From the IMG/VR virus record IMGVR_UViG_3300043567_000723: a stretch of 64,000 nucleotides of DNA; one strand, given 5' to 3'. This document shows positions 1 to 64,000 of this stretch, piece by piece; the first letter of the stretch is position 1; every line of letters starts with the position of its first letter. Under the pieces are notes generated by a model that was given only the letters and a program-made list of their open reading frames with translations, ran no database searches and had not been told where the DNA came from. The translations under genes were made by a program, and so were the position numbers. The stretch comes from a virus (taxonomy: Duplodnaviria; Caudoviricetes).

Positions 1-2
1 TT

Positions 3-818
3 AAAGCGCTCAATGCCCTTGTGCAGGTGCCGAAAAAATATCCCGACGGCGCCGCGCATGCGCAAGCCGACGGCCGGGTGCAAGAAATCCGTCCGGCTCC
101 GCAGGGCGGCCACTATGTGCAGATTAATGGGCAAGATCACTATGTTCCGACCGAGAGAGCATTATCAGTTAAAAAAGGCGATGATCTTGAAGCTGGCGAC
201 GTACTATCTGACGGTATGCCCAACCCGTCAGAGATCGTAAAGCACAAAGGCATCGGCGAGGGTCGGCGTTATTTTGTGCAAGCCATGCGGCAGGTAATGG
301 GCAATAGCGGGATTACAGCTCACCGCCGAAACATTGAATTATTGTCGCGCGGCCTTGTAAACCATGTCCGGCTGACCGACGAATATGGCGATTACTCGCC
401 GGACGACATTGTGCCGTACTCTTCGTTAGAGCGAAATTGGACGCCGCGCGACGGAAGCGTGTCAGCGGCGCCGCAGACATTAACCGGGCACTATCTCGAA
501 AAACCGGTTTTACACTATTCAATCGGCACGAAGATCGGTAAAAACGTGCTAACGAACTTGAACAAATACGGCATTAAAAATATTCAAGCCCACAAAGAAC
601 CGCCGCCGTTTCAGCCGGAAATGGTGCGGGGTATGGCCAATATTTCAAATGACCCGGATTGGATGACGCGCATGCTTGGGTCGTACCAAGAAAAAGGTTT
701 AATGAATAGCGTTCACCGCAACTTATCCAGCGACGCCGCCGGCAGCAGTTATGTGCCTGCTTTAGCGCAAGGTGAGCAGTTTGGCGTAACCGGCACGACA
801 AGCGGGTGGAAGCCTTGA
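3..818 (+). CDS. rpoC: Phage DNA-directed RNA polymerase beta-prime subunit, C-terminal part (5'-partial)
   Basis: Frame is open from the window start (KALNALVQVP...). It contains the beta-prime C-terminal signature VKKGDDLEAGDVLSDGMPNP...RRYFVQAMRQVM...HRRNIELLSR (cf. bacterial V..GD.V..G..L.DG...P..IL...Y.V..VQ.VY...I..KHIEVIVR). Confidence 0.85.
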   Translation, partial: KALNALVQVPKKYPDGAAHAQADGRVQEIRPAPQGGHYVQINGQDHYVPTERALSVKKGDDLEAGDVLSDGMPNPSEIVKHKGIGEGRRYFVQAMRQVMGNSGITAHRRNIELLSRGLVNHVRLTDEYGDYSPDDIVPYSSLERNWTPRDGSVSAAPQTLTGHYLEKPVLHYSIGTKIGKNVLTNLNKYGIKNIQAHKEPPPFQPEMVRGMANISNDPDWMTRMLGSYQEKGLMNSVHRNLSSDAAGSSYVPALAQGEQFGVTGTTSGWKP

Positions 819-882
819 GCCGCTTTTTGTAGGATATAAGGACTTCGGCGCGGTAAATTATTGCCGTGTCATTATTTGTGCG

Positions 883-896
883 CAGCATGGAGGCTG
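883..896 (+). promoter_or_regulatory. SD in a CsrA-type hairpin CAGC-ATGGAG-GCTG, upstream of GTG 900
   Basis: 4-bp stem, ANGGAN hexaloop and CANGGANG core read directly from the sequence. Confidence 0.6.
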
Positions 897-899
897 GCC

Positions 900-3284
900 G
901 TGTATAACAAAAAAGCTAAAGAGTCGTCCGTTAAGCATCTGCTCAACGTCATGCGGTCCTATGACCGGACCCAGACTAAGTACGCTGATTTAGGCGGAAA
1001 AGGTGATGACACTTCTTTCGAGCAGTCGTTTAGCAATCTTGCGCACGCCTATCTCCGCGACTCAGCACCCAAGCTCCTTGACCACGAGATCGGTTTCCAG
1101 CTTCTCGACCGTAATCGCGAGAACACCAAGGCTGTCGGTGTATTTGCGTTTAAAGTTGGTTCGATGTGGCTGTACGCGCCCGTGTTCTTTTTAAACGGCG
1201 ACCTCAAGGGCCACGAACTGCTGTATATCAAGAATCAGGACATGTTCGTGCCGCTCAAGGAAAACTGGATTAACTATCTGATCAACCGCAAGCCCAACAT
1301 TCTTGGTAGCGGCGTCGAGCGCAATCTGTCTAATCTCGGCCAGCGCCAGCCTGACTTTACGCAACTCTCTCGTAGCCCGTCGAAGTTTGGTTCGGCGAAA
1401 CCCACGCTTAAAGAGATGATGACGGCCGCTATGCCGGCGTTCGCCAAGAGCGCCACATTAAATACACAACAAACCTTCGCTGAACTCGGTGAAGCGTTAA
1501 ACCTGAAAACGTTCTTAAAGCAGGCTGGTTTAGACGTAATCGGCTCGTTAATTAAAATGTGCCAGTACGCGCCGCAGGTAGCCAACGCAATCGACGAGTT
1601 TCACGGTTTAGATATCATCAAAGAAGCAATGGCTGCTGCCAAGCTTCGCGAAGCCGCCTCGACTACCAAAGTTGCCAGCGTACTGTCGGAAGCACCTAAG
1701 ACGCCCGAAGCGGCCAAGGGTCTCAAGGTCATCGCGTATGACGCTACAGTTCAGACCAAACTGCCGGCTGGTCATACAGAAGAAGATCAAGAGAAGTTAC
1801 TGCGCGACGGTGTGCTGATCCAAGACCAACGCGACCGCGACAATGTCTCGATCCCTTACAACATTCAGGTCGAGAAAAAGCTGTTCAATCCGACCGAAAG
1901 CGGCCTGTACGAGATCCTCGTCAAGCCCGGCGATATTGAGCGCTGCTACGTGGCTGTGCACCCGCAAGGCGCTGCCAAGCGCGAGAACTTCATTACTGTT
2001 GTGCGCACAGACGGCAAGCCTGACTGGCTTAATACCCGCGCTGACCAAGTGTTTGCGCTGTCGCGCGTTGAGGGCGAAGAGTTTGACAAGTGGTTCGACG
2101 CCCTGCCCGAAGCCAACAGCGTGCCCAGCAAAGACGCGCGGTATATCGCACTTAGCAAGCGCGGTGACTGTACGGCTCCGTTCCGCGTTATTCGCGAGTA
2201 CGGCAAGTCGGAGCACGACATGCAGTGCTACGAAGTGCATCTTGAAGATCACTCGAAGTATCCGCCCAAGGGCAGCATTTGCGGTAGCTGCTATACAGAC
2301 CCTCTGAACTATGACAAGTGGCGTGACGGTGTTCGCATTCACCTGAACGGTAAGAAGGGTTCCAGCCTGCGCGCGAGCATGGGCGACATCTTCGTGCCGG
2401 AAGGTTTCAAGCTCCTCAAGGTGAGCAAGGGCGCAGACGATGAGGACACGGTTAAAGATCAGGACGCATGTGGTTGCGGCGAGAGTGATCCGCCGGCCCT
2501 GCAGCCCGGCAACCTCGTTGACGCGCAACTGGCGCTGATGGGCAAGACTGCCGCCTTAACTGTGTACCACAACGGCACAGAGGTCAGCATTAACAAAGAA
2601 GCCAGCCTAAGCCCCATCAAGGCGCTGGTCACACTTGTTGAGCACCACGGCCTGCGTGAAGAAGCTGCCCGCGAGATCTTAAAGCAAGCGTCTGCCAAGA
2701 AGAAGTTTGAGTGCCGCGTGAAGTACGCCGATCCGTACGGCGGCGCAATGCTCGTCAACAGCGCCCCGAACGCCCCGACAGATCCGGGCCCGGTTATGGG
2801 CGGCGAAAGCATCATGGGCACCAGCGTTCCGACCCAGCTCGGTATTGACGTTGGTCTGCCTGTGTCTGGCATGAGCGCGAGCAACACAGACCGCAGTGTT
2901 TACAACCCCAACACGCAGTTTGATAAGCGAGACGTGCGGTCTATCGTTGACGCCGCGCAGAGCGGCCAGCGCGAAGTATTTGACACGGCCATGGTGGGCA
3001 CAATGTTGCGCGCTGTACGTGACGACTCGCTGGTTGACCGGTATATGGGCGAGCTGACCAAGGGGTTAGACAAACTTGGCCGCATTTTATTTATGTTTTA
3101 CTGGCACGGCGATCGGTTTGCTGAGCGTTATGGCAAGTCCGACATGCCGGAACTAGAAGATTCGCTGCGCAACGCGTTTGAAATGCTCGGCGACGTTATT
3201 CTGTTCCTCAAGCAGAAAACAATTGAACCGTATCCCGAAGAGGCCGCGTCGGATATCGATCTTGGCGCTACCGCTAACGTTTAA
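900..3284 (+). CDS. Large conserved-looking phage protein, probably head-associated
   Basis: Long ORF; start moved to GTG 900 because GGAGG lies upstream. First gene of the head module, with several K-x-A motifs (TKYA, AKSA, LKQA, VKYA). Confidence 0.6.
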   Translation: MYNKKAKESSVKHLLNVMRSYDRTQTKYADLGGKGDDTSFEQSFSNLAHAYLRDSAPKLLDHEIGFQLLDRNRENTKAVGVFAFKVGSMWLYAPVFFLNGDLKGHELLYIKNQDMFVPLKENWINYLINRKPNILGSGVERNLSNLGQRQPDFTQLSRSPSKFGSAKPTLKEMMTAAMPAFAKSATLNTQQTFAELGEALNLKTFLKQAGLDVIGSLIKMCQYAPQVANAIDEFHGLDIIKEAMAAAKLREAASTTKVASVLSEAPKTPEAAKGLKVIAYDATVQTKLPAGHTEEDQEKLLRDGVLIQDQRDRDNVSIPYNIQVEKKLFNPTESGLYEILVKPGDIERCYVAVHPQGAAKRENFITVVRTDGKPDWLNTRADQVFALSRVEGEEFDKWFDALPEANSVPSKDARYIALSKRGDCTAPFRVIREYGKSEHDMQCYEVHLEDHSKYPPKGSICGSCYTDPLNYDKWRDGVRIHLNGKKGSSLRASMGDIFVPEGFKLLKVSKGADDEDTVKDQDACGCGESDPPALQPGNLVDAQLALMGKTAALTVYHNGTEVSINKEASLSPIKALVTLVEHHGLREEAAREILKQASAKKKFECRVKYADPYGGAMLVNSAPNAPTDPGPVMGGESIMGTSVPTQLGIDVGLPVSGMSASNTDRSVYNPNTQFDKRDVRSIVDAAQSGQREVFDTAMVGTMLRAVRDDSLVDRYMGELTKGLDKLGRILFMFYWHGDRFAERYGKSDMPELEDSLRNAFEMLGDVILFLKQKTIEPYPEEAASDIDLGATANV

Positions 3285-3293
3285 AGGTGAATT

Positions 3294-3677
3294 ATGCCTA
3301 GTACAGTTTGGTCCGGTAGTGTTTCGTTTACAGCCACCGGCAGCCAGTCGAACACAATCGCTGTACCGATGCCGCACCGCGCGACATTGCGCGGCTACAG
3401 CCTCGTCGAGTCGGCGGGTGGCGCAACTGGCAATTTTACGGCTGCGCTGTACACCAGCAAACAAGACACGGCACCGAACAACACGCTTCCGGCCGACTCT
3501 TTTAAATTAATGTCGTTTGACCAGACCGCAGCGTCTAATAACAATCTGAACTTGTCGTACGTTAATCGCGACGGAACGCCAACAAATCCGCAGCGTTATC
3601 TCTACCTCAAAATCACACCGGCTGCGACAAAAACGCTGGTGTTTTCTGTAACCGTCGATACCCCGACGCTTCGATAA
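3294..3677 (+). CDS. Hypothetical protein (127 aa), beta-rich, possibly structural
   Basis: ORF tightly packed in the operon, with AAGGTG SD upstream. Confidence 0.6.
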   Translation: MPSTVWSGSVSFTATGSQSNTIAVPMPHRATLRGYSLVESAGGATGNFTAALYTSKQDTAPNNTLPADSFKLMSFDQTAASNNNLNLSYVNRDGTPTNPQRYLYLKITPAATKTLVFSVTVDTPTLR

Positions 3678-4625
3678 ATGAATAACACGTTGCGTGATAG
3701 CCCGCGTCGTGCTCCGCACTGGCGCTGGCTGCGTGCTGTTGAAATCGACGGCGGTGGTTTTCGCGCGTCCCGGAATATTGACGGGCCCGATGGTTTTATC
3801 TGGATTCGCCGCGCCCTAAAACTCAAGCGGCATTTTGAGCGAGCTAATAACAGGCCGCAGGCGGTATACGCGCTGCTGTACCGAGACCGCGACCTGTTCT
3901 GGGCGCATGCGATTTGGAGCGAAGATAAGTCGCCAACGCGCTGGGCAATAGAGGCGCGTATTTTAGCTGGCCAGACAGACGAAGAAATTGCGCAAAAAGC
4001 TGGCACAGAACCGGGCGTCATCGCAGCTTACGCAAATACATTTTTCGACGTACGCGATAAATTAGATCGCATGGATTACGTCCAAAACGTAGTTATGGCT
4101 GACGCCGTAACGCGTGGGCTACAGGAGCGGCACTATGACCTGCTCTGGAAATTGCTCGGTTTTCGCGGCGGTCCTCACGTAATTGATGCAGTAATTAATA
4201 AGTTTCCAAACGTGAATCGCCCAGAAAACGCGGACGGTGTTTCTGGCTATTTTCAAGATATGGCGATCAGTAGCATGAAATATAAGGCCGCCATAGCCAG
4301 TTTGAGCGTTCCAATTAATACACATACACAGTTACCATTGCTCGATTCTTTTGTAAAATATGTAGAAATCGAGCGGACGACGGATAGTACCAGCAAGGCA
4401 CACGCAACGATTGTCGAAAATATCGGCGCGATGTTATCTGCACTTCCGTTCAAAGTGGGTACAAAACTGGATTCGGCAGCTATAAAAATGTTACCTTACG
4501 ATAACGGGGCTGCCGAGTTACGAAACGATGAAATGATGATTGTGGCTACTGGCGGCTCGCTGGATAATCAAACGATCATCCAAGCACTGCATTACCCGGA
4601 GAATACCGATGCGGGCACTAAGTAA
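3678..4625 (+). CDS. Hypothetical protein (315 aa) with possible HTH-like segment
   Basis: Abuts the upstream stop. The segment ARILAGQTDEEIAQKAGTEPGVIAAY resembles an HTH. Confidence 0.55.
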   Translation: MNNTLRDSPRRAPHWRWLRAVEIDGGGFRASRNIDGPDGFIWIRRALKLKRHFERANNRPQAVYALLYRDRDLFWAHAIWSEDKSPTRWAIEARILAGQTDEEIAQKAGTEPGVIAAYANTFFDVRDKLDRMDYVQNVVMADAVTRGLQERHYDLLWKLLGFRGGPHVIDAVINKFPNVNRPENADGVSGYFQDMAISSMKYKAAIASLSVPINTHTQLPLLDSFVKYVEIERTTDSTSKAHATIVENIGAMLSALPFKVGTKLDSAAIKMLPYDNGAAELRNDEMMIVATGGSLDNQTIIQALHYPENTDAGTK

Positions 4626-5994
4626 AGAAGCTGAGCAAAAATTAATTAGCGCTATTGAACGCGCGGCCTCCCTTGTTAACGATGGCGCCAACCCAAACGA
4701 CGCCATTGTTAAAAGCGCTTCGGACGCTAACATCCCAGCCGGGCACATTAATCTTATGGTGCACGCCTACAACACTGGCCGTACCACGAAGCAGCGCGAG
4801 CAGGGTTCTAATCCGCTAGAGAAAGCAGCAGACTTTCAATTAGCAAATGCAGATACCGTTATGGCGCGCTTATATCCGCAACAAGTCAAGACATCGGCAG
4901 AACTGACGCAGTCGTCTGTTGTGTCGGCTGAGTACGCTATATCGCCGCGCGGTTTCATCGGCCGCCGAAACGCTGAGATGCAGAAAGCTGCCGCCGCTCA
5001 GTCGATTCTCCCGGAAAAGACTTTCGTACCAGCACCCCGCGACGATCATTCAGCCGCCCGTCGTGCTTACAGCCAGCAAGTTGCCGAAAAGCGTGCGGCT
5101 GAAGAACTTCGTCGGCAAGCAACCGCGGCGCATATGAAAGCTGCCGCGGCCATGGAAGATCTTTGTCATTACTTTCGTGTACCCGGCAGCATGGCGTTTA
5201 ACGACGCTGTTCGCGAGGTCGGTTTGCGGCTTGGTGACATCGGCGTCTCAACACTCAAGAAAGCCGCTGCTGTATACCCGCAGTTAGAGAAACAAGCCGC
5301 CACGAACGAGAACTTTTTCGGTAATTTGCCCGTGGTCACGCTTGTTGAGGACGTTATTCGCGCCGTTGGTTCGTATAACGACGCGCAAAGCAAAATTGCC
5401 GCAACGCAAACCAAGGCAGCTGAATTCGGTAAGAAAGAAGTACCAGAAATTATTACAGGTTCGATCCTGCATGACCCCAAGACAGCTCCGCTAGCTTTAA
5501 AAGTGGCTGCTGTTGTCGGTAAAGGAAAAAAAAAACCTGATAGTCCAGAACCTGCCCCGTTAGGCTCGTATAGCGGCGTGTTATCGCACATGGGCAAAAT
5601 TATGGGTCCCGGCGCTGCTATTGCTAAAAGCGAAACAGACAGCGACCCGACGCGGCAAAAAGCCAAAGCGTTTATGAGCATGTCTGACGCCGACCACGAA
5701 AATAAACTTCAGCAGATTAAATCGCGCGGCGTGTTAAATGATCTCATCCTGAACGACCCTGTAATCTCTGGTTATGACCCGCACGAAGTAGCTTCTGCTT
5801 ATAATCAGATCGCCGAAATGGCTCCTAACTTTACCGGACAAAGCGCGGCTATGCAGGCGTTACTTCGCAAACGGTTAGAGGCGGGTCAGCTGGCTGATTT
5901 TGACGTAAAGCAAATGATTGAAATGGAAAAACTGCGCGCTGAGAGTTTAAAGTCAAATCTTGAAGCGCAGCAAAAAGCTCGTGAACTCCTGTAG
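4609..5994 (+). CDS. Ala-rich putative inner-head protein
   Basis: ATG 4609 (MRALSKEA) overlaps the upstream gene end. Helical and Ala-rich, with many K-x-A motifs (EKAA, QKAA, EKQA, TKAA). Confidence 0.55.
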   Translation: MRALSKEAEQKLISAIERAASLVNDGANPNDAIVKSASDANIPAGHINLMVHAYNTGRTTKQREQGSNPLEKAADFQLANADTVMARLYPQQVKTSAELTQSSVVSAEYAISPRGFIGRRNAEMQKAAAAQSILPEKTFVPAPRDDHSAARRAYSQQVAEKRAAEELRRQATAAHMKAAAAMEDLCHYFRVPGSMAFNDAVREVGLRLGDIGVSTLKKAAAVYPQLEKQAATNENFFGNLPVVTLVEDVIRAVGSYNDAQSKIAATQTKAAEFGKKEVPEIITGSILHDPKTAPLALKVAAVVGKGKKKPDSPEPAPLGSYSGVLSHMGKIMGPGAAIAKSETDSDPTRQKAKAFMSMSDADHENKLQQIKSRGVLNDLILNDPVISGYDPHEVASAYNQIAEMAPNFTGQSAAMQALLRKRLEAGQLADFDVKQMIEMEKLRAESLKSNLEAQQKARELL

Positions 5995-6002
5995 GACTTA
6001 GC

Positions 6003-6983
6003 ATGAACAACACCGAAGCAAAAGAACTTGCGCGCGGCTTGTCCGGTGTGGCGCTACGCGAGCCGAATGACGCCATGAGCAAAGTGGCTGCAGCCGTTGT
6101 TGACTTACAGTTCAAACAAGCCGCGATTGATCTGCAGCAAATCATCAGCAGCCCGTATACGCAGAATGCTTTACTGGGCGCTGGCGCTGGTGGTTTAATC
6201 GGCGCGCTGCAGGGTAAAAAGAAACGCCGCGCCGTGCTTGATTACGCCTTAATGGGCGGCTTGGGTGGTCTTGGCGCTACCGCAGCAAAAGAAATGTTAT
6301 TAAAACCCGCGACGCCACCCCCGGCCGTTGCTGCAGCCAAATACGATAACAACCCGGTTGGGGCTGCGACTGGCTTGGCTGCTGCTGGCGCTGGTGCCTA
6401 CGGCGGTCGTCAGGTTGCAAACGCAATTGACTCGCACGGCAAACTCAACAGGCTTCTGGGCGCTGATTCGGCAATCGCTAAACAACTACAGCCGACCATC
6501 GACAGCCTGCGCTCTACGAACGGCGCAACAAAAATCACTGAGAACCTTACGGATCATTTGCGGGCTGCGCAGCTTGCTGGTAACCCGTCGCTTGCAACAC
6601 GGCTGCAGTCGTTAGCTCGCGGGAATGACCACATGCCACGTGACGTCGGCCTGCACCTTGAAAATGCCGGTATGACAACGCCATCTTCTGTGGCCGGTCG
6701 CGTGCAATCAGCTCGCGGCGCAGCTCGTGGCAACTTTTTAGGTGGCCTCTTCGGTCGCAACACGGACGACGTCGCTAACTCGATGGCAGCGATTGCCGCC
6801 GAGCCGGCTTCTGGCGTCGGTCGCGCTGGCCGCGGATTAACCGGTTCTCAGTTGCAGCAGGCGCTGCGGCGGTTACCGCGTCGTGGAGGCGCTCTCGTCG
6901 GTCTCGGTTTACCCGTATTAGGTGCGCTGGCCGGTCCAGCGCTTTTAAACAGTTTTAGCAGCGGCGCTGCCGCGGGTGAGTAA
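6003..6983 (+). CDS. Gly/Ala-rich protein with glycine-zipper segments (possible inner-core/ejection protein)
   Basis: GAGAGGLIGAL, GGLGGLGA, GLAAAGAGAYGG and a hydrophobic C-terminal GLGLPVLGALAG. Confidence 0.5.
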   Translation: MNNTEAKELARGLSGVALREPNDAMSKVAAAVVDLQFKQAAIDLQQIISSPYTQNALLGAGAGGLIGALQGKKKRRAVLDYALMGGLGGLGATAAKEMLLKPATPPPAVAAAKYDNNPVGAATGLAAAGAGAYGGRQVANAIDSHGKLNRLLGADSAIAKQLQPTIDSLRSTNGATKITENLTDHLRAAQLAGNPSLATRLQSLARGNDHMPRDVGLHLENAGMTTPSSVAGRVQSARGAARGNFLGGLFGRNTDDVANSMAAIAAEPASGVGRAGRGLTGSQLQQALRRLPRRGGALVGLGLPVLGALAGPALLNSFSSGAAAGE

Positions 6984-6985
6984 AC

Positions 6986-8452
6986 ATGAGCATGATCAAA
7001 GTTATTCAACCGCACTCGCAGGATTTCAGCGAGCCGGTCGCCGCGCTAATTAAGATATCTAGTCGCGGCATCATTGGCGCCGACAAGCAAGACCTTGTAA
7101 AACGCGCCGGCGCTGAATTTGCGCACAAACTTGAAAACATCAAGTTTGCCAAAGATGAGATCCCGGTTCACATGATCGCCATCGGGGCTACGGAAGATTA
7201 CGGCCCCAACCGCAACGGCGACGGGTTTAGCCGCGAATGCTGCCAAAACTATCACAACACATTTGAAAAGTACGCCCGTTTTTACCGGGATCACGCCAAT
7301 AAAAATCCGGCAAAAAGTTTCGGCATTGTAAAAGCCAGCGCCTACCACGAGCCGATGCGCCGTATTGAGCTAGTTGTAGCTTTAAACGGCTCTAAAGAAG
7401 CCGCTGATCGTAACGGTGGTTTAATTGCCGATAAGGAAATGGAAAAGCTGGCAAACGACAAAGACATCGCCGTTTCCATGGCCTGCAAGATCCCGTTTGA
7501 TAAGTGCTCTTCCTGCGGCAACACGGCCAAGACACGGGCCGAATACTGTGACGCTGTAGAAAACGGCGGGCACTGCAAGGCTGGCGGTTTACGGCGCAAT
7601 ATCGGGCGCGTTCTAGACGACGGCCACGTACTGCACGCCGATAACCCCAATCCTAGCTTTTTTGATATTTCGCACGTTTTCAGGCCTGCAGACCGCATTG
7701 CGTATGTTTTCGGCAAAGTCGCCGAACTGCAAAAGGCGGCTTCTGCGCACTGTATTTCCGGGGTAGAGCTGGCCGAGCAAATGGGGATTACTGCCCCGAT
7801 TGCCTTTGACGCTGGCGGTACCCCTAGTCGACGGGTGCAAACACAATTAGAGGCGTTAACACAATTAGCGCAGGCTGAGAAGTTAGCTGGTGACGGCGCT
7901 GCGTGGGCCCAGACCGCTCTCGCGTCTAATCCAGTTGTTCAACCGGCTATTGATGTAAATTGCTGCCCGTCTGTTAAAATGTCGGAAGTGTTGCGCGGAT
8001 TAACAGACGCCGGTGTAATCCTGCCTTTGCGGGACTTTCTGGCGTTGACAGTTAAATCAGCCAATGCGAAACTTGTTAGTGCAGTGGCCTACGCGCTGCC
8101 TAACATGTTCTCTAAAGTTGCAAACGATCCTGATGTCGTTGGGTTACTTGAGAACAACGTGTACTATCCAGCAAATGCCGCGTCGCCAAGCGTGCGGGTA
8201 TGGGCTGAAAAAGTAGCACACACACATAGCGTATTACCGAGCAATGTTGAAAAGCGGGCTTATTTAGCCGCTCTTCGCAACGCTCAACCCAGTGAGTTTT
8301 CAACAGATAAACAAGCAAGTGGAGAAGCAGAAACAGCTCTTGCGCAACATTACGCTTTGTATAAGATCGCTGCTTACGCCACAATCTGCGAGAAATATGG
8401 AAATCATTGGTTGACAACAAACCACTGTGTATTGCAAAATTATGTCACATGA
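6986..8452 (+). CDS. Putative prohead (capsid maturation) protease with Cys-rich metal-binding insert
   Basis: NRNGDGF, FYRDHANK (candidate His), VSMAC (candidate nucleophile Ser), CSSC...C...HC. Lies upstream of scaffold and capsid genes. Confidence 0.65.
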   Translation: MSMIKVIQPHSQDFSEPVAALIKISSRGIIGADKQDLVKRAGAEFAHKLENIKFAKDEIPVHMIAIGATEDYGPNRNGDGFSRECCQNYHNTFEKYARFYRDHANKNPAKSFGIVKASAYHEPMRRIELVVALNGSKEAADRNGGLIADKEMEKLANDKDIAVSMACKIPFDKCSSCGNTAKTRAEYCDAVENGGHCKAGGLRRNIGRVLDDGHVLHADNPNPSFFDISHVFRPADRIAYVFGKVAELQKAASAHCISGVELAEQMGITAPIAFDAGGTPSRRVQTQLEALTQLAQAEKLAGDGAAWAQTALASNPVVQPAIDVNCCPSVKMSEVLRGLTDAGVILPLRDFLALTVKSANAKLVSAVAYALPNMFSKVANDPDVVGLLENNVYYPANAASPSVRVWAEKVAHTHSVLPSNVEKRAYLAALRNAQPSEFSTDKQASGEAETALAQHYALYKIAAYATICEKYGNHWLTTNHCVLQNYVT

Positions 8453-8498
8453 ACGGAAGCTAATCGCTTAACACGATTAGACCCCAAAGGAGAAAGTC

Positions 8499-9878
8499 AT
8501 GGCACGGATGCAACGTTCACTGTTCGCTCAACTTAATGCTCTCGCCGAAGAGATCGCGCAGAGCCCCATCAAGTCGGCTGCTGATAAGTCGGCTTCTCCC
8601 GTGCCGGCTGATCCGGGTGGCTATCAGGGTGCGTCTTCGCATCCGACTACGACCGCCGACAACGGCGTCCAGAATGCTTCGACCGGTGCCCGTGCGTCTG
8701 AGTACGCCGCCGACATCAAGAAGCAGCAGGGCGCTCTTGCTGTAGACAACACACCTGAGCTTTCGCAAGAAGGTCGTCAAGACGAAGTTCAAACGAACAT
8801 TGGTCTTGCCGCTAAGGCGACTGGCGAAGATCCCGCCAATGAAAAAGATTTCAAGGGCACGAAAGATGATCCGGGTACTTCGTCGCCGGTTAAGGCCGAT
8901 GACGGCGAAAAGTATAGCACGGTAACTTTCAAAGAAGCCCGTGAGCGCGCTGGCAACCTCGGTAACGATATCCTCGCTAACCTCATCAACTTTGGTGTTA
9001 GCAATCTTCAAGGTGAGAAGGCCGCTGAAATGCCGGCTTTCCTCAAGGAGAAGATGGAAGGAAAAAAAGAGGAAGCCGGTGAATCCGCCAAGCACGAGGC
9101 CACTGAATCACCGGCTGCTGAAAAGGCCGAACACAGCGGCTTAAAGGGCGACCAGCACAAGCTCGACACCGACAACGACGGTAAGATCGAAGGTTCTGAT
9201 CTTGCTGCGCTTCGGAACGACAAGGCTGCTGCCTTCAAGGCTGGTTATGAACTTGCTGCGCATCTCGGTCTGAACAAAGAAGCTGCTGAAGCTTCTGTTC
9301 GCGACGTGTGCGCTAACACGCTTCGTGAAGCCGACGAGATGGCTGACCTGTTCATTGGCTTTGTAACTTCGAAGTCCGCTGCTGCTGATCCGACCGAAGA
9401 AGCTGCCGAAGGCGAAGATCACTCTGCCCCCGGCGACGCCGACTCGGGCATGGGTGACGCCCCGGCTGCCGCGCCTGCTGGCCTTGAGGCCATGATGGGT
9501 GGCGAGGGTGGTGCTCCTGATATGGCGCCCGAAGAGACCGCCGGCGGCGAGCCGTCGGAGGACGAGGCTGTGCAGGAACTTGCTATGGCGCTTCAAGAAC
9601 TCGGCATCCCGCCGGAAGCTCTTCTGCAAGCCCTGTCGCAAGGTGGCCAAGGTGGCGGTGACGCCGCTGGCGCTCCCGCGATGGAGCCGCCGATGGACCC
9701 GGCTATGGCCGGCGCTGACCCGAAGATGGCCGCGGCTAACGACCTTAACCTGATCGGTCACGCTGTTGTTAACTTTAAGCGCGCCGGTAAGTTTCAGATC
9801 AAAGAAGCCCGCACAAAGCGTTCGCGCGAACTGCGGGACATGATGAAACAGCACGTTCTTGAACTCGTAAACCGGTGA
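8499..9878 (+). CDS. Putative capsid scaffolding/prohead core protein
   Basis: Acidic, low-complexity and Ala/Pro/Glu-rich, between protease and capsid genes. Has the GDQHKLDTDNDGKIEGSDLAALR motif, many K-x-A motifs and a strong AAAGGAG SD. Confidence 0.6.
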   Translation: MARMQRSLFAQLNALAEEIAQSPIKSAADKSASPVPADPGGYQGASSHPTTTADNGVQNASTGARASEYAADIKKQQGALAVDNTPELSQEGRQDEVQTNIGLAAKATGEDPANEKDFKGTKDDPGTSSPVKADDGEKYSTVTFKEARERAGNLGNDILANLINFGVSNLQGEKAAEMPAFLKEKMEGKKEEAGESAKHEATESPAAEKAEHSGLKGDQHKLDTDNDGKIEGSDLAALRNDKAAAFKAGYELAAHLGLNKEAAEASVRDVCANTLREADEMADLFIGFVTSKSAAADPTEEAAEGEDHSAPGDADSGMGDAPAAAPAGLEAMMGGEGGAPDMAPEETAGGEPSEDEAVQELAMALQELGIPPEALLQALSQGGQGGGDAAGAPAMEPPMDPAMAGADPKMAAANDLNLIGHAVVNFKRAGKFQIKEARTKRSRELRDMMKQHVLELVNR

Positions 9879-9879
9879 T

Positions 9880-9891
9880 AACACGGAGGTT
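9880..9891 (+). promoter_or_regulatory. SD in a CsrA-type hairpin AAC-ACGGAG-GTT (ACACGGAGGT)
   Basis: Exact match to W-CANGGANG-W, 5 nt before ATG 9896. Confidence 0.6.
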
Positions 9892-9895
9892 TTTA

Positions 9896-10321
9896 ATGTC
9901 TACTGCAAATAACGCGCTCGTACAGAAAATCATCGATTACATCGGTTACTCCGATGCCGCGATGACCAAAGCCGCCGCCGCCGACAAGGCGCAGGTTGAA
10001 ACCAGCGAGAAGCTGGCCAGCCTGATCCCCGAAGCCGTAAAGGTGTGCGTGGAGAACGAGCGGATTGAAGCTCACCAGAAAGAAGCGCTCGCTGCAGCTC
10101 TTCAAGATCCGGTGCGCACAATGGAACTTGTTATCAAATTAGCTGCGCATAAAAACGCTGCTGAAATGGCTCGCCTTGGTACACCGGTCGCCACAAAGAC
10201 GGCCGGCTATGACCCGACGAGCAGCCTGACGAGCGGGTATGTGGGTGCCCGCGATGGTCGCCTCAAGGCTTCTGATGTGAAATTTTTCACTGGCCTTGGT
10301 CTCAACCCGCCCACTACCTGA
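9896..10321 (+). CDS. Head-module hypothetical protein
   Basis: ATG 9896 with SD; helical, with K-x-A motifs (EKLA, IKLA, HKNA, TKTA). Confidence 0.65.
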   Translation: MSTANNALVQKIIDYIGYSDAAMTKAAAADKAQVETSEKLASLIPEAVKVCVENERIEAHQKEALAAALQDPVRTMELVIKLAAHKNAAEMARLGTPVATKTAGYDPTSSLTSGYVGARDGRLKASDVKFFTGLGLNPPTT

Positions 10322-10358
10322 GTTTCGTCCCTTACCTGAACACGTTTCCAATTGCTAA

Positions 10359-10372
10359 AGACACGGAGGTCT
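10359..10372 (+). promoter_or_regulatory. SD in a CsrA-type hairpin AGAC-ACGGAG-GTCT
   Basis: 4-bp stem with ANGGAN hexaloop, directly upstream of ATG 10377. Confidence 0.65.
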
Positions 10373-10376
10373 AACA

Positions 10377-10964
10377 ATGCCTGCTCCTGATCTTATGTTT
10401 GAACACGGCCTTGACGTCAAAAAGGGCTGGTTTGATATGGCGTCCCTTGACTACTCGGCCAAGCTGAAAAGCACGGTCTCTTACGATGTTCCGCGCGGTC
10501 GCGTGGTGCATCTGCAGAAAGAGAGCGGCAAGGACGTTTTCGCCCCCGGTGTTTCCACCACGGGTGTTGCTATTTTCTTGCTGAACGGTTCGGCAGATGC
10601 TGACGTCAGCAATCCGGGTACCACAGCGTCCGGCGCCTTCATGCATCAGGCTGTTTCGCCCTCGGGCAAACTGTCGGGTCTTGTCGCGACCGGTGGTTAT
10701 GAAATTGCCACCACCGAGTACGTGAAGACGTCCGGCAATCCTGCTGTGGCCGTGGTTTACAGCCCCGGCGATCTTCTGACTGCTCCCACCACCGGCGGCT
10801 CGACTGTCGAGGGCGTGCTGACGAAAGCCAGCGCTGTGCAGTACGTAAACCCGGTTTGCGGTGTTGTTTCGAGCGGCGCGGCCAAGAACCACAATGGCGT
10901 GGACACGCTTTCCTTCTGGTGCGTGTACCTGCCGGCTGGCACCGCGGCGACAATCAACGCTTGA
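10377..10964 (+). CDS. Putative capsid decoration/cement protein
   Basis: 195 aa, Gly/Thr/Val beta-rich, immediately upstream of the major capsid gene. The YSPGDLLTA...GVL pattern is typical of head stabilising proteins. Confidence 0.6.
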   Translation: MPAPDLMFEHGLDVKKGWFDMASLDYSAKLKSTVSYDVPRGRVVHLQKESGKDVFAPGVSTTGVAIFLLNGSADADVSNPGTTASGAFMHQAVSPSGKLSGLVATGGYEIATTEYVKTSGNPAVAVVYSPGDLLTAPTTGGSTVEGVLTKASAVQYVNPVCGVVSSGAAKNHNGVDTLSFWCVYLPAGTAATINA

Positions 10965-10983
10965 TCTATCCCTAACTAATTCA

Positions 10984-10999
10984 GGAACATGGAGGTTCC
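10984..10999 (+). promoter_or_regulatory. SD in a CsrA-type hairpin GGAAC-ATGGAG-GTTCC, upstream of the major capsid gene
   Basis: Perfect 5-bp stem with ATGGAG hexaloop; ACATGGAGGT matches W-CANGGANG-W. Confidence 0.7.
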
Positions 11000-11003
11000 C
11001 AAA

Positions 11004-11930
11004 ATGCCCACTCAGCAAGAAATCCAACTGCTTAACGAGACGCTTTTTGAGCAGCTTGATACCCCCGGCATGCAAAAGCAGGCCATTGATGCGGTTAACG
11101 ATTTCACGCGCACCAAGATGCGTGAAGACGGGTTCTACCGGCGGATTATGCCGCCGCTGACTATCACCAACGACGAGCTGGACCGTCAGGTTGACACTGA
11201 CAAGCCCGTCAAGGTTGTGGACAAGGAGCCCGATTCCCCGGCGGCTGTGTCGCTTCCGTTCGCGACGCTCCCGATCAACTTCTACATCCGTGGCCCGCGC
11301 TACCGCGTCATGTTTGACCGGATCGTGTCGCCCCGCGCTGTGAAGGACGTCGACGAGCTGCGTACGTATGTCATCGACATCCGTCAGGTTCTGTCGGACA
11401 ACATGATCAAGGACATGCTGGCTGAAGAGGACGGCAAGTTTATTGCCGCCTTCAACGCCGTCCTGCCGACTGCTGGTGTTGCTAACGTCGCTAGCGGCGT
11501 TGTGCAGTACGAGGAGATCAGCGGTGGTATCACCCGCGAAACGCTGGTGGACGCCCTGAAGGTCATGCCGCGCACGCCGTCGCACTTTGAGGTTGAAACT
11601 TGCCTCGTGAATAACATCACGATCAAGGAACTCCTCAAGTTCGGCCGCGACGAAATGGGCGGTGACTTCTCGCAGGACATCATCAAGAACGGTTGGGCGG
11701 AAACCAACTTCCTCAACTGCCGCTGGATCGTCACGATCAAGCGCGACCTCGTTCCCGATGATGCCATGTTCATGTTCGCCTCGCCGAAGTTCATCGGCAA
11801 GAACTACGAGCTGGAGCCCACCACGATGTACATCCGTCGTGAGGCGTTCATGCTTGAGTACTTTGCGTATCAAACATCCGGCGGCTCGTTCGGCCATACG
11901 AACGGTCTCGCTCGGGTTGACTTCAAGTAA
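11004..11930 (+). CDS. Major capsid protein (HK97-fold, inferred)
   Basis: ~308 aa with strong C-ending codon bias. REDGFYRRIMPP...EPDS.A...F...YIRGPRYRVMFDRIVSP...KDVDELRTY..DIR pattern; follows protease, scaffold and decoration genes. Start set to ATG 11004 because the SD covers ATG 10989. Confidence 0.8.
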   Translation: MPTQQEIQLLNETLFEQLDTPGMQKQAIDAVNDFTRTKMREDGFYRRIMPPLTITNDELDRQVDTDKPVKVVDKEPDSPAAVSLPFATLPINFYIRGPRYRVMFDRIVSPRAVKDVDELRTYVIDIRQVLSDNMIKDMLAEEDGKFIAAFNAVLPTAGVANVASGVVQYEEISGGITRETLVDALKVMPRTPSHFEVETCLVNNITIKELLKFGRDEMGGDFSQDIIKNGWAETNFLNCRWIVTIKRDLVPDDAMFMFASPKFIGKNYELEPTTMYIRREAFMLEYFAYQTSGGSFGHTNGLARVDFK

Positions 11931-11965
11931 TGTCGTGTAAGGATTAACACCTAAAGGAGCACGTT

Positions 11966-12352
11966 ATGGATAACGTTAAAGAGGCGGCAGAGCAAGCGTA
12001 TGCCACCATCGTGGCGGAACTTGCCGCGCCGTATTTCTTCGAGAAGCTTGCCGCGCATGGGATTGCCCCGCGCACGGAAGGCGAGGCCGCAGAAATGTGG
12101 TCGGCCGCTTCCAAGCTTCATGTGCTCTACACGGCGGAGCAAGAAAAGGCCGCGGCTGCGCAAGCATCCGAGCTAGCTGCTACTAACCAGCAGCTGGACG
12201 CGATGCTTGCCGCCGCGGGCCTTGGCGGCACAGTTGAAAAGGCGGCTGCTTTCGGCGGCGCGGCTAACGTCGCAGCGGATCAACCTGAGATCGCTCAGGC
12301 TGTTCTGGTGCTTCAAGCCGCGGCTGCTACAGCTCTGCAAAGCGCATCTTGA
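11966..12352 (+). CDS. Ala-rich head-module protein
   Basis: AAAGGAG SD; K-x-A motifs (VKEA, FEKLA, QEKAA, VEKAA). Confidence 0.65.
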   Translation: MDNVKEAAEQAYATIVAELAAPYFFEKLAAHGIAPRTEGEAAEMWSAASKLHVLYTAEQEKAAAAQASELAATNQQLDAMLAAAGLGGTVEKAAAFGGAANVAADQPEIAQAVLVLQAAAATALQSAS

Positions 12353-12370
12353 AGAATGGAGTAACTAACA

Positions 12371-12694
12371 ATGCCAGTACCCGGTTTATACACGACAGTT
12401 AAGAACACTTCGGGCGCTGCCCGCGTGTTCGGTTTCCTTGGCGCCCACGGCAAGCGGCTCGAATCAAACGCAACCTACACGGTTCCGGGCGATCTCGTGG
12501 CTAAGCTTGGCAACGGCGGTAGGGACAGTCAGCGACAATTCAAGGCGCTTGAAAAGGCCCTTGAAACAAACAAGATCGACATTTTAAGCTCGCCCGCTGT
12601 TTACCTGCTCGACGCGAACGACAATAGCGTCGATCAGCTGCGGGTCAACGCCAACACTCTCGGCACGGTAACGCCGCCGACAGGTTGGACTTGA
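12371..12694 (+). CDS. Hypothetical head protein (107 aa)
   Basis: GGAG SD; last gene before a strong hairpin. Confidence 0.6.
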   Translation: MPVPGLYTTVKNTSGAARVFGFLGAHGKRLESNATYTVPGDLVAKLGNGGRDSQRQFKALEKALETNKIDILSSPAVYLLDANDNSVDQLRVNANTLGTVTPPTGWT

Positions 12695-12721
12695 TTAAAA
12701 GCAAATCGGTCTGAATCTTTA

Positions 12722-12753
12722 CAAGGGCTGGCTGCGTAAGCGGCCAGCCCTTG
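12722..12753 (+). terminator. Terminator/stabilising hairpin ending the head operon
   Basis: CAAGGGCTGGCTGC-GTAA-GCGGCCAGCCCTTG: 14-bp stem with GNRA loop; the U tract is weak. Confidence 0.7.
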
Positions 12754-12758
12754 CTGTT

Positions 12759-12784
12759 TGTATACTAGAGCTATAGCACGGAGG
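12759..12784 (+). promoter_or_regulatory. Putative -10 element (TGTATACT) and CACGGAGG SD for the neck operon
   Basis: TATACT at 12761-12766; CANGGANG at 12777-12784 (stem weak). Confidence 0.45.
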
Positions 12785-12789
12785 GATAT

Positions 12790-13782
12790 ATGGTCGTTAT
12801 TGCCACACCCGTTTCTCATCCCATTGTCCCGTGTTGCTCTGGCGACAGCGCCGGTCAGCAGGTAGCGCCAGTCGCTTGCGCGACACAGAACGTCATAAGC
12901 GCGCCCGTCTCGACGGTTAACGGGAAACCGCTGCTGACCCGCATGCGCGCCATTACCGTCACACAGGGCCAATGCGCCACAGTTGCGTGGCAGCTACACG
13001 ACCGAGAAGGTCACCCCGTTAATATCGCGCCATGCGTAACAAGCAATAACTTTAAAATCGTTTTACGGTTAAAAGAACAGTTATCTCTCGGCAATCAGAA
13101 CGCACCTGTAGAGGTTAACGCGACTATTGTCGACGCGGCGACCGGTAAAGTTTCCGCATCACTGACATCCGCCATGACAGGCGTACCCGGTGTGTACTAC
13201 GGCGAAATGGCGATGGTGAGCGTGCCCGCGCAATTGAGTCAGCAACCGTGCGTGATCTTTTCAAACACGTTTTCGCTGATCATTGCGCGCAGCACGTTTG
13301 ACAGCGTAAACCAGATCGGCGGGCCGCCCAGTATCGCCGAAATTCGGCTGCACCTGCGGGACTCAGCGCCGGGCGAGAGCTTTCTTTTAGATAACCTCAT
13401 GTTTGACGACGCAGAAATTGCGCTGGCGATTGCGCGACCGGTTCAGTACTGGAATGAAGTGCCGCCGCCGATTGACGCTGTATACAACACGCAATCATTT
13501 CCGTTTAGATATCATTGGCTGGAAGGTATATGCGCCAATCTGTTTTTAATGGTGGCGGAACAATTTAGGCGCAATCAGCTCGACTATACCGCGGCCGGGT
13601 TGTCAATTAACGACCAGAATAAAGAGTCGGGATATGAGCGCGCAGGCCAAACACGGTGGCAGGCGTACCGCGAGTGGGTGCGGGCTACAAAGGCTAGCAT
13701 CAATCTGGAAGGCTGCTACGGCGAAGTCTCGTCGTCGTATAAATATTCTTCGTACACCGACGCGCTTCGTATACGTTATTGA
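12790..13782 (+). CDS. Putative head-tail adaptor/neck protein
   Basis: Position after capsid genes. N-terminal beta-sandwich; C-terminal EIRLHLRD...FDDAEIALAI...YWNEVPPP, as in head completion proteins. Confidence 0.55.
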   Translation: MVVIATPVSHPIVPCCSGDSAGQQVAPVACATQNVISAPVSTVNGKPLLTRMRAITVTQGQCATVAWQLHDREGHPVNIAPCVTSNNFKIVLRLKEQLSLGNQNAPVEVNATIVDAATGKVSASLTSAMTGVPGVYYGEMAMVSVPAQLSQQPCVIFSNTFSLIIARSTFDSVNQIGGPPSIAEIRLHLRDSAPGESFLLDNLMFDDAEIALAIARPVQYWNEVPPPIDAVYNTQSFPFRYHWLEGICANLFLMVAEQFRRNQLDYTAAGLSINDQNKESGYERAGQTRWQAYREWVRATKASINLEGCYGEVSSSYKYSSYTDALRIRY

Positions 13783-13835
13783 TGTTGTGAGTGGGTTAAC
13801 ATAACTATTCCCGTCTAAACCGCGCGAAACGTCAA

Positions 13836-15083
13836 ATGCCTCAATCTGTTGTTTTTCCCTTCCGTCGCGTATCTGTGGATCATATGGTCCGCGGTACAAC
13901 ACGTGTTTGGTGGCAATTAGACCGGGTATTTAATCAACCCGGCCCGTATGTCTTTCAACTGCAATTAGGCAAAACCGGTTTAAGAGACGCAGCCGACTGG
14001 GTAAATATCGGCCCGCCAGTTGTAAACGGTTACGCGGCTTACGACCCTATTTGGCGCGAAGCCGGCTACGACCTACTCGACCATTATCGCGTAGTTCTTA
14101 CGACGCCTACTGATGTTTACGTCTCGCAGGCAGCTAGTTGCTTCGGAGATTTACCGGAGCGCGACTGGACGTTAGCGCGTGAAATTATCAGAAAAGAGCA
14201 ATTGCGGTTTCAGTATGTTGCCACGCCGGGTTACCTATTAAAACCATTCCGCTTTGGTAAACCATGCCGTAGATGCCGCGACGAGCTAACGCAAGAAGTA
14301 CTAGACTCTGACTGCCCTGTTTGTAGCGGTACGGGTTTTGAAGTTGGATATCACCCGCCGCTTGCGCTGCAGTGCTGGGATATCTCGCCGCAAACAATTC
14401 AAGAAGATGTAGACGCAAACATAAAGGGTTCGACACGAGAAAGCCCGTATATCACAGCCCGCGTCATCGGTTTCCCTGCAATTAACAAAAACGATATTTG
14501 GGTAAACGGATCTAGCGACGAACGATGGCTAGTTGAAACAATTCAAATAGGCGCGGCAATTCGGAACGTGCCGATTGTTTACCAGATTAAATTAGGTCTA
14601 ATTCCGTTTAGCAACACAGCGTACGCTATCGAAATCGGTGGAGAGCCAGCCGCGCGCGTAGGCCCGACATTGCCGATAGAAGGCTGTGGGGCTATTCCGG
14701 TCGACCACAATCACGGCGGGCTGGATGAGCTTGTTTACAAAGATGCAAGCGATTGCCCTATTGTGGGTGCGCGTGTGTATATCTTTGACAAAACCATATT
14801 TGAAATTAGCGGCGCGCAGACGTCAAAGACATTAGCGCTTGGCAGCACAACGACAACCGCAAACGGGCGCTGGACGCAATCGCTTAACCTAGACCCGGGC
14901 GAATATGCCGTAATGTTTGAAAAGCCGGGAGAATACGGTCCGGATGCTACTTTTATCGTCGTTACTTCTCCTTCTGCTCCGTTAGCTGTTTCATTACCGG
15001 CGCCAGAAGTTATTTCAGTCGTTACGCCGCCGCCAGTTGTTGCAGCGCCGGTTAAAGCTGTAAATGATTTTTGGGAGATATAA
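13836..15083 (+). CDS. Putative neck/head-closure protein with Zn finger and C-terminal Ig-like domain
   Basis: CRRC...CPVCSGTGF motif; C-terminal PIVGARVYIF...TTTANGRW...LDPGEY carboxypeptidase-regulatory-like domain. Confidence 0.55.
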   Translation: MPQSVVFPFRRVSVDHMVRGTTRVWWQLDRVFNQPGPYVFQLQLGKTGLRDAADWVNIGPPVVNGYAAYDPIWREAGYDLLDHYRVVLTTPTDVYVSQAASCFGDLPERDWTLAREIIRKEQLRFQYVATPGYLLKPFRFGKPCRRCRDELTQEVLDSDCPVCSGTGFEVGYHPPLALQCWDISPQTIQEDVDANIKGSTRESPYITARVIGFPAINKNDIWVNGSSDERWLVETIQIGAAIRNVPIVYQIKLGLIPFSNTAYAIEIGGEPAARVGPTLPIEGCGAIPVDHNHGGLDELVYKDASDCPIVGARVYIFDKTIFEISGAQTSKTLALGSTTTTANGRWTQSLNLDPGEYAVMFEKPGEYGPDATFIVVTSPSAPLAVSLPAPEVISVVTPPPVVAAPVKAVNDFWEI

Positions 15084-15239
15084 GTGGAGAAAAAAATTAA
15101 CCCTGCCGAACCGTTATTGAGCCGTGTTGCTGTTGGGTTAGATAAACTAAAAATAGGCGAAAAGATCAAACTTTTCACCGAGAGTAAAAAGGATCATTTA
15201 CGTGAGTACTTGCGACGAACCAAATCCGCCAGAAATTGA
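15084..15239 (+). CDS. Small basic hypothetical protein (51 aa), not in the ORF track
   Basis: GTG directly after the upstream TAA, GGGAG SD, open to TGA 15237-15239 (MEKKINPAEPLL...RRTKSARN). Confidence 0.4.
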   Translation: MEKKINPAEPLLSRVAVGLDKLKIGEKIKLFTESKKDHLREYLRRTKSARN

Positions 15240-15912
15240 AGCGCAGTTCCCGGCTGGAAGCACACCAGAAAACCGTGTAGAGCGCGTCAGTTCGCTTTGT
15301 TCTTACGGTATGCGCCCGCACGTAATGACCGGTCTTTTGCGGCAGTTAATTATCGGGCACTTCTCTGACCCGGATAATATTGAAGAGCCGCGTATTCGCA
15401 GACATATTCAAACGTTGGGCGCGTGGAAGCCAACAGATACCGGCGACAACAACGGCGGTATTTTAGTCGAGAGCATAACACGCTGGGCGCCGAATACTGC
15501 CGACAAACGACCGGCTGTATTAATTAAACGAAATGGTTGGAAATGGCAGCGACAGGGTATTGGTGACATCATAAGTCAGAATGATTATACTGGAGCTGTA
15601 AGCTATGCCGGGCTGTGGGAAGGTAGTCACACGCTGTACTGCCTAGCACAAAACGGCGCCGAAACTGAATTTTTGGCGACTGAAGTTATCAAATTCTTGG
15701 TAATGTTCTCGCCGCTGATTCGGGAACAAATGGATTTGTTTAGATTTTACATCGCCGAAGTTGGCGGTATAGGAGAAATTCAAGAGGTTGTTCAGGGGTA
15801 TGCCGTCCCTGTCACCGTTGCGTACGTTGCCGAGGAAGCTTGGACGCTCCAGCCGTACGCGCCGCGCCTAAAGCGGATTGTCTTCAAGGCATCAGATTTA
15901 CTGTCTTGTTAA
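15202..15912 (+). CDS. Putative tail terminator/completion protein
   Basis: Immediately upstream of the sheath gene. The RPAVLIKRNGWKW...HTLYCLA..GAETEFLA pattern is typical of tail completion proteins. Confidence 0.55.
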   Translation: MSTCDEPNPPEIEAQFPAGSTPENRVERVSSLCSYGMRPHVMTGLLRQLIIGHFSDPDNIEEPRIRRHIQTLGAWKPTDTGDNNGGILVESITRWAPNTADKRPAVLIKRNGWKWQRQGIGDIISQNDYTGAVSYAGLWEGSHTLYCLAQNGAETEFLATEVIKFLVMFSPLIREQMDLFRFYIAEVGGIGEIQEVVQGYAVPVTVAYVAEEAWTLQPYAPRLKRIVFKASDLLSC

Positions 15913-15954
15913 CAAATTTTTATGGTGGGTGTTTTTTTATTGAAAGCGGAGTTG

Positions 15955-16009
15955 TGTATACTACGCTCTGAACGCCACACCGCACACACGATATTTAGGC
16001 ACGGAGGCT
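15955..16009 (+). promoter_or_regulatory. Putative -10 element (TGTATACT) and CsrA-type SD hairpin GGC-ACGGAG-GCT for the sheath gene
   Basis: TATACT at 15957-15962; CANGGANG at 16000-16007. Confidence 0.5.
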
Positions 16010-16014
16010 GACGC

Positions 16015-19000
16015 ATGTCGAGCTACGTAAAACCCCAAGTTCTCGTTTTCCAAGAATTTCGTATTGTTCCCACGGAGATCACCGAGCCGCTGCGCGCCCA
16101 CATTGCTGGCCCGCACGCCGTTCTCCACCGCTATAGCGACGTCGATGAGAAACCCGATTGTCTTTTAGGCGCTTATGATCGCTTAAATGACACATGCTAC
16201 ACGTGGCCGCAGCGTCTCGCCGGTTCGCAAGTCGACCGCGATTACGTAAAGCTGTACATCGACGACGCAATGCTGCGTTACTACAACCACACGATGGGCG
16301 ATGGCAACACCATCATCACATCCGTAGTGGGCAAAGCAAACTGGATCCAGTCGAGCAACCTGTCGTTTAAGACGAACACGTCGGCGTATCCGCGCTCGTC
16401 CGCATTCTACGACCGTGACGTTCAGCTTGGCGACGTTGTGAAGCTGCGTATCGTAAGCGCCGACAACAACTGCAACGAGACGGTACTTGAAACGTATGTC
16501 ACTGGTTTTGCCAGCGACCTCGTTCCGTCGCGTATTCTCCCCGCTTACGAAGACGTCGCCAACGCGTCGTCGTATTCCGCCGCGTCTAGCACGGGTGTAG
16601 ACGTAACTGCGACGCAGATTGCCGGCACTGATAATAACGTAGCCGTAGCTGTACTAGATACAACTACAGCCGGCGCTACAATCTATAACGGACTCGTTGA
16701 CGGCTATGTTAACGAAGAGTACGTTGTTGAAGTTATCAAGAGCACAATTTCGGGCTGCAACGCTGCTCGTCTGCGTGTCACATCTGCGAGCGGCACAGAC
16801 GATCAGGCTGAAATCACGCCGAATACGATGGATACGGGCGACCTGTCCAACGTCACATTCATCGGCACGCGCGGCCTCTCCGTTCGGTTCACAACGACCG
16901 GCACCGACGACTTTGTGGTCGGTCAGCAGTGGCGCTTTGTTGTCCGTCAGACATTTGAGCCTGTCACGGCTACTTCTACCGCTGACGGTACTCTTGTAAC
17001 AGAGACGTCCGTAACTGGTGTTGCTGGTGAGGTTGACATTCTCGGCGCTTATGCTGGTGCCAAGAACGACGTCTACATCATCGAGTGCACCAAGGGCGGT
17101 GTCTGGGCTCAGCTGCCCGAGATCATGATCCGCACGGCGAAGGGCTTGGACTTCTCTGGTCCGACCGAAGTAACCGGCGACGGCGAAGGTAGTGACTCTG
17201 TTGCTGTGCCGATCGGTACTAACGGTGTTAAGGTGAAGTTCCTTGGCGCAACAAACGCGTCTGGCGACGCTGTTGCCGGTCTGCGCAAGGGCGACAAGTG
17301 GTACATCACTGTTAACTCCAGCCAAGCTGGTCCGGTCAAGAAGCTCATCCTTCGCGACGACCTGCCCACCAGCATGCTTGCCAAAGACGGCCTGCCTGTC
17401 GATAAGGTCGGCGTGGTTAATGTCAGCGCGTCTGGCACTGGCTACACGTCGGCCCCGACTGTTACTTTCTCGGCGGCTCCGCTCGGCGGCGTAACAGCCA
17501 CTGGTACTGCTGTGCTGGGAACTGGCGCGAACGCCGCCAAGGTTGTTAGCGTGACGATCACGAATCGTGGCTCTGGCTATGTAACCGCCCCGACTGTCAC
17601 GTTTAGCGGTGGCGCAGGAACCGGCGCCGCAGCTACAGCTGCGCTTATCAGCGGCGAGGATATGGATCTGGAGTTGTTCATCAAGGACAACATTCAGGTA
17701 TCCAAGAATCGCGTTGGTTTTGCGCCGATGACTAACTACTTCCTCGAAGACACGCAGATCTGCGTGCAGGAAGGCATCGTTGCTTACCACCCCGAGTGGA
17801 CAAGCGCCGGCGCTGAGCAGCCGCTGAATGTTATGAGCGGCAAGGTTTATGTTGAATACCGCGAGTTCCTCTCGGAGCTGGCTGATCAAGTTAACTCGAT
17901 CAGCGACGTGGCTGACCTCGATCAAATCAAGGGTCAGTTAGATCCTGATAACCCGATGAAGTGGGGCGTCTACAAAGCGCTTTCGAACAGCAACGGCACT
18001 GTAGTAAAGTACACAGCCGTAGTTGAGCCGGGCGATCTGGACAGCTGGGTGCAGGTGCTGGAGCGCATCAAGGGTCGCGACGACATGTATAACCTTGTCC
18101 CGCTGACGTTTGATCGTCGTGTTCACAATCTGTGGGCTGCTCATATCGGCGCTGAGTCGAATGAATACGCCAACAATTGGAAGGCCGGCTTCTTCGCGCT
18201 CAAGGCTGTTCCGGTTGTGAAGGTTTCTGGCGAAGGCGTGCCGGTTAACGGCGTGCTGGGCACAGAGGTCACCACACCGGTATTAGCGACACTCGCGGAC
18301 GATCCGAATGCCACGAACACGCAGTACACAAAGCTGACTGTTACATCTGGCAACGGCTACTTCATCACGAATGACGTGCGCCCCGGCGACATCGTTCGTT
18401 ACAACTTCTCGGTCGACGGTTTCGGCGACGAGCAGTACGAAGAGTACGTTGTTGATCAGGTCCTGTCCGAGTCGACCCTGCTGCTTTACTCCGGCGCTGA
18501 CGCCGCTGTAACAGTTCCGCAGCGCGTCGAGATCTCCCACAACCGTAACCGCAACGAAATTGCGGAAGACATCGCCACAGCGGCTGGTGGTCTTTCCAAT
18601 CGTCGCGTGTGCGCCGTGTGGCCGGATCAGGTAGGCGAAGCTGGCGTATCGCAGCCCGGTTATTACCTTGCTGCAGCGCTCGCTGGTCTTGTCAGCGGCG
18701 TGGTACCCCATCAGCCCCTCACGAACGTAGAGGTCGCCGGTTTCGACGACTACACACGGTCGTACAAGTACTTCAACGAAACGCAGCTGAACCGTATGGC
18801 TGAAGCTGGTACGTGGATTGTGACAGAAGACCGTGACGGAACACCGCACACGCGGCACGCCGTCACAACGGATAACCTCGACCTGAATCGTCGGGAAGAG
18901 ATGATCCGCCGCAATGTTGACAGCATGTCCTACTTGTTCCTGCGTCGCCTGCGTCCGTTCATCGGCCGCACCAACGCGCAAGAGGGCATGGTTCGTCGGC

Positions 19001-19194
19001 TTCGGTTCGAAGTCACTGCCATCATCGACTTCCTCAAGGCCAATGGCTTCACCGAGGAACTGGGTTCGCAGTTAATCGACGGTGAAATCAGCCGGCTGCA
19101 GATCCACCCGCTGTTAAAGGACCGCATTGAGATTGTTCTTAATCTCACTGTTCCGGCGCCGCTCAACAACATTGAGCTGCACTTAGTGGTCTGA
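16015..19194 (+). CDS. Tail sheath protein (1059 aa)
   Basis: C-terminal sheath domain: AAALAGLVSGVVPHQPLTN...LNRMAEAGTWIV...RHAVTT...EEMIRRNVDSMSY...PFIGRTN. Followed by a tube-sized gene. Confidence 0.85.
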   Translation: MSSYVKPQVLVFQEFRIVPTEITEPLRAHIAGPHAVLHRYSDVDEKPDCLLGAYDRLNDTCYTWPQRLAGSQVDRDYVKLYIDDAMLRYYNHTMGDGNTIITSVVGKANWIQSSNLSFKTNTSAYPRSSAFYDRDVQLGDVVKLRIVSADNNCNETVLETYVTGFASDLVPSRILPAYEDVANASSYSAASSTGVDVTATQIAGTDNNVAVAVLDTTTAGATIYNGLVDGYVNEEYVVEVIKSTISGCNAARLRVTSASGTDDQAEITPNTMDTGDLSNVTFIGTRGLSVRFTTTGTDDFVVGQQWRFVVRQTFEPVTATSTADGTLVTETSVTGVAGEVDILGAYAGAKNDVYIIECTKGGVWAQLPEIMIRTAKGLDFSGPTEVTGDGEGSDSVAVPIGTNGVKVKFLGATNASGDAVAGLRKGDKWYITVNSSQAGPVKKLILRDDLPTSMLAKDGLPVDKVGVVNVSASGTGYTSAPTVTFSAAPLGGVTATGTAVLGTGANAAKVVSVTITNRGSGYVTAPTVTFSGGAGTGAAATAALISGEDMDLELFIKDNIQVSKNRVGFAPMTNYFLEDTQICVQEGIVAYHPEWTSAGAEQPLNVMSGKVYVEYREFLSELADQVNSISDVADLDQIKGQLDPDNPMKWGVYKALSNSNGTVVKYTAVVEPGDLDSWVQVLERIKGRDDMYNLVPLTFDRRVHNLWAAHIGAESNEYANNWKAGFFALKAVPVVKVSGEGVPVNGVLGTEVTTPVLATLADDPNATNTQYTKLTVTSGNGYFITNDVRPGDIVRYNFSVDGFGDEQYEEYVVDQVLSESTLLLYSGADAAVTVPQRVEISHNRNRNEIAEDIATAAGGLSNRRVCAVWPDQVGEAGVSQPGYYLAAALAGLVSGVVPHQPLTNVEVAGFDDYTRSYKYFNETQLNRMAEAGTWIVTEDRDGTPHTRHAVTTDNLDLNRREEMIRRNVDSMSYLFLRRLRPFIGRTNAQEGMVRRLRFEVTAIIDFLKANGFTEELGSQLIDGEISRLQIHPLLKDRIEIVLNLTVPAPLNNIELHLVV

Positions 19195-19238
19195 TTGCTC
19201 AAACTGTAACTGGTAAACATCACAAGAATAGGTGAACT

Positions 19239-19682
19239 ATGGCAAGTCCTTTCGGTAAAAATCAGGAACACAAGGGCACGTTCCGGGCAGAAGATCTGAA
19301 GATGACTTTTGCCGGCGGTTCGGGCGACGGTGCACTGGTGCAGCAGGCTAACTTTACGGTCAACCGGACTGTAAACTTTATGTATGAAATCGGCTCTAAC
19401 AACATTTATTATGTTGGTAACCGCCGTCAGGGTCAGGCGCAACTGGTCCGCGTTGTTGGCGGATCCGGTACGTTTAAGACGATGGTCACCAAGTACGGCG
19501 ACATGTGTAACCCGGCTGACCTCGTCCTTGAGGGCAACGGCGGTTGCGGTGGCGTTACGGTGAACGTATCGTACACCCTGAAGAAAGCCACACTGACGTC
19601 GATCGGCGCCAGCGTGACTGCGCAGGAAATCGTGATTAACGAAAATCTCGGCTTTATCTGCTCGGATATCGAGTACACCTGA
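19239..19682 (+). CDS. Tail tube protein
   Basis: 147 aa directly after the sheath gene; LVQQANFTVNRTVNFMYEIGS...YYVG pattern. Confidence 0.75.
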   Translation: MASPFGKNQEHKGTFRAEDLKMTFAGGSGDGALVQQANFTVNRTVNFMYEIGSNNIYYVGNRRQGQAQLVRVVGGSGTFKTMVTKYGDMCNPADLVLEGNGGCGGVTVNVSYTLKKATLTSIGASVTAQEIVINENLGFICSDIEYT

Positions 19683-19707
19683 GCCTGATTTTGTTGTCTA
19701 AATAGAT

Positions 19708-19740
19708 AAGCGGCGGTTGCTTAAAACGCAGCCGCCGCTT
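19708..19740 (+). terminator. Hairpin ending the sheath-tube operon
   Basis: AAGCGGCGGTTGC-TTAAAAC-GCAGCCGCCGCTT, 13-bp stem. Confidence 0.65.
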
Positions 19741-19801
19741 ATGGTATTAGGCGGTAACGCCTTGGGCTTCGTGCCCGTAACCACACCTTTTGGTGGCATA
19801 A

Positions 19802-22687
19802 ATGTCGACGAATCAGCCCCCGAAGCCGGTGGGCATTACGCCGGGCTCCGGGCATCAACACTCATACGATCAAACGCAGACAGCTCGGCGCATTCAAAAT
19901 AATACGCAATTCTCTAGCCGGACTAGCACGGCAGCGTATGGCGCCCAGCTTCAAGCTGTTGCTGATCCGAATACAAAACTAGCCGGCTTTAAGCAAGGCT
20001 TTCAGGATACTGGCCGTCTGTGCACAGGCTGGATTGTAGACGGCACGTCGATCGCCAATTGCTATAAAGTATTCGTAGAGAAGTCTCGCGCTCCGATTAT
20101 CGCAGCGGCGCTTTCTGGTACCAGCCACGTTTGCTTCGGCGCCAGCTCTGTTAATACATACGCGCCCGGCACGTCAGTCATTTTGATGGTGCATGACAAG
20201 GTTGGGCAGGCTTACATTCTCGGCTCTGTGCCTAACGTGCTAGACGTCGGCAAACGCGCGTATCACGACTATATCTCGCAGGCATCTCGAAAGCGCGTCG
20301 ATGACTGCCACAAGAAGTACATCAAAGAGCCGATGAACGGCCAGATGGTGGACTGGAGTTCTTGGCGGCCGTGGGATGCAACACTCGCCAGCGAGTGGGG
20401 CGCGGTCTCTACAACAGGTATCGCAATCAGTATTGACGATTTTATGTTGAAAGCCGCCGTAAATGAATTTTGCGGCTTGTATGGTTTTTATCACGACTCG
20501 TTGCTGCGTGTTGCCGGCTATAACTTCCAACTGTGGACAGCCGGCAGTGAGCGCGACGCCTACATGGACCAAGCCGAGTGCAATGATCTGCAGGGTTATT
20601 CACCTTATCCGTGGGAAGCTGTCGGTTTAATTGAGCCGGGCGGCTCAATGGTTAATGAGTATGAGCCGAAGGATTACCAGTGCGCGCTCGCCAAGCCGTA
20701 TTACTCGCACTGGGAAAATAAACACGAGTTTCAACAACCTTACCACCGCACACAGAAGTTTTTTGGTTATTTCGGCCAAGGGCAGCGGTCAGTTGTGCAT
20801 GCGCCGCCAGACGGGCTACAGCGCTTTACATATAAGCCCGGCAGCTCTGGGTCGCCTTCGCCGCCGTTTGAGTCGTCTGTAAAGGGCAAAGACGGCCTAT
20901 CGCCCGATTGCGGCGGCGGACCAGACAAAGAACGCGACTACCAAGAAAAACCCGTTAAAGGCTTGCACGAAGATAACGTCGCTATGGACGGCCGACGTTT
21001 TATCTCGTCAGCCAAGGGTGTAGTGCTGTCGAAGCGCATGCTGTTGCCGATGCCGCAACGTATTAAGCGCCCTGAAGCAGGAGATGGCGACGACGCAGAA
21101 AAGAACTATAAGGCGTCGAGTAAGTATGGCGCTGGGCCGGATCACAAAATCACCGGTGATATCAAAACGACAGACGAAAAGTATCCGAACATGCAACGGG
21201 CCTCCGCGTTGCTCGATATGCACGGGTATTTGTTTAACTATGCCGGTATTCATCCGTTCTACTGGCACGCAAAAGATTTTAAGACGTGGGAAGAGTCTGA
21301 ACTGCAGTACGCTGACGTTAATCAAAAAATTCCCAACTTCGGCGAGCTTAAGGGGTCGATGTACCTCAAGGAAATAACGCCAAAGAAACTCAAAATCGAC
21401 CACCGTTACAACACTCAGAATTTCTACGAGACAGAGTGTTTTATTTCGCTGCTAGAAGACGGCGGCGTTGTAATCGGAGACGGTTACGGCGCAGAGATTC
21501 GCATGTCTGGCGGTTGTCTTATTCTTTCTGCGCCCGGCGATGTCTGGATGAAGTCTGGGCGACATACGCAAGCGTGGTCTGGTGGCGACTGCATTATCCG
21601 CGCGAAAGAAGGCGTTGACATCTCTACAACGGATAAAAATATCCGTATCAAGAGCGAACAGAACGTCATGATCCTCGCCGGCAATGACAGCTCTGAACGC
21701 GAAGGCGGCGTGCTTATTGAAAGCCGCGCGAACAACCCAATCTACGAATTTGAGCAATGCGGTGATGACGTTATTTTCGGCGGCATCGTGTTGCGCGCAC
21801 CCAAGTCTGAAGTTGTCAGCATCGGGCACCGTATTTACATGCGCACGGGTGGCGGCGGCAGTTCTATACCGCCGGGCAATATAACCATCGACGCCGGCAA
21901 GGGTGAAGCGGAGTTGGTTACAAAATCTAATAACATTTTCCACTACATGGGCGAGGGTGGGCGTATGTACCACTTCTTCCGCGCCAGCGCTGACGAAGAT
22001 ACCGTCAAAGCGAATATGTTCTCTAAGTCATTTACGCTGCTCGCCGGCCCGCTCGGTGTCGATAAAGATATCATTTCGAACGGCGCCGGACTGTTCAAAA
22101 AGAGCCTGCTTGTCAGCAAGGGGCATATCCTCACAGAAGCCGCCGCGAAGGGCGCTATCTTTGTTGGACCCTGTGACGGTGAATGCCAAGGCCAGATTAA
22201 CGAAGCTATCGACAAAATTCGCGATCTGGTTGATAAAGAACTACCTGATATCGGAGACCAGATCGACGAAGAAATGTTGGAGCAGCTGTGGTACGCCGAT
22301 AAACGACCGGGCAATGCGCGTCTTATGGACATCATGGAATTCACGTTCCGCACAGACGAGCAATATAAGATCCCGGACTTCCTGCTGTATGAAGATCGGT
22401 GGCAGCAAATGGCGCGAATCGGTGGCTCAATACCGGAGCGCTGGACAGAGAAACCAGTGAAAGCGAAAGCGTGCGAAGAGACGTGGCCGTTTCCCGGAAA
22501 GAAGTGGCTCAACGAAGAGCCGGCGTATGTTGAGCAGGACTTTAATATTGTTGAGATGGCGGGCGGCGGTTTAAGAGACAAAGACCGCGGAGAGGCGCCC
22601 GGATTAGCTGGCGAATATGCGTCGCCAGAGTTCAAGTCTAACGACAAGAAGATTATTAACGGCTACTACCCGATTGTAGGTCGATAA
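19802..22687 (+). CDS. Baseplate central spike/hub protein (gp5/VgrG-like)
   Basis: N-terminal OB-fold-like region (YAPGTSVILMV...AYILGSVP) and C-terminal beta-helix-like repeats (ISLLEDGGVVIGDGYGAEIRMSGG...IRIKSEQNVMILAG). Confidence 0.6.
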   Translation: MSTNQPPKPVGITPGSGHQHSYDQTQTARRIQNNTQFSSRTSTAAYGAQLQAVADPNTKLAGFKQGFQDTGRLCTGWIVDGTSIANCYKVFVEKSRAPIIAAALSGTSHVCFGASSVNTYAPGTSVILMVHDKVGQAYILGSVPNVLDVGKRAYHDYISQASRKRVDDCHKKYIKEPMNGQMVDWSSWRPWDATLASEWGAVSTTGIAISIDDFMLKAAVNEFCGLYGFYHDSLLRVAGYNFQLWTAGSERDAYMDQAECNDLQGYSPYPWEAVGLIEPGGSMVNEYEPKDYQCALAKPYYSHWENKHEFQQPYHRTQKFFGYFGQGQRSVVHAPPDGLQRFTYKPGSSGSPSPPFESSVKGKDGLSPDCGGGPDKERDYQEKPVKGLHEDNVAMDGRRFISSAKGVVLSKRMLLPMPQRIKRPEAGDGDDAEKNYKASSKYGAGPDHKITGDIKTTDEKYPNMQRASALLDMHGYLFNYAGIHPFYWHAKDFKTWEESELQYADVNQKIPNFGELKGSMYLKEITPKKLKIDHRYNTQNFYETECFISLLEDGGVVIGDGYGAEIRMSGGCLILSAPGDVWMKSGRHTQAWSGGDCIIRAKEGVDISTTDKNIRIKSEQNVMILAGNDSSEREGGVLIESRANNPIYEFEQCGDDVIFGGIVLRAPKSEVVSIGHRIYMRTGGGGSSIPPGNITIDAGKGEAELVTKSNNIFHYMGEGGRMYHFFRASADEDTVKANMFSKSFTLLAGPLGVDKDIISNGAGLFKKSLLVSKGHILTEAAAKGAIFVGPCDGECQGQINEAIDKIRDLVDKELPDIGDQIDEEMLEQLWYADKRPGNARLMDIMEFTFRTDEQYKIPDFLLYEDRWQQMARIGGSIPERWTEKPVKAKACEETWPFPGKKWLNEEPAYVEQDFNIVEMAGGGLRDKDRGEAPGLAGEYASPEFKSNDKKIINGYYPIVGR

Positions 22688-22702
22688 CTGAAGGAGCAGG
22701 TT

Positions 22703-23701
22703 ATGGATTTGGTTGAAAACCCTTACGTATCTGATTTCACGAAGAAGACGTTAGAGCAATTTGACTGGAAACAGGGCGACCCTATTCCAGACGAACTGGG
22801 CGACGTCATGCTGAAAATCAAAGACAAGTTACCGCCGTCGACTCGCGTAGACGTGCTGATTGAAAAAGATTTAATGCCTGAATCCGATGTTGAAAAAGTA
22901 CAGAGCCTTTTAAAAGCCGCAAAAGAATTATTGAAGTCTCGCAAAAAGGCTGAAGAACTAGATACCGCGACGAAAAACATGTCGCCGAGTGTGCGCGAAG
23001 CCTACGAAAAAATGGCAGCAGATTCGGCGCCGCAAATTGTTGATGACCGCGAAGAAGTGGCCGCGGCTGAAGAAAAGGCACCTGAGCCCGCCGACGTACC
23101 GATAGATCCGACCATTGAAAACAAAATGGATACCGGCGCGGATCAAATGGTTATCTTGCCGTTCTGTCCTCGTTGCGGCTGGGACATGCGACAAAAGTTC
23201 GACACTGACATTACAGACAAAGACAAGGAAGATTTTTTAGCCACGCTGTTAGGCGGCGCACGCTTTAAACGAGACTACAAGTTAGTCGGCGGCAAAATGA
23301 TCGTTCGTTTCCGCAGCATGCTCGCCGACGAGAATTTTCTAGTGCAGCGCCAGCTTCTTCTTGACCAGCAAGCCGGCGAGATACTGTCAGAAGCCGAGTG
23401 GTTTGTTCGCATGGCTGAGTACCGGATGGCGTGCTCTTTAGAGGGCGTTTTTGACGCTGACGGGAAAGCTCTGGTAGCTAACCCGGAGCTGGGCGACGTA
23501 CCGTTTACTCCGCCGGCTGATAAGCCGACTCAAACAGTGCTGACAGTGATGCGGCAGAATGTGAATACAAAAGCGCTGTCGCAAGAAGTTACGCGGCGAT
23601 TAATTTCAGTGCAGTTGCGCAAATTTCAGCGGCTCGTAGAGGCGTTAGAGGCCATGGCGCTCGAACCAAGTTTTTGGGACGGGATCGAATCGCAGCTTTG
23701 A
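22703..23701 (+). CDS. Putative tail assembly chaperone
   Basis: Acidic, upstream of the tape measure gene; CPRC motif and GGKMIVRFRSM pattern. SD in hairpin CTG-AAGGAG-CAG (22688-22699). Confidence 0.55.
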   Translation: MDLVENPYVSDFTKKTLEQFDWKQGDPIPDELGDVMLKIKDKLPPSTRVDVLIEKDLMPESDVEKVQSLLKAAKELLKSRKKAEELDTATKNMSPSVREAYEKMAADSAPQIVDDREEVAAAEEKAPEPADVPIDPTIENKMDTGADQMVILPFCPRCGWDMRQKFDTDITDKDKEDFLATLLGGARFKRDYKLVGGKMIVRFRSMLADENFLVQRQLLLDQQAGEILSEAEWFVRMAEYRMACSLEGVFDADGKALVANPELGDVPFTPPADKPTQTVLTVMRQNVNTKALSQEVTRRLISVQLRKFQRLVEALEAMALEPSFWDGIESQL

Positions 23702-24063
23702 TGGTGCGTGCTGCTGTGTCCGGCGCAATTAATTACGCCGGCGCCGATCCCCAAAATAGACAGTGGCGTTTAAAGCACCGAATTTTACTGGCAGAGGTTG
23801 AGCGCCGAGAAGATTACGAACTACTGACAATTGCGCACAAACACTGGTTGGCGCTTTTGTCGCACGGAAATTTGACAGAAGAAAGCTTCAAAGAAGTCAA
23901 AAAACAAGCCAACGAGGTCATGGGTGAAATACAAAAAACTACCTTTCCGTGGGTAGAAGTAAAAGAGGCCGGAAAAGACGCGGAAAAAGATACAATAGTT
24001 GACAGCAGTACACAGGCGCTAATTGATCGTTACAAACAGCAACTAACGAATAAAACCGGTTGA
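23701..24063 (+). CDS. Putative second tail chaperone ORF
   Basis: ATG overlaps the upstream TGA (TGATG); -1 frame relative to the chaperone; directly before the tape measure gene. Confidence 0.55.
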   Translation: MVRAAVSGAINYAGADPQNRQWRLKHRILLAEVERREDYELLTIAHKHWLALLSHGNLTEESFKEVKKQANEVMGEIQKTTFPWVEVKEAGKDAEKDTIVDSSTQALIDRYKQQLTNKTG

Positions 24064-24071
24064 GGCGGCGT

Positions 24072-27000
24072 ATGGACGGATTTGACTTTAACCAAACCGG
24101 CTATAAGCAGAACCAAACGGACCGGGCGTACAATTACGCCCCGCCGGTATATTCGCCGTTCCAGAACCCGAATAACGTAGATAACGCGTTTGGGTATCTG
24201 GCAAATATGTATGGCCCGTCGCTGGTGCAGGGCATGGCGGGGCAAGATGCATTTCTGGCTCATCAAACGCCGAGTCAGGCTTTAGCCGACCAGCGCACTG
24301 CGTCTATTTACCAGCAGCAGGGCGCCAGAGCCACGGCATCCGCTAACATGGCCGGCAACCAAGCGGTCGCCACTCGCATGCTTGGTTTTCAGTCGCTTAT
24401 GAACGGCGGAAGGCCAGCGACGCAATTAGACCGCGAGCACGCGCAGGTTGGGGCAAGCGTAATTAATAATCCGGTATTTAAAGCATTTGCGGCCAGTCAA
24501 GTCGGTCCGGAGAACCTTGAAGATATGATGTTCGGCCGGCGCGGGGATCCGAGCGCTATCGCGGGATCAACGGGGCGCATGGGCTTTTTTCGCGCTGACG
24601 CGGCCACCGGCGACCGCCGTATGTCAGAGGCGTCGCGCGAGAGTTTTTCGCAGAACGTATATCAAAATCTATACGGACCAGACGCCAATCTAGACGAGAT
24701 GCATGGTTTTAACGCCACGGCATCTGGCGCCATGATGGAAGATTTATTTCAGAAAGGAAAGTTGCCGCAAAGCTTAGGTAACATGACGGCGGCAGAACGT
24801 GTAAAAGCGATCAGCGGCGCGCAGCGCGACGATAAAACGATGAGCCGCCTCGCAGACGAATTTGCGCACAAAGACCTAAGCGAGCGCGACTACGATTACG
24901 CGAACGCCACGGCGGAAGAGCAAAAAATAATTCGGGCGGACAAAGTTGGTGGTTATAAAGATCGCCTAAACAAAACGTTCACTGAAATTGATAGATTTAA
25001 ATCTGGCGATTCTCGGGCTAAGTCCGCAGAAGAGATCGAGCAGCTGGAGGGTTTTGGTTCAGCCGCAAATGCTGTAGACGCCCAGCGCACATCTAAAGCT
25101 ATCAAAGAATATAACGGCGCTCTTTCGGCTATCCGTGAGATCTTTGGCGATAGCGGGCAGTCTGGTGCACCGGTTCAACAATTAATGGCTAGCTTGCAGC
25201 AACTAACAAACGGGTCGCAAGGTGGGTTGTCGCAGGGCAAGGTCGAATCGCTCGTGCGCGAGATGCGTCTTGCCGCGCGCGATACGAATACCGATGTCGG
25301 CGCTTTAACCAAGATGATGTATGAAGACAAGGCAATTGGCGGTCAGCTAGGTCTTCAAGAAACAACAGTTGAGCAGGGAATGGCTGGCCGGCTACTGCAC
25401 GGACAAGCTATGTCAGATGCAGGGGTATTTGAAAAAAGCGGTTACGGAAAATTACAGCGCGGAGAGGCTGAACAGCGACAACGCCAGATGAGCATGCGCG
25501 GAGACGCGTCTTCTGTCGGGCGTTCGCTAGCGGTGATCAACCGACTTGTGGCTGAAAACCCAGAGAAATATAAGGGCACAAAACTAGAAGCCGCGGCAAA
25601 AGCCTACCAATCCGGCGAAACAACTTTTACATACAACGGCGAGAAAACAAACTTAGCGGAACTAGCTGGAAAACAAGGCGTGGCCGGCGTATACAACATG
25701 GCCCGCGAGTCTGGCGCGGATAGTAGAACGTTGTACGCCTATACGCGCGACAAGATAGGTACCGAGGAGTACCTAAACGAGGGTTACGCGTACAAAGCGC
25801 AAAAATACGAACTGCAGCGCAATTTTTCACGCTCCAATGAGGGTGCGCTGCGCGACAGGATGACGTCGAAAGAATTTAACGCGCTGCAGGGTGGCTTGTC
25901 TGATAAGGAATTCTCGCAGCGTAAAAATGATTTGTCGAAGGGTTTCAGCTACGCCATGACGGGCATCGTTATGGACGAAACTGCCGACATGTCGTCAGAG
26001 CAGCGAATTGCTCATATGGAAAAGCGCGGGAAAGAAGAATTAACCAAATACTTCAAGAGTTCCCGCGGCGGCAACATGGGCGATAAAGAAGCACAAGCTG
26101 CGGCAGAAAAACACTTTAACGCAATGTACGGCGCAGATAAAAAAGAGCGCGCGTCGTCGTTGGCTGCTTCATATGCAGAAATCAGCGCCGTATCTGCTGA
26201 CCGCACAAACGTGAACATAGAAGCCAATAAGCAGATGTACAACCAGCGCGCTATTGAAAACAAAGATGCGCAAGCAAAAGTAAATACACGCCGTGCGGAC
26301 CGACTAAAAGACGCGTCTGCCGGTACAGAATCGACACTGCTGCAGCGCGCCAGTGATGAGTTAGAGAATTTAGGGTCTGGCAATTCGGGCCAAGCGTCTG
26401 ATGCATTGAAGCGCGTATTTAATGTTGTCTCAGAAGACAGCATATTGCAGAAGTATGCGCCAGATATGCAGGAAGGGCTTGTCGCTGTTTCTAAGTTAGA
26501 TCGCTCCGCCACTACGTCGGCTAAAGATATCAGCAAACTTGTTGATCAGGCGGAAGCAGAGCCAGACGGCGCCGCGGCAAAAACGTTGAAGCAAATGGCT
26601 GGATTTAAACCGGACCAGAAGTTAACCGAGGAAGAACAAGCCAGCCTTGGAAGTCGCGCGCTCATGCGTTCTGGCGAAACAGCCAAGGGCACCACAGACG
26701 CCGATCGAGCAGCAAACGAAGCCCGCCGGCAGCGCGCGACGACTATGTTTAAAGCGTTTAATACAGGCAAGCAAGAAGACGTTATGGCTGGCGCCCGCGC
26801 TTTAGCTAAAGAAACGCTAGGGGCAGACGCGGATAAAGACAAGCTAGACGAATTTGCGAAAGCAGCCTTAAACGACGACACAACCGCGTTTGAGAAAAAA
26901 ATGCAGGGCGGTTTATTCGGCGGCAAACTCAGCGACGAAAAACAAGAGTCGGCACGTAGTGTGGCGCGGGCGCTCCGTGCGTCTAGGGCTATGGGCGGGT

Positions 27001-28625
27001 TGAGCGCGGCTGGTTTAGAGCAGACGGCGCAAGGCGTTGATTCTGCGCAAGAGCGGTCTGTAGCGAAAGCCAACGAGGTTACACGCGATATACGCGATAA
27101 GATAACAAAACAGGTTGAAAAGGGATTAGATCAACCGGCATTTGACAAGATACAGCCCGATAACCAACCGGCAGACGTACGGGCCAACCAGCGTAAAGAA
27201 TTTGTCCGCAACGCGAGCGAAACGTTGGCTGGCATCGCCGTCAACGAGATGGGCAGCGCAGAAAACTTATCGCCAGAAGAGCGCGCAGATTATATGCAGC
27301 GTCGTTCTGTTGAAGAGTTTACAAAGCACTTCACGCGAAAAGGTATGGTACCAGCGCGGGCCGAAGAGCAGGCTAAGAAACACTTCGCGGCGGCATTCGG
27401 TTCAGATAAAGAAACCGTTACGCGGCGCATGAACGCTGTGTATGACACCACAATACAGGAAGCTAAAGCACGAGGACATGACACCGCGTTAGCCGCCACA
27501 CCCGAACCGACCAAAGTTGACCCGGCAACCGGCAAATTAAATTACGACTACGAAAAGCTAGGTGTCACCAAAACACTGAGCGCCGATCAGAAAAAGTTAA
27601 TGGATGAGGTCAGCAAAGACCCAACCGGCGGCGGTTTATCAGAAGCTATTGGTGACAAAAAGAAACGCGAACTTTTATTAACAATACCGGACGCGGCCGC
27701 TGTTGATCTGTTTGGCAAATTTACACCCGAAGCACAGCAAAAGGGTTTAGAAAATATCGACACGCTGCGTAACAGCCCGCTCGCGCAGATGACTTACGGT
27801 CTATCAGGCAAAGACACGCAAAATCTTGGCCGCATCCGTGACGCTATCGGAGCCAAGGCGCCGGGTGGTTTGTCGTCGCAGACTATTGATCCAGCGGCGG
27901 CCATAAATGCTGCGGGTGTACGCGCAGAAGATATACGCGCTGCCTCGACCAACACCGGCATTATGGCTATGGGGATGGAACTGTTCGGCAGTGGCGGCTA
28001 CGAAAAACACATGAAACAGCTCGAAGCAACCGCCGTTGACGGCGAGATGTCGAAGCTGTACGACACGAAAGCTAAATCCGGCTGGTTTACAAACGAAAAA
28101 ACATTTTCCGACAACGCGGACAAGATAAGGTATCGCGATCTGAGCCAGCGTCGTATGGAGTTAGAATCTGGCGATGAGCTAGGTTTTGTTGATAGACAAA
28201 TCGCTGACGTAAAGGGTCGCGCTAAATCTGGTTGGTTTACAAGCGACAAAACGTTATCTGGCGAGGATCAAGAGCAGCTCGACTTTTTAACAAAACGGCG
28301 CGATTCACTAACACGCGGTGACGGAGAAATGCGCGCGGGGTTAGACGCCGTACAAGCGAGCCGAGATTCAATTAAAGACTCGCAGCAGTTTAGCAGCATG
28401 CGTTCTGATCAGGTTGTACGGCAGCTTGATTACAACCGCGACCGAGGAGACCCTCAAATGGGTGGTGGGCAAGGTGGGCGCGAGATGAGCATCAACGGTA
28501 CGCTCACGCTCAACGGGCTGTCAGAGGCCGTGCTGCAAGCCAACGGCAAGCGCATGGAAGAAACACCAGACGGCGGCGCGCCAATCGATATGGCCCCGGG
28601 CAATACCGCATACAACGGCAGGTGA
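24072..28625 (+). CDS. Tail tape measure protein
   Basis: ~1517 aa, helical, Ala/Gln/Lys-rich, after the chaperones and before baseplate genes. ATG 24072 with GAGG SD. Confidence 0.8.
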   Translation: MDGFDFNQTGYKQNQTDRAYNYAPPVYSPFQNPNNVDNAFGYLANMYGPSLVQGMAGQDAFLAHQTPSQALADQRTASIYQQQGARATASANMAGNQAVATRMLGFQSLMNGGRPATQLDREHAQVGASVINNPVFKAFAASQVGPENLEDMMFGRRGDPSAIAGSTGRMGFFRADAATGDRRMSEASRESFSQNVYQNLYGPDANLDEMHGFNATASGAMMEDLFQKGKLPQSLGNMTAAERVKAISGAQRDDKTMSRLADEFAHKDLSERDYDYANATAEEQKIIRADKVGGYKDRLNKTFTEIDRFKSGDSRAKSAEEIEQLEGFGSAANAVDAQRTSKAIKEYNGALSAIREIFGDSGQSGAPVQQLMASLQQLTNGSQGGLSQGKVESLVREMRLAARDTNTDVGALTKMMYEDKAIGGQLGLQETTVEQGMAGRLLHGQAMSDAGVFEKSGYGKLQRGEAEQRQRQMSMRGDASSVGRSLAVINRLVAENPEKYKGTKLEAAAKAYQSGETTFTYNGEKTNLAELAGKQGVAGVYNMARESGADSRTLYAYTRDKIGTEEYLNEGYAYKAQKYELQRNFSRSNEGALRDRMTSKEFNALQGGLSDKEFSQRKNDLSKGFSYAMTGIVMDETADMSSEQRIAHMEKRGKEELTKYFKSSRGGNMGDKEAQAAAEKHFNAMYGADKKERASSLAASYAEISAVSADRTNVNIEANKQMYNQRAIENKDAQAKVNTRRADRLKDASAGTESTLLQRASDELENLGSGNSGQASDALKRVFNVVSEDSILQKYAPDMQEGLVAVSKLDRSATTSAKDISKLVDQAEAEPDGAAAKTLKQMAGFKPDQKLTEEEQASLGSRALMRSGETAKGTTDADRAANEARRQRATTMFKAFNTGKQEDVMAGARALAKETLGADADKDKLDEFAKAALNDDTTAFEKKMQGGLFGGKLSDEKQESARSVARALRASRAMGGLSAAGLEQTAQGVDSAQERSVAKANEVTRDIRDKITKQVEKGLDQPAFDKIQPDNQPADVRANQRKEFVRNASETLAGIAVNEMGSAENLSPEERADYMQRRSVEEFTKHFTRKGMVPARAEEQAKKHFAAAFGSDKETVTRRMNAVYDTTIQEAKARGHDTALAATPEPTKVDPATGKLNYDYEKLGVTKTLSADQKKLMDEVSKDPTGGGLSEAIGDKKKRELLLTIPDAAAVDLFGKFTPEAQQKGLENIDTLRNSPLAQMTYGLSGKDTQNLGRIRDAIGAKAPGGLSSQTIDPAAAINAAGVRAEDIRAASTNTGIMAMGMELFGSGGYEKHMKQLEATAVDGEMSKLYDTKAKSGWFTNEKTFSDNADKIRYRDLSQRRMELESGDELGFVDRQIADVKGRAKSGWFTSDKTLSGEDQEQLDFLTKRRDSLTRGDGEMRAGLDAVQASRDSIKDSQQFSSMRSDQVVRQLDYNRDRGDPQMGGGQGGREMSINGTLTLNGLSEAVLQANGKRMEETPDGGAPIDMAPGNTAYNGR

Positions 28626-28628
28626 TAT

Positions 28629-29084
28629 ATGCCAGCAATTTTTAGCCCGTGTTTGGGCGCAATAGCAAAAGTACCCGGCTGCGAAGGCGAGGCGGCGTTT
28701 GCGATTAGTTTTGGCGGCGGCGCAAAGCTCACCGCCCCTATGACCGGTTTTGTTTTAGAGCAAAACGGAAACTATCAGTTCTTGCACACGGTAAATGATT
28801 TTATTTACGTATATGCGTTCGGTGACAGGGTGGGCGAGTTACTGATATCTGGCATTGGTTTTGTGAAAGCCTGTCCCGGCGCCGACTCTGCGAAATTATG
28901 CACCGTGTTCGATTTCTACCAGAACAATAAAATATCAAAAAAGGGCGACCTGACCGTCTCAATCGGCGACTGCCAAGATGCAACGTTTTTTGCGTTTTTA
29001 ACGGGCATGCGTTTAGAGATGCAAGATCCGACAACGCTAGTCGGACAATGGTCACTTCGCTTTAGCATCGTACCGAAGAAGTAG
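28629..29084 (+). CDS. Putative tail tube initiator/baseplate protein
   Basis: Follows the tape measure gene; QNGNYQFLHTVNDFIYVYAFGDRVGELLISG tube-like pattern; Cys-rich. Confidence 0.5.
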   Translation: MPAIFSPCLGAIAKVPGCEGEAAFAISFGGGAKLTAPMTGFVLEQNGNYQFLHTVNDFIYVYAFGDRVGELLISGIGFVKACPGADSAKLCTVFDFYQNNKISKKGDLTVSIGDCQDATFFAFLTGMRLEMQDPTTLVGQWSLRFSIVPKK

Positions 29085-29086
29085 CC

Positions 29087-29914
29087 ATGATAAATCACGG
29101 ACGCACGTTGTTGCTAAACATTTTCGCGCAAAGCGCCGGCACACGAGATGCCGGCTACGAATACATACCACCCGCGTTTCGACCGCTGGTTATACCGTCG
29201 GCGCTGCGTATTGTGCGTGGAGTATTATTTGGCAAACAACCTGACCAACGATTTTTGAATCTGCGGGCCCGAGAACTACTGAGCTATATCCATCAAACAG
29301 AATTAGCGCAATATCTTTACGCACTTGACAGCCGTATAACATACTGGCCTGAACAAGAAACAACGACGTTCAAGTACGAACCAAAAGTTACCGTAAAACA
29401 AAGAACAGGGCCGCAGACGCCAATTGCGTTTAGCGGTGACTTCGTCGTAGGCAATGCTGGCGGAAAAGCAGCCCGCGAGTTTCTGGTACAGCTAGCCGCG
29501 TCTGCGCAGGAAAACCTACATATTGCTGTGACAGAAGTGGGTGCGATTACAACAACGTATACGCAAATCTCCAACCTCACAAATATGCCGGTAATTACAC
29601 TACCTGAAACACAGATAAAGTTCCGCATCAACAATATGCCAAACGTGTCTGCGCCGGCAAACGGCACGCAACTGGCTACGTGGTCCATAGCGCTAGCTGC
29701 GAATCCGCCGCCGGCCATCACCACGCTAATGCCGACGTTAGAGCTGCTCGGAGAACCTGTGTTTTTAGAGCTTTTTGGTGTCGAACCCGCTGAACCTTAT
29801 GCCACGTTTAAAAACGTATGGTTTGACCACCCGCTTCCGGCCTACAAGCTCGCCGGACTAACGTTAGCGTTTATCTACCGCCTAGAAGAAGTAAGGTTGC
29901 ACCGCAATGGCTGA
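29087..29914 (+). CDS. Hypothetical baseplate-module protein
   Basis: Tightly packed ORF between the tape measure and hub genes. Confidence 0.55.
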   Translation: MINHGRTLLLNIFAQSAGTRDAGYEYIPPAFRPLVIPSALRIVRGVLFGKQPDQRFLNLRARELLSYIHQTELAQYLYALDSRITYWPEQETTTFKYEPKVTVKQRTGPQTPIAFSGDFVVGNAGGKAAREFLVQLAASAQENLHIAVTEVGAITTTYTQISNLTNMPVITLPETQIKFRINNMPNVSAPANGTQLATWSIALAANPPPAITTLMPTLELLGEPVFLELFGVEPAEPYATFKNVWFDHPLPAYKLAGLTLAFIYRLEEVRLHRNG

Positions 29915-31541
29915 TCCGTACGTCTATGCAAAGTTTAAGCTCAAAGCTGTAATCGGCGGACACACGTTTGAAGACATCGTGTCGATGTCGGCTACGTTTG
30001 GTTTAAATAGCATTCCAACCGCAACACTGACAGTCGCCGTCGGGCACGACGCGCGTAGCGGGCGGTCAAAAAAGGCGACGATTCATACAGCGCGCAAAAG
30101 TCTTAAACCCCGCGACAAAGCGGTTGTCACATTAACAATCTCGCCGACCGAGGGTAATACCTCAAAAATGGAAGAAGGCGAATTCGTTATTTTTGACGGA
30201 ATGCTCGCGGGTATTGGGTATCAACGATCGCACAATAACGCGAACTACACCATTCAACTAATACACTGGCTTGACGACCTAAATAACTCGTCTGCGTTAA
30301 ACGGCAATTGGTTTCCGAATGCGCCGTATAGCATGGCCACGAACGCCGCATTTTATGCGCTAGAGCTTGGTGAAGGCGGCGGGGCCGGTGGCGATCAGTG
30401 GTCGTCTGTGCCTGCTATTGATATCAACGGTGATCATATTAACAAAGGTCAAATTGAATCCGACCTTTGGGGTAACGTGATCAAACCAGTGTTCGAAAAA
30501 ATTGCGCAGTACCCATTACCAAACGACAAGCCAAATGACGCAGCTATTAAAGCGTTAGAGCGCATACCGAACGGTGCGCCTTTTAATACTCCGCTGCGTT
30601 TAGATCTTGAAGGTTTAAACGCAAATGATATTGAGTTGTCTGTGCGCACAGCGTTAACGAAAGACTCGCTTGATTCGTTTGCATATACGTCTTTCTGGGG
30701 AAAACTTGTTGGAGAGTATGCTGCGGCGTTTTTCTTTGCCGTATCTCCCGGCATCGAGCACGCATGTGTTATTCCGTTTTTTGGCGGTTTGAAGTTTGAA
30801 GACGGAGCCGCAGGCGCAAAAACAATTTATGGCGACGAGTATAGTTATGCGAACTTTAATGCTAGCTTAACGCAGCTACTGGAAAGCGTAATGGTCTTTT
30901 GGCCATCGCAGTCCGACCCGATGTTGGGCACGGGCGGCGAGACGCAGTCGATCGATTCGTTTACTTTCCCGGTAGGCGAATACCCCAAAGGCGCAGCAGG
31001 AGAAGATAAGCCGGGACTTAAGTTGTTCAAGGATCTGCCGCCGTGGCTAGCGAATATCTCTCCTTGGCCCGTGTACACAGGTCCGACAACCGGTATTAAG
31101 GGCAAGTTACCGGGAGATTGCTTAGCGCCACAAACGGGCGAATCAGATCCACCACCAAACTGGCTACCGCCTGCTGAAGCGGCTGACGAGATGACAGATA
31201 AAGTGGCAGAGCGATTTGCGCACCACTGGTATAAAACTGAACTGCTCGGTCAACGTTACGGCGAGCTATCGGGCAAATTACGATTTGATATCGCGCCCGG
31301 CAGCATAGTCAAAATAGAAATGCCGACAACTGAAATCGAGTCTGACGGTTTTATGGTTGCGGCTGTGACGCAGGTTTCATACGCAATCAACGCAGAGCGC
31401 GCGCTGGCCGGCACGTCTTTTGCGCTGTCGTATTTACGTACAGTAGAAGAAGATAATGATAGTTTAATCACCCACTCATTTGCGCCGTTATACAAAGAAG
31501 GCACAAAATGGCACGGCGGACCACTCAAGAAGAATCCTTAA
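29907..31541 (+). CDS. Putative baseplate hub protein (gp27/GpD-like)
   Basis: C-terminal GELSGKLRFDIAPGSIVKIE...VTQVSYAI resembles contractile-tail hub proteins; position in the module agrees. Confidence 0.5.
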   Translation: MADPYVYAKFKLKAVIGGHTFEDIVSMSATFGLNSIPTATLTVAVGHDARSGRSKKATIHTARKSLKPRDKAVVTLTISPTEGNTSKMEEGEFVIFDGMLAGIGYQRSHNNANYTIQLIHWLDDLNNSSALNGNWFPNAPYSMATNAAFYALELGEGGGAGGDQWSSVPAIDINGDHINKGQIESDLWGNVIKPVFEKIAQYPLPNDKPNDAAIKALERIPNGAPFNTPLRLDLEGLNANDIELSVRTALTKDSLDSFAYTSFWGKLVGEYAAAFFFAVSPGIEHACVIPFFGGLKFEDGAAGAKTIYGDEYSYANFNASLTQLLESVMVFWPSQSDPMLGTGGETQSIDSFTFPVGEYPKGAAGEDKPGLKLFKDLPPWLANISPWPVYTGPTTGIKGKLPGDCLAPQTGESDPPPNWLPPAEAADEMTDKVAERFAHHWYKTELLGQRYGELSGKLRFDIAPGSIVKIEMPTTEIESDGFMVAAVTQVSYAINAERALAGTSFALSYLRTVEEDNDSLITHSFAPLYKEGTKWHGGPLKKNP

Positions 31542-31543
31542 TC

Positions 31544-32362
31544 ATGCAATCACCAACACCAAAACCGGCTGGCATGCCATCTATTCTGGGTGACGTCCCG
31601 GCGCCATTCTCAGCGAAACGTCCTGCAGGCGTGGGTGAAGACTTTGACACCCTTTATCCGCAGTGGCAGACAACGCGCACGCCAGAAAATAACACCGCAA
31701 TTTTAAAGACATTACAGCCTGTCATAGACACGGCTGTAATGAGCTATGCCGGGCAAGCAGCCAGCCCGACGATCCGGTCACGCGCGAAGCTCATGGCGCT
31801 CAAAGCGCTTGATACGTACGACCCGCAACGCGGCAACGTCCGCACGCATCTTTTATCGCAGATGCAGAGCTTACGGCGGCTATCTGCGCAGACACAGAAT
31901 ATTATTTCTATTCCAGAACAAGTTAGCTTAGATTTTTCGCGGCTGAGTGAGAACGAGAACGAGCTGCGCGATCAGCTAGGGCGAGACCCTGCCGATGACG
32001 AACTAGCCGACGCAACAGGTCTATCTGTTCGCCGTATTCGAAAAATACGCGCATTTAATCAGCCGGTCGCAGAAGGCATGACAACTCGTGATGTCGGCCC
32101 GGATGATAATTATGGCGGCGACTCGGCCAGTAACATACCCGGCAGCACCCGCTCGGCTGATGCGTGGTTCAAATTTGTATACGAAGATTTGAGCCCCGTT
32201 GACCGTCTGATTGCCGATATGACGCTAGGACGCAATGGCCGAAAAAAGACAAGCACGCAAGACATAGCGCGGCGTTTAAACATTACCCCCGGGGCAGTAA
32301 GTCAACGCGCGGCAAAAATTCAAACAATGCTCGATAAGCAGTACACGCACGGCGGATTTTAA
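31544..32362 (+). CDS. RNA polymerase sigma factor, sigma70 family (group 3-like)
   Basis: Region 2: LQPVIDTAVMSY...LKALDTYDPQRGNVRTHL. Region 3: LRDQLGRDPADDELADATGLS. Region 4 HTH: STQDIARRLNITPGAVSQRAAKI. Confidence 0.85.
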   Translation: MQSPTPKPAGMPSILGDVPAPFSAKRPAGVGEDFDTLYPQWQTTRTPENNTAILKTLQPVIDTAVMSYAGQAASPTIRSRAKLMALKALDTYDPQRGNVRTHLLSQMQSLRRLSAQTQNIISIPEQVSLDFSRLSENENELRDQLGRDPADDELADATGLSVRRIRKIRAFNQPVAEGMTTRDVGPDDNYGGDSASNIPGSTRSADAWFKFVYEDLSPVDRLIADMTLGRNGRKKTSTQDIARRLNITPGAVSQRAAKIQTMLDKQYTHGGF

Positions 32363-32372
32363 GGAGTAACAT

Positions 32373-32834
32373 ATGGCCCCCGGAACAGGAACGTCAAAAG
32401 GACAGCTCGACGGCAAATTCACCGCACGAATTGAAGAGCTAGAGCAACGCGCACAAAAAATGTCGGAGTCTTTCAAGACTACCGATCTGCGGCCGTGGCA
32501 CACACCGGAGGACATGAAAGGTTACGACCTACTTGACGTGCCGGGCATACACGAGCCGTCTTGGAATCGCGATAACATTAATCAGCTGTATTCTGAGTCG
32601 ATTTTGGCGGGGCCGGGGAAAACAGGTGGCACCACGGGCGATTTAATCGCTATGAAGTGGCAGGCTGATTTTATGGCCGCAGAAGAGCGGGCATGGCGCA
32701 CACGGCACGCCAGTTTTGTTCGCTGCGCGTGCTTTATGCACGGCCGACTTGACGGGCACGGGAAGTCAGGAATAAGTGTGTTCTCGTTCTTCAAGGATGG
32801 TGTAAACTCATACATTAAAGCCGGACAGTCGTAA
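32373..32834 (+). CDS. Hypothetical protein
   Basis: AAGGAG SD; operon-packed. Confidence 0.6.
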   Translation: MAPGTGTSKGQLDGKFTARIEELEQRAQKMSESFKTTDLRPWHTPEDMKGYDLLDVPGIHEPSWNRDNINQLYSESILAGPGKTGGTTGDLIAMKWQADFMAAEERAWRTRHASFVRCACFMHGRLDGHGKSGISVFSFFKDGVNSYIKAGQS

Positions 32835-32844
32835 AGGTCTGTAA

Positions 32845-33312
32845 ATGAGCATAGCTGACTACGCAAATCGAAAATACGATTTTCTTGCTTTTCAAAACGT
32901 CAACACGGCGCGCGAAAGCAAGTTAGGGCTCATGCTCTATGACGAGGACACGAGCGGTAAAATTTGCGTAGGTATACAGAAACTGGCACAGCGCTGGACC
33001 CTTGAATTTCTCACTGAAAAAGGATCCATGACCGGCTTATCGACCCGCGGCTGCGACTTTATGACGCTTGTGCGGCGCGGGCAACTTCACACACAGCTGG
33101 ATGTGACGCAAAGCTTTTACGCGTCGGCAATACGCATTCGATCAACACTGCAGGCCGAAGAATACGCTGGGATGCCTGACGACGAAAAACTATCTGACGC
33201 GGATTTAATCTCCGTAGCGATCCTTCCCGGATACATAAACATACGCGTTATGGTTGAGAGCGTAGCGGGGAATGAGCGCGCAATAATTCTACCAATAGAA
33301 ACACTGCCGTAG
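32845..33312 (+). CDS. Baseplate wedge protein, gp25-like
   Basis: GIQKLAQRWTLEFLTEKGSM...GCDF pattern, ~155 aa, directly before a baseplate J-like gene. Confidence 0.65.
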   Translation: MSIADYANRKYDFLAFQNVNTARESKLGLMLYDEDTSGKICVGIQKLAQRWTLEFLTEKGSMTGLSTRGCDFMTLVRRGQLHTQLDVTQSFYASAIRIRSTLQAEEYAGMPDDEKLSDADLISVAILPGYINIRVMVESVAGNERAIILPIETLP

Positions 33313-33319
33313 GTGTCAT

Positions 33320-35032
33320 ATGCCGATTGAAATTTCCAGCTTAAAACAGCTCGACGAAGCGAAAGTACAGCGCATGGTCGCGACGCTTTCGCAGTGGATG
33401 GCGGAGCGCCACCCTGACGTCGAGCTGACCCGCGGCGTATTTCACGACCTTGTGTTGTATTTTGACGGCTTATTAAACGCAGCTATTCAAGAGAATATTG
33501 ACCGGGTGCGGCAAAGCAACAGCCTTTTAAAGATTAACGAAGACCCGACCCTTGCCGATACCGAGGTTGTAGATCAGGTACTGTCTAACTTCAACTTAAC
33601 CCGCGATAACGGTACGCCGGCAGTCGGTGTCGTTACTGTGGTGTTTAATTCGGCCACGCGGACAGCCATCTCGCTTGCTACTCGGTTTACGGCTGAGAAC
33701 GATCAAGTGGTATTTCTGCCGACAGAAGCTTTTATCGTCCTACCGCCAACCGCGACGGCAACCGCGTCTAACGAGCGTAAGATGATCGCCGTGGGCGACG
33801 GTACGTACGCGGCAAACATCACGGTAGTCGCTGCCGCTGTGGGCGCCGCTGGCAATATACGGCGCGGCACAAAATTAACACCTAATAGCGCGCTGAACAA
33901 CGTTGCGGATGTTTACGCTAACGCTGATTTTATTAAGGGCAAAGATCCCAGCACAAACGAAGCGTATCTTTCAAAGTTAGCACCAGCTCTCGCGGCAAAA
34001 ACAATCGGTAGCCGCCAGAGTTATTCCGCGGCTATTTTGAATCAGACAGCGTTTGCAAATATTCAGAACCTTTCGATCTTGGGCTGCGGCGACGCGGAAC
34101 AGCAGCGCGATCAGCACAGCTTATTTCCGATCTCTGGCGGTGGTAAGGTTGACATCTACGCGCAGACGAACGGTTACTCACAGGAAAAAGAACATTTACT
34201 TGAAGCCACGTATGTCGGACCGAATGCCGCATATAACCGTAGCGTGTCTTCTAACTGCAGCCCCGCCGGCTTAGGCAGCTCGACAACGCTGGGAACGATC
34301 TGGCAGGTAACAATTGCCCGCGACACGGCCCCCGGTTTTTACGAAGTCGTGCGAGTTGCGGTGCCGGGTGCGGATAACGACAGCGGCTACGGAATCGTTA
34401 GTGATGACCGCGGCGTAGATTTCTCTGACATTGAATTTGTGCCAGACATCCTCTACATCCCTGAAAGCGCATACACGCGATACCAGACGGCCATCATTCG
34501 ATTTGAAGACACGGACACACAGCCGTCCAGCGCTCTTATTCCGGGCGAGAGCAAAAAAATATACGCTGTGACAACAACTGGAATGCCGCTCATCGCTGAG
34601 TTGCAGGACTACATGAGTTCTCGCGACGTGCGTGCCCGCGGAACAGACGTTCTTGTAAAAGCTGCTGTGCCCTGTTTCACAAAGATATCATTTGAAATTA
34701 TGAAACCGGCTAGCGCGGCTGATCCTGACATTTCTGCGATTCAGCTAGCCATCAGTTCTGCTATTTCGCAGGTCGGCTTTTCGGGGCAGCTACACTCGTC
34801 AGTAATTAGCAATGTCGTACACAAATACCTGAGCGGCAAACAGGCGCTCGGCAGCATAGACATGTTTGGACGAATCAGGCGCCCAGATGGCTCGTTCGAT
34901 TATGTGCGGGATAACACAATTCTGTATATGCCGACAGACTATCAGCGCCTTGTCACTGGGCGCACAACTGCATTTTTAACAAGCCCGGAAGATGTGTCTG
35001 TATCTATCAAAGCCACAGATTTTTTGAGCTAA
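33320..35032 (+). CDS. Baseplate J-like wedge protein
   Basis: GVFHDLVL...LSNFNLTRDNGTPAVGVVTVVF...NITVVAAAVGAAGNI...FIKGKD...NEAYLSK is typical of BpJ/gp6 proteins. Confidence 0.75.
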   Translation: MPIEISSLKQLDEAKVQRMVATLSQWMAERHPDVELTRGVFHDLVLYFDGLLNAAIQENIDRVRQSNSLLKINEDPTLADTEVVDQVLSNFNLTRDNGTPAVGVVTVVFNSATRTAISLATRFTAENDQVVFLPTEAFIVLPPTATATASNERKMIAVGDGTYAANITVVAAAVGAAGNIRRGTKLTPNSALNNVADVYANADFIKGKDPSTNEAYLSKLAPALAAKTIGSRQSYSAAILNQTAFANIQNLSILGCGDAEQQRDQHSLFPISGGGKVDIYAQTNGYSQEKEHLLEATYVGPNAAYNRSVSSNCSPAGLGSSTTLGTIWQVTIARDTAPGFYEVVRVAVPGADNDSGYGIVSDDRGVDFSDIEFVPDILYIPESAYTRYQTAIIRFEDTDTQPSSALIPGESKKIYAVTTTGMPLIAELQDYMSSRDVRARGTDVLVKAAVPCFTKISFEIMKPASAADPDISAIQLAISSAISQVGFSGQLHSSVISNVVHKYLSGKQALGSIDMFGRIRRPDGSFDYVRDNTILYMPTDYQRLVTGRTTAFLTSPEDVSVSIKATDFLS

Positions 35033-35033
35033 C

Positions 35034-36752
35034 ATGCACAAGCGCGTATTTGTATACCCCGGATCAGATCTTGACCGCAGTCGTAATATGATTGCGGCGC
35101 TGGGTAGCTTCTGGTCTCGCATATACGAAGGCTCAGACCAGATTTCGTCGTACGTCACTGCCACGGCATTACTGGCAAACCAGACGTACTTAAATCTGCT
35201 TGAAGTAGTTGCCGCGACAAGCCGTTACGACATACCGCTGTTTCACACAGAATACATTACGCCAATTGTTTTACGGCGGTCAGAACAAAACTCTGCGCGC
35301 ACAACAATTACGCAGTTCGATCGCAACGACAAGGTATTTGACGGCGACCTGCGGTTTGATACGCCGCCGACAACAGATCTGTTTTCGTTTCCGCTGCCGG
35401 AAGCACTCGCGAACGTCATGCATGTTTTCAACCGCATTACGTTCCCGACCGCGGTACTGACAAAGAACATCGGTTTCATAATAGACCGCGACCGGCACGC
35501 AATCGTATTTAAAGAAAATCCGTTCGACAACCCGAGCTTCTTGCGCCGGCCGGTTACAGATGCGCCAGAACCAGACGAAGAAATAACGCTATGGGGTTTT
35601 CGCGGTGAATTTGATTACGACTTTATCTTCGATCAATTTGCATACGCTGTTAGCCTTAAACTTCAAACCAGTCAGGGCTATAAAGAATTAACCAACGCCA
35701 TCATTAGCGGTTTAATCGAAGGCGGCGCTACATCTGCCATCCTCGACGCTGCGCTTGCTGCTATATGCGGTGTTCCAGTCAGCATTGACCCGCAAGAAAC
35801 AGTAGAAGCCATTGAGACTGATAATGGCGGCTTGTTTATTGCTACGGATAAAAATGTATATCGATTTGCCGATAATGCTATTCCGCGCGTAACCGTTGAT
35901 CAAGTAATACCGGCCGGAACGCAGTTAATTCAGGCCATTGAAATCAGCGAGTTTTTTGTCGGCAACGCGTACACACCCAATAGCGGGGAGCAGCGTGTTA
36001 TTTGTTGCCCGGCGCCAAACAACATCCTGTCCACGAATGTCTGGGAGGAGTTAACAACAGAAGACAGCGCCGAAATACTGCTGGATCCAAGTGACAAAGA
36101 ATGCACCGCGCGACGAAGCGTAACAGCCTTGGCGCTCGACAGCGGATTCTTAGCCGCCTGCTTTTACGGCAACCTTGTGTTCGAGAATAAGGTTGTGCCA
36201 CTTGAGATCGACACGGCGCACCCCAGCGGGCATACGTTTGTGAAGTTTAAAGTGGGCGGCTTACCCGCTGACGTAGACTGGTTTTTTGACGAGGTCCACC
36301 ACCGCGGTATTTTATCGGCACAGGCGCCCGCAGATAACTGCCACAAAAGGCGCAGAAAAGGGACGCTCGCGAACCTGCTCGACAGGCGTGTAAATCCCAG
36401 CGGAAATCCCGGCCCAGAGCACCTACCGAAAAACATTAATCCGCTTCGTTTTCTGATCGAAAACGTGCTGCGAAACAATGTATTTATTGTGCGTATTCTC
36501 GTTTCAGCGTTGGGGCAAAATAGGCTCGGCCTGTACAATATTAGACAGCTGCGACAACTTTTGCCGCCCCAAACGGCAATGATCACAATTTTCGAGCTTG
36601 ACGCCGGTAAAGATAGCATAAACGCCGAAAACCAGATCAGTGACGCTATAACGTACTTTAGAGGGATGACACCGATAGCTGACACGGTACCGGTGTCGCT
36701 AGTGCAGGATATTGGCGCGACAGCAAAATTAATATCTGGAACTTGCCAGTAA
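35034..36752 (+). CDS. Baseplate wedge protein (gpI/gp7-like position)
   Basis: Follows BpJ; LGSFWSRIY N-terminus and G.T...L.AALAAICGVP pattern. Confidence 0.55.
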   Translation: MHKRVFVYPGSDLDRSRNMIAALGSFWSRIYEGSDQISSYVTATALLANQTYLNLLEVVAATSRYDIPLFHTEYITPIVLRRSEQNSARTTITQFDRNDKVFDGDLRFDTPPTTDLFSFPLPEALANVMHVFNRITFPTAVLTKNIGFIIDRDRHAIVFKENPFDNPSFLRRPVTDAPEPDEEITLWGFRGEFDYDFIFDQFAYAVSLKLQTSQGYKELTNAIISGLIEGGATSAILDAALAAICGVPVSIDPQETVEAIETDNGGLFIATDKNVYRFADNAIPRVTVDQVIPAGTQLIQAIEISEFFVGNAYTPNSGEQRVICCPAPNNILSTNVWEELTTEDSAEILLDPSDKECTARRSVTALALDSGFLAACFYGNLVFENKVVPLEIDTAHPSGHTFVKFKVGGLPADVDWFFDEVHHRGILSAQAPADNCHKRRRKGTLANLLDRRVNPSGNPGPEHLPKNINPLRFLIENVLRNNVFIVRILVSALGQNRLGLYNIRQLRQLLPPQTAMITIFELDAGKDSINAENQISDAITYFRGMTPIADTVPVSLVQDIGATAKLISGTCQ

Positions 36753-36761
36753 GGAAGCATT

Positions 36762-37391
36762 ATGGCTGCTGACAACATTAACCCGGAATTTGGCGTTAAG
36801 GGCCGCGTTACGCTCTGGCACGTTGACGACAAGACTGGATTAAAAATCCCTTTCTGGTCGCAGCCAAACCAGATCCAGTACGCGTGGGGTTATATTGCGG
36901 CAAAGCAGCTTGGTTATCGCCGGCAGGCCGATAGGCCCGACTACCACATTTCGGCCATGTACATTGAGTACGAGAATCAGGCAAATCCGGCCACGGTTAT
37001 CTCAACGCCTTCTTTCACCAGAAATATCGACATTAGTTATTACAACGATCTGGTGTCTTCGTCTACGCGTAATTATCTGCGCGTTCCTCTGAGCCTCGAA
37101 CCGGCACTCAGCGTCTCGACTGGTTACGAAGCCAATTTGCCTGTTAATCAGTCTGGTAATCAACTAACGTTTTTTGCGCAGACAGCCGCCGCGTCAGCTG
37201 TGTACTCCGGCGCTGGTCGGGCGTTTGATACAACCAGTAAAGTTTTTGCTGCCTGCCTTGTCGCTGCTCCAGTTTTTAGCGACCGGACGAAAGATGTCAT
37301 TTTTGCGCGGACGCAATTCAGCGGCTCAAATCAAGTAACAAAAGAGCCGTCGTCGCAAATCGGCATCACTTGGGATATCGCGTTTCTTTAA
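36762..37391 (+). CDS. Putative tail-fibre attachment/baseplate protein
   Basis: C-terminal VFAACLVA...IFARTQF...VTKEPSSQIGITWDIAF resembles tail-collar/fibre-anchor domains. Confidence 0.5.
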   Translation: MAADNINPEFGVKGRVTLWHVDDKTGLKIPFWSQPNQIQYAWGYIAAKQLGYRRQADRPDYHISAMYIEYENQANPATVISTPSFTRNIDISYYNDLVSSSTRNYLRVPLSLEPALSVSTGYEANLPVNQSGNQLTFFAQTAAASAVYSGAGRAFDTTSKVFAACLVAAPVFSDRTKDVIFARTQFSGSNQVTKEPSSQIGITWDIAFL

Positions 37392-37412
37392 TCGCACAAT
37401 TTTACCGCCGGA

Positions 37413-37426
37413 GGACAAGGATGTCC
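37413..37426 (+). promoter_or_regulatory. CsrA-type hairpin GGAC-AAGGAT-GTCC overlapping the start codon
   Basis: ACAAGGATGT (37415-37424) equals the core of the CsrA SELEX consensus ACARGGAUGU and includes ATG 37421. Confidence 0.65.
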
Positions 37427-39529
37427 GGAAACTGGCTACATAACATCAAGCACGTCAACGCCGGGGAACCGGTGCAGGCTGGCATTGTATCGCGACCAGA
37501 TCGCACGCTTGAAAACCGCACTGAATATTTAAAAGACCGGCTTGACGCGGCAGCGCTCGGTCGCGCGCTGTTCGATACTGACGCGACGATTGCGCCTGAC
37601 GTTTTAGCGGGGCAACCTGTCTACTGGAACTACACAGAGAAACGTTACGAGCTGGCTATCGCTGCTGTAGCCGTTGATAACACTACACAAGCGTTAAACG
37701 TCCAACCGTCGTCTGACTGCGTTGGCTTGTGCTTGCGCAAAAAGTCTGACACGCGAGGCGACATCGTTTTGCGCGGTATCGTGGAGGTGCCGGATCTGGG
37801 CAACGCCATTAATGGCAATATTCAACCCGGACGCTATTACCTTTCATCCGCAGAGCCCGGCAAACTTGTAAAACAAAAACCGTCCGTGTCGGTAGCGGTT
37901 TGCCATGTGCAAGGTCCAAAAGACAGCTGCTCTGTCGTCCCGCGCGTATTGGTGATGCCGCATATCCGAGACTTCATTGACGAGCACGTGCATTACCGTT
38001 TTGATCTTGTTGCCCGCCCGGCTGGTACACACACCCCACCAAGCGGCAGCGGTATTCATACAATTAACCCGGCTAACGCCGCGCTACCGGGTTGGCTCCC
38101 CGCCAACAACGCTATTTTTAACGGTAAGGCACCTGCCGGCGCGCTATTTGGCTATAACCTCAGCCAACACACAGCGCTCGCTAATGTGTGGCCGCCGCTA
38201 CCGATTCAGTCTGTAGCCGTATTGTGGGACAAGGGTTCAAGCAGAGTTGGCGCTACGGAAGTTCCACTAGGCAGCCAAGGGTTAGTGGTGTGCGACACAA
38301 ACGGTATTTGGTGGATGAGCAATTGCTACGGCGACGTACCGTGGCCTACGACACTCGACACGACGGCTGTTGTTAGTTCTTCAACGCCGCCAGTCGCAGA
38401 GTGCCCGCGCGAGGAAACTGTGCGCGTATCTGTCGTGTTTCTACGGATGCTACTCGGCAACGACAGAAGCGCGGTAACAAGTTTAGAGCCGGACATTGAC
38501 GAGAGCCCTATTGTCGTTACCAATTGCGACGGGGCGCCTGCTACGACCGGCGACTTACGCCTTGATTTGAATATGCAGGTAACTCCCGGCGAGTCAATTG
38601 GCGGCCGGGCTGTAAAAGAAATCATCAGCGGTAAGAAGCTAAAAACTGGCGGTATTGCCGAAGGCGCATTTACGCTATCGAATCAGCTGCGAATTACGGG
38701 AACACAGGTCACGCCGACACGTACCGTAACGGTGACTATTGCAACGCCGGCTGTTTTCACAGTTGCGAATCACGGGTTTGTTGCGGGATCCGCCGTGCGG
38801 TTTACAACAACTGGCGCGCTGCCGACAGGGATAGTAAGCGACACAATTTATTTTGTTATCAGCGCTGGCCTAACGACAAATACGTTTCAGGTATCAGCTA
38901 CATCGGGCGGGGCCGCGGTTGCTACAAGCGGCGCACAAGCCGGCGTACACTCGGTTGATTACGTACGCCTTTTAACGGCGCAAGAAAAAAGCAAGTTTGA
39001 CATCTCTGGTCAAATTGAGCTGAAGCAGGGTGTACTGAAGATTGAATACACGGATCAATTTGTCGAACGAGAACTACAACCGCAAATAATCAGGTTAAGC
39101 GACACAGTTGAGCGGTTATACACAGACATTCCGTATATTGGATTTCCGGCCGGACAAGAGTCGTTAATTCGTTTGCGGTTTAATGTGCCGTATTCCAATA
39201 TGGGCGATAACCTCGCCATGAAAGTTCGCGTCCAGTATTTTGGTCGCGGTGCTGGCACAATTCCCGCGCTATATTTAACTCGGCGTATTTTACCGTCGCC
39301 GGTTGGAAACGCGCAGCAGCCATTAATTACGGCAGACACGGTTATGTCAAGTTTACTAGCCGTAGGTAGCATGACCGCAGATCAAGTAATACAACGCGAC
39401 AGTGAACCTTTCGCTGTAGCTGAGGGCAACACAGTACTTATCACGCTCGGCCGTGCGGCGAATTCCGCGGATGTTTACGGGGAGGTCGGCGTACTGCGGG
39501 TTACCGGCATTGTTTATAGCACTACTTGA
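37421..39529 (+). CDS. Putative tail fibre/baseplate protein
   Basis: N-terminal SRPDRTLENRTEYLKDRL fibre-anchor pattern; internal ATPAVFTVANHGFVAGSAVRFTTTGALPTGI..DTIYFV domain seen in virion fibres. Confidence 0.6.
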   Translation: MSGNWLHNIKHVNAGEPVQAGIVSRPDRTLENRTEYLKDRLDAAALGRALFDTDATIAPDVLAGQPVYWNYTEKRYELAIAAVAVDNTTQALNVQPSSDCVGLCLRKKSDTRGDIVLRGIVEVPDLGNAINGNIQPGRYYLSSAEPGKLVKQKPSVSVAVCHVQGPKDSCSVVPRVLVMPHIRDFIDEHVHYRFDLVARPAGTHTPPSGSGIHTINPANAALPGWLPANNAIFNGKAPAGALFGYNLSQHTALANVWPPLPIQSVAVLWDKGSSRVGATEVPLGSQGLVVCDTNGIWWMSNCYGDVPWPTTLDTTAVVSSSTPPVAECPREETVRVSVVFLRMLLGNDRSAVTSLEPDIDESPIVVTNCDGAPATTGDLRLDLNMQVTPGESIGGRAVKEIISGKKLKTGGIAEGAFTLSNQLRITGTQVTPTRTVTVTIATPAVFTVANHGFVAGSAVRFTTTGALPTGIVSDTIYFVISAGLTTNTFQVSATSGGAAVATSGAQAGVHSVDYVRLLTAQEKSKFDISGQIELKQGVLKIEYTDQFVERELQPQIIRLSDTVERLYTDIPYIGFPAGQESLIRLRFNVPYSNMGDNLAMKVRVQYFGRGAGTIPALYLTRRILPSPVGNAQQPLITADTVMSSLLAVGSMTADQVIQRDSEPFAVAEGNTVLITLGRAANSADVYGEVGVLRVTGIVYSTT

Positions 39530-39546
39530 TTATTGTGTGAGCCGCC

Positions 39547-40488
39547 ATGCCTATTGGAAATTGGAATTTACAGTGGCTCAACCACAACTCTCAGCGGTCA
39601 TACCCGCTGACGGAACGTGCCACAAAGAAAAGTATTGACGGGACCATTACGATCCCGGATAGCTTTATTGTCGCACTGTATTTACCGATTCATTCCGGTC
39701 TTTCTTTTGCGCCAAATAACTTTTTTATCAAAAGCCTGTTAATCGCGCCGACAGGTTTTAACATTGTTGTTGGTTATTCGTCGGGCGGTGTCGCTGTCGA
39801 CGCCGCGGCCGCGAACATTATTCGCAGTAATTACACGCCGAATCAATCGTATGCGCTCGGCGGCGTCGGAAATTTCGATGACTGTGTCGGTCGGATTGTT
39901 CTGGGCAGTCTTGACGAAATCGACAAACTGGCGCCCGGCTTTTACGAGTTTAATCAAGCTGGCGGCGAACTAGAAACAGACGCTATTCGGCCGATGATCC
40001 GCGGCGTTTCACGACTGCGCGTTTTGAACAACAACGAATACAGCGACGCTATTTACGGCGACGTAACGTTGGTTGCGGGTACGAATATTCGCATCACAAC
40101 AACAACGGTAAGTGGTGAGACTCAAATTCGTTTTGACGCGATTTCTGGGCTTAACCTAAACGAAGATTGTTTGTGTAATCCCACTGAGGGTGAATGCATT
40201 CGGTGCATCAACGGTGTCTGCAGCACAGACGGTGACTTTGTAATAGCGTCTGACGACTGCGTACAAATTACGACCATGACAAACGGAATCAAAATCGCGG
40301 ACACGTGTGCGCAGCCGTGTTGCGGTTGCACAGAACTAGACGCCGTCATCGATCAGGTTAATAGATTCGGCGACGGCGTTACTACTCTGCAAAATTTCGT
40401 GACGCGTCTGGGATCTGAAGTCACGCAAATGAGTCTCGTCGTACTCGGTAGCCGCCTTGGCGATTCTGGTTGTTCGAACTCGGGGTGA
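39547..40488 (+). CDS. Tail-tip/baseplate protein, paralog 1 (Cys-rich)
   Basis: N-terminal WLNHNSQRSYPL motif; C-terminal CLC...CIRCINGVC...CAQPCCGC followed by a coiled segment. Confidence 0.6.
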   Translation: MPIGNWNLQWLNHNSQRSYPLTERATKKSIDGTITIPDSFIVALYLPIHSGLSFAPNNFFIKSLLIAPTGFNIVVGYSSGGVAVDAAAANIIRSNYTPNQSYALGGVGNFDDCVGRIVLGSLDEIDKLAPGFYEFNQAGGELETDAIRPMIRGVSRLRVLNNNEYSDAIYGDVTLVAGTNIRITTTTVSGETQIRFDAISGLNLNEDCLCNPTEGECIRCINGVCSTDGDFVIASDDCVQITTMTNGIKIADTCAQPCCGCTELDAVIDQVNRFGDGVTTLQNFVTRLGSEVTQMSLVVLGSRLGDSGCSNSG

Positions 40489-40491
40489 TTT

Positions 40492-42207
40492 ATGACGTGC
40501 CCCGACTACGTAACATCTAAACGCGGCCGGCAGGGACTCGGCGTTGTTCAGCCGCAAAGCGGTTTGAATTACCCGCTTGTTGCGCCGTCAGCTGACATCA
40601 AATACCTGCTCGCGGATTTTTATTTGAGCTATGACGACGACGGCGAGTATTTTGCAGGTACAACGCCAGCCGTCCATCCGCTACGGATTAAATATCTATA
40701 CGGGGTGGGCTGCTTAGATAACACTCCCGCCAGCGGCTTCCCGGCGAACGTGCACGCGGCTGACGTCGTTATAGTCGACGCAAATGAACGCGTCATTTTA
40801 AACACGAACTCGGTTAACGTAAGTTTTAATGTGCAGCCGTGGGGCGACGATTACAAAATCTACGAGTGGAAAAGCAGCAAAGCTGTGTGCCGGCTCGTAG
40901 CGTACACCACGTGGCCGGATAACGACGGCGTATACACAGATGACGACACGCGCCGCAATTACAACAAGTCGCTTACACCAGCTAATGCAAAACTCGACGA
41001 ACGCGCTGTGTATAAAATGCCGCGGCGGTTGTTATCAATACGCGTTAAAAATGGCCAAACAACGACGGCACAATACCGCAATAAAATAACGTTTGTGAAC
41101 GGGTACAATTCCACAATTACACCAGCAACTGGCACAACAGTAGATTTCAGAAATAACACAAACGTGTTGTTTTCCACAGTAGCCGGTTCTGGTTTAGGAA
41201 AATACGGTGATTGCGGAGATACGACAACTACCGTTCCAATTACAAAAATTAACGGTGTATCAGGTAATGCCGGACACTTTTTAATTTCCGGCACAGATTG
41301 TTTGTGGGCGCGTCGTCCGGTCAACAGCGTAGGAGACGGCGCTGGGGGTGGCTCTACCGCGGAAAGACTACTGGCCGAAGATGGCAGTTTTCTTATTACC
41401 GAAGCCGCTGATTTTGATTATTGGGTTAATGAGACGAATACCAGCAGCGCAATACCAGATAACAACTCTAGTTATATCGTCAGCCCGTCCACAACAGCGC
41501 ACCAACAAATTGGCGCTGATTGCCAACCGTGCTGCGCATGTAGCGACTACTCAGATACAGCCAAATATCTAAATGATACAAGTTATCGATATAAGCTGAT
41601 CGGGCAGCGTGCAGAACGCGTACGAACTGAGCACGAAAATAATATTGCGCGTTGGGCTGACCAGCGCGCGTGCAGCGTTCAGCGACCTTTGCGGCTACTC
41701 TTGATCCCGCAGCGTTGCCCGTTCATGGATATTGTGATGCTGCTGTGCAATCCGTGTAAAAAATGTTTTAAACCAGCGGCGCTCTCCGTCACGCTAAGCA
41801 TCGCCGGAGCAGAAGGAAAAACTATAGTCCCACAACTAGAACGGGGTTATACAGAAATGTACGCCCCGGGAGTAAATAACAGCGTCGTACAGGTTAATAC
41901 CGTCACAAACGGGCTGACATACTCAGTAAACATGCCGGAATTAAAAGCTGGCGACTCAGCGTATGTAAAATTTAGGGTTCGATTCTCGGAAGTGGTGCAG
42001 TACAGCGACGACGCGTTTGGTGTAGAAAAAGCGCGCGGGCAGTATTCAGTTACTGGCACGCTAACTGGTAGTTTTCTCGGCGGCGGTGCCGTTCTTACAA
42101 ACTGCGGAGACAATTTAAACGACGGCGCGGCACCACCGGCCGCGACCGCTCAAACCACACGCGTATTAAATTGCAACTCTGCCGGTCAAACAATAGTGTC
42201 GCAGTAA
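40492..42207 (+). CDS. Tail-tip/baseplate protein, paralog 2 (Cys-rich)
   Basis: GLNYPL motif; ITKINGVSGNAGHF; CQPCCAC motif shared with paralog 1. Confidence 0.6.
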   Translation: MTCPDYVTSKRGRQGLGVVQPQSGLNYPLVAPSADIKYLLADFYLSYDDDGEYFAGTTPAVHPLRIKYLYGVGCLDNTPASGFPANVHAADVVIVDANERVILNTNSVNVSFNVQPWGDDYKIYEWKSSKAVCRLVAYTTWPDNDGVYTDDDTRRNYNKSLTPANAKLDERAVYKMPRRLLSIRVKNGQTTTAQYRNKITFVNGYNSTITPATGTTVDFRNNTNVLFSTVAGSGLGKYGDCGDTTTTVPITKINGVSGNAGHFLISGTDCLWARRPVNSVGDGAGGGSTAERLLAEDGSFLITEAADFDYWVNETNTSSAIPDNNSSYIVSPSTTAHQQIGADCQPCCACSDYSDTAKYLNDTSYRYKLIGQRAERVRTEHENNIARWADQRACSVQRPLRLLLIPQRCPFMDIVMLLCNPCKKCFKPAALSVTLSIAGAEGKTIVPQLERGYTEMYAPGVNNSVVQVNTVTNGLTYSVNMPELKAGDSAYVKFRVRFSEVVQYSDDAFGVEKARGQYSVTGTLTGSFLGGGAVLTNCGDNLNDGAAPPAATAQTTRVLNCNSAGQTIVSQ

Positions 42208-42208
42208 C

Positions 42209-43945
42209 ATGTCTATTCGAAATCAAAACTGGTACAACCTGCAGTCCACGCGGCGCTATCCGCTTGACGACATCAGTACCGGTGTAGACGACGCGGGCGC
42301 GTTTATACGCGATGACATTATTGTTGATTGCCATATCCGTTTTCCGAATACGCTCGGTCAGTATTTATACGTACAGGGCGTAACTGTGTCAGCCGGCATC
42401 GTTACCGTTTTATTTGGTGTTGCCGGCTCTATAAACGCAACGACCGGCACAACGATTGCCGCTGTATCTGTAGCTAAACCTGTTGCGCCGTATGTGCACT
42501 ACAACATCTCTGGTCTTGTAACCGGCGTTTCGGGTTGGGTTGTTTTCGGCCCCGGAGTAACAGAAAACTTCGTAGGCCGATACACAACGCCAAAACAAAC
42601 CCTGCTACAACCGCGGTCCGCTCGCGCGTACAGGCCGCTACCAGTACCAACACTGGGTAAATTGAATTTAGGAACCGCGCTACAGGGTGTTGTGACAATA
42701 CTGGGCAGCACACCTATAAGTGCAAAATACGAAGTAATTACATACGGCGGTCGGACATATCCAGCAATTGTTTTTCGGCTGGACACAACTGATCTGTCGT
42801 TAGATTACAACCCGCTGTCGCAGTTTTTGGGCCCATGCAGCCCGCGACCAGAAAGCGGTACTTGTCCTAGAACGCCAATTGAGACGATTAACGGCATCGC
42901 GCCAGATTGCGATGGCAACATCAATATCTCGTTCGACGGGTTTGATTCCTACTTGTTCTCAAACTGCGGCGGCATGGACATTTTAACGCCGGTAAGTCTG
43001 GCAACTGTTTGCGATTCAAACAAACCAAAAAAACCAACTGAGTTTAGCGACGCCTGCTGCAACATCACAGGAGAATTAATATCGTCGTTTCCGTCTTTTA
43101 CAGACTTCCCGCTTGTGGGCGAAACTGGGCGACTGTATAGCGCGGCAGATACCAACAAAATTTATCGCTGGGAAACTGACAAATATGCGGTAACAGATAT
43201 CGTGGCCGACGAATACTGCTGGGGAGATCCGACGCTAGCCATTGACGAGTTTGTAGATGAGACACTCGATGAGCTTAATTATCCGTGTATAACAGTTCCG
43301 CTTTGCGTAGATTTTATTTCGTGCGACCCCGGTTTTTATTTTACGACGCTTACGGGCGCGTTTGTGCAAGGTAATACGCTAGCGCCTGAGTCGTGCGGTA
43401 ATTGCGCTAATACGACGTTTGTGCAGCTCGGCCCGTCTACCGCGCTAACGAATCACGGAACATATTTAACGTCTGGCATTGGTAGCGTTAACATTGCGCT
43501 CTTAAAAAATTGCGCAACTGACTGGGCTCTCGGGCATGCAGTGACTACCGAACTTAAAATAACACCCAACGGTTTAGCCAGAAACGGCGGGCTTGTTTTA
43601 AACTACGTCCAAACAAAAGAGCTAAATCAGGTTATTACGCGATATATCGCCGTAGTGATTGACGCAACACGGTCACGGATCCGTGTGCTGCGCTACACAA
43701 ATACTAACTTTGTCGAAGAGACGTCTGTTTATTACCCGGCAAAAGTCAACGCGTGGTATCGTTTATCTGCGTCGTTAAACTTGAGCGGTAATGCACTTAA
43801 CGTCAGTTTTTCTGTCGCAGAACTTGACAACACAAATCAGGCGTCTGGTTTTACGGCGCTGTCAAATCCCGGCGCGGTGACAGGCGCTGTTGGGCTTTTT
43901 ACAAATCAGGCTGCGACACACTTTAACAAGCTTACGGTGCAATAA
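42209..43945 (+). CDS. Tail-tip/baseplate protein, paralog 3
   Basis: WYNLQSTRRYPL motif; IETINGIAPDCDGNINI; C-terminal lectin-like beta domain. Confidence 0.6.
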   Translation: MSIRNQNWYNLQSTRRYPLDDISTGVDDAGAFIRDDIIVDCHIRFPNTLGQYLYVQGVTVSAGIVTVLFGVAGSINATTGTTIAAVSVAKPVAPYVHYNISGLVTGVSGWVVFGPGVTENFVGRYTTPKQTLLQPRSARAYRPLPVPTLGKLNLGTALQGVVTILGSTPISAKYEVITYGGRTYPAIVFRLDTTDLSLDYNPLSQFLGPCSPRPESGTCPRTPIETINGIAPDCDGNINISFDGFDSYLFSNCGGMDILTPVSLATVCDSNKPKKPTEFSDACCNITGELISSFPSFTDFPLVGETGRLYSAADTNKIYRWETDKYAVTDIVADEYCWGDPTLAIDEFVDETLDELNYPCITVPLCVDFISCDPGFYFTTLTGAFVQGNTLAPESCGNCANTTFVQLGPSTALTNHGTYLTSGIGSVNIALLKNCATDWALGHAVTTELKITPNGLARNGGLVLNYVQTKELNQVITRYIAVVIDATRSRIRVLRYTNTNFVEETSVYYPAKVNAWYRLSASLNLSGNALNVSFSVAELDNTNQASGFTALSNPGAVTGAVGLFTNQAATHFNKLTVQ

Positions 43946-44720
43946 TGTCCGGCGCACGTATTTTATACCCAGAGTTTCGCGACGAGCAGTCTGACTCGCG
44001 GTACCCGTTCGCGGACTCGGCCACGCTTGTGAGCACGACAAACGCAGCAGCTGTGATCGCCGCAGACACGTTTATCGACGCCTCGTTTTTTCCGATTGGC
44101 GGTTCCCGGCTTTTGTATATCTCGTCTATTACCGTGGCGACACAAAAAATAACGATTACGATTGGCGACAGCGGCATGAGTCAACGTATTTACACAGAAT
44201 ACGACCCACTCGGCCCGCCAGATAACGGGTTGCTCACGTTTAATGACATGTATGGGCGCCCTGCCGGCACGCTGCTGTCGAGCCCGCTGAACCTTGCCCG
44301 CTTCGCTGTCTGGCCGCCGGGTACGTACGATTTCACCGCCGCGGCCACGTCCTTTGTCGCGAGCGTCGTTATACCGGCTAATGAGCCCGGCGTTCGCGCT
44401 GTGCAACCAGAAACAGCTGAGTTTATGACCGGCGACATCTGGCTTGTCGGCGATCAAGGTGTTGTTTTACGTCGCGAAAACATAAACACGATTCGAATTG
44501 ATATTATTGGCGTCCCGTTGTTCAAGCGCTTCTTGTGCGAGCCGCAAGCTTCTAACTTTCCGGCAAAAAGATATCTAAAAACGATTAACGGCTGCGGACC
44601 AGACGAATTTGGAAATTTTACGTTTACCGCGACTAACGAATTAGCGGAAGACTCTGTGTTGCGGATTTACCCCGATAACGGGACAATTGTTGTCGATACC
44701 GTCGGTAGGAGTACTGTGTA

Positions 44721-44721
<1 letters not shown>
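43945..44721 (+). CDS. Tail-tip/baseplate protein, paralog 4
   Basis: FRDEQSDSRYPF motif; LKTINGCGPDEFGNF. Confidence 0.6.
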
Positions 44722-49956
<5,235 letters not shown>

Positions 49957-49958
49957 AC

Positions 49959-50876
49959 ATGGATAACGAGCAATTAAATAGCGAGCCGGTCGTAATGGTG
50001 CCGTATGACGGCATGATAATGGCCGAAACAGCCGGCGGCTGCGGTATTTGCCCAGAAGGCCCTCCCGGTCCCGTTGGCCCTGCTGGCCCTGTTGGGCCGT
50101 CCGGACCCGCAGGCCCAAAAGGCGGTACCGGCACAAAAGGTAACACGGGCTCTAAGGGCGATAAAGGTGCCACCGGGCCAACAGGGCCAACCGGTAACAC
50201 TGGCGCTACTGGCTCACCCGGACGCACAGGCCCGACGGGACCAACGGGTCCAGCTGGCGCGGCAGGCGCAGTTGGCGCTACCGGCGCTAACGGACAAAAA
50301 GGTCAAACAGGTGTAACCGGACCAAAAGGCGATAAAGGCCAAACTGGCCCCACCGGTCCCGGTGGTTCACGCGGGCCTACCGGTCCAACAGGGCCAAAAG
50401 GCGATAGAGGTCCGTCTGGGCCCACAGGACCAAACGGCCGCACAGGCCCGACTGGTCCTACAGGCCCGTCAGGCGGAAAAGGCGACAAGGGGGCAACTGG
50501 TGTAACGGGTGTGACTGGCGCGACCGGCCCGTCAGGCGCGCAGGGTATACAAGGTGTACAGGGTATATCGGGTGTACAGGGACCAAGCGGCCCAACCGGC
50601 AAGACCGGCGGGAAAGGCGATAAAGGAGTTACAGGCGCATCAGGCCCTAGCGGCCCGAGCGGCGCTAGAGGCCCTACCGGGCCAGCAGGGCCTTCTGGGC
50701 CTTCTGGGCTCTCTATAACTGGTCCTACGGGCCCTTGCGGCAATACCGGCCAAACAGGGCCTACGGGGCCTACAGGGCCGGCTGGCGATTTAACGCTAGC
50801 GGGACTTATTGCGGCTATCAATACAAACGCAACAGTGCGCGCGGCTATTCGTGCCGCTGTTATTGCGTCTGTATGA
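49959..50876 (+). CDS. Collagen-like fibre protein (305 aa)
   Basis: N-terminal CGICP, ~80 G-X-Y triplets with one interruption (GLS-IT-GPT), C-terminal [12 protein letters not shown]. Confidence 0.85.
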
Positions 50877-50889
50877 TTTTTTGCGACGC

Positions 50890-50898
50890 TGTTAGAAT
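50890..50898 (+). promoter_or_regulatory. Possible extended -10 promoter (TG-T-TAGAAT)
   Basis: Matches TGnTAnnnT, 27 nt before ATG 50925; no clear -35. Confidence 0.3.
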
Positions 50899-50924
50899 GC
50901 GAAAATACTAACCGCGAGGACACC

Positions 50925-51293
50925 ATGTCTCAACGTATCACGCGCATGATATCGTTAAACCGCGATAACATCATGCAGATTACGCAGCGCCCAGACTTCT
51001 TTGAAAAAATGCCGGCGCTGGCCAATTTAATACCGCTATTTGACGAATGCCGCGCGGCCTTTGACGAATCAGCAAAAAAGAGTGGCTGCCGGTGCCGTGC
51101 GGATACGACTGTGTTATTTAATTGCGTTTCGCCGTTTTTGGTCGCGCTGGAGAAATGCAAAGAAACAGACCCAGAAACAGTCCAACAATTCGTGCGCTAT
51201 ATCGCAAAAGATGAGAATGTCGAATCAACTGGCGTTACAATATACTATTCGGCGCCAAACGAGACCACACCGCAGCGATATATGTTTCCATGA
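50925..51293 (+). CDS. Small Cys-containing hypothetical protein
   Basis: GAGGA SD; SGCRCR motif; resembles 52682-52984. Confidence 0.65.
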
Positions 51294-51565
51294 GCTATGT
51301 CAGCCCGACAAATTCAAAGATCCTATACGCGACGCAACCGCATGTGGCCGCGGACGGAACTACAGCAGCTGTCATAAAAGTAAGGCTGCGGGATCACGAA
51401 AATAACCCAGTAGCAAACCGACAGGCGCAGCTGTATAGCGCAAATACAAATATCACAATCACGCAACCGGGTTTGACCGACGTTAACGGTTTGGCGCTGG
51501 CCTATGTACGGTCTAGCACACCCGGACAAGTGACCATTTCAGCCCGCGTATTACCAGAGGCTTAA
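51290..51565 (+). CDS. Bacterial Ig-like (Big_1/invasin-type) single-domain protein
   Basis: ADGTTAAVIKVRLRDHENNPVAN...TDVNGLALAYVRSSTPGQVTISA. Confidence 0.75.
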   Translation: MSYVSPTNSKILYATQPHVAADGTTAAVIKVRLRDHENNPVANRQAQLYSANTNITITQPGLTDVNGLALAYVRSSTPGQVTISARVLPEA

Positions 51566-51567
51566 TT

Positions 51568-52674
51568 ATGCCATCGAATTGCGACCCGACACCGATCGAA
51601 GGCATCATCGAGCTGCCTGATACGTTGGGTTTGAATTTTTACGACCCGGTTATTGCCGCACCGCCGCCCCAGCCAAATAACGGGCGACGTGTGCGGTTAA
51701 CGTGGCAAGTAAGCCGCTACAATTTTGAGACCACTGACGGCATTCGTGTGCGCATTACCGCCAGTGACCCGATGTTAATGCCAGAAAAGATCTTTGCTTA
51801 TTTGTTATTGCCCTTAAAGCCGGGAACCACAGAGCGGGTCGGCGCATTTGACCACGTCTGCTCGCCGACGGATTTAGAAGAGTATCCCGAAGACGATCCG
51901 CTACCGAATGCACGCCCAGAGTGGTTTCGACTGAACTATGTCGATGTTATTTTGCGATCGCGTGCCGAAGTAGAGACGTTTATCGGCGAAGTGCTCGAAG
52001 ACGTACAACGCCTCAAAGACACGCTGGATATCGCCGACGATTTATTACCCGGCGGCCAGTCGTGGGTTGGCGTGCCACCTGTAGCACCAGCAGCGCCCAC
52101 AAATCTAACGCGCAGCGCAGGAAACGGGCAGGTTACGCTGACGTGGACGGCGCCAACAAATACCGGCAACGCGCTGCTCACAAATTACACGATCCAGTTC
52201 AGCACAAACGGCGGAACTACGTGGACAACAATAAATCGGCCGGGAGTGTCTACGTCGACAACTGCGATTATCACCGGACTAGTAAACGGCACCGCGTATG
52301 TGTTTCGAGTTGCTGCGGTTAATGTTATTGGCGCCGGTGCCTATACCGCGGCGACAACCGCTGTCACACCTGTAACTACACCCGCCGCGCCGACTAACGT
52401 AACTGGAACAGCCGGTAACGCAAGTGTAGCGCTCACGTGGACAGCGCCAACTATTAATGGCGGCGCAGCTATTACAGACTACACGATTCAGTACAGCTCC
52501 ACGGCTGGCGCATCGTGGACTACCTTCTCAGACGGTACTTCCGCGGCCACGTCTGCAACAGTGACAGGATTAAACAACGGGACCAGTTATATTTTCCGTG
52601 TCGCGGCTACAAACAGCGCGGGCACGGGAGTATACTCAAGTTCTTCTAGCGCACGGACACCAGCAGCGACGTAG
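51568..52674 (+). CDS. Virion protein with two C-terminal fibronectin type III domains
   Basis: Two copies of PAAPTN.T..AGN..V.LTWTAP...G.A.IT.YTIQ.S..GG..WTT...T.ATITGL.NGT.Y.FRVAA.N. Confidence 0.85.
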   Translation: MPSNCDPTPIEGIIELPDTLGLNFYDPVIAAPPPQPNNGRRVRLTWQVSRYNFETTDGIRVRITASDPMLMPEKIFAYLLLPLKPGTTERVGAFDHVCSPTDLEEYPEDDPLPNARPEWFRLNYVDVILRSRAEVETFIGEVLEDVQRLKDTLDIADDLLPGGQSWVGVPPVAPAAPTNLTRSAGNGQVTLTWTAPTNTGNALLTNYTIQFSTNGGTTWTTINRPGVSTSTTAIITGLVNGTAYVFRVAAVNVIGAGAYTAATTAVTPVTTPAAPTNVTGTAGNASVALTWTAPTINGGAAITDYTIQYSSTAGASWTTFSDGTSAATSATVTGLNNGTSYIFRVAATNSAGTGVYSSSSSARTPAAT

Positions 52675-52681
52675 GTGTAAT

Positions 52682-52984
52682 ATGACAGAACTTACGGTAC
52701 TCGAAGACAGCACCATTATTTCGATGCTCAACGACGCTCGGTTTTCTGAAACTATTCCGTGTTTTTTCAACAAACGGGATCTTTTCAAAACAGGCAATAG
52801 CGGCTGCGGTTCTTGCGCCCGTAAGAAGCTTGAACGCCAGCGCGGAGCTATGGCGCAAATTAAGTCGTGTCTGGCGGGTATGAGTGTTGAGAAAAAGGCA
52901 GAGTTTAAACAACTGCTCAATACGGCAAAAGTGCGCATCGTATACGGGAACGCCACCGGATCTGTTGTGCAGCTGACATTCTAA
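52682..52984 (+). CDS. Small CxxC-containing hypothetical protein
   Basis: ATG 52682 with TAGGTG SD; SGCGSCAR motif. Confidence 0.65.
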   Translation: MTELTVLEDSTIISMLNDARFSETIPCFFNKRDLFKTGNSGCGSCARKKLERQRGAMAQIKSCLAGMSVEKKAEFKQLLNTAKVRIVYGNATGSVVQLTF

Positions 52985-53166
52985 GCTGCGGCGTTAGCCC
53001 ATTCTAGAATATGGAAAACGCGCTGTAAGTCCTTACAGGGCCGGCATGTTCGCAATTCGCGAACACAGGACAGGCGCTAAATTTTGCGCAAAAGCGCGGC
53101 ATATTTAATGTCGCTACTGTGTTGTATCGGTAGCTCTCTTCAAACGCGTTACAAGGGAGTTAACGC

Positions 53167-53544
53167 ATGTCTTTTAGTGCCGCAGCTGAGGGTATCAAAC
53201 TGGCCGTCACTCGACGGTGTTCTAAACAGGCCCCTCAGTTTCAGATCGTGCCTGACAAAGCACAAATGCTTTTCGACAATACAGCAGAAAAGCATTCGAA
53301 GGATCTGAGCAAGATTAATGGCTTTTGGGAAAAAGCCGCTTATCTGAAAGAACGTGTTCTCGCTCGTACGACCAAGAGCTTGCGAGGAAACATGGCCCGC
53401 CTGTACCACGAGTGGACAGCGGCAATGTTGCGTGGCGAACTAGCATCAATGGATGATGACACCGTAATGCGGCAAGTCGATCCAAATATTGAAAAGATCG
53501 CGCAAGGCCATGCATGGCTTGCGTGCACGGCCAGCCTTAATTAG
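53167..53544 (+). CDS. Hypothetical protein (125 aa)
   Basis: AAGGGAG SD; flanked by structured intergenic regions. Confidence 0.6.
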   Translation: MSFSAAAEGIKLAVTRRCSKQAPQFQIVPDKAQMLFDNTAEKHSKDLSKINGFWEKAAYLKERVLARTTKSLRGNMARLYHEWTAAMLRGELASMDDDTVMRQVDPNIEKIAQGHAWLACTASLN

Positions 53545-53560
53545 GCTGCGCCTTGTTGTC

Positions 53561-53630
53561 TGGCTGTGTAGCTGGGACGCATTCTGGTTTCTGTTTGACA
53601 GGACCGAATGTGATCCCGGCTACACAGCCA
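53561..53630. other. Long imperfect inverted repeat/hairpin (70 nt)
   Basis: TGGCTGTGTAGCTGGGA pairs with TCCCGGCTACACAGCCA (17 bp, one G-U), with further inner stems. Confidence 0.85.
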
Positions 53631-53669
53631 AACTTTAACCTGCCCCAATTTTCCTTAGCTATTGTACAA

Positions 53670-54143
53670 ATGGCACGAAAAAGCAAAACAAAATTAGATA
53701 AGCAACCGGCAGGTCCAAAACCTAAATTTGTGATGGCCGATCCAAATGACGACGCCGCTGCCTTTGGGTGGACGCTCGGAAAGTTGCGCTATTTGTCTGA
53801 GAACGAGGTTAACGGTGAGCACTGGCCCGGCCGCGGAGTATTTGATGTCCCGTACAGTTTTGAGACGCGGCAGGTGTACGGGCACATCATAGAGTTCATT
53901 AATCCGGCGTTTCTTCAAATCCAGTTAGACAGCAGCGAAGAAGTGCGTGCCGGGGCAGAGTCAGCTAGAAAAGCAGGCTACACGCCCGAAGCGATAGATA
54001 AACTGCGTAAAACAATCATTCGCGTGTTTAACGACAAAATAATTCCAGACGTCGCCGCGCGCTTCAAACAGGTAGCTGGAATAACCGCAGAATTCTATTG
54101 CGCCCGATTAGCGCATATAGATATGTTCGGCGTGGAGGATTGA
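53670..54143 (+). CDS. Hypothetical protein
   Basis: Start moved to ATG 53670 (MARKSKTKLDK); upstream in-frame codons fall in the hairpin region. Confidence 0.55.
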   Translation: MARKSKTKLDKQPAGPKPKFVMADPNDDAAAFGWTLGKLRYLSENEVNGEHWPGRGVFDVPYSFETRQVYGHIIEFINPAFLQIQLDSSEEVRAGAESARKAGYTPEAIDKLRKTIIRVFNDKIIPDVAARFKQVAGITAEFYCARLAHIDMFGVED

Positions 54144-54863
54144 GTGGCCGAAACAATTTCTGCGTACATGCAGTGCTACAACCACCCGCGAGCTGTCTAC
54201 GAAACGCTAAAAGCTTTTCGCGGGCATTATCCAGAGGTTGGTGTGTCGTTGGTGTCTGATGCCGGGTATGACTTTAAACCATTCGCAAAGTGCTTTGACC
54301 TACGCTACACACACGCCAACGAGCAGGTGCAACCCAAAGGTTACTTCTCAGGCCGTGAGTCTGCCGAGACATACCTAAAACGCGTATACGACCACTGTAT
54401 AAGCGAAACTAGCGACTGGGTTGTTTTGCTCGAAGAAGACGTAATAACAAAACGTCGAGCCTTACATTTCCCAGAGTCAGCCTGCGCTGGCGCTAGGTCC
54501 AACCCGTTCTCAGAGAAGCTGACCGCGTATTTCAACATACTGAGGCGCAGCGAGAACCGGCAATTCTATTACGGGCTATGCGGCGGTAGCTGTTTTAGTC
54601 GCGCCATATTTTTAGAATGCTACTCGCGTAACAGAGACTTGCGCCTGCTGCATCTTTTGGATGACAAGATCTATTACGCACCCGACGCAACGCTGACAAG
54701 TCTCTTTACGCTAAACGGCTACAACTACAGTGAGTGGGCCGAGGTCTCAGAACTAAGCTGGGCTAGACCCGAATGGTGTGTAATGCGTGACGGCGCGTTT
54801 GATCACGCCAATAAACAATATTACACAGCAGATTTCGATCCTTCGTTACTCCAAAAAAATTGA
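54144..54863 (+). CDS. Glycosyltransferase, GT-A fold (family 2-like)
   Basis: YMQCYNHPRAVYETL...VSLVSDAG N-terminus, DWVVLLEEDV (DxD-equivalent) and GGSCFSR. GGAGG SD. Confidence 0.7.
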   Translation: MAETISAYMQCYNHPRAVYETLKAFRGHYPEVGVSLVSDAGYDFKPFAKCFDLRYTHANEQVQPKGYFSGRESAETYLKRVYDHCISETSDWVVLLEEDVITKRRALHFPESACAGARSNPFSEKLTAYFNILRRSENRQFYYGLCGGSCFSRAIFLECYSRNRDLRLLHLLDDKIYYAPDATLTSLFTLNGYNYSEWAEVSELSWARPEWCVMRDGAFDHANKQYYTADFDPSLLQKN

Positions 54864-54872
54864 GGTTACAGA

Positions 54873-55211
54873 ATGGCAAAAATATCAAAAACGCAAAAAA
54901 AGAGGCGCGCTTCGCGCGCCTCCGGTGGAGCAAAAAAGAAAGTACTGTCGCGGCAACAGCGCGAACAGGCGCACGCTATGTCAGGCTATCTAGTTGTCTG
55001 GCGACATGGAATGGATGACGTACCCGTCGGGCTGTACGACTCTTTTCTTGCTGCTATGTCCGTCGCAAAGAACATGAGCCACCGCGCGGGGTACGCCGCC
55101 GCTAAGAAACTCGATATCGACTGCAGCACTCCCGTGTGCTTTGCCGTTGTCGGATTTGACAAAGGCAAACCAGTGGAGATGTTCATCGCAGACCGAAATG
55201 ACGACGCCTGA
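54873..55211 (+). CDS. Hypothetical protein with basic N-terminus
   Basis: GAGG SD; Lys/Arg-rich N-terminal 30 aa. Confidence 0.55.
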   Translation: MAKISKTQKKRRASRASGGAKKKVLSRQQREQAHAMSGYLVVWRHGMDDVPVGLYDSFLAAMSVAKNMSHRAGYAAAKKLDIDCSTPVCFAVVGFDKGKPVEMFIADRNDDA

Positions 55212-55490
55212 TCAGAGCGAGGCTAAGATAACAAAATCGCGGCGGTAGCCCGCGACCGGCCCGCGCTTGCCCATCATAAGCTCGTCGTCGGTCTTGCCGT
55301 TTTCGTCAACGGGATAAGGACCGCCGGCGTTAGATACGCCCGGGCGGTTCAAACCAGCCTCTGCAGCTTTTTGCAGTACCATGTTGGCGGTAGACGCCGA
55401 CAGCAGTTCCTCGATACCATTGCCGCTGACAACAAACTCAGCGCGACCCTGCGTGATGTTAGAAAGGTTATCGACGATGGAGACGGCCAT
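55212..55490 (-). CDS. Hypothetical protein (92 aa, MAVSIVDNLS...)
   Basis: Minus-strand ATG at 55490 preceded by a GGAGG SD; convergent with the upstream + gene. Confidence 0.6.
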   Translation of the reverse strand: MAVSIVDNLSNITQGRAEFVVSGNGIEELLSASTANMVLQKAAEAGLNRPGVSNAGGPYPVDENGKTDDELMMGKRGPVAGYRRDFVILASL

Positions 55491-55527
55491 AGATACCTCC
55501 GAAGAAAAAAAAGACTTGACGTTGGAT

Positions 55528-56028
55528 ATGGTAATGCAGGTCGTGAAGCTTAGCAAGTTGCAAATACGCAATTTGTTTACAGCTGTGTTGAAAAAATCAG
55601 TACCGCCCGGTGACGGTATTTTTAGCCGCGATGACCTATTTTGCGTACTTGTGGCAGATATGCTGGAACGGCTCGCGTTTCTAAAGGCCGAACAGCGCCT
55701 GCTAATTGTCGAAGGTGTCTGGACGGTCAAAAGCCAGCCTTTGCCGCCAGACGCACCCTGCTGCCTGAACCAACTGGTTTTTGCGGACGGGCGCTACTGC
55801 ACGTGGACCGGGCATACCGGCTTCGTCGACCTTGAAACCGGCGACGAATTTCTGGGCATACTCCCCAGCCCGCCCCTAGAGTCGATAGCGTATAATCTAG
55901 ACGAGCTGTACCGCCGGGGCGTACTGCAGATCGAGAATAAGGCAGGGTTTCATGCCAAAAAATTTGATGCAAGAAGCTTGGACGAGTCAGGAGACGTTTG
56001 CGAGCGTCCTGCTGACGCTGTTCCTTGA
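55528..56028 (+). CDS. Hypothetical protein
   Basis: Protein-like ORF; start uncertain (ATG 55528 chosen to avoid overlap with the minus gene). Confidence 0.45.
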   Translation: MVMQVVKLSKLQIRNLFTAVLKKSVPPGDGIFSRDDLFCVLVADMLERLAFLKAEQRLLIVEGVWTVKSQPLPPDAPCCLNQLVFADGRYCTWTGHTGFVDLETGDEFLGILPSPPLESIAYNLDELYRRGVLQIENKAGFHAKKFDARSLDESGDVCERPADAVP

Positions 56029-56626
56029 CCGGTTCGGTGTCGAGGCGCTTGACTGGGATCCGGCGACTATAACCCTTGAAATCGAAGAAGAATTTGACGT
56101 CGACCTGCCGCAGTTGTCGCTCGACAAGCTTGTGGTAGCGATTCAGATTTTAACGACCGATCGTTTCTTCAAGTCGATGCCTGACTTCATCGATTTCTGC
56201 AACGTTCTCGGTGGCGCCACATACCGCCCAGATATGTGGGACCCCGCTGACGCAGAAGAAGTCGCGTGGGGTATGACTGAGTCGTTGCTGCTATCGCCGC
56301 CCGATGACGACGACAACGAACCGTTTAGCGACGAGATTCGCGCGTATATCGGCTCCGTGCTGGATAGCGAGGGTATCATAAACCCGCCAGATATACTGCG
56401 CATAGCATTGCGCGTAGCTCGCGTGTCGCCAAACATGGCCGACTTTTCTGATGACCCGCAAATGTTTAGCGCAATCTATGACGTAGAAGCTGGCAAGACA
56501 GAAGACATTAACGCCGCCATACGTTTAAAAACAGAATTACTTGTTGCGCAACTTTCCGCGCTGAATCTGCAAAACGGAAATACGCAGCAGGTAGTCGCCA
56601 TGTTACGAAACGCGGGGGCAAAATAA
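55952..56626 (+). CDS. Acidic hypothetical protein (224 aa)
   Basis: Protein-like composition; upstream of csrA. Confidence 0.65.
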   Translation: MPKNLMQEAWTSQETFASVLLTLFLDRFGVEALDWDPATITLEIEEEFDVDLPQLSLDKLVVAIQILTTDRFFKSMPDFIDFCNVLGGATYRPDMWDPADAEEVAWGMTESLLLSPPDDDDNEPFSDEIRAYIGSVLDSEGIINPPDILRIALRVARVSPNMADFSDDPQMFSAIYDVEAGKTEDINAAIRLKTELLVAQLSALNLQNGNTQQVVAMLRNAGAK

Positions 56627-56637
56627 GGGGACTTACC

Positions 56638-56841
56638 GTGCTTGTTGTCTCGCGAAAAAGAGAGCAAGAAGTAGTTATCTGTATTGGTAACGGTGTTGTT
56701 GTGAAAGTTTTAGAGATCAACGGGGATCGCGTCAAGATTGGCGTAACCGCGCCGCCCACCATATCGGTGTTGCGCGGCGAGTTGCTTGACCCCAAGAAAA
56801 AGAAGAGAAAGAAAAATGGGCTGGAACGACCGGCTACCTGA
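56638..56841 (+). CDS. csrA: Carbon storage regulator CsrA/RsmA family RNA-binding protein
   Basis: MLVVSRKREQEVVI...VVVKVLEINGDRVKIGVTAPPTISVLRGEL aligns with the CsrA consensus, including the Arg of the V(H/L)R(E/G)E motif; basic C-terminal tail. Confidence 0.92.
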   Translation: MLVVSRKREQEVVICIGNGVVVKVLEINGDRVKIGVTAPPTISVLRGELLDPKKKKRKKNGLERPAT

Positions 56842-57085
56842 TGACCCGTATCGCCCGTACGCAAGCCAAGACGACCGCGATGCGTACGATAACTGGCAGA
56901 TGTATCTAGAACACTGCCGCCAAGAAGAACTGACGTCGCAGAATATAGACCCAGCAAGCGTCAATCAATTTCGGCCAGTAACTATGGTCGACATGTGTCG
57001 TGACTTGCTTTCCCGCTTACTAAAGAACAGCCGTGCCGACCAAAAAAAGCAAAAAGCCAGTAAAGAAAAAAGCCACAAAAAATAA
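56816..57085 (+). CDS. Hypothetical protein
   Basis: ATG 56816 (MGWNDRLPDDPY...) overlaps the csrA 3' end. Confidence 0.5.
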   Translation: MGWNDRLPDDPYRPYASQDDRDAYDNWQMYLEHCRQEELTSQNIDPASVNQFRPVTMVDMCRDLLSRLLKNSRADQKKQKASKEKSHKK

Positions 57086-57260
57086 AGAACGCGAAGAGAC
57101 GTTAACTGCGATTTATGCTGTTGTAGAGGCGCTAGATCAGACAACAGCTGCCGCGTCGATTGCGCGCGTGCCTCTTGGCGCTTTAAAGTGCGTATTGGGC
57201 GGCTTGTATTGCGCGCTGCACTTAATCAACGACTTTAATGTGCCGCCTGAAAAGAAGTAA
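57033..57260 (+). CDS. Hypothetical basic protein (75 aa)
   Basis: Overlapping small ORF ending just before the tRNA. Confidence 0.4.
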   Translation: MPTKKSKKPVKKKATKNKEREETLTAIYAVVEALDQTTAAASIARVPLGALKCVLGGLYCALHLINDFNVPPEKK

Positions 57261-57263
57261 AAA

Positions 57264-57337
57264 TGGTGGAGGTTGGATTCGAACCAACGTCCTCTAGCTT
57301 ATGAGGCTAGCGAGCTACCGGGCTGCTCCACTCCACG
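57264..57337 (-). tRNA. trnM: tRNA-Met(CAT), initiator-like body
   Basis: Minus strand: CGTGGAG TG GAGC-AGCCCGGTA-GCTC G CTAGC-CTCATAA-GCTAG AGGAC GTTGG-TTCGAAT-CCAAC CTCCACC A. Has a C1:C72 mismatch and an A11:U24 pair. Confidence 0.9.
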
Positions 57338-57343
57338 CCAGTA

Positions 57344-58528
57344 CTACTCCGAGAGCTGCGCCAGCTCATGCAGGCGCTCAAGCGGAAGTAGTGTTTCAAA
57401 AGCCGCGGCTTTAACAACCGCGCCCGCATTCTTTTCCTGCATTAAACGGTCTAATGTCGCCGCCATGCCGCGGTCCAGCGTCGGCACAAGTGCTGCCAGC
57501 TTATCGCGGTCCATGTAAACGCCGCCGGCGCTTACCGCTTCGGCAAAATCATCGCCGAGCCACTCGCGCACATCTTCAACCGCTAGCTTCTCAAGATCTT
57601 CTAGCGCGTAAACGTTACCGGTAGTAGTCTCGACGTTTTGACTCATAAAATCGCGGGCGACCTTTTCGGTAATCGCAAACAAGACTTCTTCCGGCCGAGA
57701 TAAACCGCCGGCATCGTACATGCGGTTTAAATTGGTGTTACGGTCAAAATCGTCGACCGCGCTCGCCAACTTTAGACGCATGTCAGTGTCCCGAGCCCTA
57801 TCCGGGTTCTGGTCAATGACTGCTGCTAACTTGGACAACTCAGCGGAAAGCGCCCCATGGCTGCGCTGCGTGAGCCGTACGCGATCTTTGAGCATTTGGC
57901 TGGCCACCTTAGCTGCACAAGCACCTAAGCCAGCGGCCAGTTCAAGCGCGCCGTCAGCGTCCGATACGTCGGCACTGTATTCGGCGGCCTTTTCAAGAAT
58001 TTTTGTGGCAATAACGTGACGGTCTGCGAACACAAAATTATCGCGGAACTCCCTGAAGTGCGCGGCAGCAAACTTTACTTCCGACGCATTTCGTAACGGC
58101 CAGTGACGTTCCTTACCGCCGACGTCGCTAACCCAGACGATAGCGAATTCAGAGTCAGGTAGGCTGTTTAAATCCTGCGCGCCAGCAGCGGCCATTTTCT
58201 CTTCCAGCTCAGCAATAGTGCCGGAAATGCCAAAATATTCGGCTGCTTGGTGTATCTTAGATTTAATGGCGGCGGCTTCCTGCGCGTCGAAGTTTGCTTG
58301 CTTGTCCATAAAGAACAGCGCAGACATCCATGTTGCGGGAGCCGTGTGACACGGATACAGTTTATTGCGCTGATCGGCGTACAGGTGTCGCGGTAAGGAT
58401 TCCGTGGCTGCGCCAGTTCTGTCTTGTGCGGCACTTTTAACGAATGTCGGGCACGGATAAAGCGTAGTAAGCCTGTGGGTCTCGCGACCACTTACATCGT
58501 GCGCCTGATCGAGCGAGATATTTGTCAT
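57344..58528 (-). CDS. Head-related protein with LPDSEFA...RHWPL domain (DUF6582-like) and K-x-A motifs
   Basis: AGGTAGGA SD. LNSLPDSEFAIVW...ERHWPLRNASEVKFAAAHF...IATKILEKAAEY is a pattern seen in phage head/scaffold proteins. Confidence 0.6.
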   Translation of the reverse strand: MTNISLDQAHDVSGRETHRLTTLYPCPTFVKSAAQDRTGAATESLPRHLYADQRNKLYPCHTAPATWMSALFFMDKQANFDAQEAAAIKSKIHQAAEYFGISGTIAELEEKMAAAGAQDLNSLPDSEFAIVWVSDVGGKERHWPLRNASEVKFAAAHFREFRDNFVFADRHVIATKILEKAAEYSADVSDADGALELAAGLGACAAKVASQMLKDRVRLTQRSHGALSAELSKLAAVIDQNPDRARDTDMRLKLASAVDDFDRNTNLNRMYDAGGLSRPEEVLFAITEKVARDFMSQNVETTTGNVYALEDLEKLAVEDVREWLGDDFAEAVSAGGVYMDRDKLAALVPTLDRGMAATLDRLMQEKNAGAVVKAAAFETLLPLERLHELAQLSE

Positions 58529-58565
58529 GGGTTTTCCTACCTGTTTAATCGGCCGACATCACCAT

Positions 58566-61157
58566 ATGGGCGCCCTATCGGCATTGGGCGTTGCGCCAGA
58601 AAACCCGTCTTTTCCGGCAGTCGTTCGTTGTCCAGTCTGTCAACAGAATACTTTACACCTGTTTGACGATTTAGTCACCGACGGTATCTGGCTGCACTGT
58701 AATTCGTGCTTAGCCCATGGAGATATCATAACCTTTGCGACGTCAATATGGAATACAAGCCTGCCGGACGCCCTTGACCGTTTTGCCGACTTAAACCTCA
58801 TAAATCGCGGCGAAAAAAATAATATGGCCGGCGAGATTGAACGATCTCACAGGCGGCAAACAGATCTTGACCATTTCTGGGTAGACGTGGAATCGCAGGT
58901 CTGGAACCACGGCGATGACGTTATTTCCTGCCGATTACGCGAACTGGGTGTGGCACACGAAATTAACGCTAACGGTTTAGTCGGCGTTGCGCACACAGAC
59001 CAGATCGCCAAGATATGCGCCGACCTAGGCCGCCCTCGCCCTAAAAATATTAGAGCCGGTGGCGCCAGCATTGTGTTCCCGTACTACGATCTGCCGGGTC
59101 GTTTTTCTGGTGTCTTGTTATCGCAGTACAGCGATGACTTTGACGTCCGACATACATATATCCCCGTGACAGGGTATAAACGCCGCCGACCAGAGGCCGG
59201 TTATTTTCTACTCAAAACAATGCTGTTGTCGCCGCCAGAAATATTAAAAAACACGCAATTTATTCTGGACGACCCGTGCTGGGTTCTGCAGTTACAGTGT
59301 GATCAATTAAAACGCGGGTTGTCGCTGCTGCCGTTAATTTCTAGTTACACAGGTAATGAAGCAAACAGTTACGGTAAAAACTGGGCGTCCTTCCAGCCAA
59401 TTGCGCGGTTATTTCAAAGCCGCAGCACATCCCCGGAGTTAATAAGCCGGGTGTGTACGGCGCGCGGTTACGTCTGTATCGGCGGGCAACGAAACCCGAA
59501 CGCACGCGACGCCAACGATGCAATTAAGCAGTTGGCTAAAATTCGCAAGAGCGCGGAAACGTGGCAAACAAGCTTAGCGAATACGCTCGGCCACATGAAC
59601 GAAATATCAGCGCATTCGTTTGCCAGCCGTTTAACAATATCGGCTGACAAATTGAGTCCTTTTCTGCAAAAAATCTCGGATAAGTTTTCTGCCGGTTTTA
59701 CAGATCGCGTGTTGGCAAACGCACTGATCTCGGCGCCGCTTGGTACCGTGCAAACCCCGCGGCGGTGGATGGTCACGCCGCGGTCTGACGGGTGGTGGAA
59801 TTGCGCAAACCACCGCGTGTGCTCGGCTAATGTTGTTATTCAAAAAATAGTGCAAGCTGACGACGGCGATAAAACATATAGCGGCGTTATACACCTAAAC
59901 GGCGAGCAATTTGAATTCTCCGACAACGCTAAAAAAATTGAAAGCATGGGCTTATTGGCTTATGCGCAAGCGTACATGGCGCCAAAAAGAAAGCTCTTGG
60001 TATTTGATCGCGCGTGGAATCGCCGCAGTCATTTGATATCAATTGAGTTAAATAACCCAGAACTCATTAGCGTGTCCAGCCGACTTGGTTGGGATGAGCG
60101 TTCCGGCGTATTCCGGTTTTCAAATTGCGAACTTACAAACGAGGGCGCAATTACACCGACAATAATTCCGGTAACTAAAAAACAACGAGTCGCATTTCCC
60201 GAACCAACGCCTGTTGCGCCGCCAGCAATCAGGCAGTTTTTAACGCCAAGCTACGAGAACGCATTTACATGGACGGTCTTTGCCGCCATTGCCGCTGAAT
60301 TGATAAACCCAATTTTGCGGCGCGATCCAGTAGCCACAGGAATACCCGGCCAGAACTTCAACACTGCCGCCAGAATCGGCGCCGCCCTTGGTTGCGAACA
60401 GACGCAATCGTCGGCGCTCAAGCGCAGCCACGTAAGCCGGCAGCTGTCTGAGGCCTCCGACAAAGCTGACTGGCCGTTATTCGCTGCCAGCCCGTTCGAC
60501 GACGCGAGCTACAGTGCCGTTGTTCCGAAATGCCACAACCGGTCGATTTTCGTAAAGATCAACCAGCTTAGTGCCGTAATTGCGCCCAGCTACAGCTGGC
60601 AGGTTATTCACGGGCGTGCCGCGCCAGCTACCACAGATTTTTCTGTTTTGCGGCACGTTTTACCGGCGTATATCCAGCGCGCTCTTAGATCCCGGATGCG
60701 CCTAGCGACACTAAATAAGAATACGACAATCGCCGTTTTGACCGACCTACACGCGTGGCTGCAAGAGACATACGAAGCTAGTTTCCAGCTGAATTACGCA
60801 ATAAACCAGTTAACGACGCCAGCGCAGGCACATATAGCTCTTATGGAGGAGCTACAGCGCGGGGTGGCCCTTGGTCAATTAGCGGTAGTACCCCATCCAC
60901 GAAAACACAGACAACCTGTAAACTATCTGGTGCGTAAAAAGGAACACTGGTGGTTGAACCAAAGAGGTATAGACCGCTATTTTTATATCGGTAAAACTGT
61001 CGTTCCTAACTGGTTGCTGATTATAGAATTAATGTCAAATGACGGTGTCTTTATTGCGGAAGAGCTTGTGCGTAATATGCCCGGTTTAATTATTAATACC
61101 CAATGGGGCGATAAGTACCTTTTAACGAGCACTAACGAGGCCCGCGAAATCGGATAA
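58566..61157 (+). CDS. DnaG-like primase-related protein (Zn-binding domain, degenerate TOPRIM) with large C-terminal region
   Basis: CPVC...HCNSCLAHGDII zinc-binding domain; IVFPYYDLPGRFSG resembles DnaG FPI.D..G.VIGF; no clear catalytic ExxxD/DxD or Walker A. Confidence 0.55.
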   Translation: MGALSALGVAPENPSFPAVVRCPVCQQNTLHLFDDLVTDGIWLHCNSCLAHGDIITFATSIWNTSLPDALDRFADLNLINRGEKNNMAGEIERSHRRQTDLDHFWVDVESQVWNHGDDVISCRLRELGVAHEINANGLVGVAHTDQIAKICADLGRPRPKNIRAGGASIVFPYYDLPGRFSGVLLSQYSDDFDVRHTYIPVTGYKRRRPEAGYFLLKTMLLSPPEILKNTQFILDDPCWVLQLQCDQLKRGLSLLPLISSYTGNEANSYGKNWASFQPIARLFQSRSTSPELISRVCTARGYVCIGGQRNPNARDANDAIKQLAKIRKSAETWQTSLANTLGHMNEISAHSFASRLTISADKLSPFLQKISDKFSAGFTDRVLANALISAPLGTVQTPRRWMVTPRSDGWWNCANHRVCSANVVIQKIVQADDGDKTYSGVIHLNGEQFEFSDNAKKIESMGLLAYAQAYMAPKRKLLVFDRAWNRRSHLISIELNNPELISVSSRLGWDERSGVFRFSNCELTNEGAITPTIIPVTKKQRVAFPEPTPVAPPAIRQFLTPSYENAFTWTVFAAIAAELINPILRRDPVATGIPGQNFNTAARIGAALGCEQTQSSALKRSHVSRQLSEASDKADWPLFAASPFDDASYSAVVPKCHNRSIFVKINQLSAVIAPSYSWQVIHGRAAPATTDFSVLRHVLPAYIQRALRSRMRLATLNKNTTIAVLTDLHAWLQETYEASFQLNYAINQLTTPAQAHIALMEELQRGVALGQLAVVPHPRKHRQPVNYLVRKKEHWWLNQRGIDRYFYIGKTVVPNWLLIIELMSNDGVFIAEELVRNMPGLIINTQWGDKYLLTSTNEAREIG

Positions 61158-61162
61158 AAATA

Positions 61163-61513
61163 ATGCGCTATCTAGAGTCCGCATCATTTCGTCACGCAAG
61201 AAAAATAGACGCCAAACACGATGATGGTCTTGATGATGATTTCATCGAAGAGGCGTGGCAATTTGTGAATGACGATGACGATGACGATGATGATGACGAC
61301 GATAGCCTATTCAATTTACCGAAACCAAATTTCTTCATACCTGACGACGAGGATGAAGACGAAGATGAAGATGCCGAATATGTCGAAGATGATGAAGACG
61401 AAGAATACGAAGATGATGACGACGAAGAATACGACGAAGACGACGAAGATGAAGACGATCCGGCATACAATGAAGATTTTGACGTAGACAACGACGAATA
61501 CGATGATGAATAA
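61163..61513 (+). CDS. Highly acidic Asp/Glu-rich protein (116 aa)
   Basis: C-terminal two-thirds are nearly all D/E, punctuated by Y/F. Confidence 0.7.
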   Translation: MRYLESASFRHARKIDAKHDDGLDDDFIEEAWQFVNDDDDDDDDDDDSLFNLPKPNFFIPDDEDEDEDEDAEYVEDDEDEEYEDDDDEEYDEDDEDEDDPAYNEDFDVDNDEYDDE

Positions 61514-61521
61514 AAGGAGTT

Positions 61522-61986
61522 ATGCAAACTTTTCTACCGCTGCCCAGCTTTCGGGCTTCGGCGGCTTGCTTGGACAATAAACGACTTGGAAAACAACGGG
61601 TCGAGTGCAAACAAATTCTTTTGTGTCTGGGCGTTCCAATTGGTGAACACACGCCCGGTAAATCCAGCTGGAGAAATCATCCGGCTGTGCGCATGTGGGC
61701 TGGATCTGAAATAGCCCTGATCGCATACAGCGCCGTAATTTGCAGAGAATGGCGCCGCCGCGGGTTTCGCGATACACTGCACGCGCAGTTCATGGAAGCA
61801 TATGATCGCGAACGGGGCGGACTAATAGTTCCGTATCCGCGATGGTTTCGGAGTCGGCGCTTTCATTCCAGTCACCGTAGTAATTTGCTGCGCAAAGACT
61901 ATAATCACTACTCGCGTTTCGGTTGGATGGAGTCAATTGACTTGCCATACTATTGGCCCGTTAGTGACGTAGCAGTTAATGTTTAA
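61522..61986 (+). CDS. Pyrimidine dimer DNA glycosylase / MSMEG_6728-like protein
   Basis: MQTFLP...LDNKRLGKQRVECKQIL...WRNHPAVRMW...HSSHRSNLLRKD family signature. Confidence 0.8.
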   Translation: MQTFLPLPSFRASAACLDNKRLGKQRVECKQILLCLGVPIGEHTPGKSSWRNHPAVRMWAGSEIALIAYSAVICREWRRRGFRDTLHAQFMEAYDRERGGLIVPYPRWFRSRRFHSSHRSNLLRKDYNHYSRFGWMESIDLPYYWPVSDVAVNV

Positions 61987-61991
61987 TATAT

Positions 61992-62064
61992 GCCGGTGTA
62001 GCTCAGTTGGTAGAGCCACTGATTTGTAATCAGTAGGTCGTCGGTTCGAGTCCGACCGCCGGCT
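61992..62064 (+). tRNA. trnT: tRNA-Thr(TGT)
   Basis: GCCGGTG acceptor, GCTC D-arm, ACTGA-TTTGTAA-TCAGT anticodon arm, GTCGG-TTCGAGT-CCGAC T-arm; CCA not encoded. Confidence 0.95.
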
Positions 62065-62066
62065 TT

Positions 62067-62257
62067 ATGGCAGATACGCGGGGCGCGCGTTTAACGCTTG
62101 AAGTGATAAACGTATCGGGCTGATCCCCTGAGCGGACGAAGCTTGCGGACGGGGAAGAAATGCAGAGTTGATCGCTGCTGTTGTGTACCCGTATTAAATC
62201 CTGAAATGACAGGAAAACAAAAATTTATCACAGCCGGTTCGACTCCGGCCTGCCATT
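62067..62257 (+). ncRNA. tRNA-like structured RNA with ~130-nt internal domain
   Basis: ATGGCAG/CTGCCAT 7-bp acceptor-like stem, GCCGG-TTCGACT-CCGGC T-arm, ACGCG/CGCGT D-like hairpin, GTGATAAA/TTTATCAC closing stem. No canonical anticodon arm. Confidence 0.65.
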
Positions 62258-62263
62258 ATTAAT

Positions 62264-62294
62264 TGGTATAATCCATAGTTAGTCACGGAGGACT
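62264..62294 (+). promoter_or_regulatory. Extended -10 promoter (TG-G-TATAAT) and CsrA-type SD hairpin AGTC-ACGGAG-GACT
   Basis: TATAAT at 62267-62272 preceded by TG-N; 4-bp hairpin at 62281-62294 with ANGGAN loop. Confidence 0.6.
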
Positions 62295-62298
62295 TGCT

Positions 62299-62727
62299 AT
62301 GGATTTTCATATCAGCCTTAAAGATATCAATACATTAGCGCCAACTGAGATTGACGAGATATACAACCGGTTGTCTGTGCCGGGTCGCAATATGCGCGAC
62401 GAAATCTCTAAGCGTTATATCGAACGCTGGCCGGGTGAGCACGAAGCCATGACGATGGCGCTAATCCACCAAAACGGTTTATTTGTTGCGTGGGTTGGTT
62501 CTCGACCTTTTAAAGAAAAATTCAAAGGCAAGATGCTCGACGTTCAAACAGTCGAGTGTTTTACAGACCCAGAACTACGGCGCCGCGGTATTGCGCAGCT
62601 TGGTTTACAAGCGCTTATAAGTGCCGGCGTAATTAATAGAGACAAACCCGTGTCTGTGTACGAAAAATCTGTAGTTAAAATGGCGGAGCGCTGCGGATGC
62701 AAGTTCGTGGTGTTGTGTATTTCATGA
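62299..62727 (+). CDS. GNAT-family acetyltransferase
   Basis: Motif A: VECFTDPELRRRGIAQLGLQAL. Confidence 0.7.
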   Translation: MDFHISLKDINTLAPTEIDEIYNRLSVPGRNMRDEISKRYIERWPGEHEAMTMALIHQNGLFVAWVGSRPFKEKFKGKMLDVQTVECFTDPELRRRGIAQLGLQALISAGVINRDKPVSVYEKSVVKMAERCGCKFVVLCIS

Positions 62728-62984
62728 AACGATATCACGACGAAAAACACATCATTGATAAACGCATTAAAAACTATCGGCTAATCAATGCTGGTTGGTT
62801 ATCTGCTGTAACAGATTCAAACAAAAAACAAAACGCTATACCCGAGGGTCGTTATAGAAAAACGGCGCGCTGTGGTGGCTGCGGTCGTGCGCGTTGCCAG
62901 CTGTGTCATCCAGAAAAATATCCAAAAAGAAAACCAACCAGAAAAGAAATTCAATTCAAAAAGGATGCTGAAACAAATGAGTGA
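62724..62984 (+). CDS. Small basic protein with CGGC/CxxC Zn-finger-like motif
   Basis: ATGA overlap with the GNAT stop; RCGGCGRARCQLCHPEK. Confidence 0.55.
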   Translation: MKRYHDEKHIIDKRIKNYRLINAGWLSAVTDSNKKQNAIPEGRYRKTARCGGCGRARCQLCHPEKYPKRKPTRKEIQFKKDAETNE

Positions 62985-63207
62985 GCCAGAATCTGTGCTC
63001 GATTTGCCTATCACTGATTTAAACCTGAGCGTGCGTTGCCGCAAGGCTGCGTCAAAGCTAAACGTGCTTACGATTGGAGATCTCACGCGCCGCAGCGTCA
63101 GCGATCTACTGGAGTGCAAGAATTTTGGCGTGACTAGTTTAAAGGAAATGCGCGAAAAGCTATCAGAACGAGGGCTTACGCTGAGCGGCGACAGTTTGCC
63201 GCAATGA
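62977..63207 (+). CDS. Stand-alone RNA polymerase alpha-subunit C-terminal domain protein (76 aa)
   Basis: VLDLPITDLNLSVRCRKAASKLNVLTIGDL...DLLECKNFGVTSLKEMREKL..GLTL matches alpha-CTD (LSVR, KNFG.TSL); no alpha-NTD. Confidence 0.85.
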   Translation: MSEPESVLDLPITDLNLSVRCRKAASKLNVLTIGDLTRRSVSDLLECKNFGVTSLKEMREKLSERGLTLSGDSLPQ

Positions 63208-63467
63208 TCACGCCACGCCACGTGTTCGACTCGTATCCGGGTTCGGATCTAGTCGGTATTGATCCGCCTACAGCAGAAGAAACATTTGCCGATTACATTA
63301 GGCGTGTTGGTCGCGGACCAATCCAGCGCTGCGGCGATACGTTGTACGCGTTTTTGTTATTTGAAATGGCGGACTCTGGTGGTAACGCAGAAGAAGCACT
63401 GCGTATGCTAGATACCGCAATTCGTGATGTTGAATCTGTTCGCAATTACATCAACTCAAGGAGTTAA
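63204..63467 (+). CDS. Hypothetical protein
   Basis: ATGA overlap with the upstream gene. Confidence 0.6.
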   Translation: MITPRHVFDSYPGSDLVGIDPPTAEETFADYIRRVGRGPIQRCGDTLYAFLLFEMADSGGNAEEALRMLDTAIRDVESVRNYINSRS

Positions 63468-63469
63468 TT

Positions 63470-63781
63470 ATGGCTAATATGTCTAACGCTATTGAAACGG
63501 CTGCTGCGCGGTTAGCGGATGCCGTCGAAAAAGAAATGGCGCTTGAAGACACGCGGCACACGGTCAAGCTAGCTGCTATCTCGCGTATCATGCTTGGTGG
63601 CGAAAATCAGCTGACCGGTAAGCCGCACAGCTTCAGTTCCGCAGAAGCGGCTGTAAGCACTGATAGCGCCTACGCAGATCACCTAGAGCAACTGCGCAAC
63701 GCGGCGCGCGAGCGTATACTTGCGCGCGGCGGCTATGATGCCGCTGTGGCGGCCGCAAGACTACAGGAAAACCTCATTTAG
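63470..63781 (+). CDS. Hypothetical helical protein
   Basis: AAGGAG SD; operon-packed. Confidence 0.6.
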   Translation: MANMSNAIETAAARLADAVEKEMALEDTRHTVKLAAISRIMLGGENQLTGKPHSFSSAEAAVSTDSAYADHLEQLRNAARERILARGGYDAAVAAARLQENLI

Positions 63782-63788
63782 GTGCACC

Positions 63789-64000
63789 ATGTTTAGCGAC
63801 GAGTTTGAAGAAGACGGCGACGCCCAACATCACGTAGAAAATTCGATCGAGGGTTTGCGTGATTATGTACTGGGCATGTTCGGACATTTTGTCGGCAAGC
63901 TAAGCGACAATCCAAGCGCTGTTGACGACATCACTGAACAAAAGAAATTTCTTACGGTTCAGGAAGTTGAAAACATCATCGCTGATATGTGCGACGTCAA
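63789..64000 (+). CDS. Hypothetical acidic protein (3'-partial)
   Basis: TAGGTG SD, ATG 63789, open to the window end. Confidence 0.55.
   Translation, partial: MFSDEFEEDGDAQHHVENSIEGLRDYVLGMFGHFVGKLSDNPSAVDDITEQKKFLTVQEVENIIADMCDV

Follow-up and report, generated by a model that had tools for sequence, protein, structure and literature searches.

Candidate CsrA operator hairpins on the Shine-Dalgarno sites of csrA-bearing freshwater phages

Translation starts in a family of large uncultured phages from lake water/freshwater carry short hairpins that are probably single-site translational operators of the CsrA/RsmA type, served by a phage-encoded CsrA, by the host CsrA or by both. We analysed a stretch of 64,000 nucleotides from one such phage (hereafter the window) together with 65 related IMG/VR loci from ~200-kb phages with about 79% nucleotide identity or less. 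In the proposed mechanism, a short mRNA hairpin would display the Shine-Dalgarno (SD) core in a hexaloop A-N-G-G-A-G closed by C-G (rarely U-G), and a CsrA dimer would grip the loop together with its closing pair, competing with the 30S subunit. The dimer would most likely be phage-encoded, with host CsrA possibly helping or replacing it, and the amount of free CsrA relative to target mRNA would set the translation of strongly initiating genes, a titration-type control of timing or yield. We infer the binding of CsrA to the sites, the identity of the CsrA that binds and repression as the effect, while the direction of control and any role in timing or stoichiometry would be pure inference.

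The sequences suggest a virus that runs its own protein synthesis through CsrA, which would be an arrangement not yet described. In its broadest form, which we advance tentatively, the phage CsrA with its conserved NGLERPAT tail would be a viral translational master switch, acting genome-wide through single operators on 12-36 genes, setting the timing or amount of capsid, sheath and other proteins, and possibly orthogonal in hosts that lack CsrA.

Hairpins on translation starts in the window

All eight C-ANGGAN-G cores that an earlier note had listed at translation starts are present in the window as written (Table 1). Its statement that most of them close a hairpin, with 12777 lacking a clear stem, also holds, as 7 of the 8 sites have stems of 3-5 bp around A-N-G-G-A-N and the exception is 12777-12784, whose counterparts in relatives do form stems, of 3 bp, and read gtaa[C/T]ACGGAGGtt(c/t)ac. 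Two further hexaloops reported at 22688 and 61510 do exist in the window, but neither is conserved in relatives. The loop is the SD itself at seven sites, 5-8 nt upstream of the start. At the fibre-like gene, the GGA at 37416 is not the SD; the SD there is the GGAGG at 37410-37414, which contributes to the 5' arm, and the hairpin covers the AUG, whose G serves as the closing G. The hairpin at 62281-62294 is nested in a longer helix, in which the AUG is paired as well. The major capsid gene was assigned by tblastn, through a match to the capsid protein annotated in Salmonella phage Arash, and the sheath gene by a phrog_279 match over residues 850-952; the fibre-like gene has a weak tail-fibre PHROG match.

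Table 1 Candidate operator sites and csrA in the window. Loops are bracketed; gene coordinates begin at the true starts, which differ from the longest-ORF starts.
Feature	Positions	Strand	Context
Operator-like hairpin cagc[ATGGAG]gctg	883-896	+	On SD of 794-aa gene, GTG start at 900
Weak hairpin aac[ACGGAG]gtt	9880-9891	+	On SD of 141-aa gene 9896-10321
Hairpin agac[ACGGAG]gtct	10359-10372	+	On SD of 195-aa head-module gene 10377-10964
Hairpin ggaac[ATGGAG]gttcc	10984-10999	+	On SD of major capsid gene 11004-11930
CACGGAGG, closing pair only, no stem in this genome	12777-12784	+	SD of 330-aa gene 12790-13782
Hairpin ggc[ACGGAG]gct, one G-U	15998-16009	+	On SD of 1059-aa sheath-like gene 16015-19194
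Hairpin ggac[AAGGAT]gtcc	37413-37426	+	Between SD and AUG of 702-aa fibre-like gene 37421-39529
Hairpin agtc[ACGGAG]gact	62281-62294	+	On SD of 142-aa GNAT-like gene 62299-62727
csrA, 67 aa, GTG start	56638-56841	+	Pfam PF02599, phrog_9500

As a word, CANGGANG is no more frequent in the window than chance predicts (26 copies vs 23.7 expected). Its placement is non-random: all 7 copies of CANGGAGG in the window fall on SD sites. The earlier note had counted a CA-N prefix on 7 of about 10 GGAGG SDs; the seven are borne out, with a denominator of 9 by gene calls (binomial p = 6e-8), and six of the seven close a hexaloop hairpin. The comparison with SD-preserving controls that it proposed was run on the window, and none of 20,000 GGAGG-preserving shuffles reached 7 CA-prefixed or 6 stemmed SDs (maxima 4 and 2). 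Of the 243 GGAGG SDs in eight csrA-clade genomes, 89 (37%) are CA-prefixed, compared with about 6% expected, and stems of at least 3 bp are found at 66% of these CA-prefixed SDs vs 15% of other C-prefixed SDs. Such hairpins precede 12-36 genes per genome in this clade, and 8 genes in the window.

Folding in 60-nt context (ViennaRNA) showed that only the hairpins at 10988, 37416 and 62284 are strongly populated, with predicted probabilities of 0.89 for the closing pair of the capsid leader (10984-10999), 0.99 at 37413-37426 and 1.00 at 62281-62294 (MFE = -21.5 kcal/mol); the others are marginal as free RNA.

Covariation, loop geometry and target genes across the family

Differences between the flanks had been taken for covariation, and compensatory stem changes are indeed found across the wide family. 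In the 65 related loci, the leaders of the capsid gene, gene 10377 and the sheath gene keep C-[A-N-G-G-A-G]-G with covarying stems. The alignment of the capsid leader is 86% paired vs 67% in shuffles (0/500), with 34 double-sided changes vs 8.7, and that of the 10359-10372 leader has 84% of cells paired vs 67% in shuffles (0/500), with a covariation score of 0.42 vs 0.17. The covariation of orthologous leaders includes G-U pairs, which are workable on the mRNA strand only. Stems of the sheath leader in relatives include aggc/gcct, gaggc/gcctt and ggc/gcc; orthologues of the 883-896 hairpin keep C-ATGGAG-G with a changed stem (gccgc/gtggc), and the stems at 62281-62294 covary in G010, G007 and G009. 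The 37413-37426 hairpin is kept in four relatives, with N = C in G007 and a loop one base shorter in G010. The least constrained of the sites is 9880-9891, which reads CACGGAGG in most close relatives and CCCGGAGG or CTTGGAGG in some.

Among the 56 loop registers examined, enrichment was confined to -3/+4 and its outward extension (0.31 vs about 0.05), and csrA-less relatives were flat across registers. The outer two pairs are formed at 68% of CA sites, 33% of UA sites and 13.5% of all other dinucleotides. Among the 84 stemmed sites, 75 (89%) have A at loop position 1, and position 2 varies; 76 are closed by C-G and 8 by U-G, and the pair adjacent to the closing pair is A-U or U-A in 66%. Stem formation is tied to the unpaired loop A, a coupling that is not accounted for by anti-SD pairing or by simple folding. 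The consensus of 70 stemmed sites, flank and core together, is W-C-A-N-G-G-A-G-G-W (N being C in 45%, U in 25%, A in 22% and G in 5%), with G invariably at the sixth loop position, since the GGAGG itself makes up the loop. This consensus corresponds to the (A/U)CANGGANG(U/A) hexaloop of RsmE-hcnA (PDB 2JPP). The sites thus agree with the CsrA/RsmA consensus by sequence, by the size of the loop and by its placement over the SD. No excess of a second GGA site was found between -80 and +70 of the operators relative to other GGAGG-SD genes (GGA counts of 1.01 vs 1.13 upstream and 0.63 vs 0.97 downstream).

The notion of a regulon confined to virion genes did not survive the comparison, since sites also precede non-virion genes. 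Of the 15 CA-prefixed GGAGG sites in the closest complete relative, 8 are found elsewhere than in the virion module, in front of small hypothetical ORFs, an M10 peptidase that has a peptidoglycan-binding domain, a SEC-C-motif protein and a GNAT acetyltransferase.

Phage CsrA and competing explanations

The CsrA proposed earlier in the window is confirmed by a match to Pfam PF02599 (E 3.5e-16, 59.3 bits vs a cut-off of 27), and its gene looks intact. The product, whose lysine-rich tail ends in NGLERPAT, matches solved CsrA/RsmE chains with E values of 2e-5 to 3e-4, PDB 2JPP being among the matches. In the alignment to 1Y00, VLRGE pairs with VHREE and GVTAP with GVNAP; the N-terminus of the phage protein reads VLVVSRK, and an arginine is retained at the position of E. 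coli R44. The N-terminal L-x-L/V-x-R-K/R and the arginine equivalent to R44 are RNA-contact positions of CsrA proteins, and the phage protein retains them. A homodimer model scored 0.35 vs 0.00 for the best of 3 controls, a score attained by 21/30 proteins solved as pairs and 0/23 solved as single chains, although it shows likeness only because CsrA dimers have already been solved. At least 96% of contacts agreed between runs (pLDDT 65-66), and strand 1 of one chain is predicted to pair with residues 32-36 of the other in an intertwined dimer.

Of the 19 contigs with a completeness of at least 90%, 16 carry csrA, and the sites are strongly over-represented only in the csrA-carrying clade. Five relatives in which csrA was not found, even by a family-specific HMM (three complete genomes, Arash and Vibrio D69), are successive outgroups to this clade and are at chance for the motif. 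The co-occurrence that the earlier note had proposed to examine is seen in these five, but the G009/G031 lineage inside the clade keeps the motif (8/21 CA-prefixed SDs, 6 of them stemmed), with no csrA detected at the syntenic slot or elsewhere in 168 kb (82% complete). Both csrA and the motif emerge on one branch of the tree; their co-occurrence therefore represents one evolutionary event, and it could be a coincidence. The unrelated csrA-bearing phages F116, Vibrio D65, Providencia PSTCR8lys and Xanthomonas jumbo phage PhiXhv-12 had no such SD hairpins. As for a sponge RNA, no Rfam family but tRNA was found in the window, and the close clade showed no clustering of GGA hairpins.

An alternative that we regard as unlikely is that the hairpins are cis-acting structural modules of the ribosome-binding site, holding the SD single-stranded or protecting the leader from nucleases with no dedicated protein, csrA being coincidental or directed to host mRNA only. 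Such modules would fit the presence of the sites at genes for abundant virion proteins, whose SDs (GGAGG) are the strongest, the hairpins retained in the G009 lineage, their absence from other csrA-bearing phages, and a csrA/motif co-occurrence that is a single event. However, they leave unexplained why one loop size and register stands out of the 56 and why an unpaired A at loop position 1 predicts the stem, and many stems are too weak for unaided structure.

It is rather improbable that the operators are read by host CsrA only, linking production of these proteins to the Csr state of the host or soaking up host CsrA on abundant phage mRNAs, with the phage csrA separately directed at the host. 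The motif is a generic consensus common to CsrA of many bacteria, G009 has it without csrA, and published proposals concern host manipulation or anti-CRISPR (PMC8450108). Against this, Arash (Salmonella) and D69 (Vibrio) infect CsrA-bearing genera and yet lack the motif, and within the family the motif arises together with the phage gene.

We give little credence to a factor other than CsrA that reads GGAG in loops, such as a RegB-like SD-cutting endoribonuclease or another phage protein. T4 RegB cuts GGAG in SD regions, and no function can be assigned to most genes of this phage, both of which would favour such a factor. Nevertheless, a search of five complete genomes, run without a positive control, gave no RegB family match, and the conserved A-N-GGA hexaloop closed by C-G is a CsrA signature, not bare GGAG. 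Chance or a compositional artefact of SD-rich leaders, with which the word frequency of CANGGANG in the window would agree, is rejected by the shuffles, the enrichment in clade genomes, the register, the coupling of stem and loop A, the covariation and the csrA-less controls of similar composition.

Relation to known CsrA systems and viral translational repressors

Phage csrA genes have been catalogued since 2020. Homologues of CsrA/RsmA are described in Pseudomonas phage F116, Burkholderia phage DC1, Serratia phage Parlo and E. coli phage PTXU04, and the proposals in these papers concern action on the host (Campa 2021 PMC8450108, Sobrero & Valverde 2020 PMC7366521, Adler 2025 PMC11879866). 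Knock-down of the PTXU04 homologue results in small plaques, and a functional genomics study stated that the role of phage CsrA in the life cycle was previously untested (Adler 2025 PMC11879866). In the literature searched, we found no description of CsrA sites on a phage's own genes, and the comparative evidence here points to targets within the phage. A small csrA is common to this family and to F116, D65, PSTCR8lys and PhiXhv-12, whereas the SD hairpins described here are absent from those four phages. If the phage CsrA does read the hairpins as operators, they would constitute the first Csr regulon of a virus and would assign phage csrA genes a function. Confirmed operators would also demonstrate the reconstruction of a global bacterial regulon on the genome of a virus, supply a natural set of compact operators whose stems are graded, and offer a means to predict the highly regulated genes of uncultured jumbo-type phages. 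The sites are short, defined RNA elements and are suited to in vitro work without phage culture.

Like the E. coli glgC and Pseudomonas hcnA/RsmE operators, the phage sites place GGA in a C-G-closed A-N-G-G-A-N hexaloop over the SD, where a block of the 30S subunit would be expected. Characterised CsrA targets mostly offer two or more GGA sites for one dimer to bridge, which is usual, not universal; the phage leaders differ from bacterial operators in being single-site, with no second GGA, in the G fixed at the sixth loop position, and in having viral targets and a putative virus-encoded regulator. The Bacillus subtilis hag leader has two CsrA sites and an antagonist, FliW, that is released by the structural protein. 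There, too, an SD-bearing hairpin lies on the mRNA of a very abundant structural protein, and CsrA ties translation to assembly, whereas no FliW was found in five complete genomes of the phage family.

Among viral regulators, T4 RegA represses many of the phage's own ribosome-binding sites, at loosely defined AU-rich sites on early mRNAs. The proposed CsrA control resembles it in directing a phage protein to ribosome-binding sites of many own mRNAs, and differs in that the protein is unrelated, its site would be a hairpin of defined form and late structural genes are among the candidate targets. The coat-protein operators of MS2 and Qbeta are likewise short hairpins over a translation start, where a small viral dimer sets timing and stoichiometry, as we propose for dimer binding here, although those RNA phages have one operator per genome, with another fold and sequence. 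If the proposal is correct, CsrA would join RegA and the coat-protein repressors among viral translational regulators.

Hairpins over Shine-Dalgarno sequences in the window

The window (GC 52%) comes from a large tailed phage whose genes lie nearly all on the + strand. The CANGGANG word itself is not enriched in it, since a pattern search returned 26 copies against 23.7 expected; its signal in the window is positional only. Each of the seven window copies of CANGGAGG precedes by 5-8 nt the best start codon of a long open reading frame (ORF), and an eighth site overlaps a start codon (see table). We refer to a C-[A-N-G-G-A-N]-G site over a Shine-Dalgarno (SD) sequence or start codon as a candidate operator, and all the stems assigned in the earlier note are present. 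According to our gene calls, the CA-N prefix is found on 7/9 GGAGG SDs (binomial p = 6e-8), which keeps the seven counted previously and corrects their total from about ten to nine. Among 20,000 shuffles with GGAGG held fixed, none yielded 7 CA-prefixed or 6 stemmed sites. The earlier note put forward two further hexaloops, at 22688 and 61510; since relatives do not conserve them, we do not count them as operators.

Features of the window and their coordinates
Feature	Position	Strand	Details
Candidate operator	886		start at 900 (GTG)
Candidate operator	9882		start at 9896
Candidate operator	10362		start at 10377
Candidate operator (capsid)	10988		start at 11004
Terminator-like hairpin	12722-12766		GGGCTGGC...GCCAGCCC
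Conserved element	12758		TTGTATACT
Candidate operator	12777		start at 12790
Candidate operator (sheath)	16000		start at 16015
Candidate operator (fibre)	37416		CAAGGATG; overlaps AUG of gene at 37421, whose SD is the GGAGG just upstream
Phage csrA	56638-56841		CsrA
tRNA gene	57264-57337	-	Rfam, 63 bits; just downstream of csrA, opposite strand
394-aa ORF	57344-58528	-	sub-threshold DUF6582 match; adjoins the preceding tRNA gene
tRNA gene	61992-62064	+	Rfam, 72 bits; precedes GNAT-like gene
Long helix	62254-62313		AUCCAUAG...CUAUGGAU; operator hairpin (62281-62294) at its tip
Candidate operator	62284		start at 62299 (GNAT-like gene)

The capsid assignment is based on 28% identity to a Salmonella phage Arash protein annotated as capsid, and those of the sheath and fibre on partial PHROG matches; PHROG and Pfam annotation gave no match for most neighbouring and target genes. 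The helix extending the GNAT-like operator is far longer than the hairpin, also pairs the AUG of that gene (MFE -21.5 kcal/mol) and has a 15-bp version in G010, the closest complete relative. The conserved element that follows the strong terminator-like hairpin, ~20 nt upstream of the 12777 operator, recurs in many relatives, possibly as a promoter for the phage's own RNA polymerase. An apparent depletion of GGAGG was discarded as general avoidance of GG/CC-rich words (ratio to Markov expectation ~1): in the window and three relatives (G010, G012 and G007), CCCC, AGGG, GGGA, CCTC and GGAG are 2.5-4x rarer on both strands than base composition predicts and normal against Markov expectation, so the bias is one of dinucleotides and is general in the close clade.

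Census and covariation in related phages

A DNA search of cultured phages found no close relative of the window, and the best cultured-phage capsid proteins, from Arash and Vibrio D69-like phages, reach 27-28% identity. In IMG/VR, 65 loci on contigs 170-235 kb long encode the capsid protein (56-99% identity), and we fetched 11 relatives as whole genomes; DNA identity to the nearest is only ~79%, which is useful for covariation. DNA near-identical to window 9800-16100 occurs in lake-water metagenomes of ~15 studies, and freshwater metatranscriptomes contain small parts of it; in nature the phage is both widespread and transcribed. Searching GTDB contigs for a host returned MAG fragments only and identified no host. 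One relative, G012 (L119-L128), contains no AGCT in 198 kb where hundreds are expected, as if an AluI-type restriction site were being avoided; AGCT is not among the most depleted words in its sister genomes.

For a genome-wide count of SD hairpins, we scored each GGAGG lying 4-10 nt ahead of an ATG that opens at least 80 codons, in the whole genomes of eight csrA-clade relatives (the clade being related ~200-kb lake-water phages with their own csrA) and in five csrA-less relatives. The CA prefix occurs on 89/243 GGAGG SDs (37%) in the csrA-clade genomes, 66% of them with a stem of at least 3 bp, compared with 15% at other C-prefixed SDs of the same genomes; in the IMG/VR genomes without csrA it occurs on 15/209 (7%), with stems at 7%. 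Arash (8% CA-prefixed) and Vibrio D69 (6%) are at baseline in a GGAG-core count.

Scanning 56 loop registers gave one hot spot, joining the 5' base at -3 to the 3' base at +4 of GGAGG, together with its outward extension (0.31 vs ~0.05), while csrA-less genomes were flat. The outer two base pairs, which lie outside the CA dinucleotide, form at 68% of CA sites, 33% of UA sites and 13.5% of all others, and A occupies loop position 1 at 75/84 stemmed sites. An unpaired loop base thus predicts the presence of a stem, a composite sequence-structure signal, and this coupling is the most telling evidence. The consensus of stemmed sites is W-C-A-N-G-G-A-G-G-W with N free, which is the RsmE/CsrA recognition element seen in the hcnA complex and by SELEX.

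The covariation suspected in the earlier note is found in related phages. In the capsid leader, C-A-Y-G-G-A-G-G is conserved to ~64% protein identity and the stem varies in compensatory fashion (ggaac/gttcc, agaac/gttct, aagac/gtctt, gcac/gtgc, taac/gtta, cgatc/gatcg, gac/gtc). When these leaders were aligned without gaps on their SDs and compared with 500 shuffles and slid controls, 86% of cells were paired vs 67% in shuffles (0/500), double-sided changes numbered 34 vs 8.7, and all slid controls fell far below the true register. The 10377 leader behaved likewise (paired 84% vs 67%; covariation score 0.42 vs 0.17), as did, judged by eye, the sheath, 900, 62299 and 37421 leaders. Some closing pairs are U-G and some stem pairs G-U; therefore, the structure is that of the mRNA strand.

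The phage CsrA and its link to the hairpins

As the earlier note stated, the window encodes a CsrA (Pfam PF02599, E 3.5e-16; phrog_9500), in which the N-terminal strand is conserved, as is the arginine that aligns to E. coli R44. Modelled as an intertwined dimer, it scored 0.35 vs 0.00 for the best control, a value reached by 21/30 known pairs and 0/23 single chains (contact agreement at least 96%, pLDDT 65-66); since CsrA dimers are already solved, the model shows likeness only. A search of 5.8 billion proteins returned only metagenomic copies from this phage group, none with a bacterial name. The conserved basic tail, KKKKRKK-NGLERPAT, belongs to a lysine-rich C-terminus ending in NGLERPAT or NGLERPSA that is common to the close-clade proteins (window 56788-56838; L068, L070, L080) but that neither the more remote family members nor cellular CsrA have.

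We found csrA in 18/27 large contigs and 16/19 contigs at least 90% complete, and none in Arash or Vibrio D69; a family-specific HMM at full sensitivity confirmed the absences. On the capsid-protein tree, csrA-less genomes are successive outgroups (Arash/D69, then L062, L057 and L059), and one clade (support 100/98) holds all csrA-bearing genomes and all motif-rich head modules. Gene and motif appear together on one branch, which makes this a single evolutionary event and not replicated evidence. The proposed co-occurrence stands as a joint appearance with csrA-less outgroups at baseline, but it is one event and has an exception. G009 (a contig, 82% complete) and its sister G031 are members of the close clade with no csrA between the flanking-gene orthologues or in the rest of their available DNA (168 kb), and G009 has CA-prefixed SDs at 8/21, six with stems. 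Either csrA moved to the missing fifth of the G009 genome, or a host CsrA suffices, or the hairpins are CsrA-independent. The csrA slot of both (in G009, L220:17700-20000 and L221:1-100) holds three unrelated ORFs of 97, 118 and 180 aa without a Pfam match.

Weakening the link further, four phages outside this family that carry csrA (F116, Vibrio D65, Providencia PSTCR8lys and PhiXhv-12, a 228-kb Xanthomonas phage) show no enrichment of such SD hairpins, so that an internal regulon does not generally follow from carrying the gene. 'Acinetobacter phage MD-2021a' was dropped from this set as a bacterial contig. Further weak points are that the operators are single-site, with no second GGA nearby, and that no antagonist turned up, neither a sponge RNA in the window and close clade nor FliW in five complete genomes. 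A RegB search of five complete genomes, run without a positive control, found none. In G017, a high-GC relative with two csrA copies, three AAGGA-loop hairpins occur within 40 nt (59915-59955, +, in L109); they may form a leader with several sites, or else a small decoy. The suggested regulon of virion genes holds insofar as capsid and sheath-like leaders carry the motif, but 8/15 CA-prefixed GGAGG sites in G010 precede genes outside the virion module. Besides small ORFs without assigned function, these encode an M10 peptidase bearing a peptidoglycan-binding domain, a GNAT acetyltransferase and a SEC-C-motif protein.

Interpretation and known systems

On sequence grounds, the hairpins are probably operators of the CsrA type on which the phage's CsrA acts, alone or as one of the proteins involved. 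A structural module acting independently of any protein, as G009 might suggest, is unlikely. In free-RNA folding most hairpins are marginal, with high predicted probability only at 10988, 37416 and 62284; this weakens the operator reading, though it is compatible with protein-stabilised folding and no proof of it. Operators read by host CsrA only would also suit G009, but the joint appearance of motif and phage csrA counts against them; we regard this as quite improbable. That another factor reads the hairpins seems very doubtful given their consensus, and chance is negligible after the shuffles.

If the hairpins are CsrA-type operators, a CsrA dimer would bind the SD hexaloop and closing pair, shutting out the 30S subunit. 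As each target combines a single site with an SD of maximal strength, small shifts in free CsrA relative to target mRNA would change output sharply, and translation might be delayed or capped until late transcripts exceed the regulator in number. The conserved basic tail leaves room for a different outcome, e.g. activation.

Phage csrA genes are already known (PMC8450108, PMC7366521), and knock-down of one gave smaller plaques (PMC11879866), its authors noting that what csrA does in the phage cycle was untested. The literature searched does not describe CsrA sites over the ribosome-binding sites of a phage's own genes. Kindred known systems are the bacterial Csr regulons, from which the present case differs in placing candidate CsrA-type sites on the phage's own genes, and the RegA-type translational repressors of phages.

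Follow-up and report, generated by a model that had tools for sequence, protein, structure and literature searches.

Herpesvirus assemblins cut between Ala and Ser at release and maturation sites, while T4 gp21 and phiKZ gp175 recognise a P3-x-P1 motif and cut after Glu. To our knowledge, both characterised branches of the assemblin/gp21 fold read P3-x-P1, and every characterised phage prohead protease of the T4 fold cuts after Glu. In proteases of this fold, the catalytic His is followed by the catalytic Ser approximately 55–70 residues on. T4 gp21 corresponds to PDB 5jbl and MEROPS S77, the herpesvirus assemblins to MEROPS S21, and the fold group to MEROPS clan SH. In the large phages phiKZ (gp175), 201phi2-1, and SPN3US (gp245), which package a multisubunit RNA polymerase in the virion, many head proteins are cleaved, and the motif is present in multiple copies in N-terminal propeptides (PMC10052503), an arrangement that we liken to the phage studied here. 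In SPN3US specifically, the gp245 cut follows A-x-E, and several motif copies occur in the propeptides (PMC10052503).

The window, by which we mean the whole stretch of 64,000 nucleotides analysed, derives from an uncultured lake phage of ~200 kb. Its head module encodes a candidate serine prohead protease, with two probable catalytic residues.

6986..8452, + strand: prohead (capsid maturation) protease, 488 aa, assigned from fold, homologues, and gene context
7292..7294, + strand: His103, candidate catalytic histidine, unchanged across sets of 21 and 50 diverse homologues
7475..7477, + strand: Ser164 (S-M-A-C), candidate catalytic serine, likewise unchanged in both of these sets

The protein consists of an N-terminal catalytic domain (about residues 45–250) and a C-terminal helical domain (about residues 280–488). 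According to a model of residues 1–280 (pLDDT 84, confident core from about residue 50), it has the beta-barrel fold characteristic of herpesvirus assemblins and T4 gp21. The best structural match in VIA-align was the VZV protease (Z 10.9, rmsd 2.6, 115 aligned), with T4 gp21 at Z 9.7 (rmsd 2.5, 127 aligned), HCMV at Z 7.7, and unrelated rows at Z ≤5.6; the top Foldseek list comprised mostly herpesvirus proteases, at E 0.02 or weaker. The candidate catalytic pair is separated by 61 residues, a spacing that resembles those of T4 gp21 and HCMV. In some homologues, an intein interrupts the sequence near the His103 position; a further point of intein insertion, also seen in homologues, falls just past Ser164.

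Searches with tblastn matched the protease to a "capsid maturation protease" of Gordonia phage Stormageddon and to phage G gp19. Neither the protease nor 50 homologues matched Pfam (peptidase S21/S77/S78/S80), sequence and profile searches of the PDB with the protease gave no match, and the PHROG that it matches (2774) is annotated as unknown function, with no function assigned. A fold match without a Pfam, PDB, or PHROG-function match makes the protease a relative at the level of fold, belonging to a family that has not been curated. Immediately downstream of the protease gene is a scaffold-like gene, and the capsid gene follows 2.5 kb downstream.

An initial annotation of this DNA had proposed that Lys-x-Ala (K-x-A) saturates the head-module proteins around the protease, and every example that it named was found at its gene. 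Besides the protease, the proteins concerned are the following.

861..3284, + strand: head-module protein of 807 aa with weak homology to gp218, a virion protein of Arash
4540..5994, + strand: head-module protein, 484 aa, true start probably the ATG at 4609
6003..6983, + strand: head-module protein, 326 aa, with a conserved N-terminal K27-V-A29
8499..9878, + strand: scaffold-like protein, 459 aa, between the protease and capsid genes
9875..10321, + strand: small protein of the head module, 148 aa, with K-x-A observed 6 times (expected 1.8)
11966..12352, + strand: small protein of the head module, 128 aa, rich in Ala, with K-x-A observed 4 times (expected 1.6)

Pooled over the seven head-module proteins (861–12352), K-x-A occurs 62 times against 27.0 expected after correction for composition (z 6.7), and it ranks first among all 1600 combinations of residue pair and gap (0–3). 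The controls K-A (0.92x), A-x-K (1.07x), and R-x-A (0.82x) were not enriched in this set. All remaining proteins of the window, pooled, hold 53 against 70.9 expected (0.75x), a slight depletion that agrees with the annotation's remark that the motif is scarcer in sheath and baseplate proteins. Saturation describes six of the head-module proteins, including the protease (14 against 4.5 expected), the scaffold-like protein (10 against 5.6), 861–3284 (12 against 5.6, none beyond residue 624), and 4540–5994 (13 against 5.6, confined to the first two thirds). It does not describe 6003–6983, where 3 against 2.2 expected amounts to no overall enrichment and the sites are N-terminal only; its K27-V-A29 is intact in 9/9 (family ratio 0.89). 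Orthologues of 861–3284 and 4540–5994 each have a median of 12 K-x-A (expected 5.0 and 5.2, respectively), and no fewer than 97% of the 33 orthologues of 9875–10321 retain any given one of five of its six sites. A K-x-A at residues 20–45 is present in 8/11 head-module proteins and 3/50 others (Fisher p = 8e-6).

The head-module proteins are rich in Ala (up to 32%) and also in Lys, as would be expected if the excess were a by-product of composition, internal repeats, or chance. We rejected this origin and consider its probability negligible: corrected and local shuffles both gave z about 7 (7.2–7.7 for local-composition shuffles in windows of 10–50 aa), the highest count in 3000 shuffles was 47, the sites occur in diverse contexts rather than in repeats, and the excess is specific for order and spacing and is replicated in independent lineages. 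Correction for Ala and Lys content, on which the annotation had let its proposal depend, thus left the enrichment intact. In the DNA, AAR-NNN-GCN counts by frame were 62/9/2 with mixed codons; because the signal is frame-specific and the codons are mixed, the excess is not a DNA motif.

Outside the range of the initial annotation, one distant gene displayed the same property.

57344..58528, − strand: distant gene, 394-aa protein, 13 K-x-A against 3.1 expected

Its orthologues (n = 25) contain 11–16 K-x-A against about 3 expected. Conservation in this family is 0.92 for motif Lys and 0.58 for other Lys, 0.93 for motif Ala and 0.65 for other Ala, and 0.66 at P2. From these sequence features, the product is predicted to be an additional substrate or a head-internal protein.

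Over alignments of 31–36 orthologues, motif Lys and motif Ala are conserved at 0.82 and 0.81, compared to 0.73 and 0.68 for Lys and Ala outside the motif, about 0.62–0.63 for P2, and 0.59–0.70 for the flanks, statistics that are not independent samples since orthologues share descent. The pattern is sharper in the scaffold orthologues, with 0.97 against 0.76 for Lys, 0.93 against 0.62 for Ala, and 0.54 for P2. Judged from these alignments, selection acts on the K-x-A motif. A pooled logo of 254 sites from five lineages disclosed a hydrophobic preference at P5 (146 against 71 expected), Glu at P4 (3.8x), and Ser (3.4x) or Ala (1.9x) at P1'. The extended consensus reads (L/M/I/F)-(E/V)-K-x-A followed by (S/A), with the scissile bond placed after Ala by analogy. 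Motifs of the Glu type showed no excess in the head proteins: LxE 1.19x, IxE 1.14x, AxE 1.12x, SxE 0.90x, and GxE 0.80x, with L/I/V-x-E as a group at 0.9–1.2x and A/S/G-x-E at 0.8–1.1x.

Given the strong K-x-A excess and the adjoining capsid protease of herpesvirus/T4 type, the motif is most likely the cutting site. By analogy with the characterised systems, we favour, with reasonable rather than high confidence, cleavage by the neighbouring protease after Ala with Lys at P3, in the manner of herpesviruses and not of T4, which cuts after Glu. A cut after Ala makes Lys P3 and Ala P1. The annotation had suggested just such an analogous system, and the conservation, the recurrence in relatives, the P1' and P5 preferences, the fold, and the site placement all lend it support, the position of the scissile bond being drawn from analogy. 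In the proposed mechanism, the protease would read (L/M/I/F)-(E/V)-Lys-x-Ala within the assembling procapsid and cut between Ala and a small residue (Ser or Ala).

Several sites stand out by their position.

7100..7111, + strand: K39-R-A41/G42, candidate site for removal of an N-terminal propeptide from the protease, intact in 35/35 orthologues
7733..7744, + strand: K250-A-A252/S253, candidate release (R-site-like) cut at the junction of the catalytic and C-terminal domains, from conservation and model
9801..9812, + strand: K435-E-A437/R438, candidate M-site-like cut for maturation, 22 residues short of the C-terminus of the scaffold, intact in 36/36 orthologues
10989..11930, + strand: major capsid protein of 313 aa, or 308 aa with a start at 11004, 30% identical to Arash gp226 (major capsid protein)
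11076–11084, + strand: K30-Q-A32, candidate N-terminal trimming site and sole K-x-A of the capsid protein, from its aligned position

K39-R-A41 stands ahead of the confidently folded core of the protease, and K250-A-A252 falls where model confidence declines past the catalytic fold. Across 21 sequences, neither K250 nor A252 varies, and P1' at this site is Ser in 28/35, Gly in 6/35, and Ala in 1/35. Compared by analogy, the conserved sites are placed where herpesvirus release and maturation sites would be. The protease would cut itself at K39-R-A41, at the domain junction, and repeatedly across its C-terminal helical domain. The scaffold-like protein, rich in Ala, Gly, Pro, and acidic residues with a basic C-terminal helix, likely serves as the scaffold because of its position between the protease and capsid genes; it would be cut at about ten sites, and the cut near its C-terminus would detach it from the shell. 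Cleavage of the capsid protein would remove about 30 N-terminal residues, and L036, L038, Arash, Vibrio D181, and phage G gp27 have (K/R)-x-A at the matching place in the alignment. The proteins of 861–3284, 4540–5994, 9875–10321, 11966–12352, and 57344–58528 (−) would have their N-terminal parts removed or fragmented. That the motif is cleaved, at which bond, and which fragments are kept in the virion are what we infer from these patterns.

The annotation had also placed the motif often at apparent domain boundaries. This applies to K250-A-A252, while many other sites lie within predicted helices. Several of these are in the C-terminal domain of the protease, in helices predicted with confidence, so not every K-x-A need be accessible. 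The helical sites would suit a linear motif that is never cut, either a repeated docking or capsid-targeting element or a packing signature of helical assembly proteins; the i, i+4 spacing of the hydrophobic P5 and the P1 Ala fits one helix face, and K-x-A is restricted to co-assembling proteins. We consider this reading unlikely. A packing motif normally tolerates Arg and related spacings, in disagreement with the unenriched R-x-A, A-x-K, and K-A, and a P1' preference for Ser or Ala is typical of processing sites. In addition, the invariant sites occupy processing-like positions (the domain junction, near the scaffold C-terminus, and 20–45 residues from N-termini), and 10–16 copies per protein, the protease included, are as in known self-destructing prohead proteases and scaffolds.

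It is quite improbable that the prohead protease reads K-x-A but cuts elsewhere, after Lys or one residue further. Sequence statistics do not locate a scissile bond, and conservation here spans P5 to P1'; however, both characterised branches of the fold read P3-x-P1, and the herpesvirus cut between Ala and Ser corresponds to the A-S/A junction enriched here. The strict preference for Lys over Arg could also reflect covalent modification or crosslinking of the Lys (e.g., acylation or an isopeptide bond) rather than proteolysis. This we regard as very improbable, since no modifying enzyme was identified in the head module, whereas a protease of the right fold sits amid the enriched genes, its own family shows the highest enrichment of all, and the site positions fit processing.

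Cleavage after Ala by the protease is further supported by recurrence of the K-x-A excess in lineages whose proteases are 30–45% identical. Distant relatives with the excess comprise Salmonella phage Arash, Vibrio phage D181 (these two the closest cultured relatives), IMG/VR contigs, and Bacillus phage G. Observed and expected counts are 44 and 19.7 for the Arash head genes (top pair), 41 and 15.5 for Vibrio D181, 54 and 14.2 for L036, 11 and 2.7 for the L038 protease, and 8 and 2.4 for phage G gp19. Every one of 109 diverse representatives of the protease homologues is enriched (1422 against 381), and K-x-A is the top pair (4.3x) in the divergent C-terminal half of the protein. At 50% identity the family comprises 2577 clusters, with Arash, Vibrio D181, and megaphage G among its members. 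Enrichment, conservation pattern, and protease fold are thus joined by recurrence as direct findings.

Arash gp222, Vibrio D181 VPHD181_0277, phage G gp19, and Stormageddon gp13 are homologous to the 6986–8452 product, with 31–37% identity in the catalytic domain, and are annotated merely as structural, hypothetical, or "capsid maturation protease". Arash shares the head-module gene order seen here. In these relatives, the genes neighbouring the protease display the K-x-A excess, but the high-GC Gordonia phage has R-x-A instead. We found no description of K-x-A cleavage in the literature, and no cleavage motif is reported for the Arash, D181, G, or Stormageddon proteases; the Arash paper does not mention a protease, a peptide list is absent from its supplement, and no motif for cleavage is given in the paper on phage G. 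Arash virion proteomics gave high coverage for scaffold-region proteins, which is uninformative because the preparation held many non-structural enzymes too. Arash, Vibrio D181, and phage G are in culture, and virion mass-spectrometry data already exist for them.

Compared with the herpesvirus assemblins (HSV VP24/UL26, HCMV UL80a, and VZV protease), the phage protease has no detectable sequence similarity but the fold in common. They also share the joining of a protease to a C-terminal non-catalytic domain, with K250-A-A/S resembling the R site and the scaffold site about 22 residues from the C-terminus resembling the M site, and they would share the scissile junction of Ala with Ser or Ala. 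In contrast, P3 is Val/Leu/Ile in the herpesvirus enzymes and Lys in the phage (P4 Glu, P5 hydrophobic), two sites contrast with tens of sites per protein set, and the phage, a bacterial virus, has an invariant cluster of four to five Cys in the catalytic domain. T4 gp21 has in common with the phage protease the fold, the P3-x-P1 logic, and a gene in the head module, and it cuts itself, the scaffold, the capsid N-terminus, and internal proteins, the same set as proposed here. Its substrates are L/I-x-E, including the capsid-targeting leaders of internal proteins, with Glu at P1 where the phage would have Ala; unlike gp21, the phage protease, at 488 aa, lacks a Pfam S77 match and carries an extra helical C-terminal domain. 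The phiKZ type, an unrelated lineage, cuts after S/A/G-x-E (A-x-E in SPN3US), which is unenriched here.

Chances appear evenly balanced that these proteases form a large, uncurated phage head-protease family with Ala/(Ser/Ala) specificity, Lys at P3, and equivalents of the release and maturation sites. If cleavage after K-x-A holds true, a second specificity class, cutting after Ala as in herpesviruses, would stand beside the Glu-cutting phage prohead proteases, and the assemblin style of maturation, with a protease fused to a scaffold-like domain and Ala at P1, would have existed in tailed phages, strengthening the phage–herpesvirus link at the level of maturation chemistry. For thousands of large phages that are uncultured, a six-residue code would then predict where the mature forms of capsid, scaffold, and internal or ejected proteins begin and end, and it would help in building cryo-EM models and in searching proteomics data. 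The motif could likewise flag head-packaged or trimmed proteins genome-wide, including those of far-off genes such as 57344–58528.

The head module of this large uncultured phage occupies the plus strand of the first 12.4 kb of the window, with the following genes:

21-818 (+), 3' end of an RNA-polymerase beta'-like gene (Pfam Rpb1 domain 5)
861-3284 (+), gene without a family match
3294-3677 (+), gene without a family match
3678-4625 (+), gene without a family match
4540-5994 (+), gene without a family match
6003-6983 (+), gene without a family match
6986-8452 (+), protease candidate of 488 aa
8499-9878 (+), scaffold-like protein: low-complexity, acidic, rich in Ala/Gly/Pro, with a basic C-terminal helix
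Between 8499-9878 and 10989-11930, two small genes
10989-11930 (+), major capsid protein of 313 aa, sharing 30% identity with the Salmonella phage Arash protein annotated as major capsid protein
Downstream of 10989-11930, tail-sheath-like and baseplate genes

Thirty-seven related contigs, many of them near 200 kb, are found in IMG/VR, and the longest contigs with the protease measure 207 kb. Among cultured phages, the nearest relatives are Arash and the Vibrio phages D69, D148, and D181, in which the gene order is identical. The major capsid protein is merely 308 to 313 aa long, although related contigs reach ~200 kb, and the scaffold is a separate gene. Directly upstream of the capsid gene, a 195-aa protein (10377-10964) that may be a decoration protein contains no K-x-A (Lys-any residue-Ala). 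A minus-strand ORF (10371-11897, 508 aa) that overlaps 10377-10964 and the capsid gene is probably a shadow ORF, since orthologues exist for the plus-strand genes that it overlaps and the capsid protein has a homologue in Arash. The longest ORF of 4540-5994 begins at a TTG (4540) and overlaps the 3' end of 3678-4625 by 86 nt; the ATG at 4609, assumed in the initial annotation, is probably the true start, which would put the first two K-x-A at 6 and 35 residues from the N-terminus.

Measured for each protein against its own composition, K-x-A occurred in excess in 861-3284 (12 vs 5.6 expected), 4540-5994 (13 vs 5.6), 6986-8452 (14 vs 4.5), 8499-9878 (10 vs 5.6), 9875-10321 (6 vs 1.8), and 11966-12352 (4 vs 1.6). 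Every example of the motif listed in the initial annotation is present in its gene, and the proposed saturation of the head-module proteins holds for these six of the seven genes but not for 6003-6983, where K-x-A shows no enrichment (3 vs 2.2). The head set as a whole contains 62 motifs against 27.0 expected (z 6.7), an enrichment beyond composition that rules out overall composition as its cause. K-x-A ranks first among all 1600 ordered residue pairs and spacings (0 to 3), the runner-up reaching z 4.1, and only this order and spacing is enriched (K-A 0.92x, A-x-K 1.07x, R-x-A 0.82x). The remaining proteins of the window are slightly depleted when pooled (53 vs 70.9), in agreement with the earlier impression that the motif is far scarcer in sheath and baseplate proteins. 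A protein encoded 45 kb away on the opposite strand (57344-58528, -) carries 13 K-x-A against 3.1 expected. Two small proteins outside the head module, 53167-53544 (+; 4 vs 1.4 expected) and 63470-63781 (+), likewise carry a K-x-A at a distance of 20-45 residues from their N-termini and may be further substrates or head-packaged proteins.

Shuffling residues only inside windows of 10-50 residues preserves local Ala/Lys-rich patches, yet the excess persisted (z 7.2-7.7; maximum of 47 K-x-A over 3000 local shuffles), which rules out such patches as its source. The corresponding DNA pattern depends on the reading frame (62, 9, and 2 occurrences), and at the sites Lys is encoded by either of its codons and Ala by any of its four; K-x-A is therefore a protein-level feature and not a DNA-level motif. 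Helix repeats of the EAAAK type were rejected for want of any A-x-K or K-A excess, as were T4/phiKZ-type motifs ending in Glu, which showed no enrichment (0.8-1.2x). We thus regard a statistical artefact as an extremely improbable explanation of the excess.

Neither the 6986-8452 protein nor any of 50 homologues matched Pfam; single-sequence and profile searches with this protein found no relative in the PDB, and PHROGs was uninformative. When folded on a 21-sequence alignment, the catalytic domain stayed below pLDDT 50 and only the C-terminal helical domain was confident; the catalytic-domain model, with residues 50-240 at pLDDT 93-98, rests on an alignment of 50 diverse homologues. The C-terminal half (residues 280-488) is a confidently predicted helical domain. 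In an exhaustive structural search, the best match was the varicella-zoster virus protease (Z 10.9, rmsd 2.6 Å, 115 residues), followed by T4 gp21 (Z 9.7, rmsd 2.5 Å, 127 residues) and the HCMV protease (Z 7.7), while unrelated folds scored 5.6 or less. Foldseek matches were nearly all herpesvirus proteases and gp21, with weak E-values (0.02 or worse). His-103 and Ser-164 are invariant in the homologues and lie 61 residues apart; we take the His-then-Ser order and approximate spacing to be those of the catalytic pair of the assemblin/gp21 fold, making these residues the candidate pair. Inteins commonly occupy functionally critical motifs, so the LAGLIDADG inteins that some homologues carry near residue 103 or just after residues 164-169 lend weak extra support to this assignment. 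Many homologues (e.g., P0122, P0132, P0187) are 600-1300 aa long because one or two inteins, with Hint and LAGLIDADG domains, are inserted; the insertion points correspond to about 7292 (near His-103) and 7490 (just after Ser164-Met-Ala-Cys), and the window copy is intein-free. Inside the catalytic domain, a cluster of Cys residues lies at 7484-7576 (+), of which Cys-174, Cys-177, and Cys-188 are invariant and Cys-167 and Cys-197 occur in ≥90% of the 50 diverse homologues. This cluster looks like a zinc-binding insertion, and no comparable cluster is known from T4 gp21 or the herpesvirus proteases.

To ask whether the motif is under selection, each head protein was aligned with 31-36 orthologues (9 for 6003-6983) from IMG/VR contigs with proteases 65-87% identical; these sequences are related to one another, and their counts are non-independent samples. 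Conservation was higher for the motif Lys (0.82) than for other Lys of the same proteins (0.73), and likewise for the motif Ala (0.81 vs 0.68), whereas the middle residue P2 fell below average (0.62 vs 0.70). The profile thus displays conserved islands at P3 and P1 within poorly conserved surroundings (0.59-0.70). In the scaffold-like protein, motif Lys/Ala reached 0.97/0.93 against 0.76/0.62 for other Lys/Ala, with P2 at 0.54; at a typical site, scaffold 242, Lys and Ala are each present in 35 of 36 sequences around a variable P2 (Glu in 19, Ala in 14, Lys in 2). The 57344-58528 protein gave 0.92/0.93 against 0.58/0.65, and its 25 orthologues have 11-16 sites each where ~3 are expected. The excess recurs in the orthologue families of the enriched genes (ratios 1.8-3.3) and is missing from those of the capsid, decoration, neck, and tail genes (0.05-1.2). 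Modification of the conserved Lys, as an alternative role for the motif, appears very improbable to us.

The positions of conserved sites are also informative. In the protease, K39-R-A41|G, upstream of the folded core, is intact in 35 of 35 sequences. K250-A-A252|S is invariant in 21 sequences (P1' Ser, Gly, or Ala) and coincides precisely with the end of the catalytic fold and the drop in model confidence, the position of the release site in herpesvirus proteases. K435-E-A437 of the scaffold-like protein, intact in 36 of 36 and 22 residues before the C-terminus, resembles the herpesvirus maturation site that frees scaffold from shell. The only K-x-A of the major capsid protein is at residues 30-32, and (K/R)-x-A occurs at the same aligned position in the IMG/VR contigs L036 and L038, Arash (K27-E-A29 of gp226), Vibrio phage D181, and phage G (R23-V-A25 of gp27). 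Of 11 head-module proteins, 8 have a site at residues 20-45, compared with 3 of 50 others (p = 8e-6), consistent with the removal of short N-terminal leaders. Every site in 861-3284 and 4540-5994 precedes the last 160-184 residues, the pattern expected if a mature C-terminal part survives.

The signal extends to more distant lineages. Among residue pairs in the genes surrounding the Arash protease (36% identical), K-x-A again ranks first (44 vs 19.7, z 5.5) and L-x-K second, the latter indicating a hydrophobic P5. Excesses were also observed in six genes around the protease of Vibrio phage D181 (41 vs 15.5), in L036 (protease 45% identical; 54 vs 14.2), in the protease of L038 (30% identical; 11 vs 2.7), and in gp19 (8 vs 2.4) and gp21 (7 vs 2.8) of Bacillus megaphage G. 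The head module of the high-GC actinophage Gordonia phage Stormageddon, with a homologous protease of 1089 aa (NC_054726.1 15160-18429), is enriched in R-x-A (45 vs 26) and not K-x-A, which suggests that Arg can substitute for Lys at P3 in some lineages. The protease family comprises 2577 clusters at 50% identity; among the best 150, all 109 single-architecture representatives exceed the K-x-A expectation (1422 vs 381; median 13 vs 3.5). No other pair in the divergent C-terminal halves of these proteins comes close to the enrichment of K-x-A (4.3x); the runner-up is E-K, matching P4-P3.

Pooling 254 sites from five lineages gave the consensus (L/M/I/F)-(E/V)-K-x-A|(S/A). A hydrophobic residue occupies P5 at 146 sites (71 expected; Leu 2.7x, Met 3.5x, Phe 2.7x), with Glu (3.8x) or Val at P4, Lys at P3, a variable P2, and Ala at P1; P1' favors Ser (3.4x) or Ala (1.9x), and small residues stand there at 143 sites, compared with an expectation of 71. 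The main alternative to a cleavage motif, a docking or helix-packing motif that is not cut and is common to co-assembling proteins, could account for the location of some sites inside predicted helices, but it is an unlikely explanation given the strict preference for Lys over Arg, the restriction to one order and one spacing, the small residue at P1', and the placement of the sites along the proteins.

By analogy with known enzymes, K-x-A is probably the recognition motif of the prohead protease, which would cut head proteins after the Ala, with Lys at P3 and Ala at P1. We favor cleavage because the T4 gp21 protease (L/I-x-E) and those of phiKZ and SPN3US (S/A/G-x-E; PMC10052503) read P3-x-P1 in a similar logic, herpesvirus assemblins cut an Ala|Ser bond, and proteases of this type are known to degrade the scaffold, propeptides, and their own chains at numerous positions. 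Cutting at a different bond within K-x-A is improbable in our judgment. A 2025 paper on phage G named gp19 as head maturation protease and gave no cleavage motif; the Arash paper (PMC10585845) did not mention a protease, and its supplement lists gene features only. The Arash virion proteomics detected 116 proteins including metabolic enzymes, and the coverage table is therefore uninformative. No phage prohead protease specific for Lys-x-Ala or for Ala was described in the literature searched, and neither this specificity nor the protease family is curated in the databases searched. Both the fold and the concept that a short code directs cleavage of head proteins have precedents; the Lys-x-Ala specificity predicted here would be the new element.

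What the first reader, a model, noticed from the sequence alone, without database searches (positions are those of the whole stretch)
62067..62257. tRNA-mimic RNA: canonical acceptor stem and T-arm enclosing a large multi-stem domain
Seen: it starts 2 nt after tRNA-Thr. It has a 7-bp acceptor-like stem plus a 5-bp T-arm with TTCGACT, a D-like hairpin, then an 8-bp stem (62103-62110 with 62224-62231) joined to the T-arm by 1 nt. That stem encloses CCCC/GGGG, TCCTG/CAGGA and ATCGGG/CCCGTAT pairings, a GCGGACG direct repeat and four GGA triplets. A short frame GCA...TAA (AELIAAVVYPY*) lies inside. Established: tmRNA has this topology but is ~350 nt with a G3-U70 pair, which is absent here; it is too short for a group I intron. 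Inference: a mini-tmRNA-like RNA, a tRNA decoy against anticodon nucleases or uncharged-tRNA sensors, or a CsrA sponge matured by RNase P.
Basis: partly seen in the sequence, partly recalled or inferred. Interest (0 to 1): 0.72.

Follow-up and report, generated by a model that had tools for sequence, protein, structure and literature searches.

The report
Phage tRNA-shaped RNA with folded cargo
Right behind a phage threonine-tRNA gene lies a gene for a 190-base RNA that keeps the top half of a tRNA but carries a conserved folded insert where the anticodon arm should be; it is a real, rare RNA gene of the same kind as phage T4's unexplained "species 1" RNA, and it is not a small tmRNA.

Summary
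Window 62067-62256 (discriminator 62257, + strand) folds into a 7-bp acceptor stem, a GC-rich D-like hairpin, a canonical T arm and an 8-bp stem (P2) that closes a 113-nt inner domain.

I found homologues in three uncultured phage contigs of about 120-200 kb (two distinct sequences) and a decayed remnant in a fourth. Across the four copies all 28 scaffold pairs stay paired. Eleven pairs change on both sides and none breaks. Slid controls pair at 25-46%.

Rfam has no match, and ARAGORN at default settings calls neither a tRNA nor a tmRNA. In about 30 related contigs the tRNA-Thr runs straight into the next gene's promoter, so the element is an accessory insertion.

It is not a tmRNA:
- There is no G3-U70 pair, and the acceptor sequence varies between copies.
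- The candidate tag frame is not conserved and has no stop in two copies.
- A sister phage that carries the element also has a full tmRNA elsewhere.

Best reading: a tRNA-scaffolded stable RNA. Host tRNA enzymes would process it, and its cargo would act on an unknown partner. The cargo has a 32-33-nt near-invariant core, an anticodon-arm-like hairpin and two loops that can pair through GAUC.

The closest known analogue is T4 rnaC. This scan has reported the same kind of RNA on other phage DNA, but not this family. Function is unknown.

The parts
61992..62064 (+). tRNA-Thr(UGU). It is the upstream neighbour, 2 nt from the element, and no CCA is encoded.
   Evidence: ARAGORN; Rfam tRNA 72.4 bits.
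62067..62073 (+). Acceptor-like stem, 5' strand (ATGGCAG).
   Evidence: Pairs with 62250-62256. Four of the 7 pairs change on both sides among homologues and none breaks.
62076..62090 (+). D-like hairpin: a 5-bp G+C stem with a G-rich loop (GGGCG).
   Evidence: The closing pair covaries A-U to G-C. The loop GG could play the part of G18/G19 (inference).
62091..62102 (+). Conserved 12-nt single-stranded joiner (TTAACGCTTGAA) between the D hairpin and P2.
   Evidence: Nearly invariant in alignment A2. Its GCUU could pair with AAGC of the core, but both are invariant, so this cannot be tested.
62103..62110 (+). P2 stem, 5' strand (GTGATAAA). It closes the inner domain.
   Evidence: Pairs with 62224-62231. 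Four of the 8 pairs change on both sides and none breaks.
62111..62142 (+). Near-invariant core of the cargo: 32 nt here, 33 nt in the relatives. It ends in CGGACGAAGC, which contains a GNCGAAG word.
   Evidence: It is the most conserved block of A2, although the copies are only 69-78% identical overall. The GNCGAAN0-1G motif is described for YrlA in PMC4201824.
62115..62131 (+). H1: an anticodon-arm-like hairpin with a 4-5 bp stem and the 7-nt loop CUGATCC.
   Evidence: Read from the sequences. C-G becomes U-G in the relatives. A 20-nt look-alike forms a 5-6 bp hairpin with a 7-nt loop in a 101-nt tRNA-like RNA of sister phages (p = 0.001 for L040, 0.19 for the window copy).
62143..62193 (+). 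Variable arm H2. Its apical hairpin is at 62162-62178 (GCAG..CTGC) and its loop contains TTGATC.
   Evidence: A hairpin sits at this place in every copy, with a different sequence and length in each. The loop carries GATC, or GATT in L040.
62194..62197 (+). Invariant TTAA between H2 and H3.
   Evidence: Alignment A2. The TAA is in frame with the core in only 2 of the 4 copies.
62199..62214 (+). H3 hairpin (TCCTG-AAATGA-CAGGA).
   Evidence: One pair changes on both sides (U-A to C-G) and the loop is conserved.
62224..62231 (+). P2 stem, 3' strand (TTTATCAC). One nt (A62232) separates it from the T stem.
62233..62249 (+). T arm: a 5-bp stem with the canonical loop TTCGACT.
   Evidence: One pair changes on both sides. 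The Rfam tmRNA and YrlA models align only to this arm in the relatives.
62250..62257 (+). Acceptor-like stem, 3' strand (CTGCCAT), plus the discriminator T. No CCA is encoded.
   Evidence: The discriminator is T, T, G, G in the four copies.
62264..62272 (+). Extended -10 box TGGTATAAT of the downstream GNAT operon. It marks the 3' boundary of the insertion and is not part of the RNA.
   Evidence: In relatives without the element the same box follows tRNA-Thr directly. There are only 2 matches to the pattern in the window.

Best explanation
The element is a gene for a stable RNA of about 190 nt built on a tRNA scaffold.

It is read through from the denV-tRNA-Thr transcript, and I found no promoter of its own (inferred). 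The acceptor stem stacked on the T arm, together with the D-like hairpin, forms a tRNA-like top half. Host RNase P would cut at A62067, which also frees the 3' end of tRNA-Thr. Host 3' trimming and CCA addition would finish the molecule. These steps are inferred from the anatomy and from how T4 tRNA-cluster transcripts are processed.

In place of an anticodon arm, an 8-bp stem carries a cargo domain:
- a near-invariant core of 32-33 nt with an anticodon-arm-like hairpin (H1);
- a variable hairpin (H2) and a small conserved hairpin (H3);
- H1 and H2 loops that both carry YUGAUC and can pair with each other over about 5 bp, which would lock the cargo into a compact fold (inferred).

The scaffold supplies processing and stability. 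The cargo is the working part and most likely binds a host or phage protein. The RNA neither decodes codons nor tags proteins. It is an accessory gene, present in a minority of related phages and decaying in one.
For: - Structure under selection: 28 scaffold pairs are 100% paired in 4 copies, with 11 compensatory pairs and 0 broken, against 25-46% paired in slid controls. Overall identity is only 69-78%, like the flanking denV DNA at 68-72%.
- tRNA-likeness: the covariance model built from the element picks up ordinary tRNAs at 15-27 bits through its acceptor, D and T parts. The T loop is canonical.
- No anticodon arm: Rfam tRNA does not match. ARAGORN finds only a forced 'tRNA-Ser plus 103-nt intron' at an 80% threshold, with two mismatches in a 5-bp anticodon stem.
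- Same organisation as T4: rnaD and rnaC lie 1-6 nt behind tRNA-Arg. rnaC has an acceptor-like stem that covaries (A-U to G-C), a canonical T arm and no anticodon arm. Its role is still unknown (PMC3014915).
- Cargo: the core is near-invariant. Every copy has YUGAUC/U in both the H1 and H2 loops. In T4 rnaC the two hairpin loops carry the complementary words UUGACG and CGUCAA.
- Accessory status: in about 30 related loci tRNA-Thr is followed directly by the promoter of the GNAT gene, and L013 keeps a remnant with the centre deleted and a broken T loop.
Against: - There is no expression data.
- Only three distinct sequences exist, so the fold of the inner domain is not settled. RNAalifold prefers a different pairing for the core, and single-sequence folds disagree with each other.
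- The GAUC-GAUC loop pairing cannot show covariation, because the word is palindromic.
- No partner is known.
- The family is very rare: three contigs in IMG/VR and JGI metagenomes, and none among representative prokaryote genomes. Weak or local selection cannot be excluded.
Confidence: 0.5

Rival explanations
1. It is a decoy of a tRNA anticodon arm. H1 has a 7-nt loop, YUGAUCM, with a U33-like U and a GAU 'anticodon'. Displayed on a tRNA body, it would soak up a host anticodon nuclease or another tRNA-targeting defence or modification enzyme and so protect the real tRNA-Ile(GAU).
For: - The H1 hairpin is conserved inside the near-invariant core.
- A 20-nt look-alike, GGAUACAGG-CUGAUUA-CCUG, forms a 5-6 bp hairpin with a 7-nt loop in the long variable region of a 101-nt tRNA-Ile(UAU)-like RNA of sister phages (p = 0.001 for L040, 0.014 for L010).
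- The element is an accessory gene, as counter-defence genes often are.
Against: - The H1 stem is weak in L040 and L010: two G-C pairs plus two wobble pairs.
- Position 37 is C rather than a purine.
- The similarity to the sister-phage hairpin is not significant for the window copy (p = 0.19).
- RNAalifold prefers another pairing for this stretch.
- No nuclease that targets tRNA-Ile is known to me (own knowledge).
Confidence: 0.15
2. It is a circularly permuted Y RNA (YrlA-like). The tRNA-like module plus the GNCGAAG word of the core would bind the host Ro60/Rsr protein and redirect or block Rsr-PNPase RNA decay.
For: - The invariant CGGACGAAGC contains GACGAAG, which fits the GNCGAAN0-1G motif proposed for Rsr recognition in YrlA RNAs.
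- YrlA also has T, D and acceptor-like parts.
- M. smegmatis YrlA is cut by RNase P and receives CCA.
- YrlA occurs in phages (all four points: PMC4201824).
Against: - No TROVE/Ro60 gene was found in five related phage genomes, including a 98%-complete one that carries the element, or among ten of the large ORFs of the window.
- The Rfam YrlA model aligns only to the T arm or to flanking DNA, at 11.8-13.4 bits against a 69-bit cut-off.
- The motif specifies only 6 positions. About 0.09 matches are expected by chance in 190 nt (my own arithmetic).
- The topology differs from YrlA.
Confidence: 0.1
3. It is a miniature tmRNA. It would be charged, enter stalled ribosomes and add a short tag read from the frame that opens after the UGA of the core (ADEA...).
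For: - It has tmRNA topology: acceptor stem, T arm and a P2 stem that encloses the body.
- In the window and in L040 a frame opens at the same place, right after UGA. It begins A/T-D-E-A and ends at the conserved UAA after 21 and 19 codons.
Against: - There is no G3-U70 pair. Positions 1:72, 2:71, 3:70 and 5:68 and the discriminator all vary.
- In L009 and L010 the UAA is out of frame, and the ADEA frame runs through the T arm without a stop.
- The tag ends (YPY, VAS) are unlike degradation tags and unlike each other.
- The core is conserved at every codon position, which is the pattern of an RNA, not of a coding sequence.
- ARAGORN does not call it a tmRNA even at a relaxed threshold, and Rfam gives nothing.
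- The L010 phage has a full tmRNA elsewhere (149.5 bits), and ARAGORN calls full tmRNAs in three related phages.
Confidence: 0.05
4. It is a broken or intron-bearing tRNA gene: either a dead duplicate of a tRNA with junk inserted, or a tRNA whose insert is spliced out.
For: - ARAGORN at 80% stringency draws a tRNA-Ser(UGA) with a 103-nt intron.
- The element is dispensable and decays in L013.
Against: - Eleven compensatory pairs and no broken pair argue against a pseudogene.
- The insert holds the most conserved block of the molecule.
- No excision leaves a proper anticodon arm. D and P2 are 12 nt apart, and P2 and the T stem 1 nt apart.
- The Rfam group I intron model gives no match at E up to 10, and 113 nt is far below the smallest known self-splicing group I introns, about 200 nt (own knowledge).
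Confidence: 0.05
5. It is a CsrA sponge that displays GGA motifs.
Against: - Only the GGA inside CGGACGAAG is in every copy. The other three of the window copy are not conserved, and L040, L009 and L010 carry a different second one, in ACGGAUAUG.
- None sits in a hairpin loop in the ANGGA form that CsrA prefers (own knowledge).
Confidence: 0.02

Closest known systems
Phage T4 species 1 RNA (rnaC, 139 nt, NC_000866 70908-71046) and its neighbour rnaD
   Same: - It is encoded a few bases behind a tRNA gene in a phage.
- It has a terminal acceptor-like stem that covaries, a canonical T arm and no anticodon arm, with a body of hairpins whose loops are complementary.
- No CCA is encoded.
- Its function is unknown (PMC3014915).
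   Different: - There is no convincing sequence homology. The model built on the element scores rnaC at 13.9 bits through the T arm and a stem only, and local alignment gives p = 0.014-0.8.
- The element is longer, at 190 nt.
- Its acceptor stem is perfect, whereas T4's has two U-U mismatches.
- It has a real D-like hairpin, and its cargo hangs from a dedicated 8-bp stem.
tmRNA (Rfam RF00023 and ARAGORN model)
   Same: - The acceptor stem and T arm are formed by the two ends.
- A P2-like stem encloses a large body.
- It sits in a phage that also carries tRNA genes.
   Different: - It is half the size.
- It lacks G3-U70.
- It has a D stem, which tmRNA lacks.
- It has no conserved tag frame.
- No tmRNA model detects it.
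- It coexists with a true tmRNA in a sister phage.
Bacterial and phage Y RNA YrlA (Rfam RF02553)
   Same: - It has a tRNA-like D arm, T arm and acceptor.
- It carries a GNCGAAG word in a conserved block.
- One YrlA is cut by RNase P and receives CCA (PMC4201824).
   Different: - The order of the parts is permuted.
- No Ro60 gene is nearby or in related genomes.
- The YrlA model does not match.
'tRNA-chassis' RNAs of phages reported earlier in this scan (e1-5410580, e1-3507089, e1-3269810, e1-4035489)
   Same: They follow the same design principle: the tRNA top half is kept and the anticodon part is replaced by a folded insert. They also sit in phage tRNA regions.
   Different: - Those notes describe a constant tRNA-Leu-like frame.
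- Here the acceptor sequence varies, and by my recollection of tRNA-Leu the D hairpin is not Leu-like (not tested).
- The sequence look-up found no look-alike outside this genome. I could not compare sequences directly.

Membership tests
tmRNA | G3-U70 wobble pair in the acceptor stem (alanine identity) | tested here: not met
   Pair 3:70 is G-C, A-U, G-C, G-C in the four copies.
tmRNA | Conserved tag reading frame with a resume codon and an in-frame stop | tested here: not met
   The frame from the core to the conserved UAA is kept in the window and L040 only. L009 and L010 have no stop in that frame, and the peptides are unrelated after the first 4 residues.
tmRNA | Recognised by the tmRNA models (Rfam tmRNA families, ARAGORN -m) | tested here: not met
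   No tmRNA match at E up to 10. ARAGORN -m finds nothing even at -ps80. RF00023 aligns to the T arm only, at 16.6 bits.
tmRNA | SmpB binding and alanylation | not testable with these tools
   This needs biochemistry. No SmpB gene was found in five related phage genomes.
Canonical or intron-bearing tRNA | Anticodon arm (5-bp stem, 7-nt loop) between the D arm and the variable region, directly or after removal of an intron | tested here: not met
   Rfam tRNA gives no match. ARAGORN, only at 80% stringency, gives an anticodon stem with 2 mismatches in 5 pairs. There are 12 nt between the D hairpin and P2, and 1 nt between P2 and the T stem.
Canonical or intron-bearing tRNA | 7-bp acceptor stem, T arm with UUCRANU loop, D arm with GG | tested here: met
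   Model R1 cross-hits true tRNAs at 15-27 bits.
T4 rnaC-type phage stable RNA | Lies within a few nt of a tRNA gene on the same strand, with an acceptor-like stem and T arm but no anticodon arm | tested here: met
   The element is 2-3 nt behind tRNA-Thr in the window, L009 and L010, and 245 nt behind it in L040. T4 layout.
T4 rnaC-type phage stable RNA | Sequence homology to rnaC | tested here: not met
   R1 against rnaC scores 13.9 bits through the T arm and a stem only. Shuffle tests give p = 0.014-0.8. blastn of the region against 50,697 phage records matched only the tRNA-Thr part of the query.
T4 rnaC-type phage stable RNA | Accumulates as a discrete stable RNA in infection | not testable with these tools
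YrlA / bacterial Y RNA | GNCGAAN0-1G motif | tested here: met
   GACGAAG lies inside the invariant CGGACGAAGC. The motif is defined in PMC4201824. It is short, so a chance match is possible.
YrlA / bacterial Y RNA | Encoded next to (within about 4 kb of) a Ro60/TROVE gene on the same strand | tested here: not met
   PF05731 is absent from five related phage records. The flanking genes are denV and a GNAT. Ten of the large ORFs of the window have no TROVE domain.
YrlA / bacterial Y RNA | Match to Rfam RF02553 | tested here: not met
   The best overlap with the element scores 11.8-13.4 bits against a 69-bit cut-off and covers the T arm or the flank only. There was no hit.
Group I intron in a tRNA | P3-P8 catalytic core; about 200 nt or longer | tested here: not met
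   The insert is 113 nt, and the Rfam Intron_gpI model gives no match at E up to 10.
CsrA sponge RNA | Several conserved GGA motifs in hairpin loops | tested here: not met
   Only the GGA of CGGACGAAG is shared by all copies, and it is not in a predicted loop.

The most novel reading that the evidence does not exclude
These phages graft one small cargo module, an anticodon-arm look-alike (GGAUAYRGG-YUGAUYM-CCUG), onto at least two different tRNA bodies: this 190-nt RNA and a 101-nt tRNA-Ile(UAU)-like RNA in sister phages. The module would act as a nuclease-proof bait for a host enzyme that attacks or modifies tRNA-Ile(GAU). If so, tRNA-shaped phage RNAs of the T4 rnaC kind would be a modular counter-defence platform.
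Probability: 0.1. Interest if true: 0.78.

Novelty: new variant of a known kind. Interest (0 to 1): 0.5.

Why it matters
T4's tRNA-shaped "species 1" RNA has had no known function for about 50 years. This element is an independent example of the same design, and some of its features are easier to test:
- The scaffold is clean: a perfect acceptor stem, a D hairpin and a T arm.
- A single 8-bp stem separates scaffold from cargo.
- The cargo has a short near-invariant core and two loops that can pair.
- Nature has already done the deletion experiment, since about 30 related loci lack the element.

It also shows that a tmRNA-like outline is not enough to call a tmRNA. For annotation, it marks an RNA gene that every standard tool misses.

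Tried and rejected
- Rfam: the gathering-threshold search of the whole window and the E up to 10 search of 61900-62400 matched nothing on the element.
- ARAGORN: with introns and tmRNA at default settings, nothing. At -ps80 there is a poor tRNA-Ser+intron model on the + strand and a worse tRNA-His model on the - strand.
- blastn against 50,697 phage records matched only the tRNA-Thr part of the query.
- Pattern scans for more homologues all returned only the same three contigs plus chance hits:
  - core motif in IMG/VR;
  - core motif in JGI metagenomes, 35 hits;
  - core plus T loop in IMG/VR, 46 hits, all the others ordinary tRNAs;
  - 5' block in IMG/VR;
  - core motif in 185,579 prokaryote genomes, 26 hits, motif only.
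- The covariance model run over five complete sister genomes found no second copy, only tRNAs and the tmRNA.
- Similarity to the phages' own tmRNA is limited to the T arm.
- Similarity to T4 rnaC: a shared CGGAUAUGG word lies in different structural contexts and is not robust.
- GATC as a DNA signal: GATC is not depleted or enriched in the window, 265 observed against 247 expected.
- Own promoter or terminator: none was found around the element.
- Phage-encoded helpers: no CCA-adding enzyme, SmpB or Ro60 in five related genomes.
- A resemblance of the core to the 3' end of 16S rRNA (GAUCACCU) and to the 11-nt tetraloop receptor (UAUGG..CCUGAG) were both judged chance or incomplete, by eye and from memory.
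- No whole genome is held for the window.

Full report
**What is there**

tRNA-Thr(UGU) lies at 61992-62064 (ARAGORN; Rfam 72.4 bits). Two bases later a 190-nt stretch begins (62067-62256, discriminator T at 62257). Its ends pair over 7 bp (ATGGCAG with CTGCCAT). Directly inside the 3' strand lies a textbook T arm, GCCGG-TTCGACT-CCGGC. After the 5' strand and two bases comes a G+C-rich hairpin with a G-rich loop in the place of a D arm. Twelve bases further on, an 8-bp stem (62103-62110 with 62224-62231, here called P2) closes a 113-nt inner domain. P2 is joined to the T stem by a single base.

**Is it more than chance?**

Folding energy alone says little (z = -1.8). The upstream gene is a DenV-type pyrimidine-dimer glycosylase (Pfam PF03013), and I used it to fetch 80 related loci from IMG/VR. 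These come from uncultured phages of about 200 kb with no close cultured relative.

- blastn and a covariance model found the element in three of these loci: L040, L010 and L009. L009 and L010 are nearly identical, so there are three distinct sequences in all. They are 69-78% identical to one another, no more conserved than the flanking denV DNA at 68-72%.
- On their alignment (A2) the 28 pairs of acceptor stem, D hairpin, P2, T stem and the small hairpin H3 are paired in every copy.
- Eleven pairs have changed on both sides and none is broken. When the 3' partners are slid by 1-3 columns, only 25-46% pair and 0-1 pairs change on both sides (RNAalifold agrees).
- This is the signature of an RNA whose fold is under selection. 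It also fixes the strand: the T loop and the G-U pairs of H1 make sense only on the + strand.

**What it is not**

- Rfam 15 has no match, either at gathering thresholds or at E up to 10 on the 500-nt surroundings.
- ARAGORN at default settings calls nothing here. Only at 80% stringency does it force a 'tRNA-Ser(UGA) with a 103-nt intron', whose anticodon stem has two mismatches in five pairs.
- No excision leaves a proper anticodon arm. An insert of 113 nt is too small for a group I intron, and that Rfam model is silent.

It is not a tmRNA either:
- Pair 3:70 is G-C or A-U, never G-U. Positions 1:72, 2:71, 3:70 and 5:68 and the discriminator all vary, so no acceptor identity is kept.
- A frame opens right after a conserved UGA and begins A/T-D-E-A. 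In the window and L040 it reaches the conserved UAA after 21 and 19 codons. In L009 and L010 the UAA is out of frame and the frame runs on through the T arm.
- The core is conserved at all three codon positions, and the peptide ends are unrelated.
- The sister phage that carries the L010 copy also has a full-size tmRNA elsewhere (RF00023, 149.5 bits). ARAGORN finds full tmRNAs in three other relatives.
- The element shares only a generic T arm with those tmRNAs.

**Genomic setting**

In about 30 of the related loci tRNA-Thr is followed directly by a conserved extended -10 box (TGTATAAT or TGTATACT) and the GNAT gene. In the window, L009 and L010 the element sits exactly between the tRNA and that box (window box at 62264-62272).

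In L040 it lies 245 nt behind tRNA-Thr, after a small ORF, and in front of a different gene. L013 keeps a remnant in which everything between the two TTAA words has been deleted and the T loop is spoiled.

So the element is an accessory gene in a variable spot, and it is gained or lost as a unit. I found no promoter or terminator of its own, so read-through from denV and tRNA-Thr is the simplest assumption. Exact-pattern scans of IMG/VR, JGI metagenomes and 185,579 prokaryote genomes recover only the same three contigs. The family is rare.

**The cargo**

Inside P2 the first 32-33 nt form a near-invariant core that ends in CGGACGAAGC.

- H1. Part of the core can form a hairpin with a 4-5 bp stem and a 7-nt loop, YUGAUCM. 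It looks like an anticodon arm with GAU in the anticodon position but a pyrimidine at position 37. A 20-nt look-alike forms a 5-6 bp hairpin with a 7-nt loop inside the long variable region of a 101-nt tRNA-Ile(UAU)-like RNA of sister phages. The shuffle p is 0.001 for L040, 0.014 for L010 and 0.19 for the window.
- H2. A hairpin arm that differs in length and sequence in every copy.
- An invariant UUAA.
- H3. A small conserved hairpin with one compensatory pair.
- An A-rich run that leads back to P2.

In every copy the apical loop of H2 again carries YUGAUC (GAUU in L040). The H1 and H2 loops could therefore pair over about 5 bp. This is an inference that covariation cannot test, because GAUC is its own complement. 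Single-sequence folds and RNAalifold disagree on the rest of the inner domain. Three sequences are too few to settle it.

**Closest known**

Phage T4 encodes two stable RNAs, rnaD and rnaC, 1-6 nt behind tRNA-Arg.

- rnaC (species 1 RNA) has a terminal acceptor-like stem, which I found to covary between T4 and two distant T-even relatives (A-U to G-C). It also has a canonical T arm, no anticodon arm and two hairpins whose loops carry the complementary words UUGACG and CGUCAA.
- Its role is still unknown (PMC3014915).
- The design is the same as here, but I could not show sequence homology.

Bacterial Y RNAs of the YrlA type are a second comparison.

- They too mimic tRNA, one of them is cut by RNase P and receives CCA, and they carry a GNCGAAN0-1G word thought to contact Ro60 (PMC4201824).
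- The invariant core here contains GACGAAG.
- Against this reading: no Ro60/TROVE gene is present in five related phage genomes or in ten large ORFs of the window. The YrlA model aligns only to the T arm. The order of the parts is permuted, and the motif is short.

Earlier reports of this scan describe many phage 'tRNA-chassis' RNAs with swapped inner parts. This element fits that kind. It has no look-alike among them by the sequence look-up, and it lacks their constant Leu-type frame.

**How it most likely works**

Shown:
- a conserved tRNA-like top half;
- a conserved stem that holds a cargo with a near-invariant core;
- accessory distribution among related phages.

Inferred:
- The RNA is cut out of the denV-tRNA-Thr transcript by host RNase P at 62067, trimmed, and given CCA by host enzymes. 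The related phages encode no CCA-adding enzyme.
- The tRNA shape gives it stability.
- The cargo, folded by the loop-loop contact, binds a protein. The partner is unknown. A tRNA-targeting enzyme (through H1) and Ro60 (through GACGAAG) are the two specific candidates.

I put about 0.9 on 'real structured tRNA-like RNA gene' and about 0.5 on the scaffold-plus-cargo mechanism with a partner other than those two. For the rest I put 0.15 on the anticodon-arm decoy, 0.1 on a Y-RNA-like role, 0.05 on a tmRNA-like role, 0.05 on a dead or spliced tRNA and 0.02 on a CsrA sponge.

**Limits**

- There is no expression evidence.
- No whole genome is held for the window.
- Only three distinct sequences exist.
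- The searches for relatives used exact patterns, so divergent members may have been missed.

Noticed in passing
L122 2454-2554 (- strand), identical copy in L207 (G004:115458-115558): A 101-nt tRNA-like RNA in sister phages that ARAGORN does not call. It has good acceptor, D and T arms and an anticodon arm with UAU (Ile, AUA) and U37. A 33-nt variable region holds two extra hairpins, one of them a second anticodon-arm look-alike (ACAGG-CUGAUUA-CCUGU, GAU).
   Followed up: partly
L173 1501-1857 (-); L122 1044-1388 (-); L123 and L126 1501-1845 (-): Full-size tmRNA genes in these uncultured phages of about 200 kb, next to tRNA-Leu(UAG) and tRNA-Glu. RF00023 scores 149.5 bits. ARAGORN reads different tags from near-identical genes (GAYAPALAA in one, a 25-residue tag in the others), so the tag call needs checking. 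No SmpB gene was found in the five phage genomes searched.
   Followed up: partly
G007:181969-182082 (-), inside L173: The Rfam YrlA model gives a full-length match below cut-off (27.7 bits, E 6e-5). It overlaps the 3' part of tRNA-Leu(UAG) and the roughly 60 nt behind it.
   Followed up: no
window 62258-62300 and the same place in about 30 related loci: A conserved extended -10 box (TGGTATAAT, TGTATAAT or TGTATACT) is followed by a hairpin whose 3' half contains the Shine-Dalgarno GGAGG of the GNAT gene. The hairpin arms covary between relatives by eye (for example CCATAG..CTATGG against CATGGTT..ACCATGG).
   Followed up: no
L086 2909-3047 (-), T4 rnaC, with L178 and L179: In T4 rnaC the two hairpin loops carry the complementary words UUGACG and CGUCAA, kept in two distant T-even phages. 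The terminal stem covaries (A4-U135 to G-C).
   Followed up: partly
L040 3545-3790: In this relative a 66-codon ORF (MDKPEKF...) and a G+C hairpin followed by CUUUU lie between tRNA-Thr and the element, so here the element may need its own transcription start.
   Followed up: no
window 57264-57337 (-): A second tRNA gene in the window, tRNA-Met(CAU) at 63 bits, lies on the opposite strand next to a 394-aa ORF with a weak DUF6582 match.
   Followed up: no
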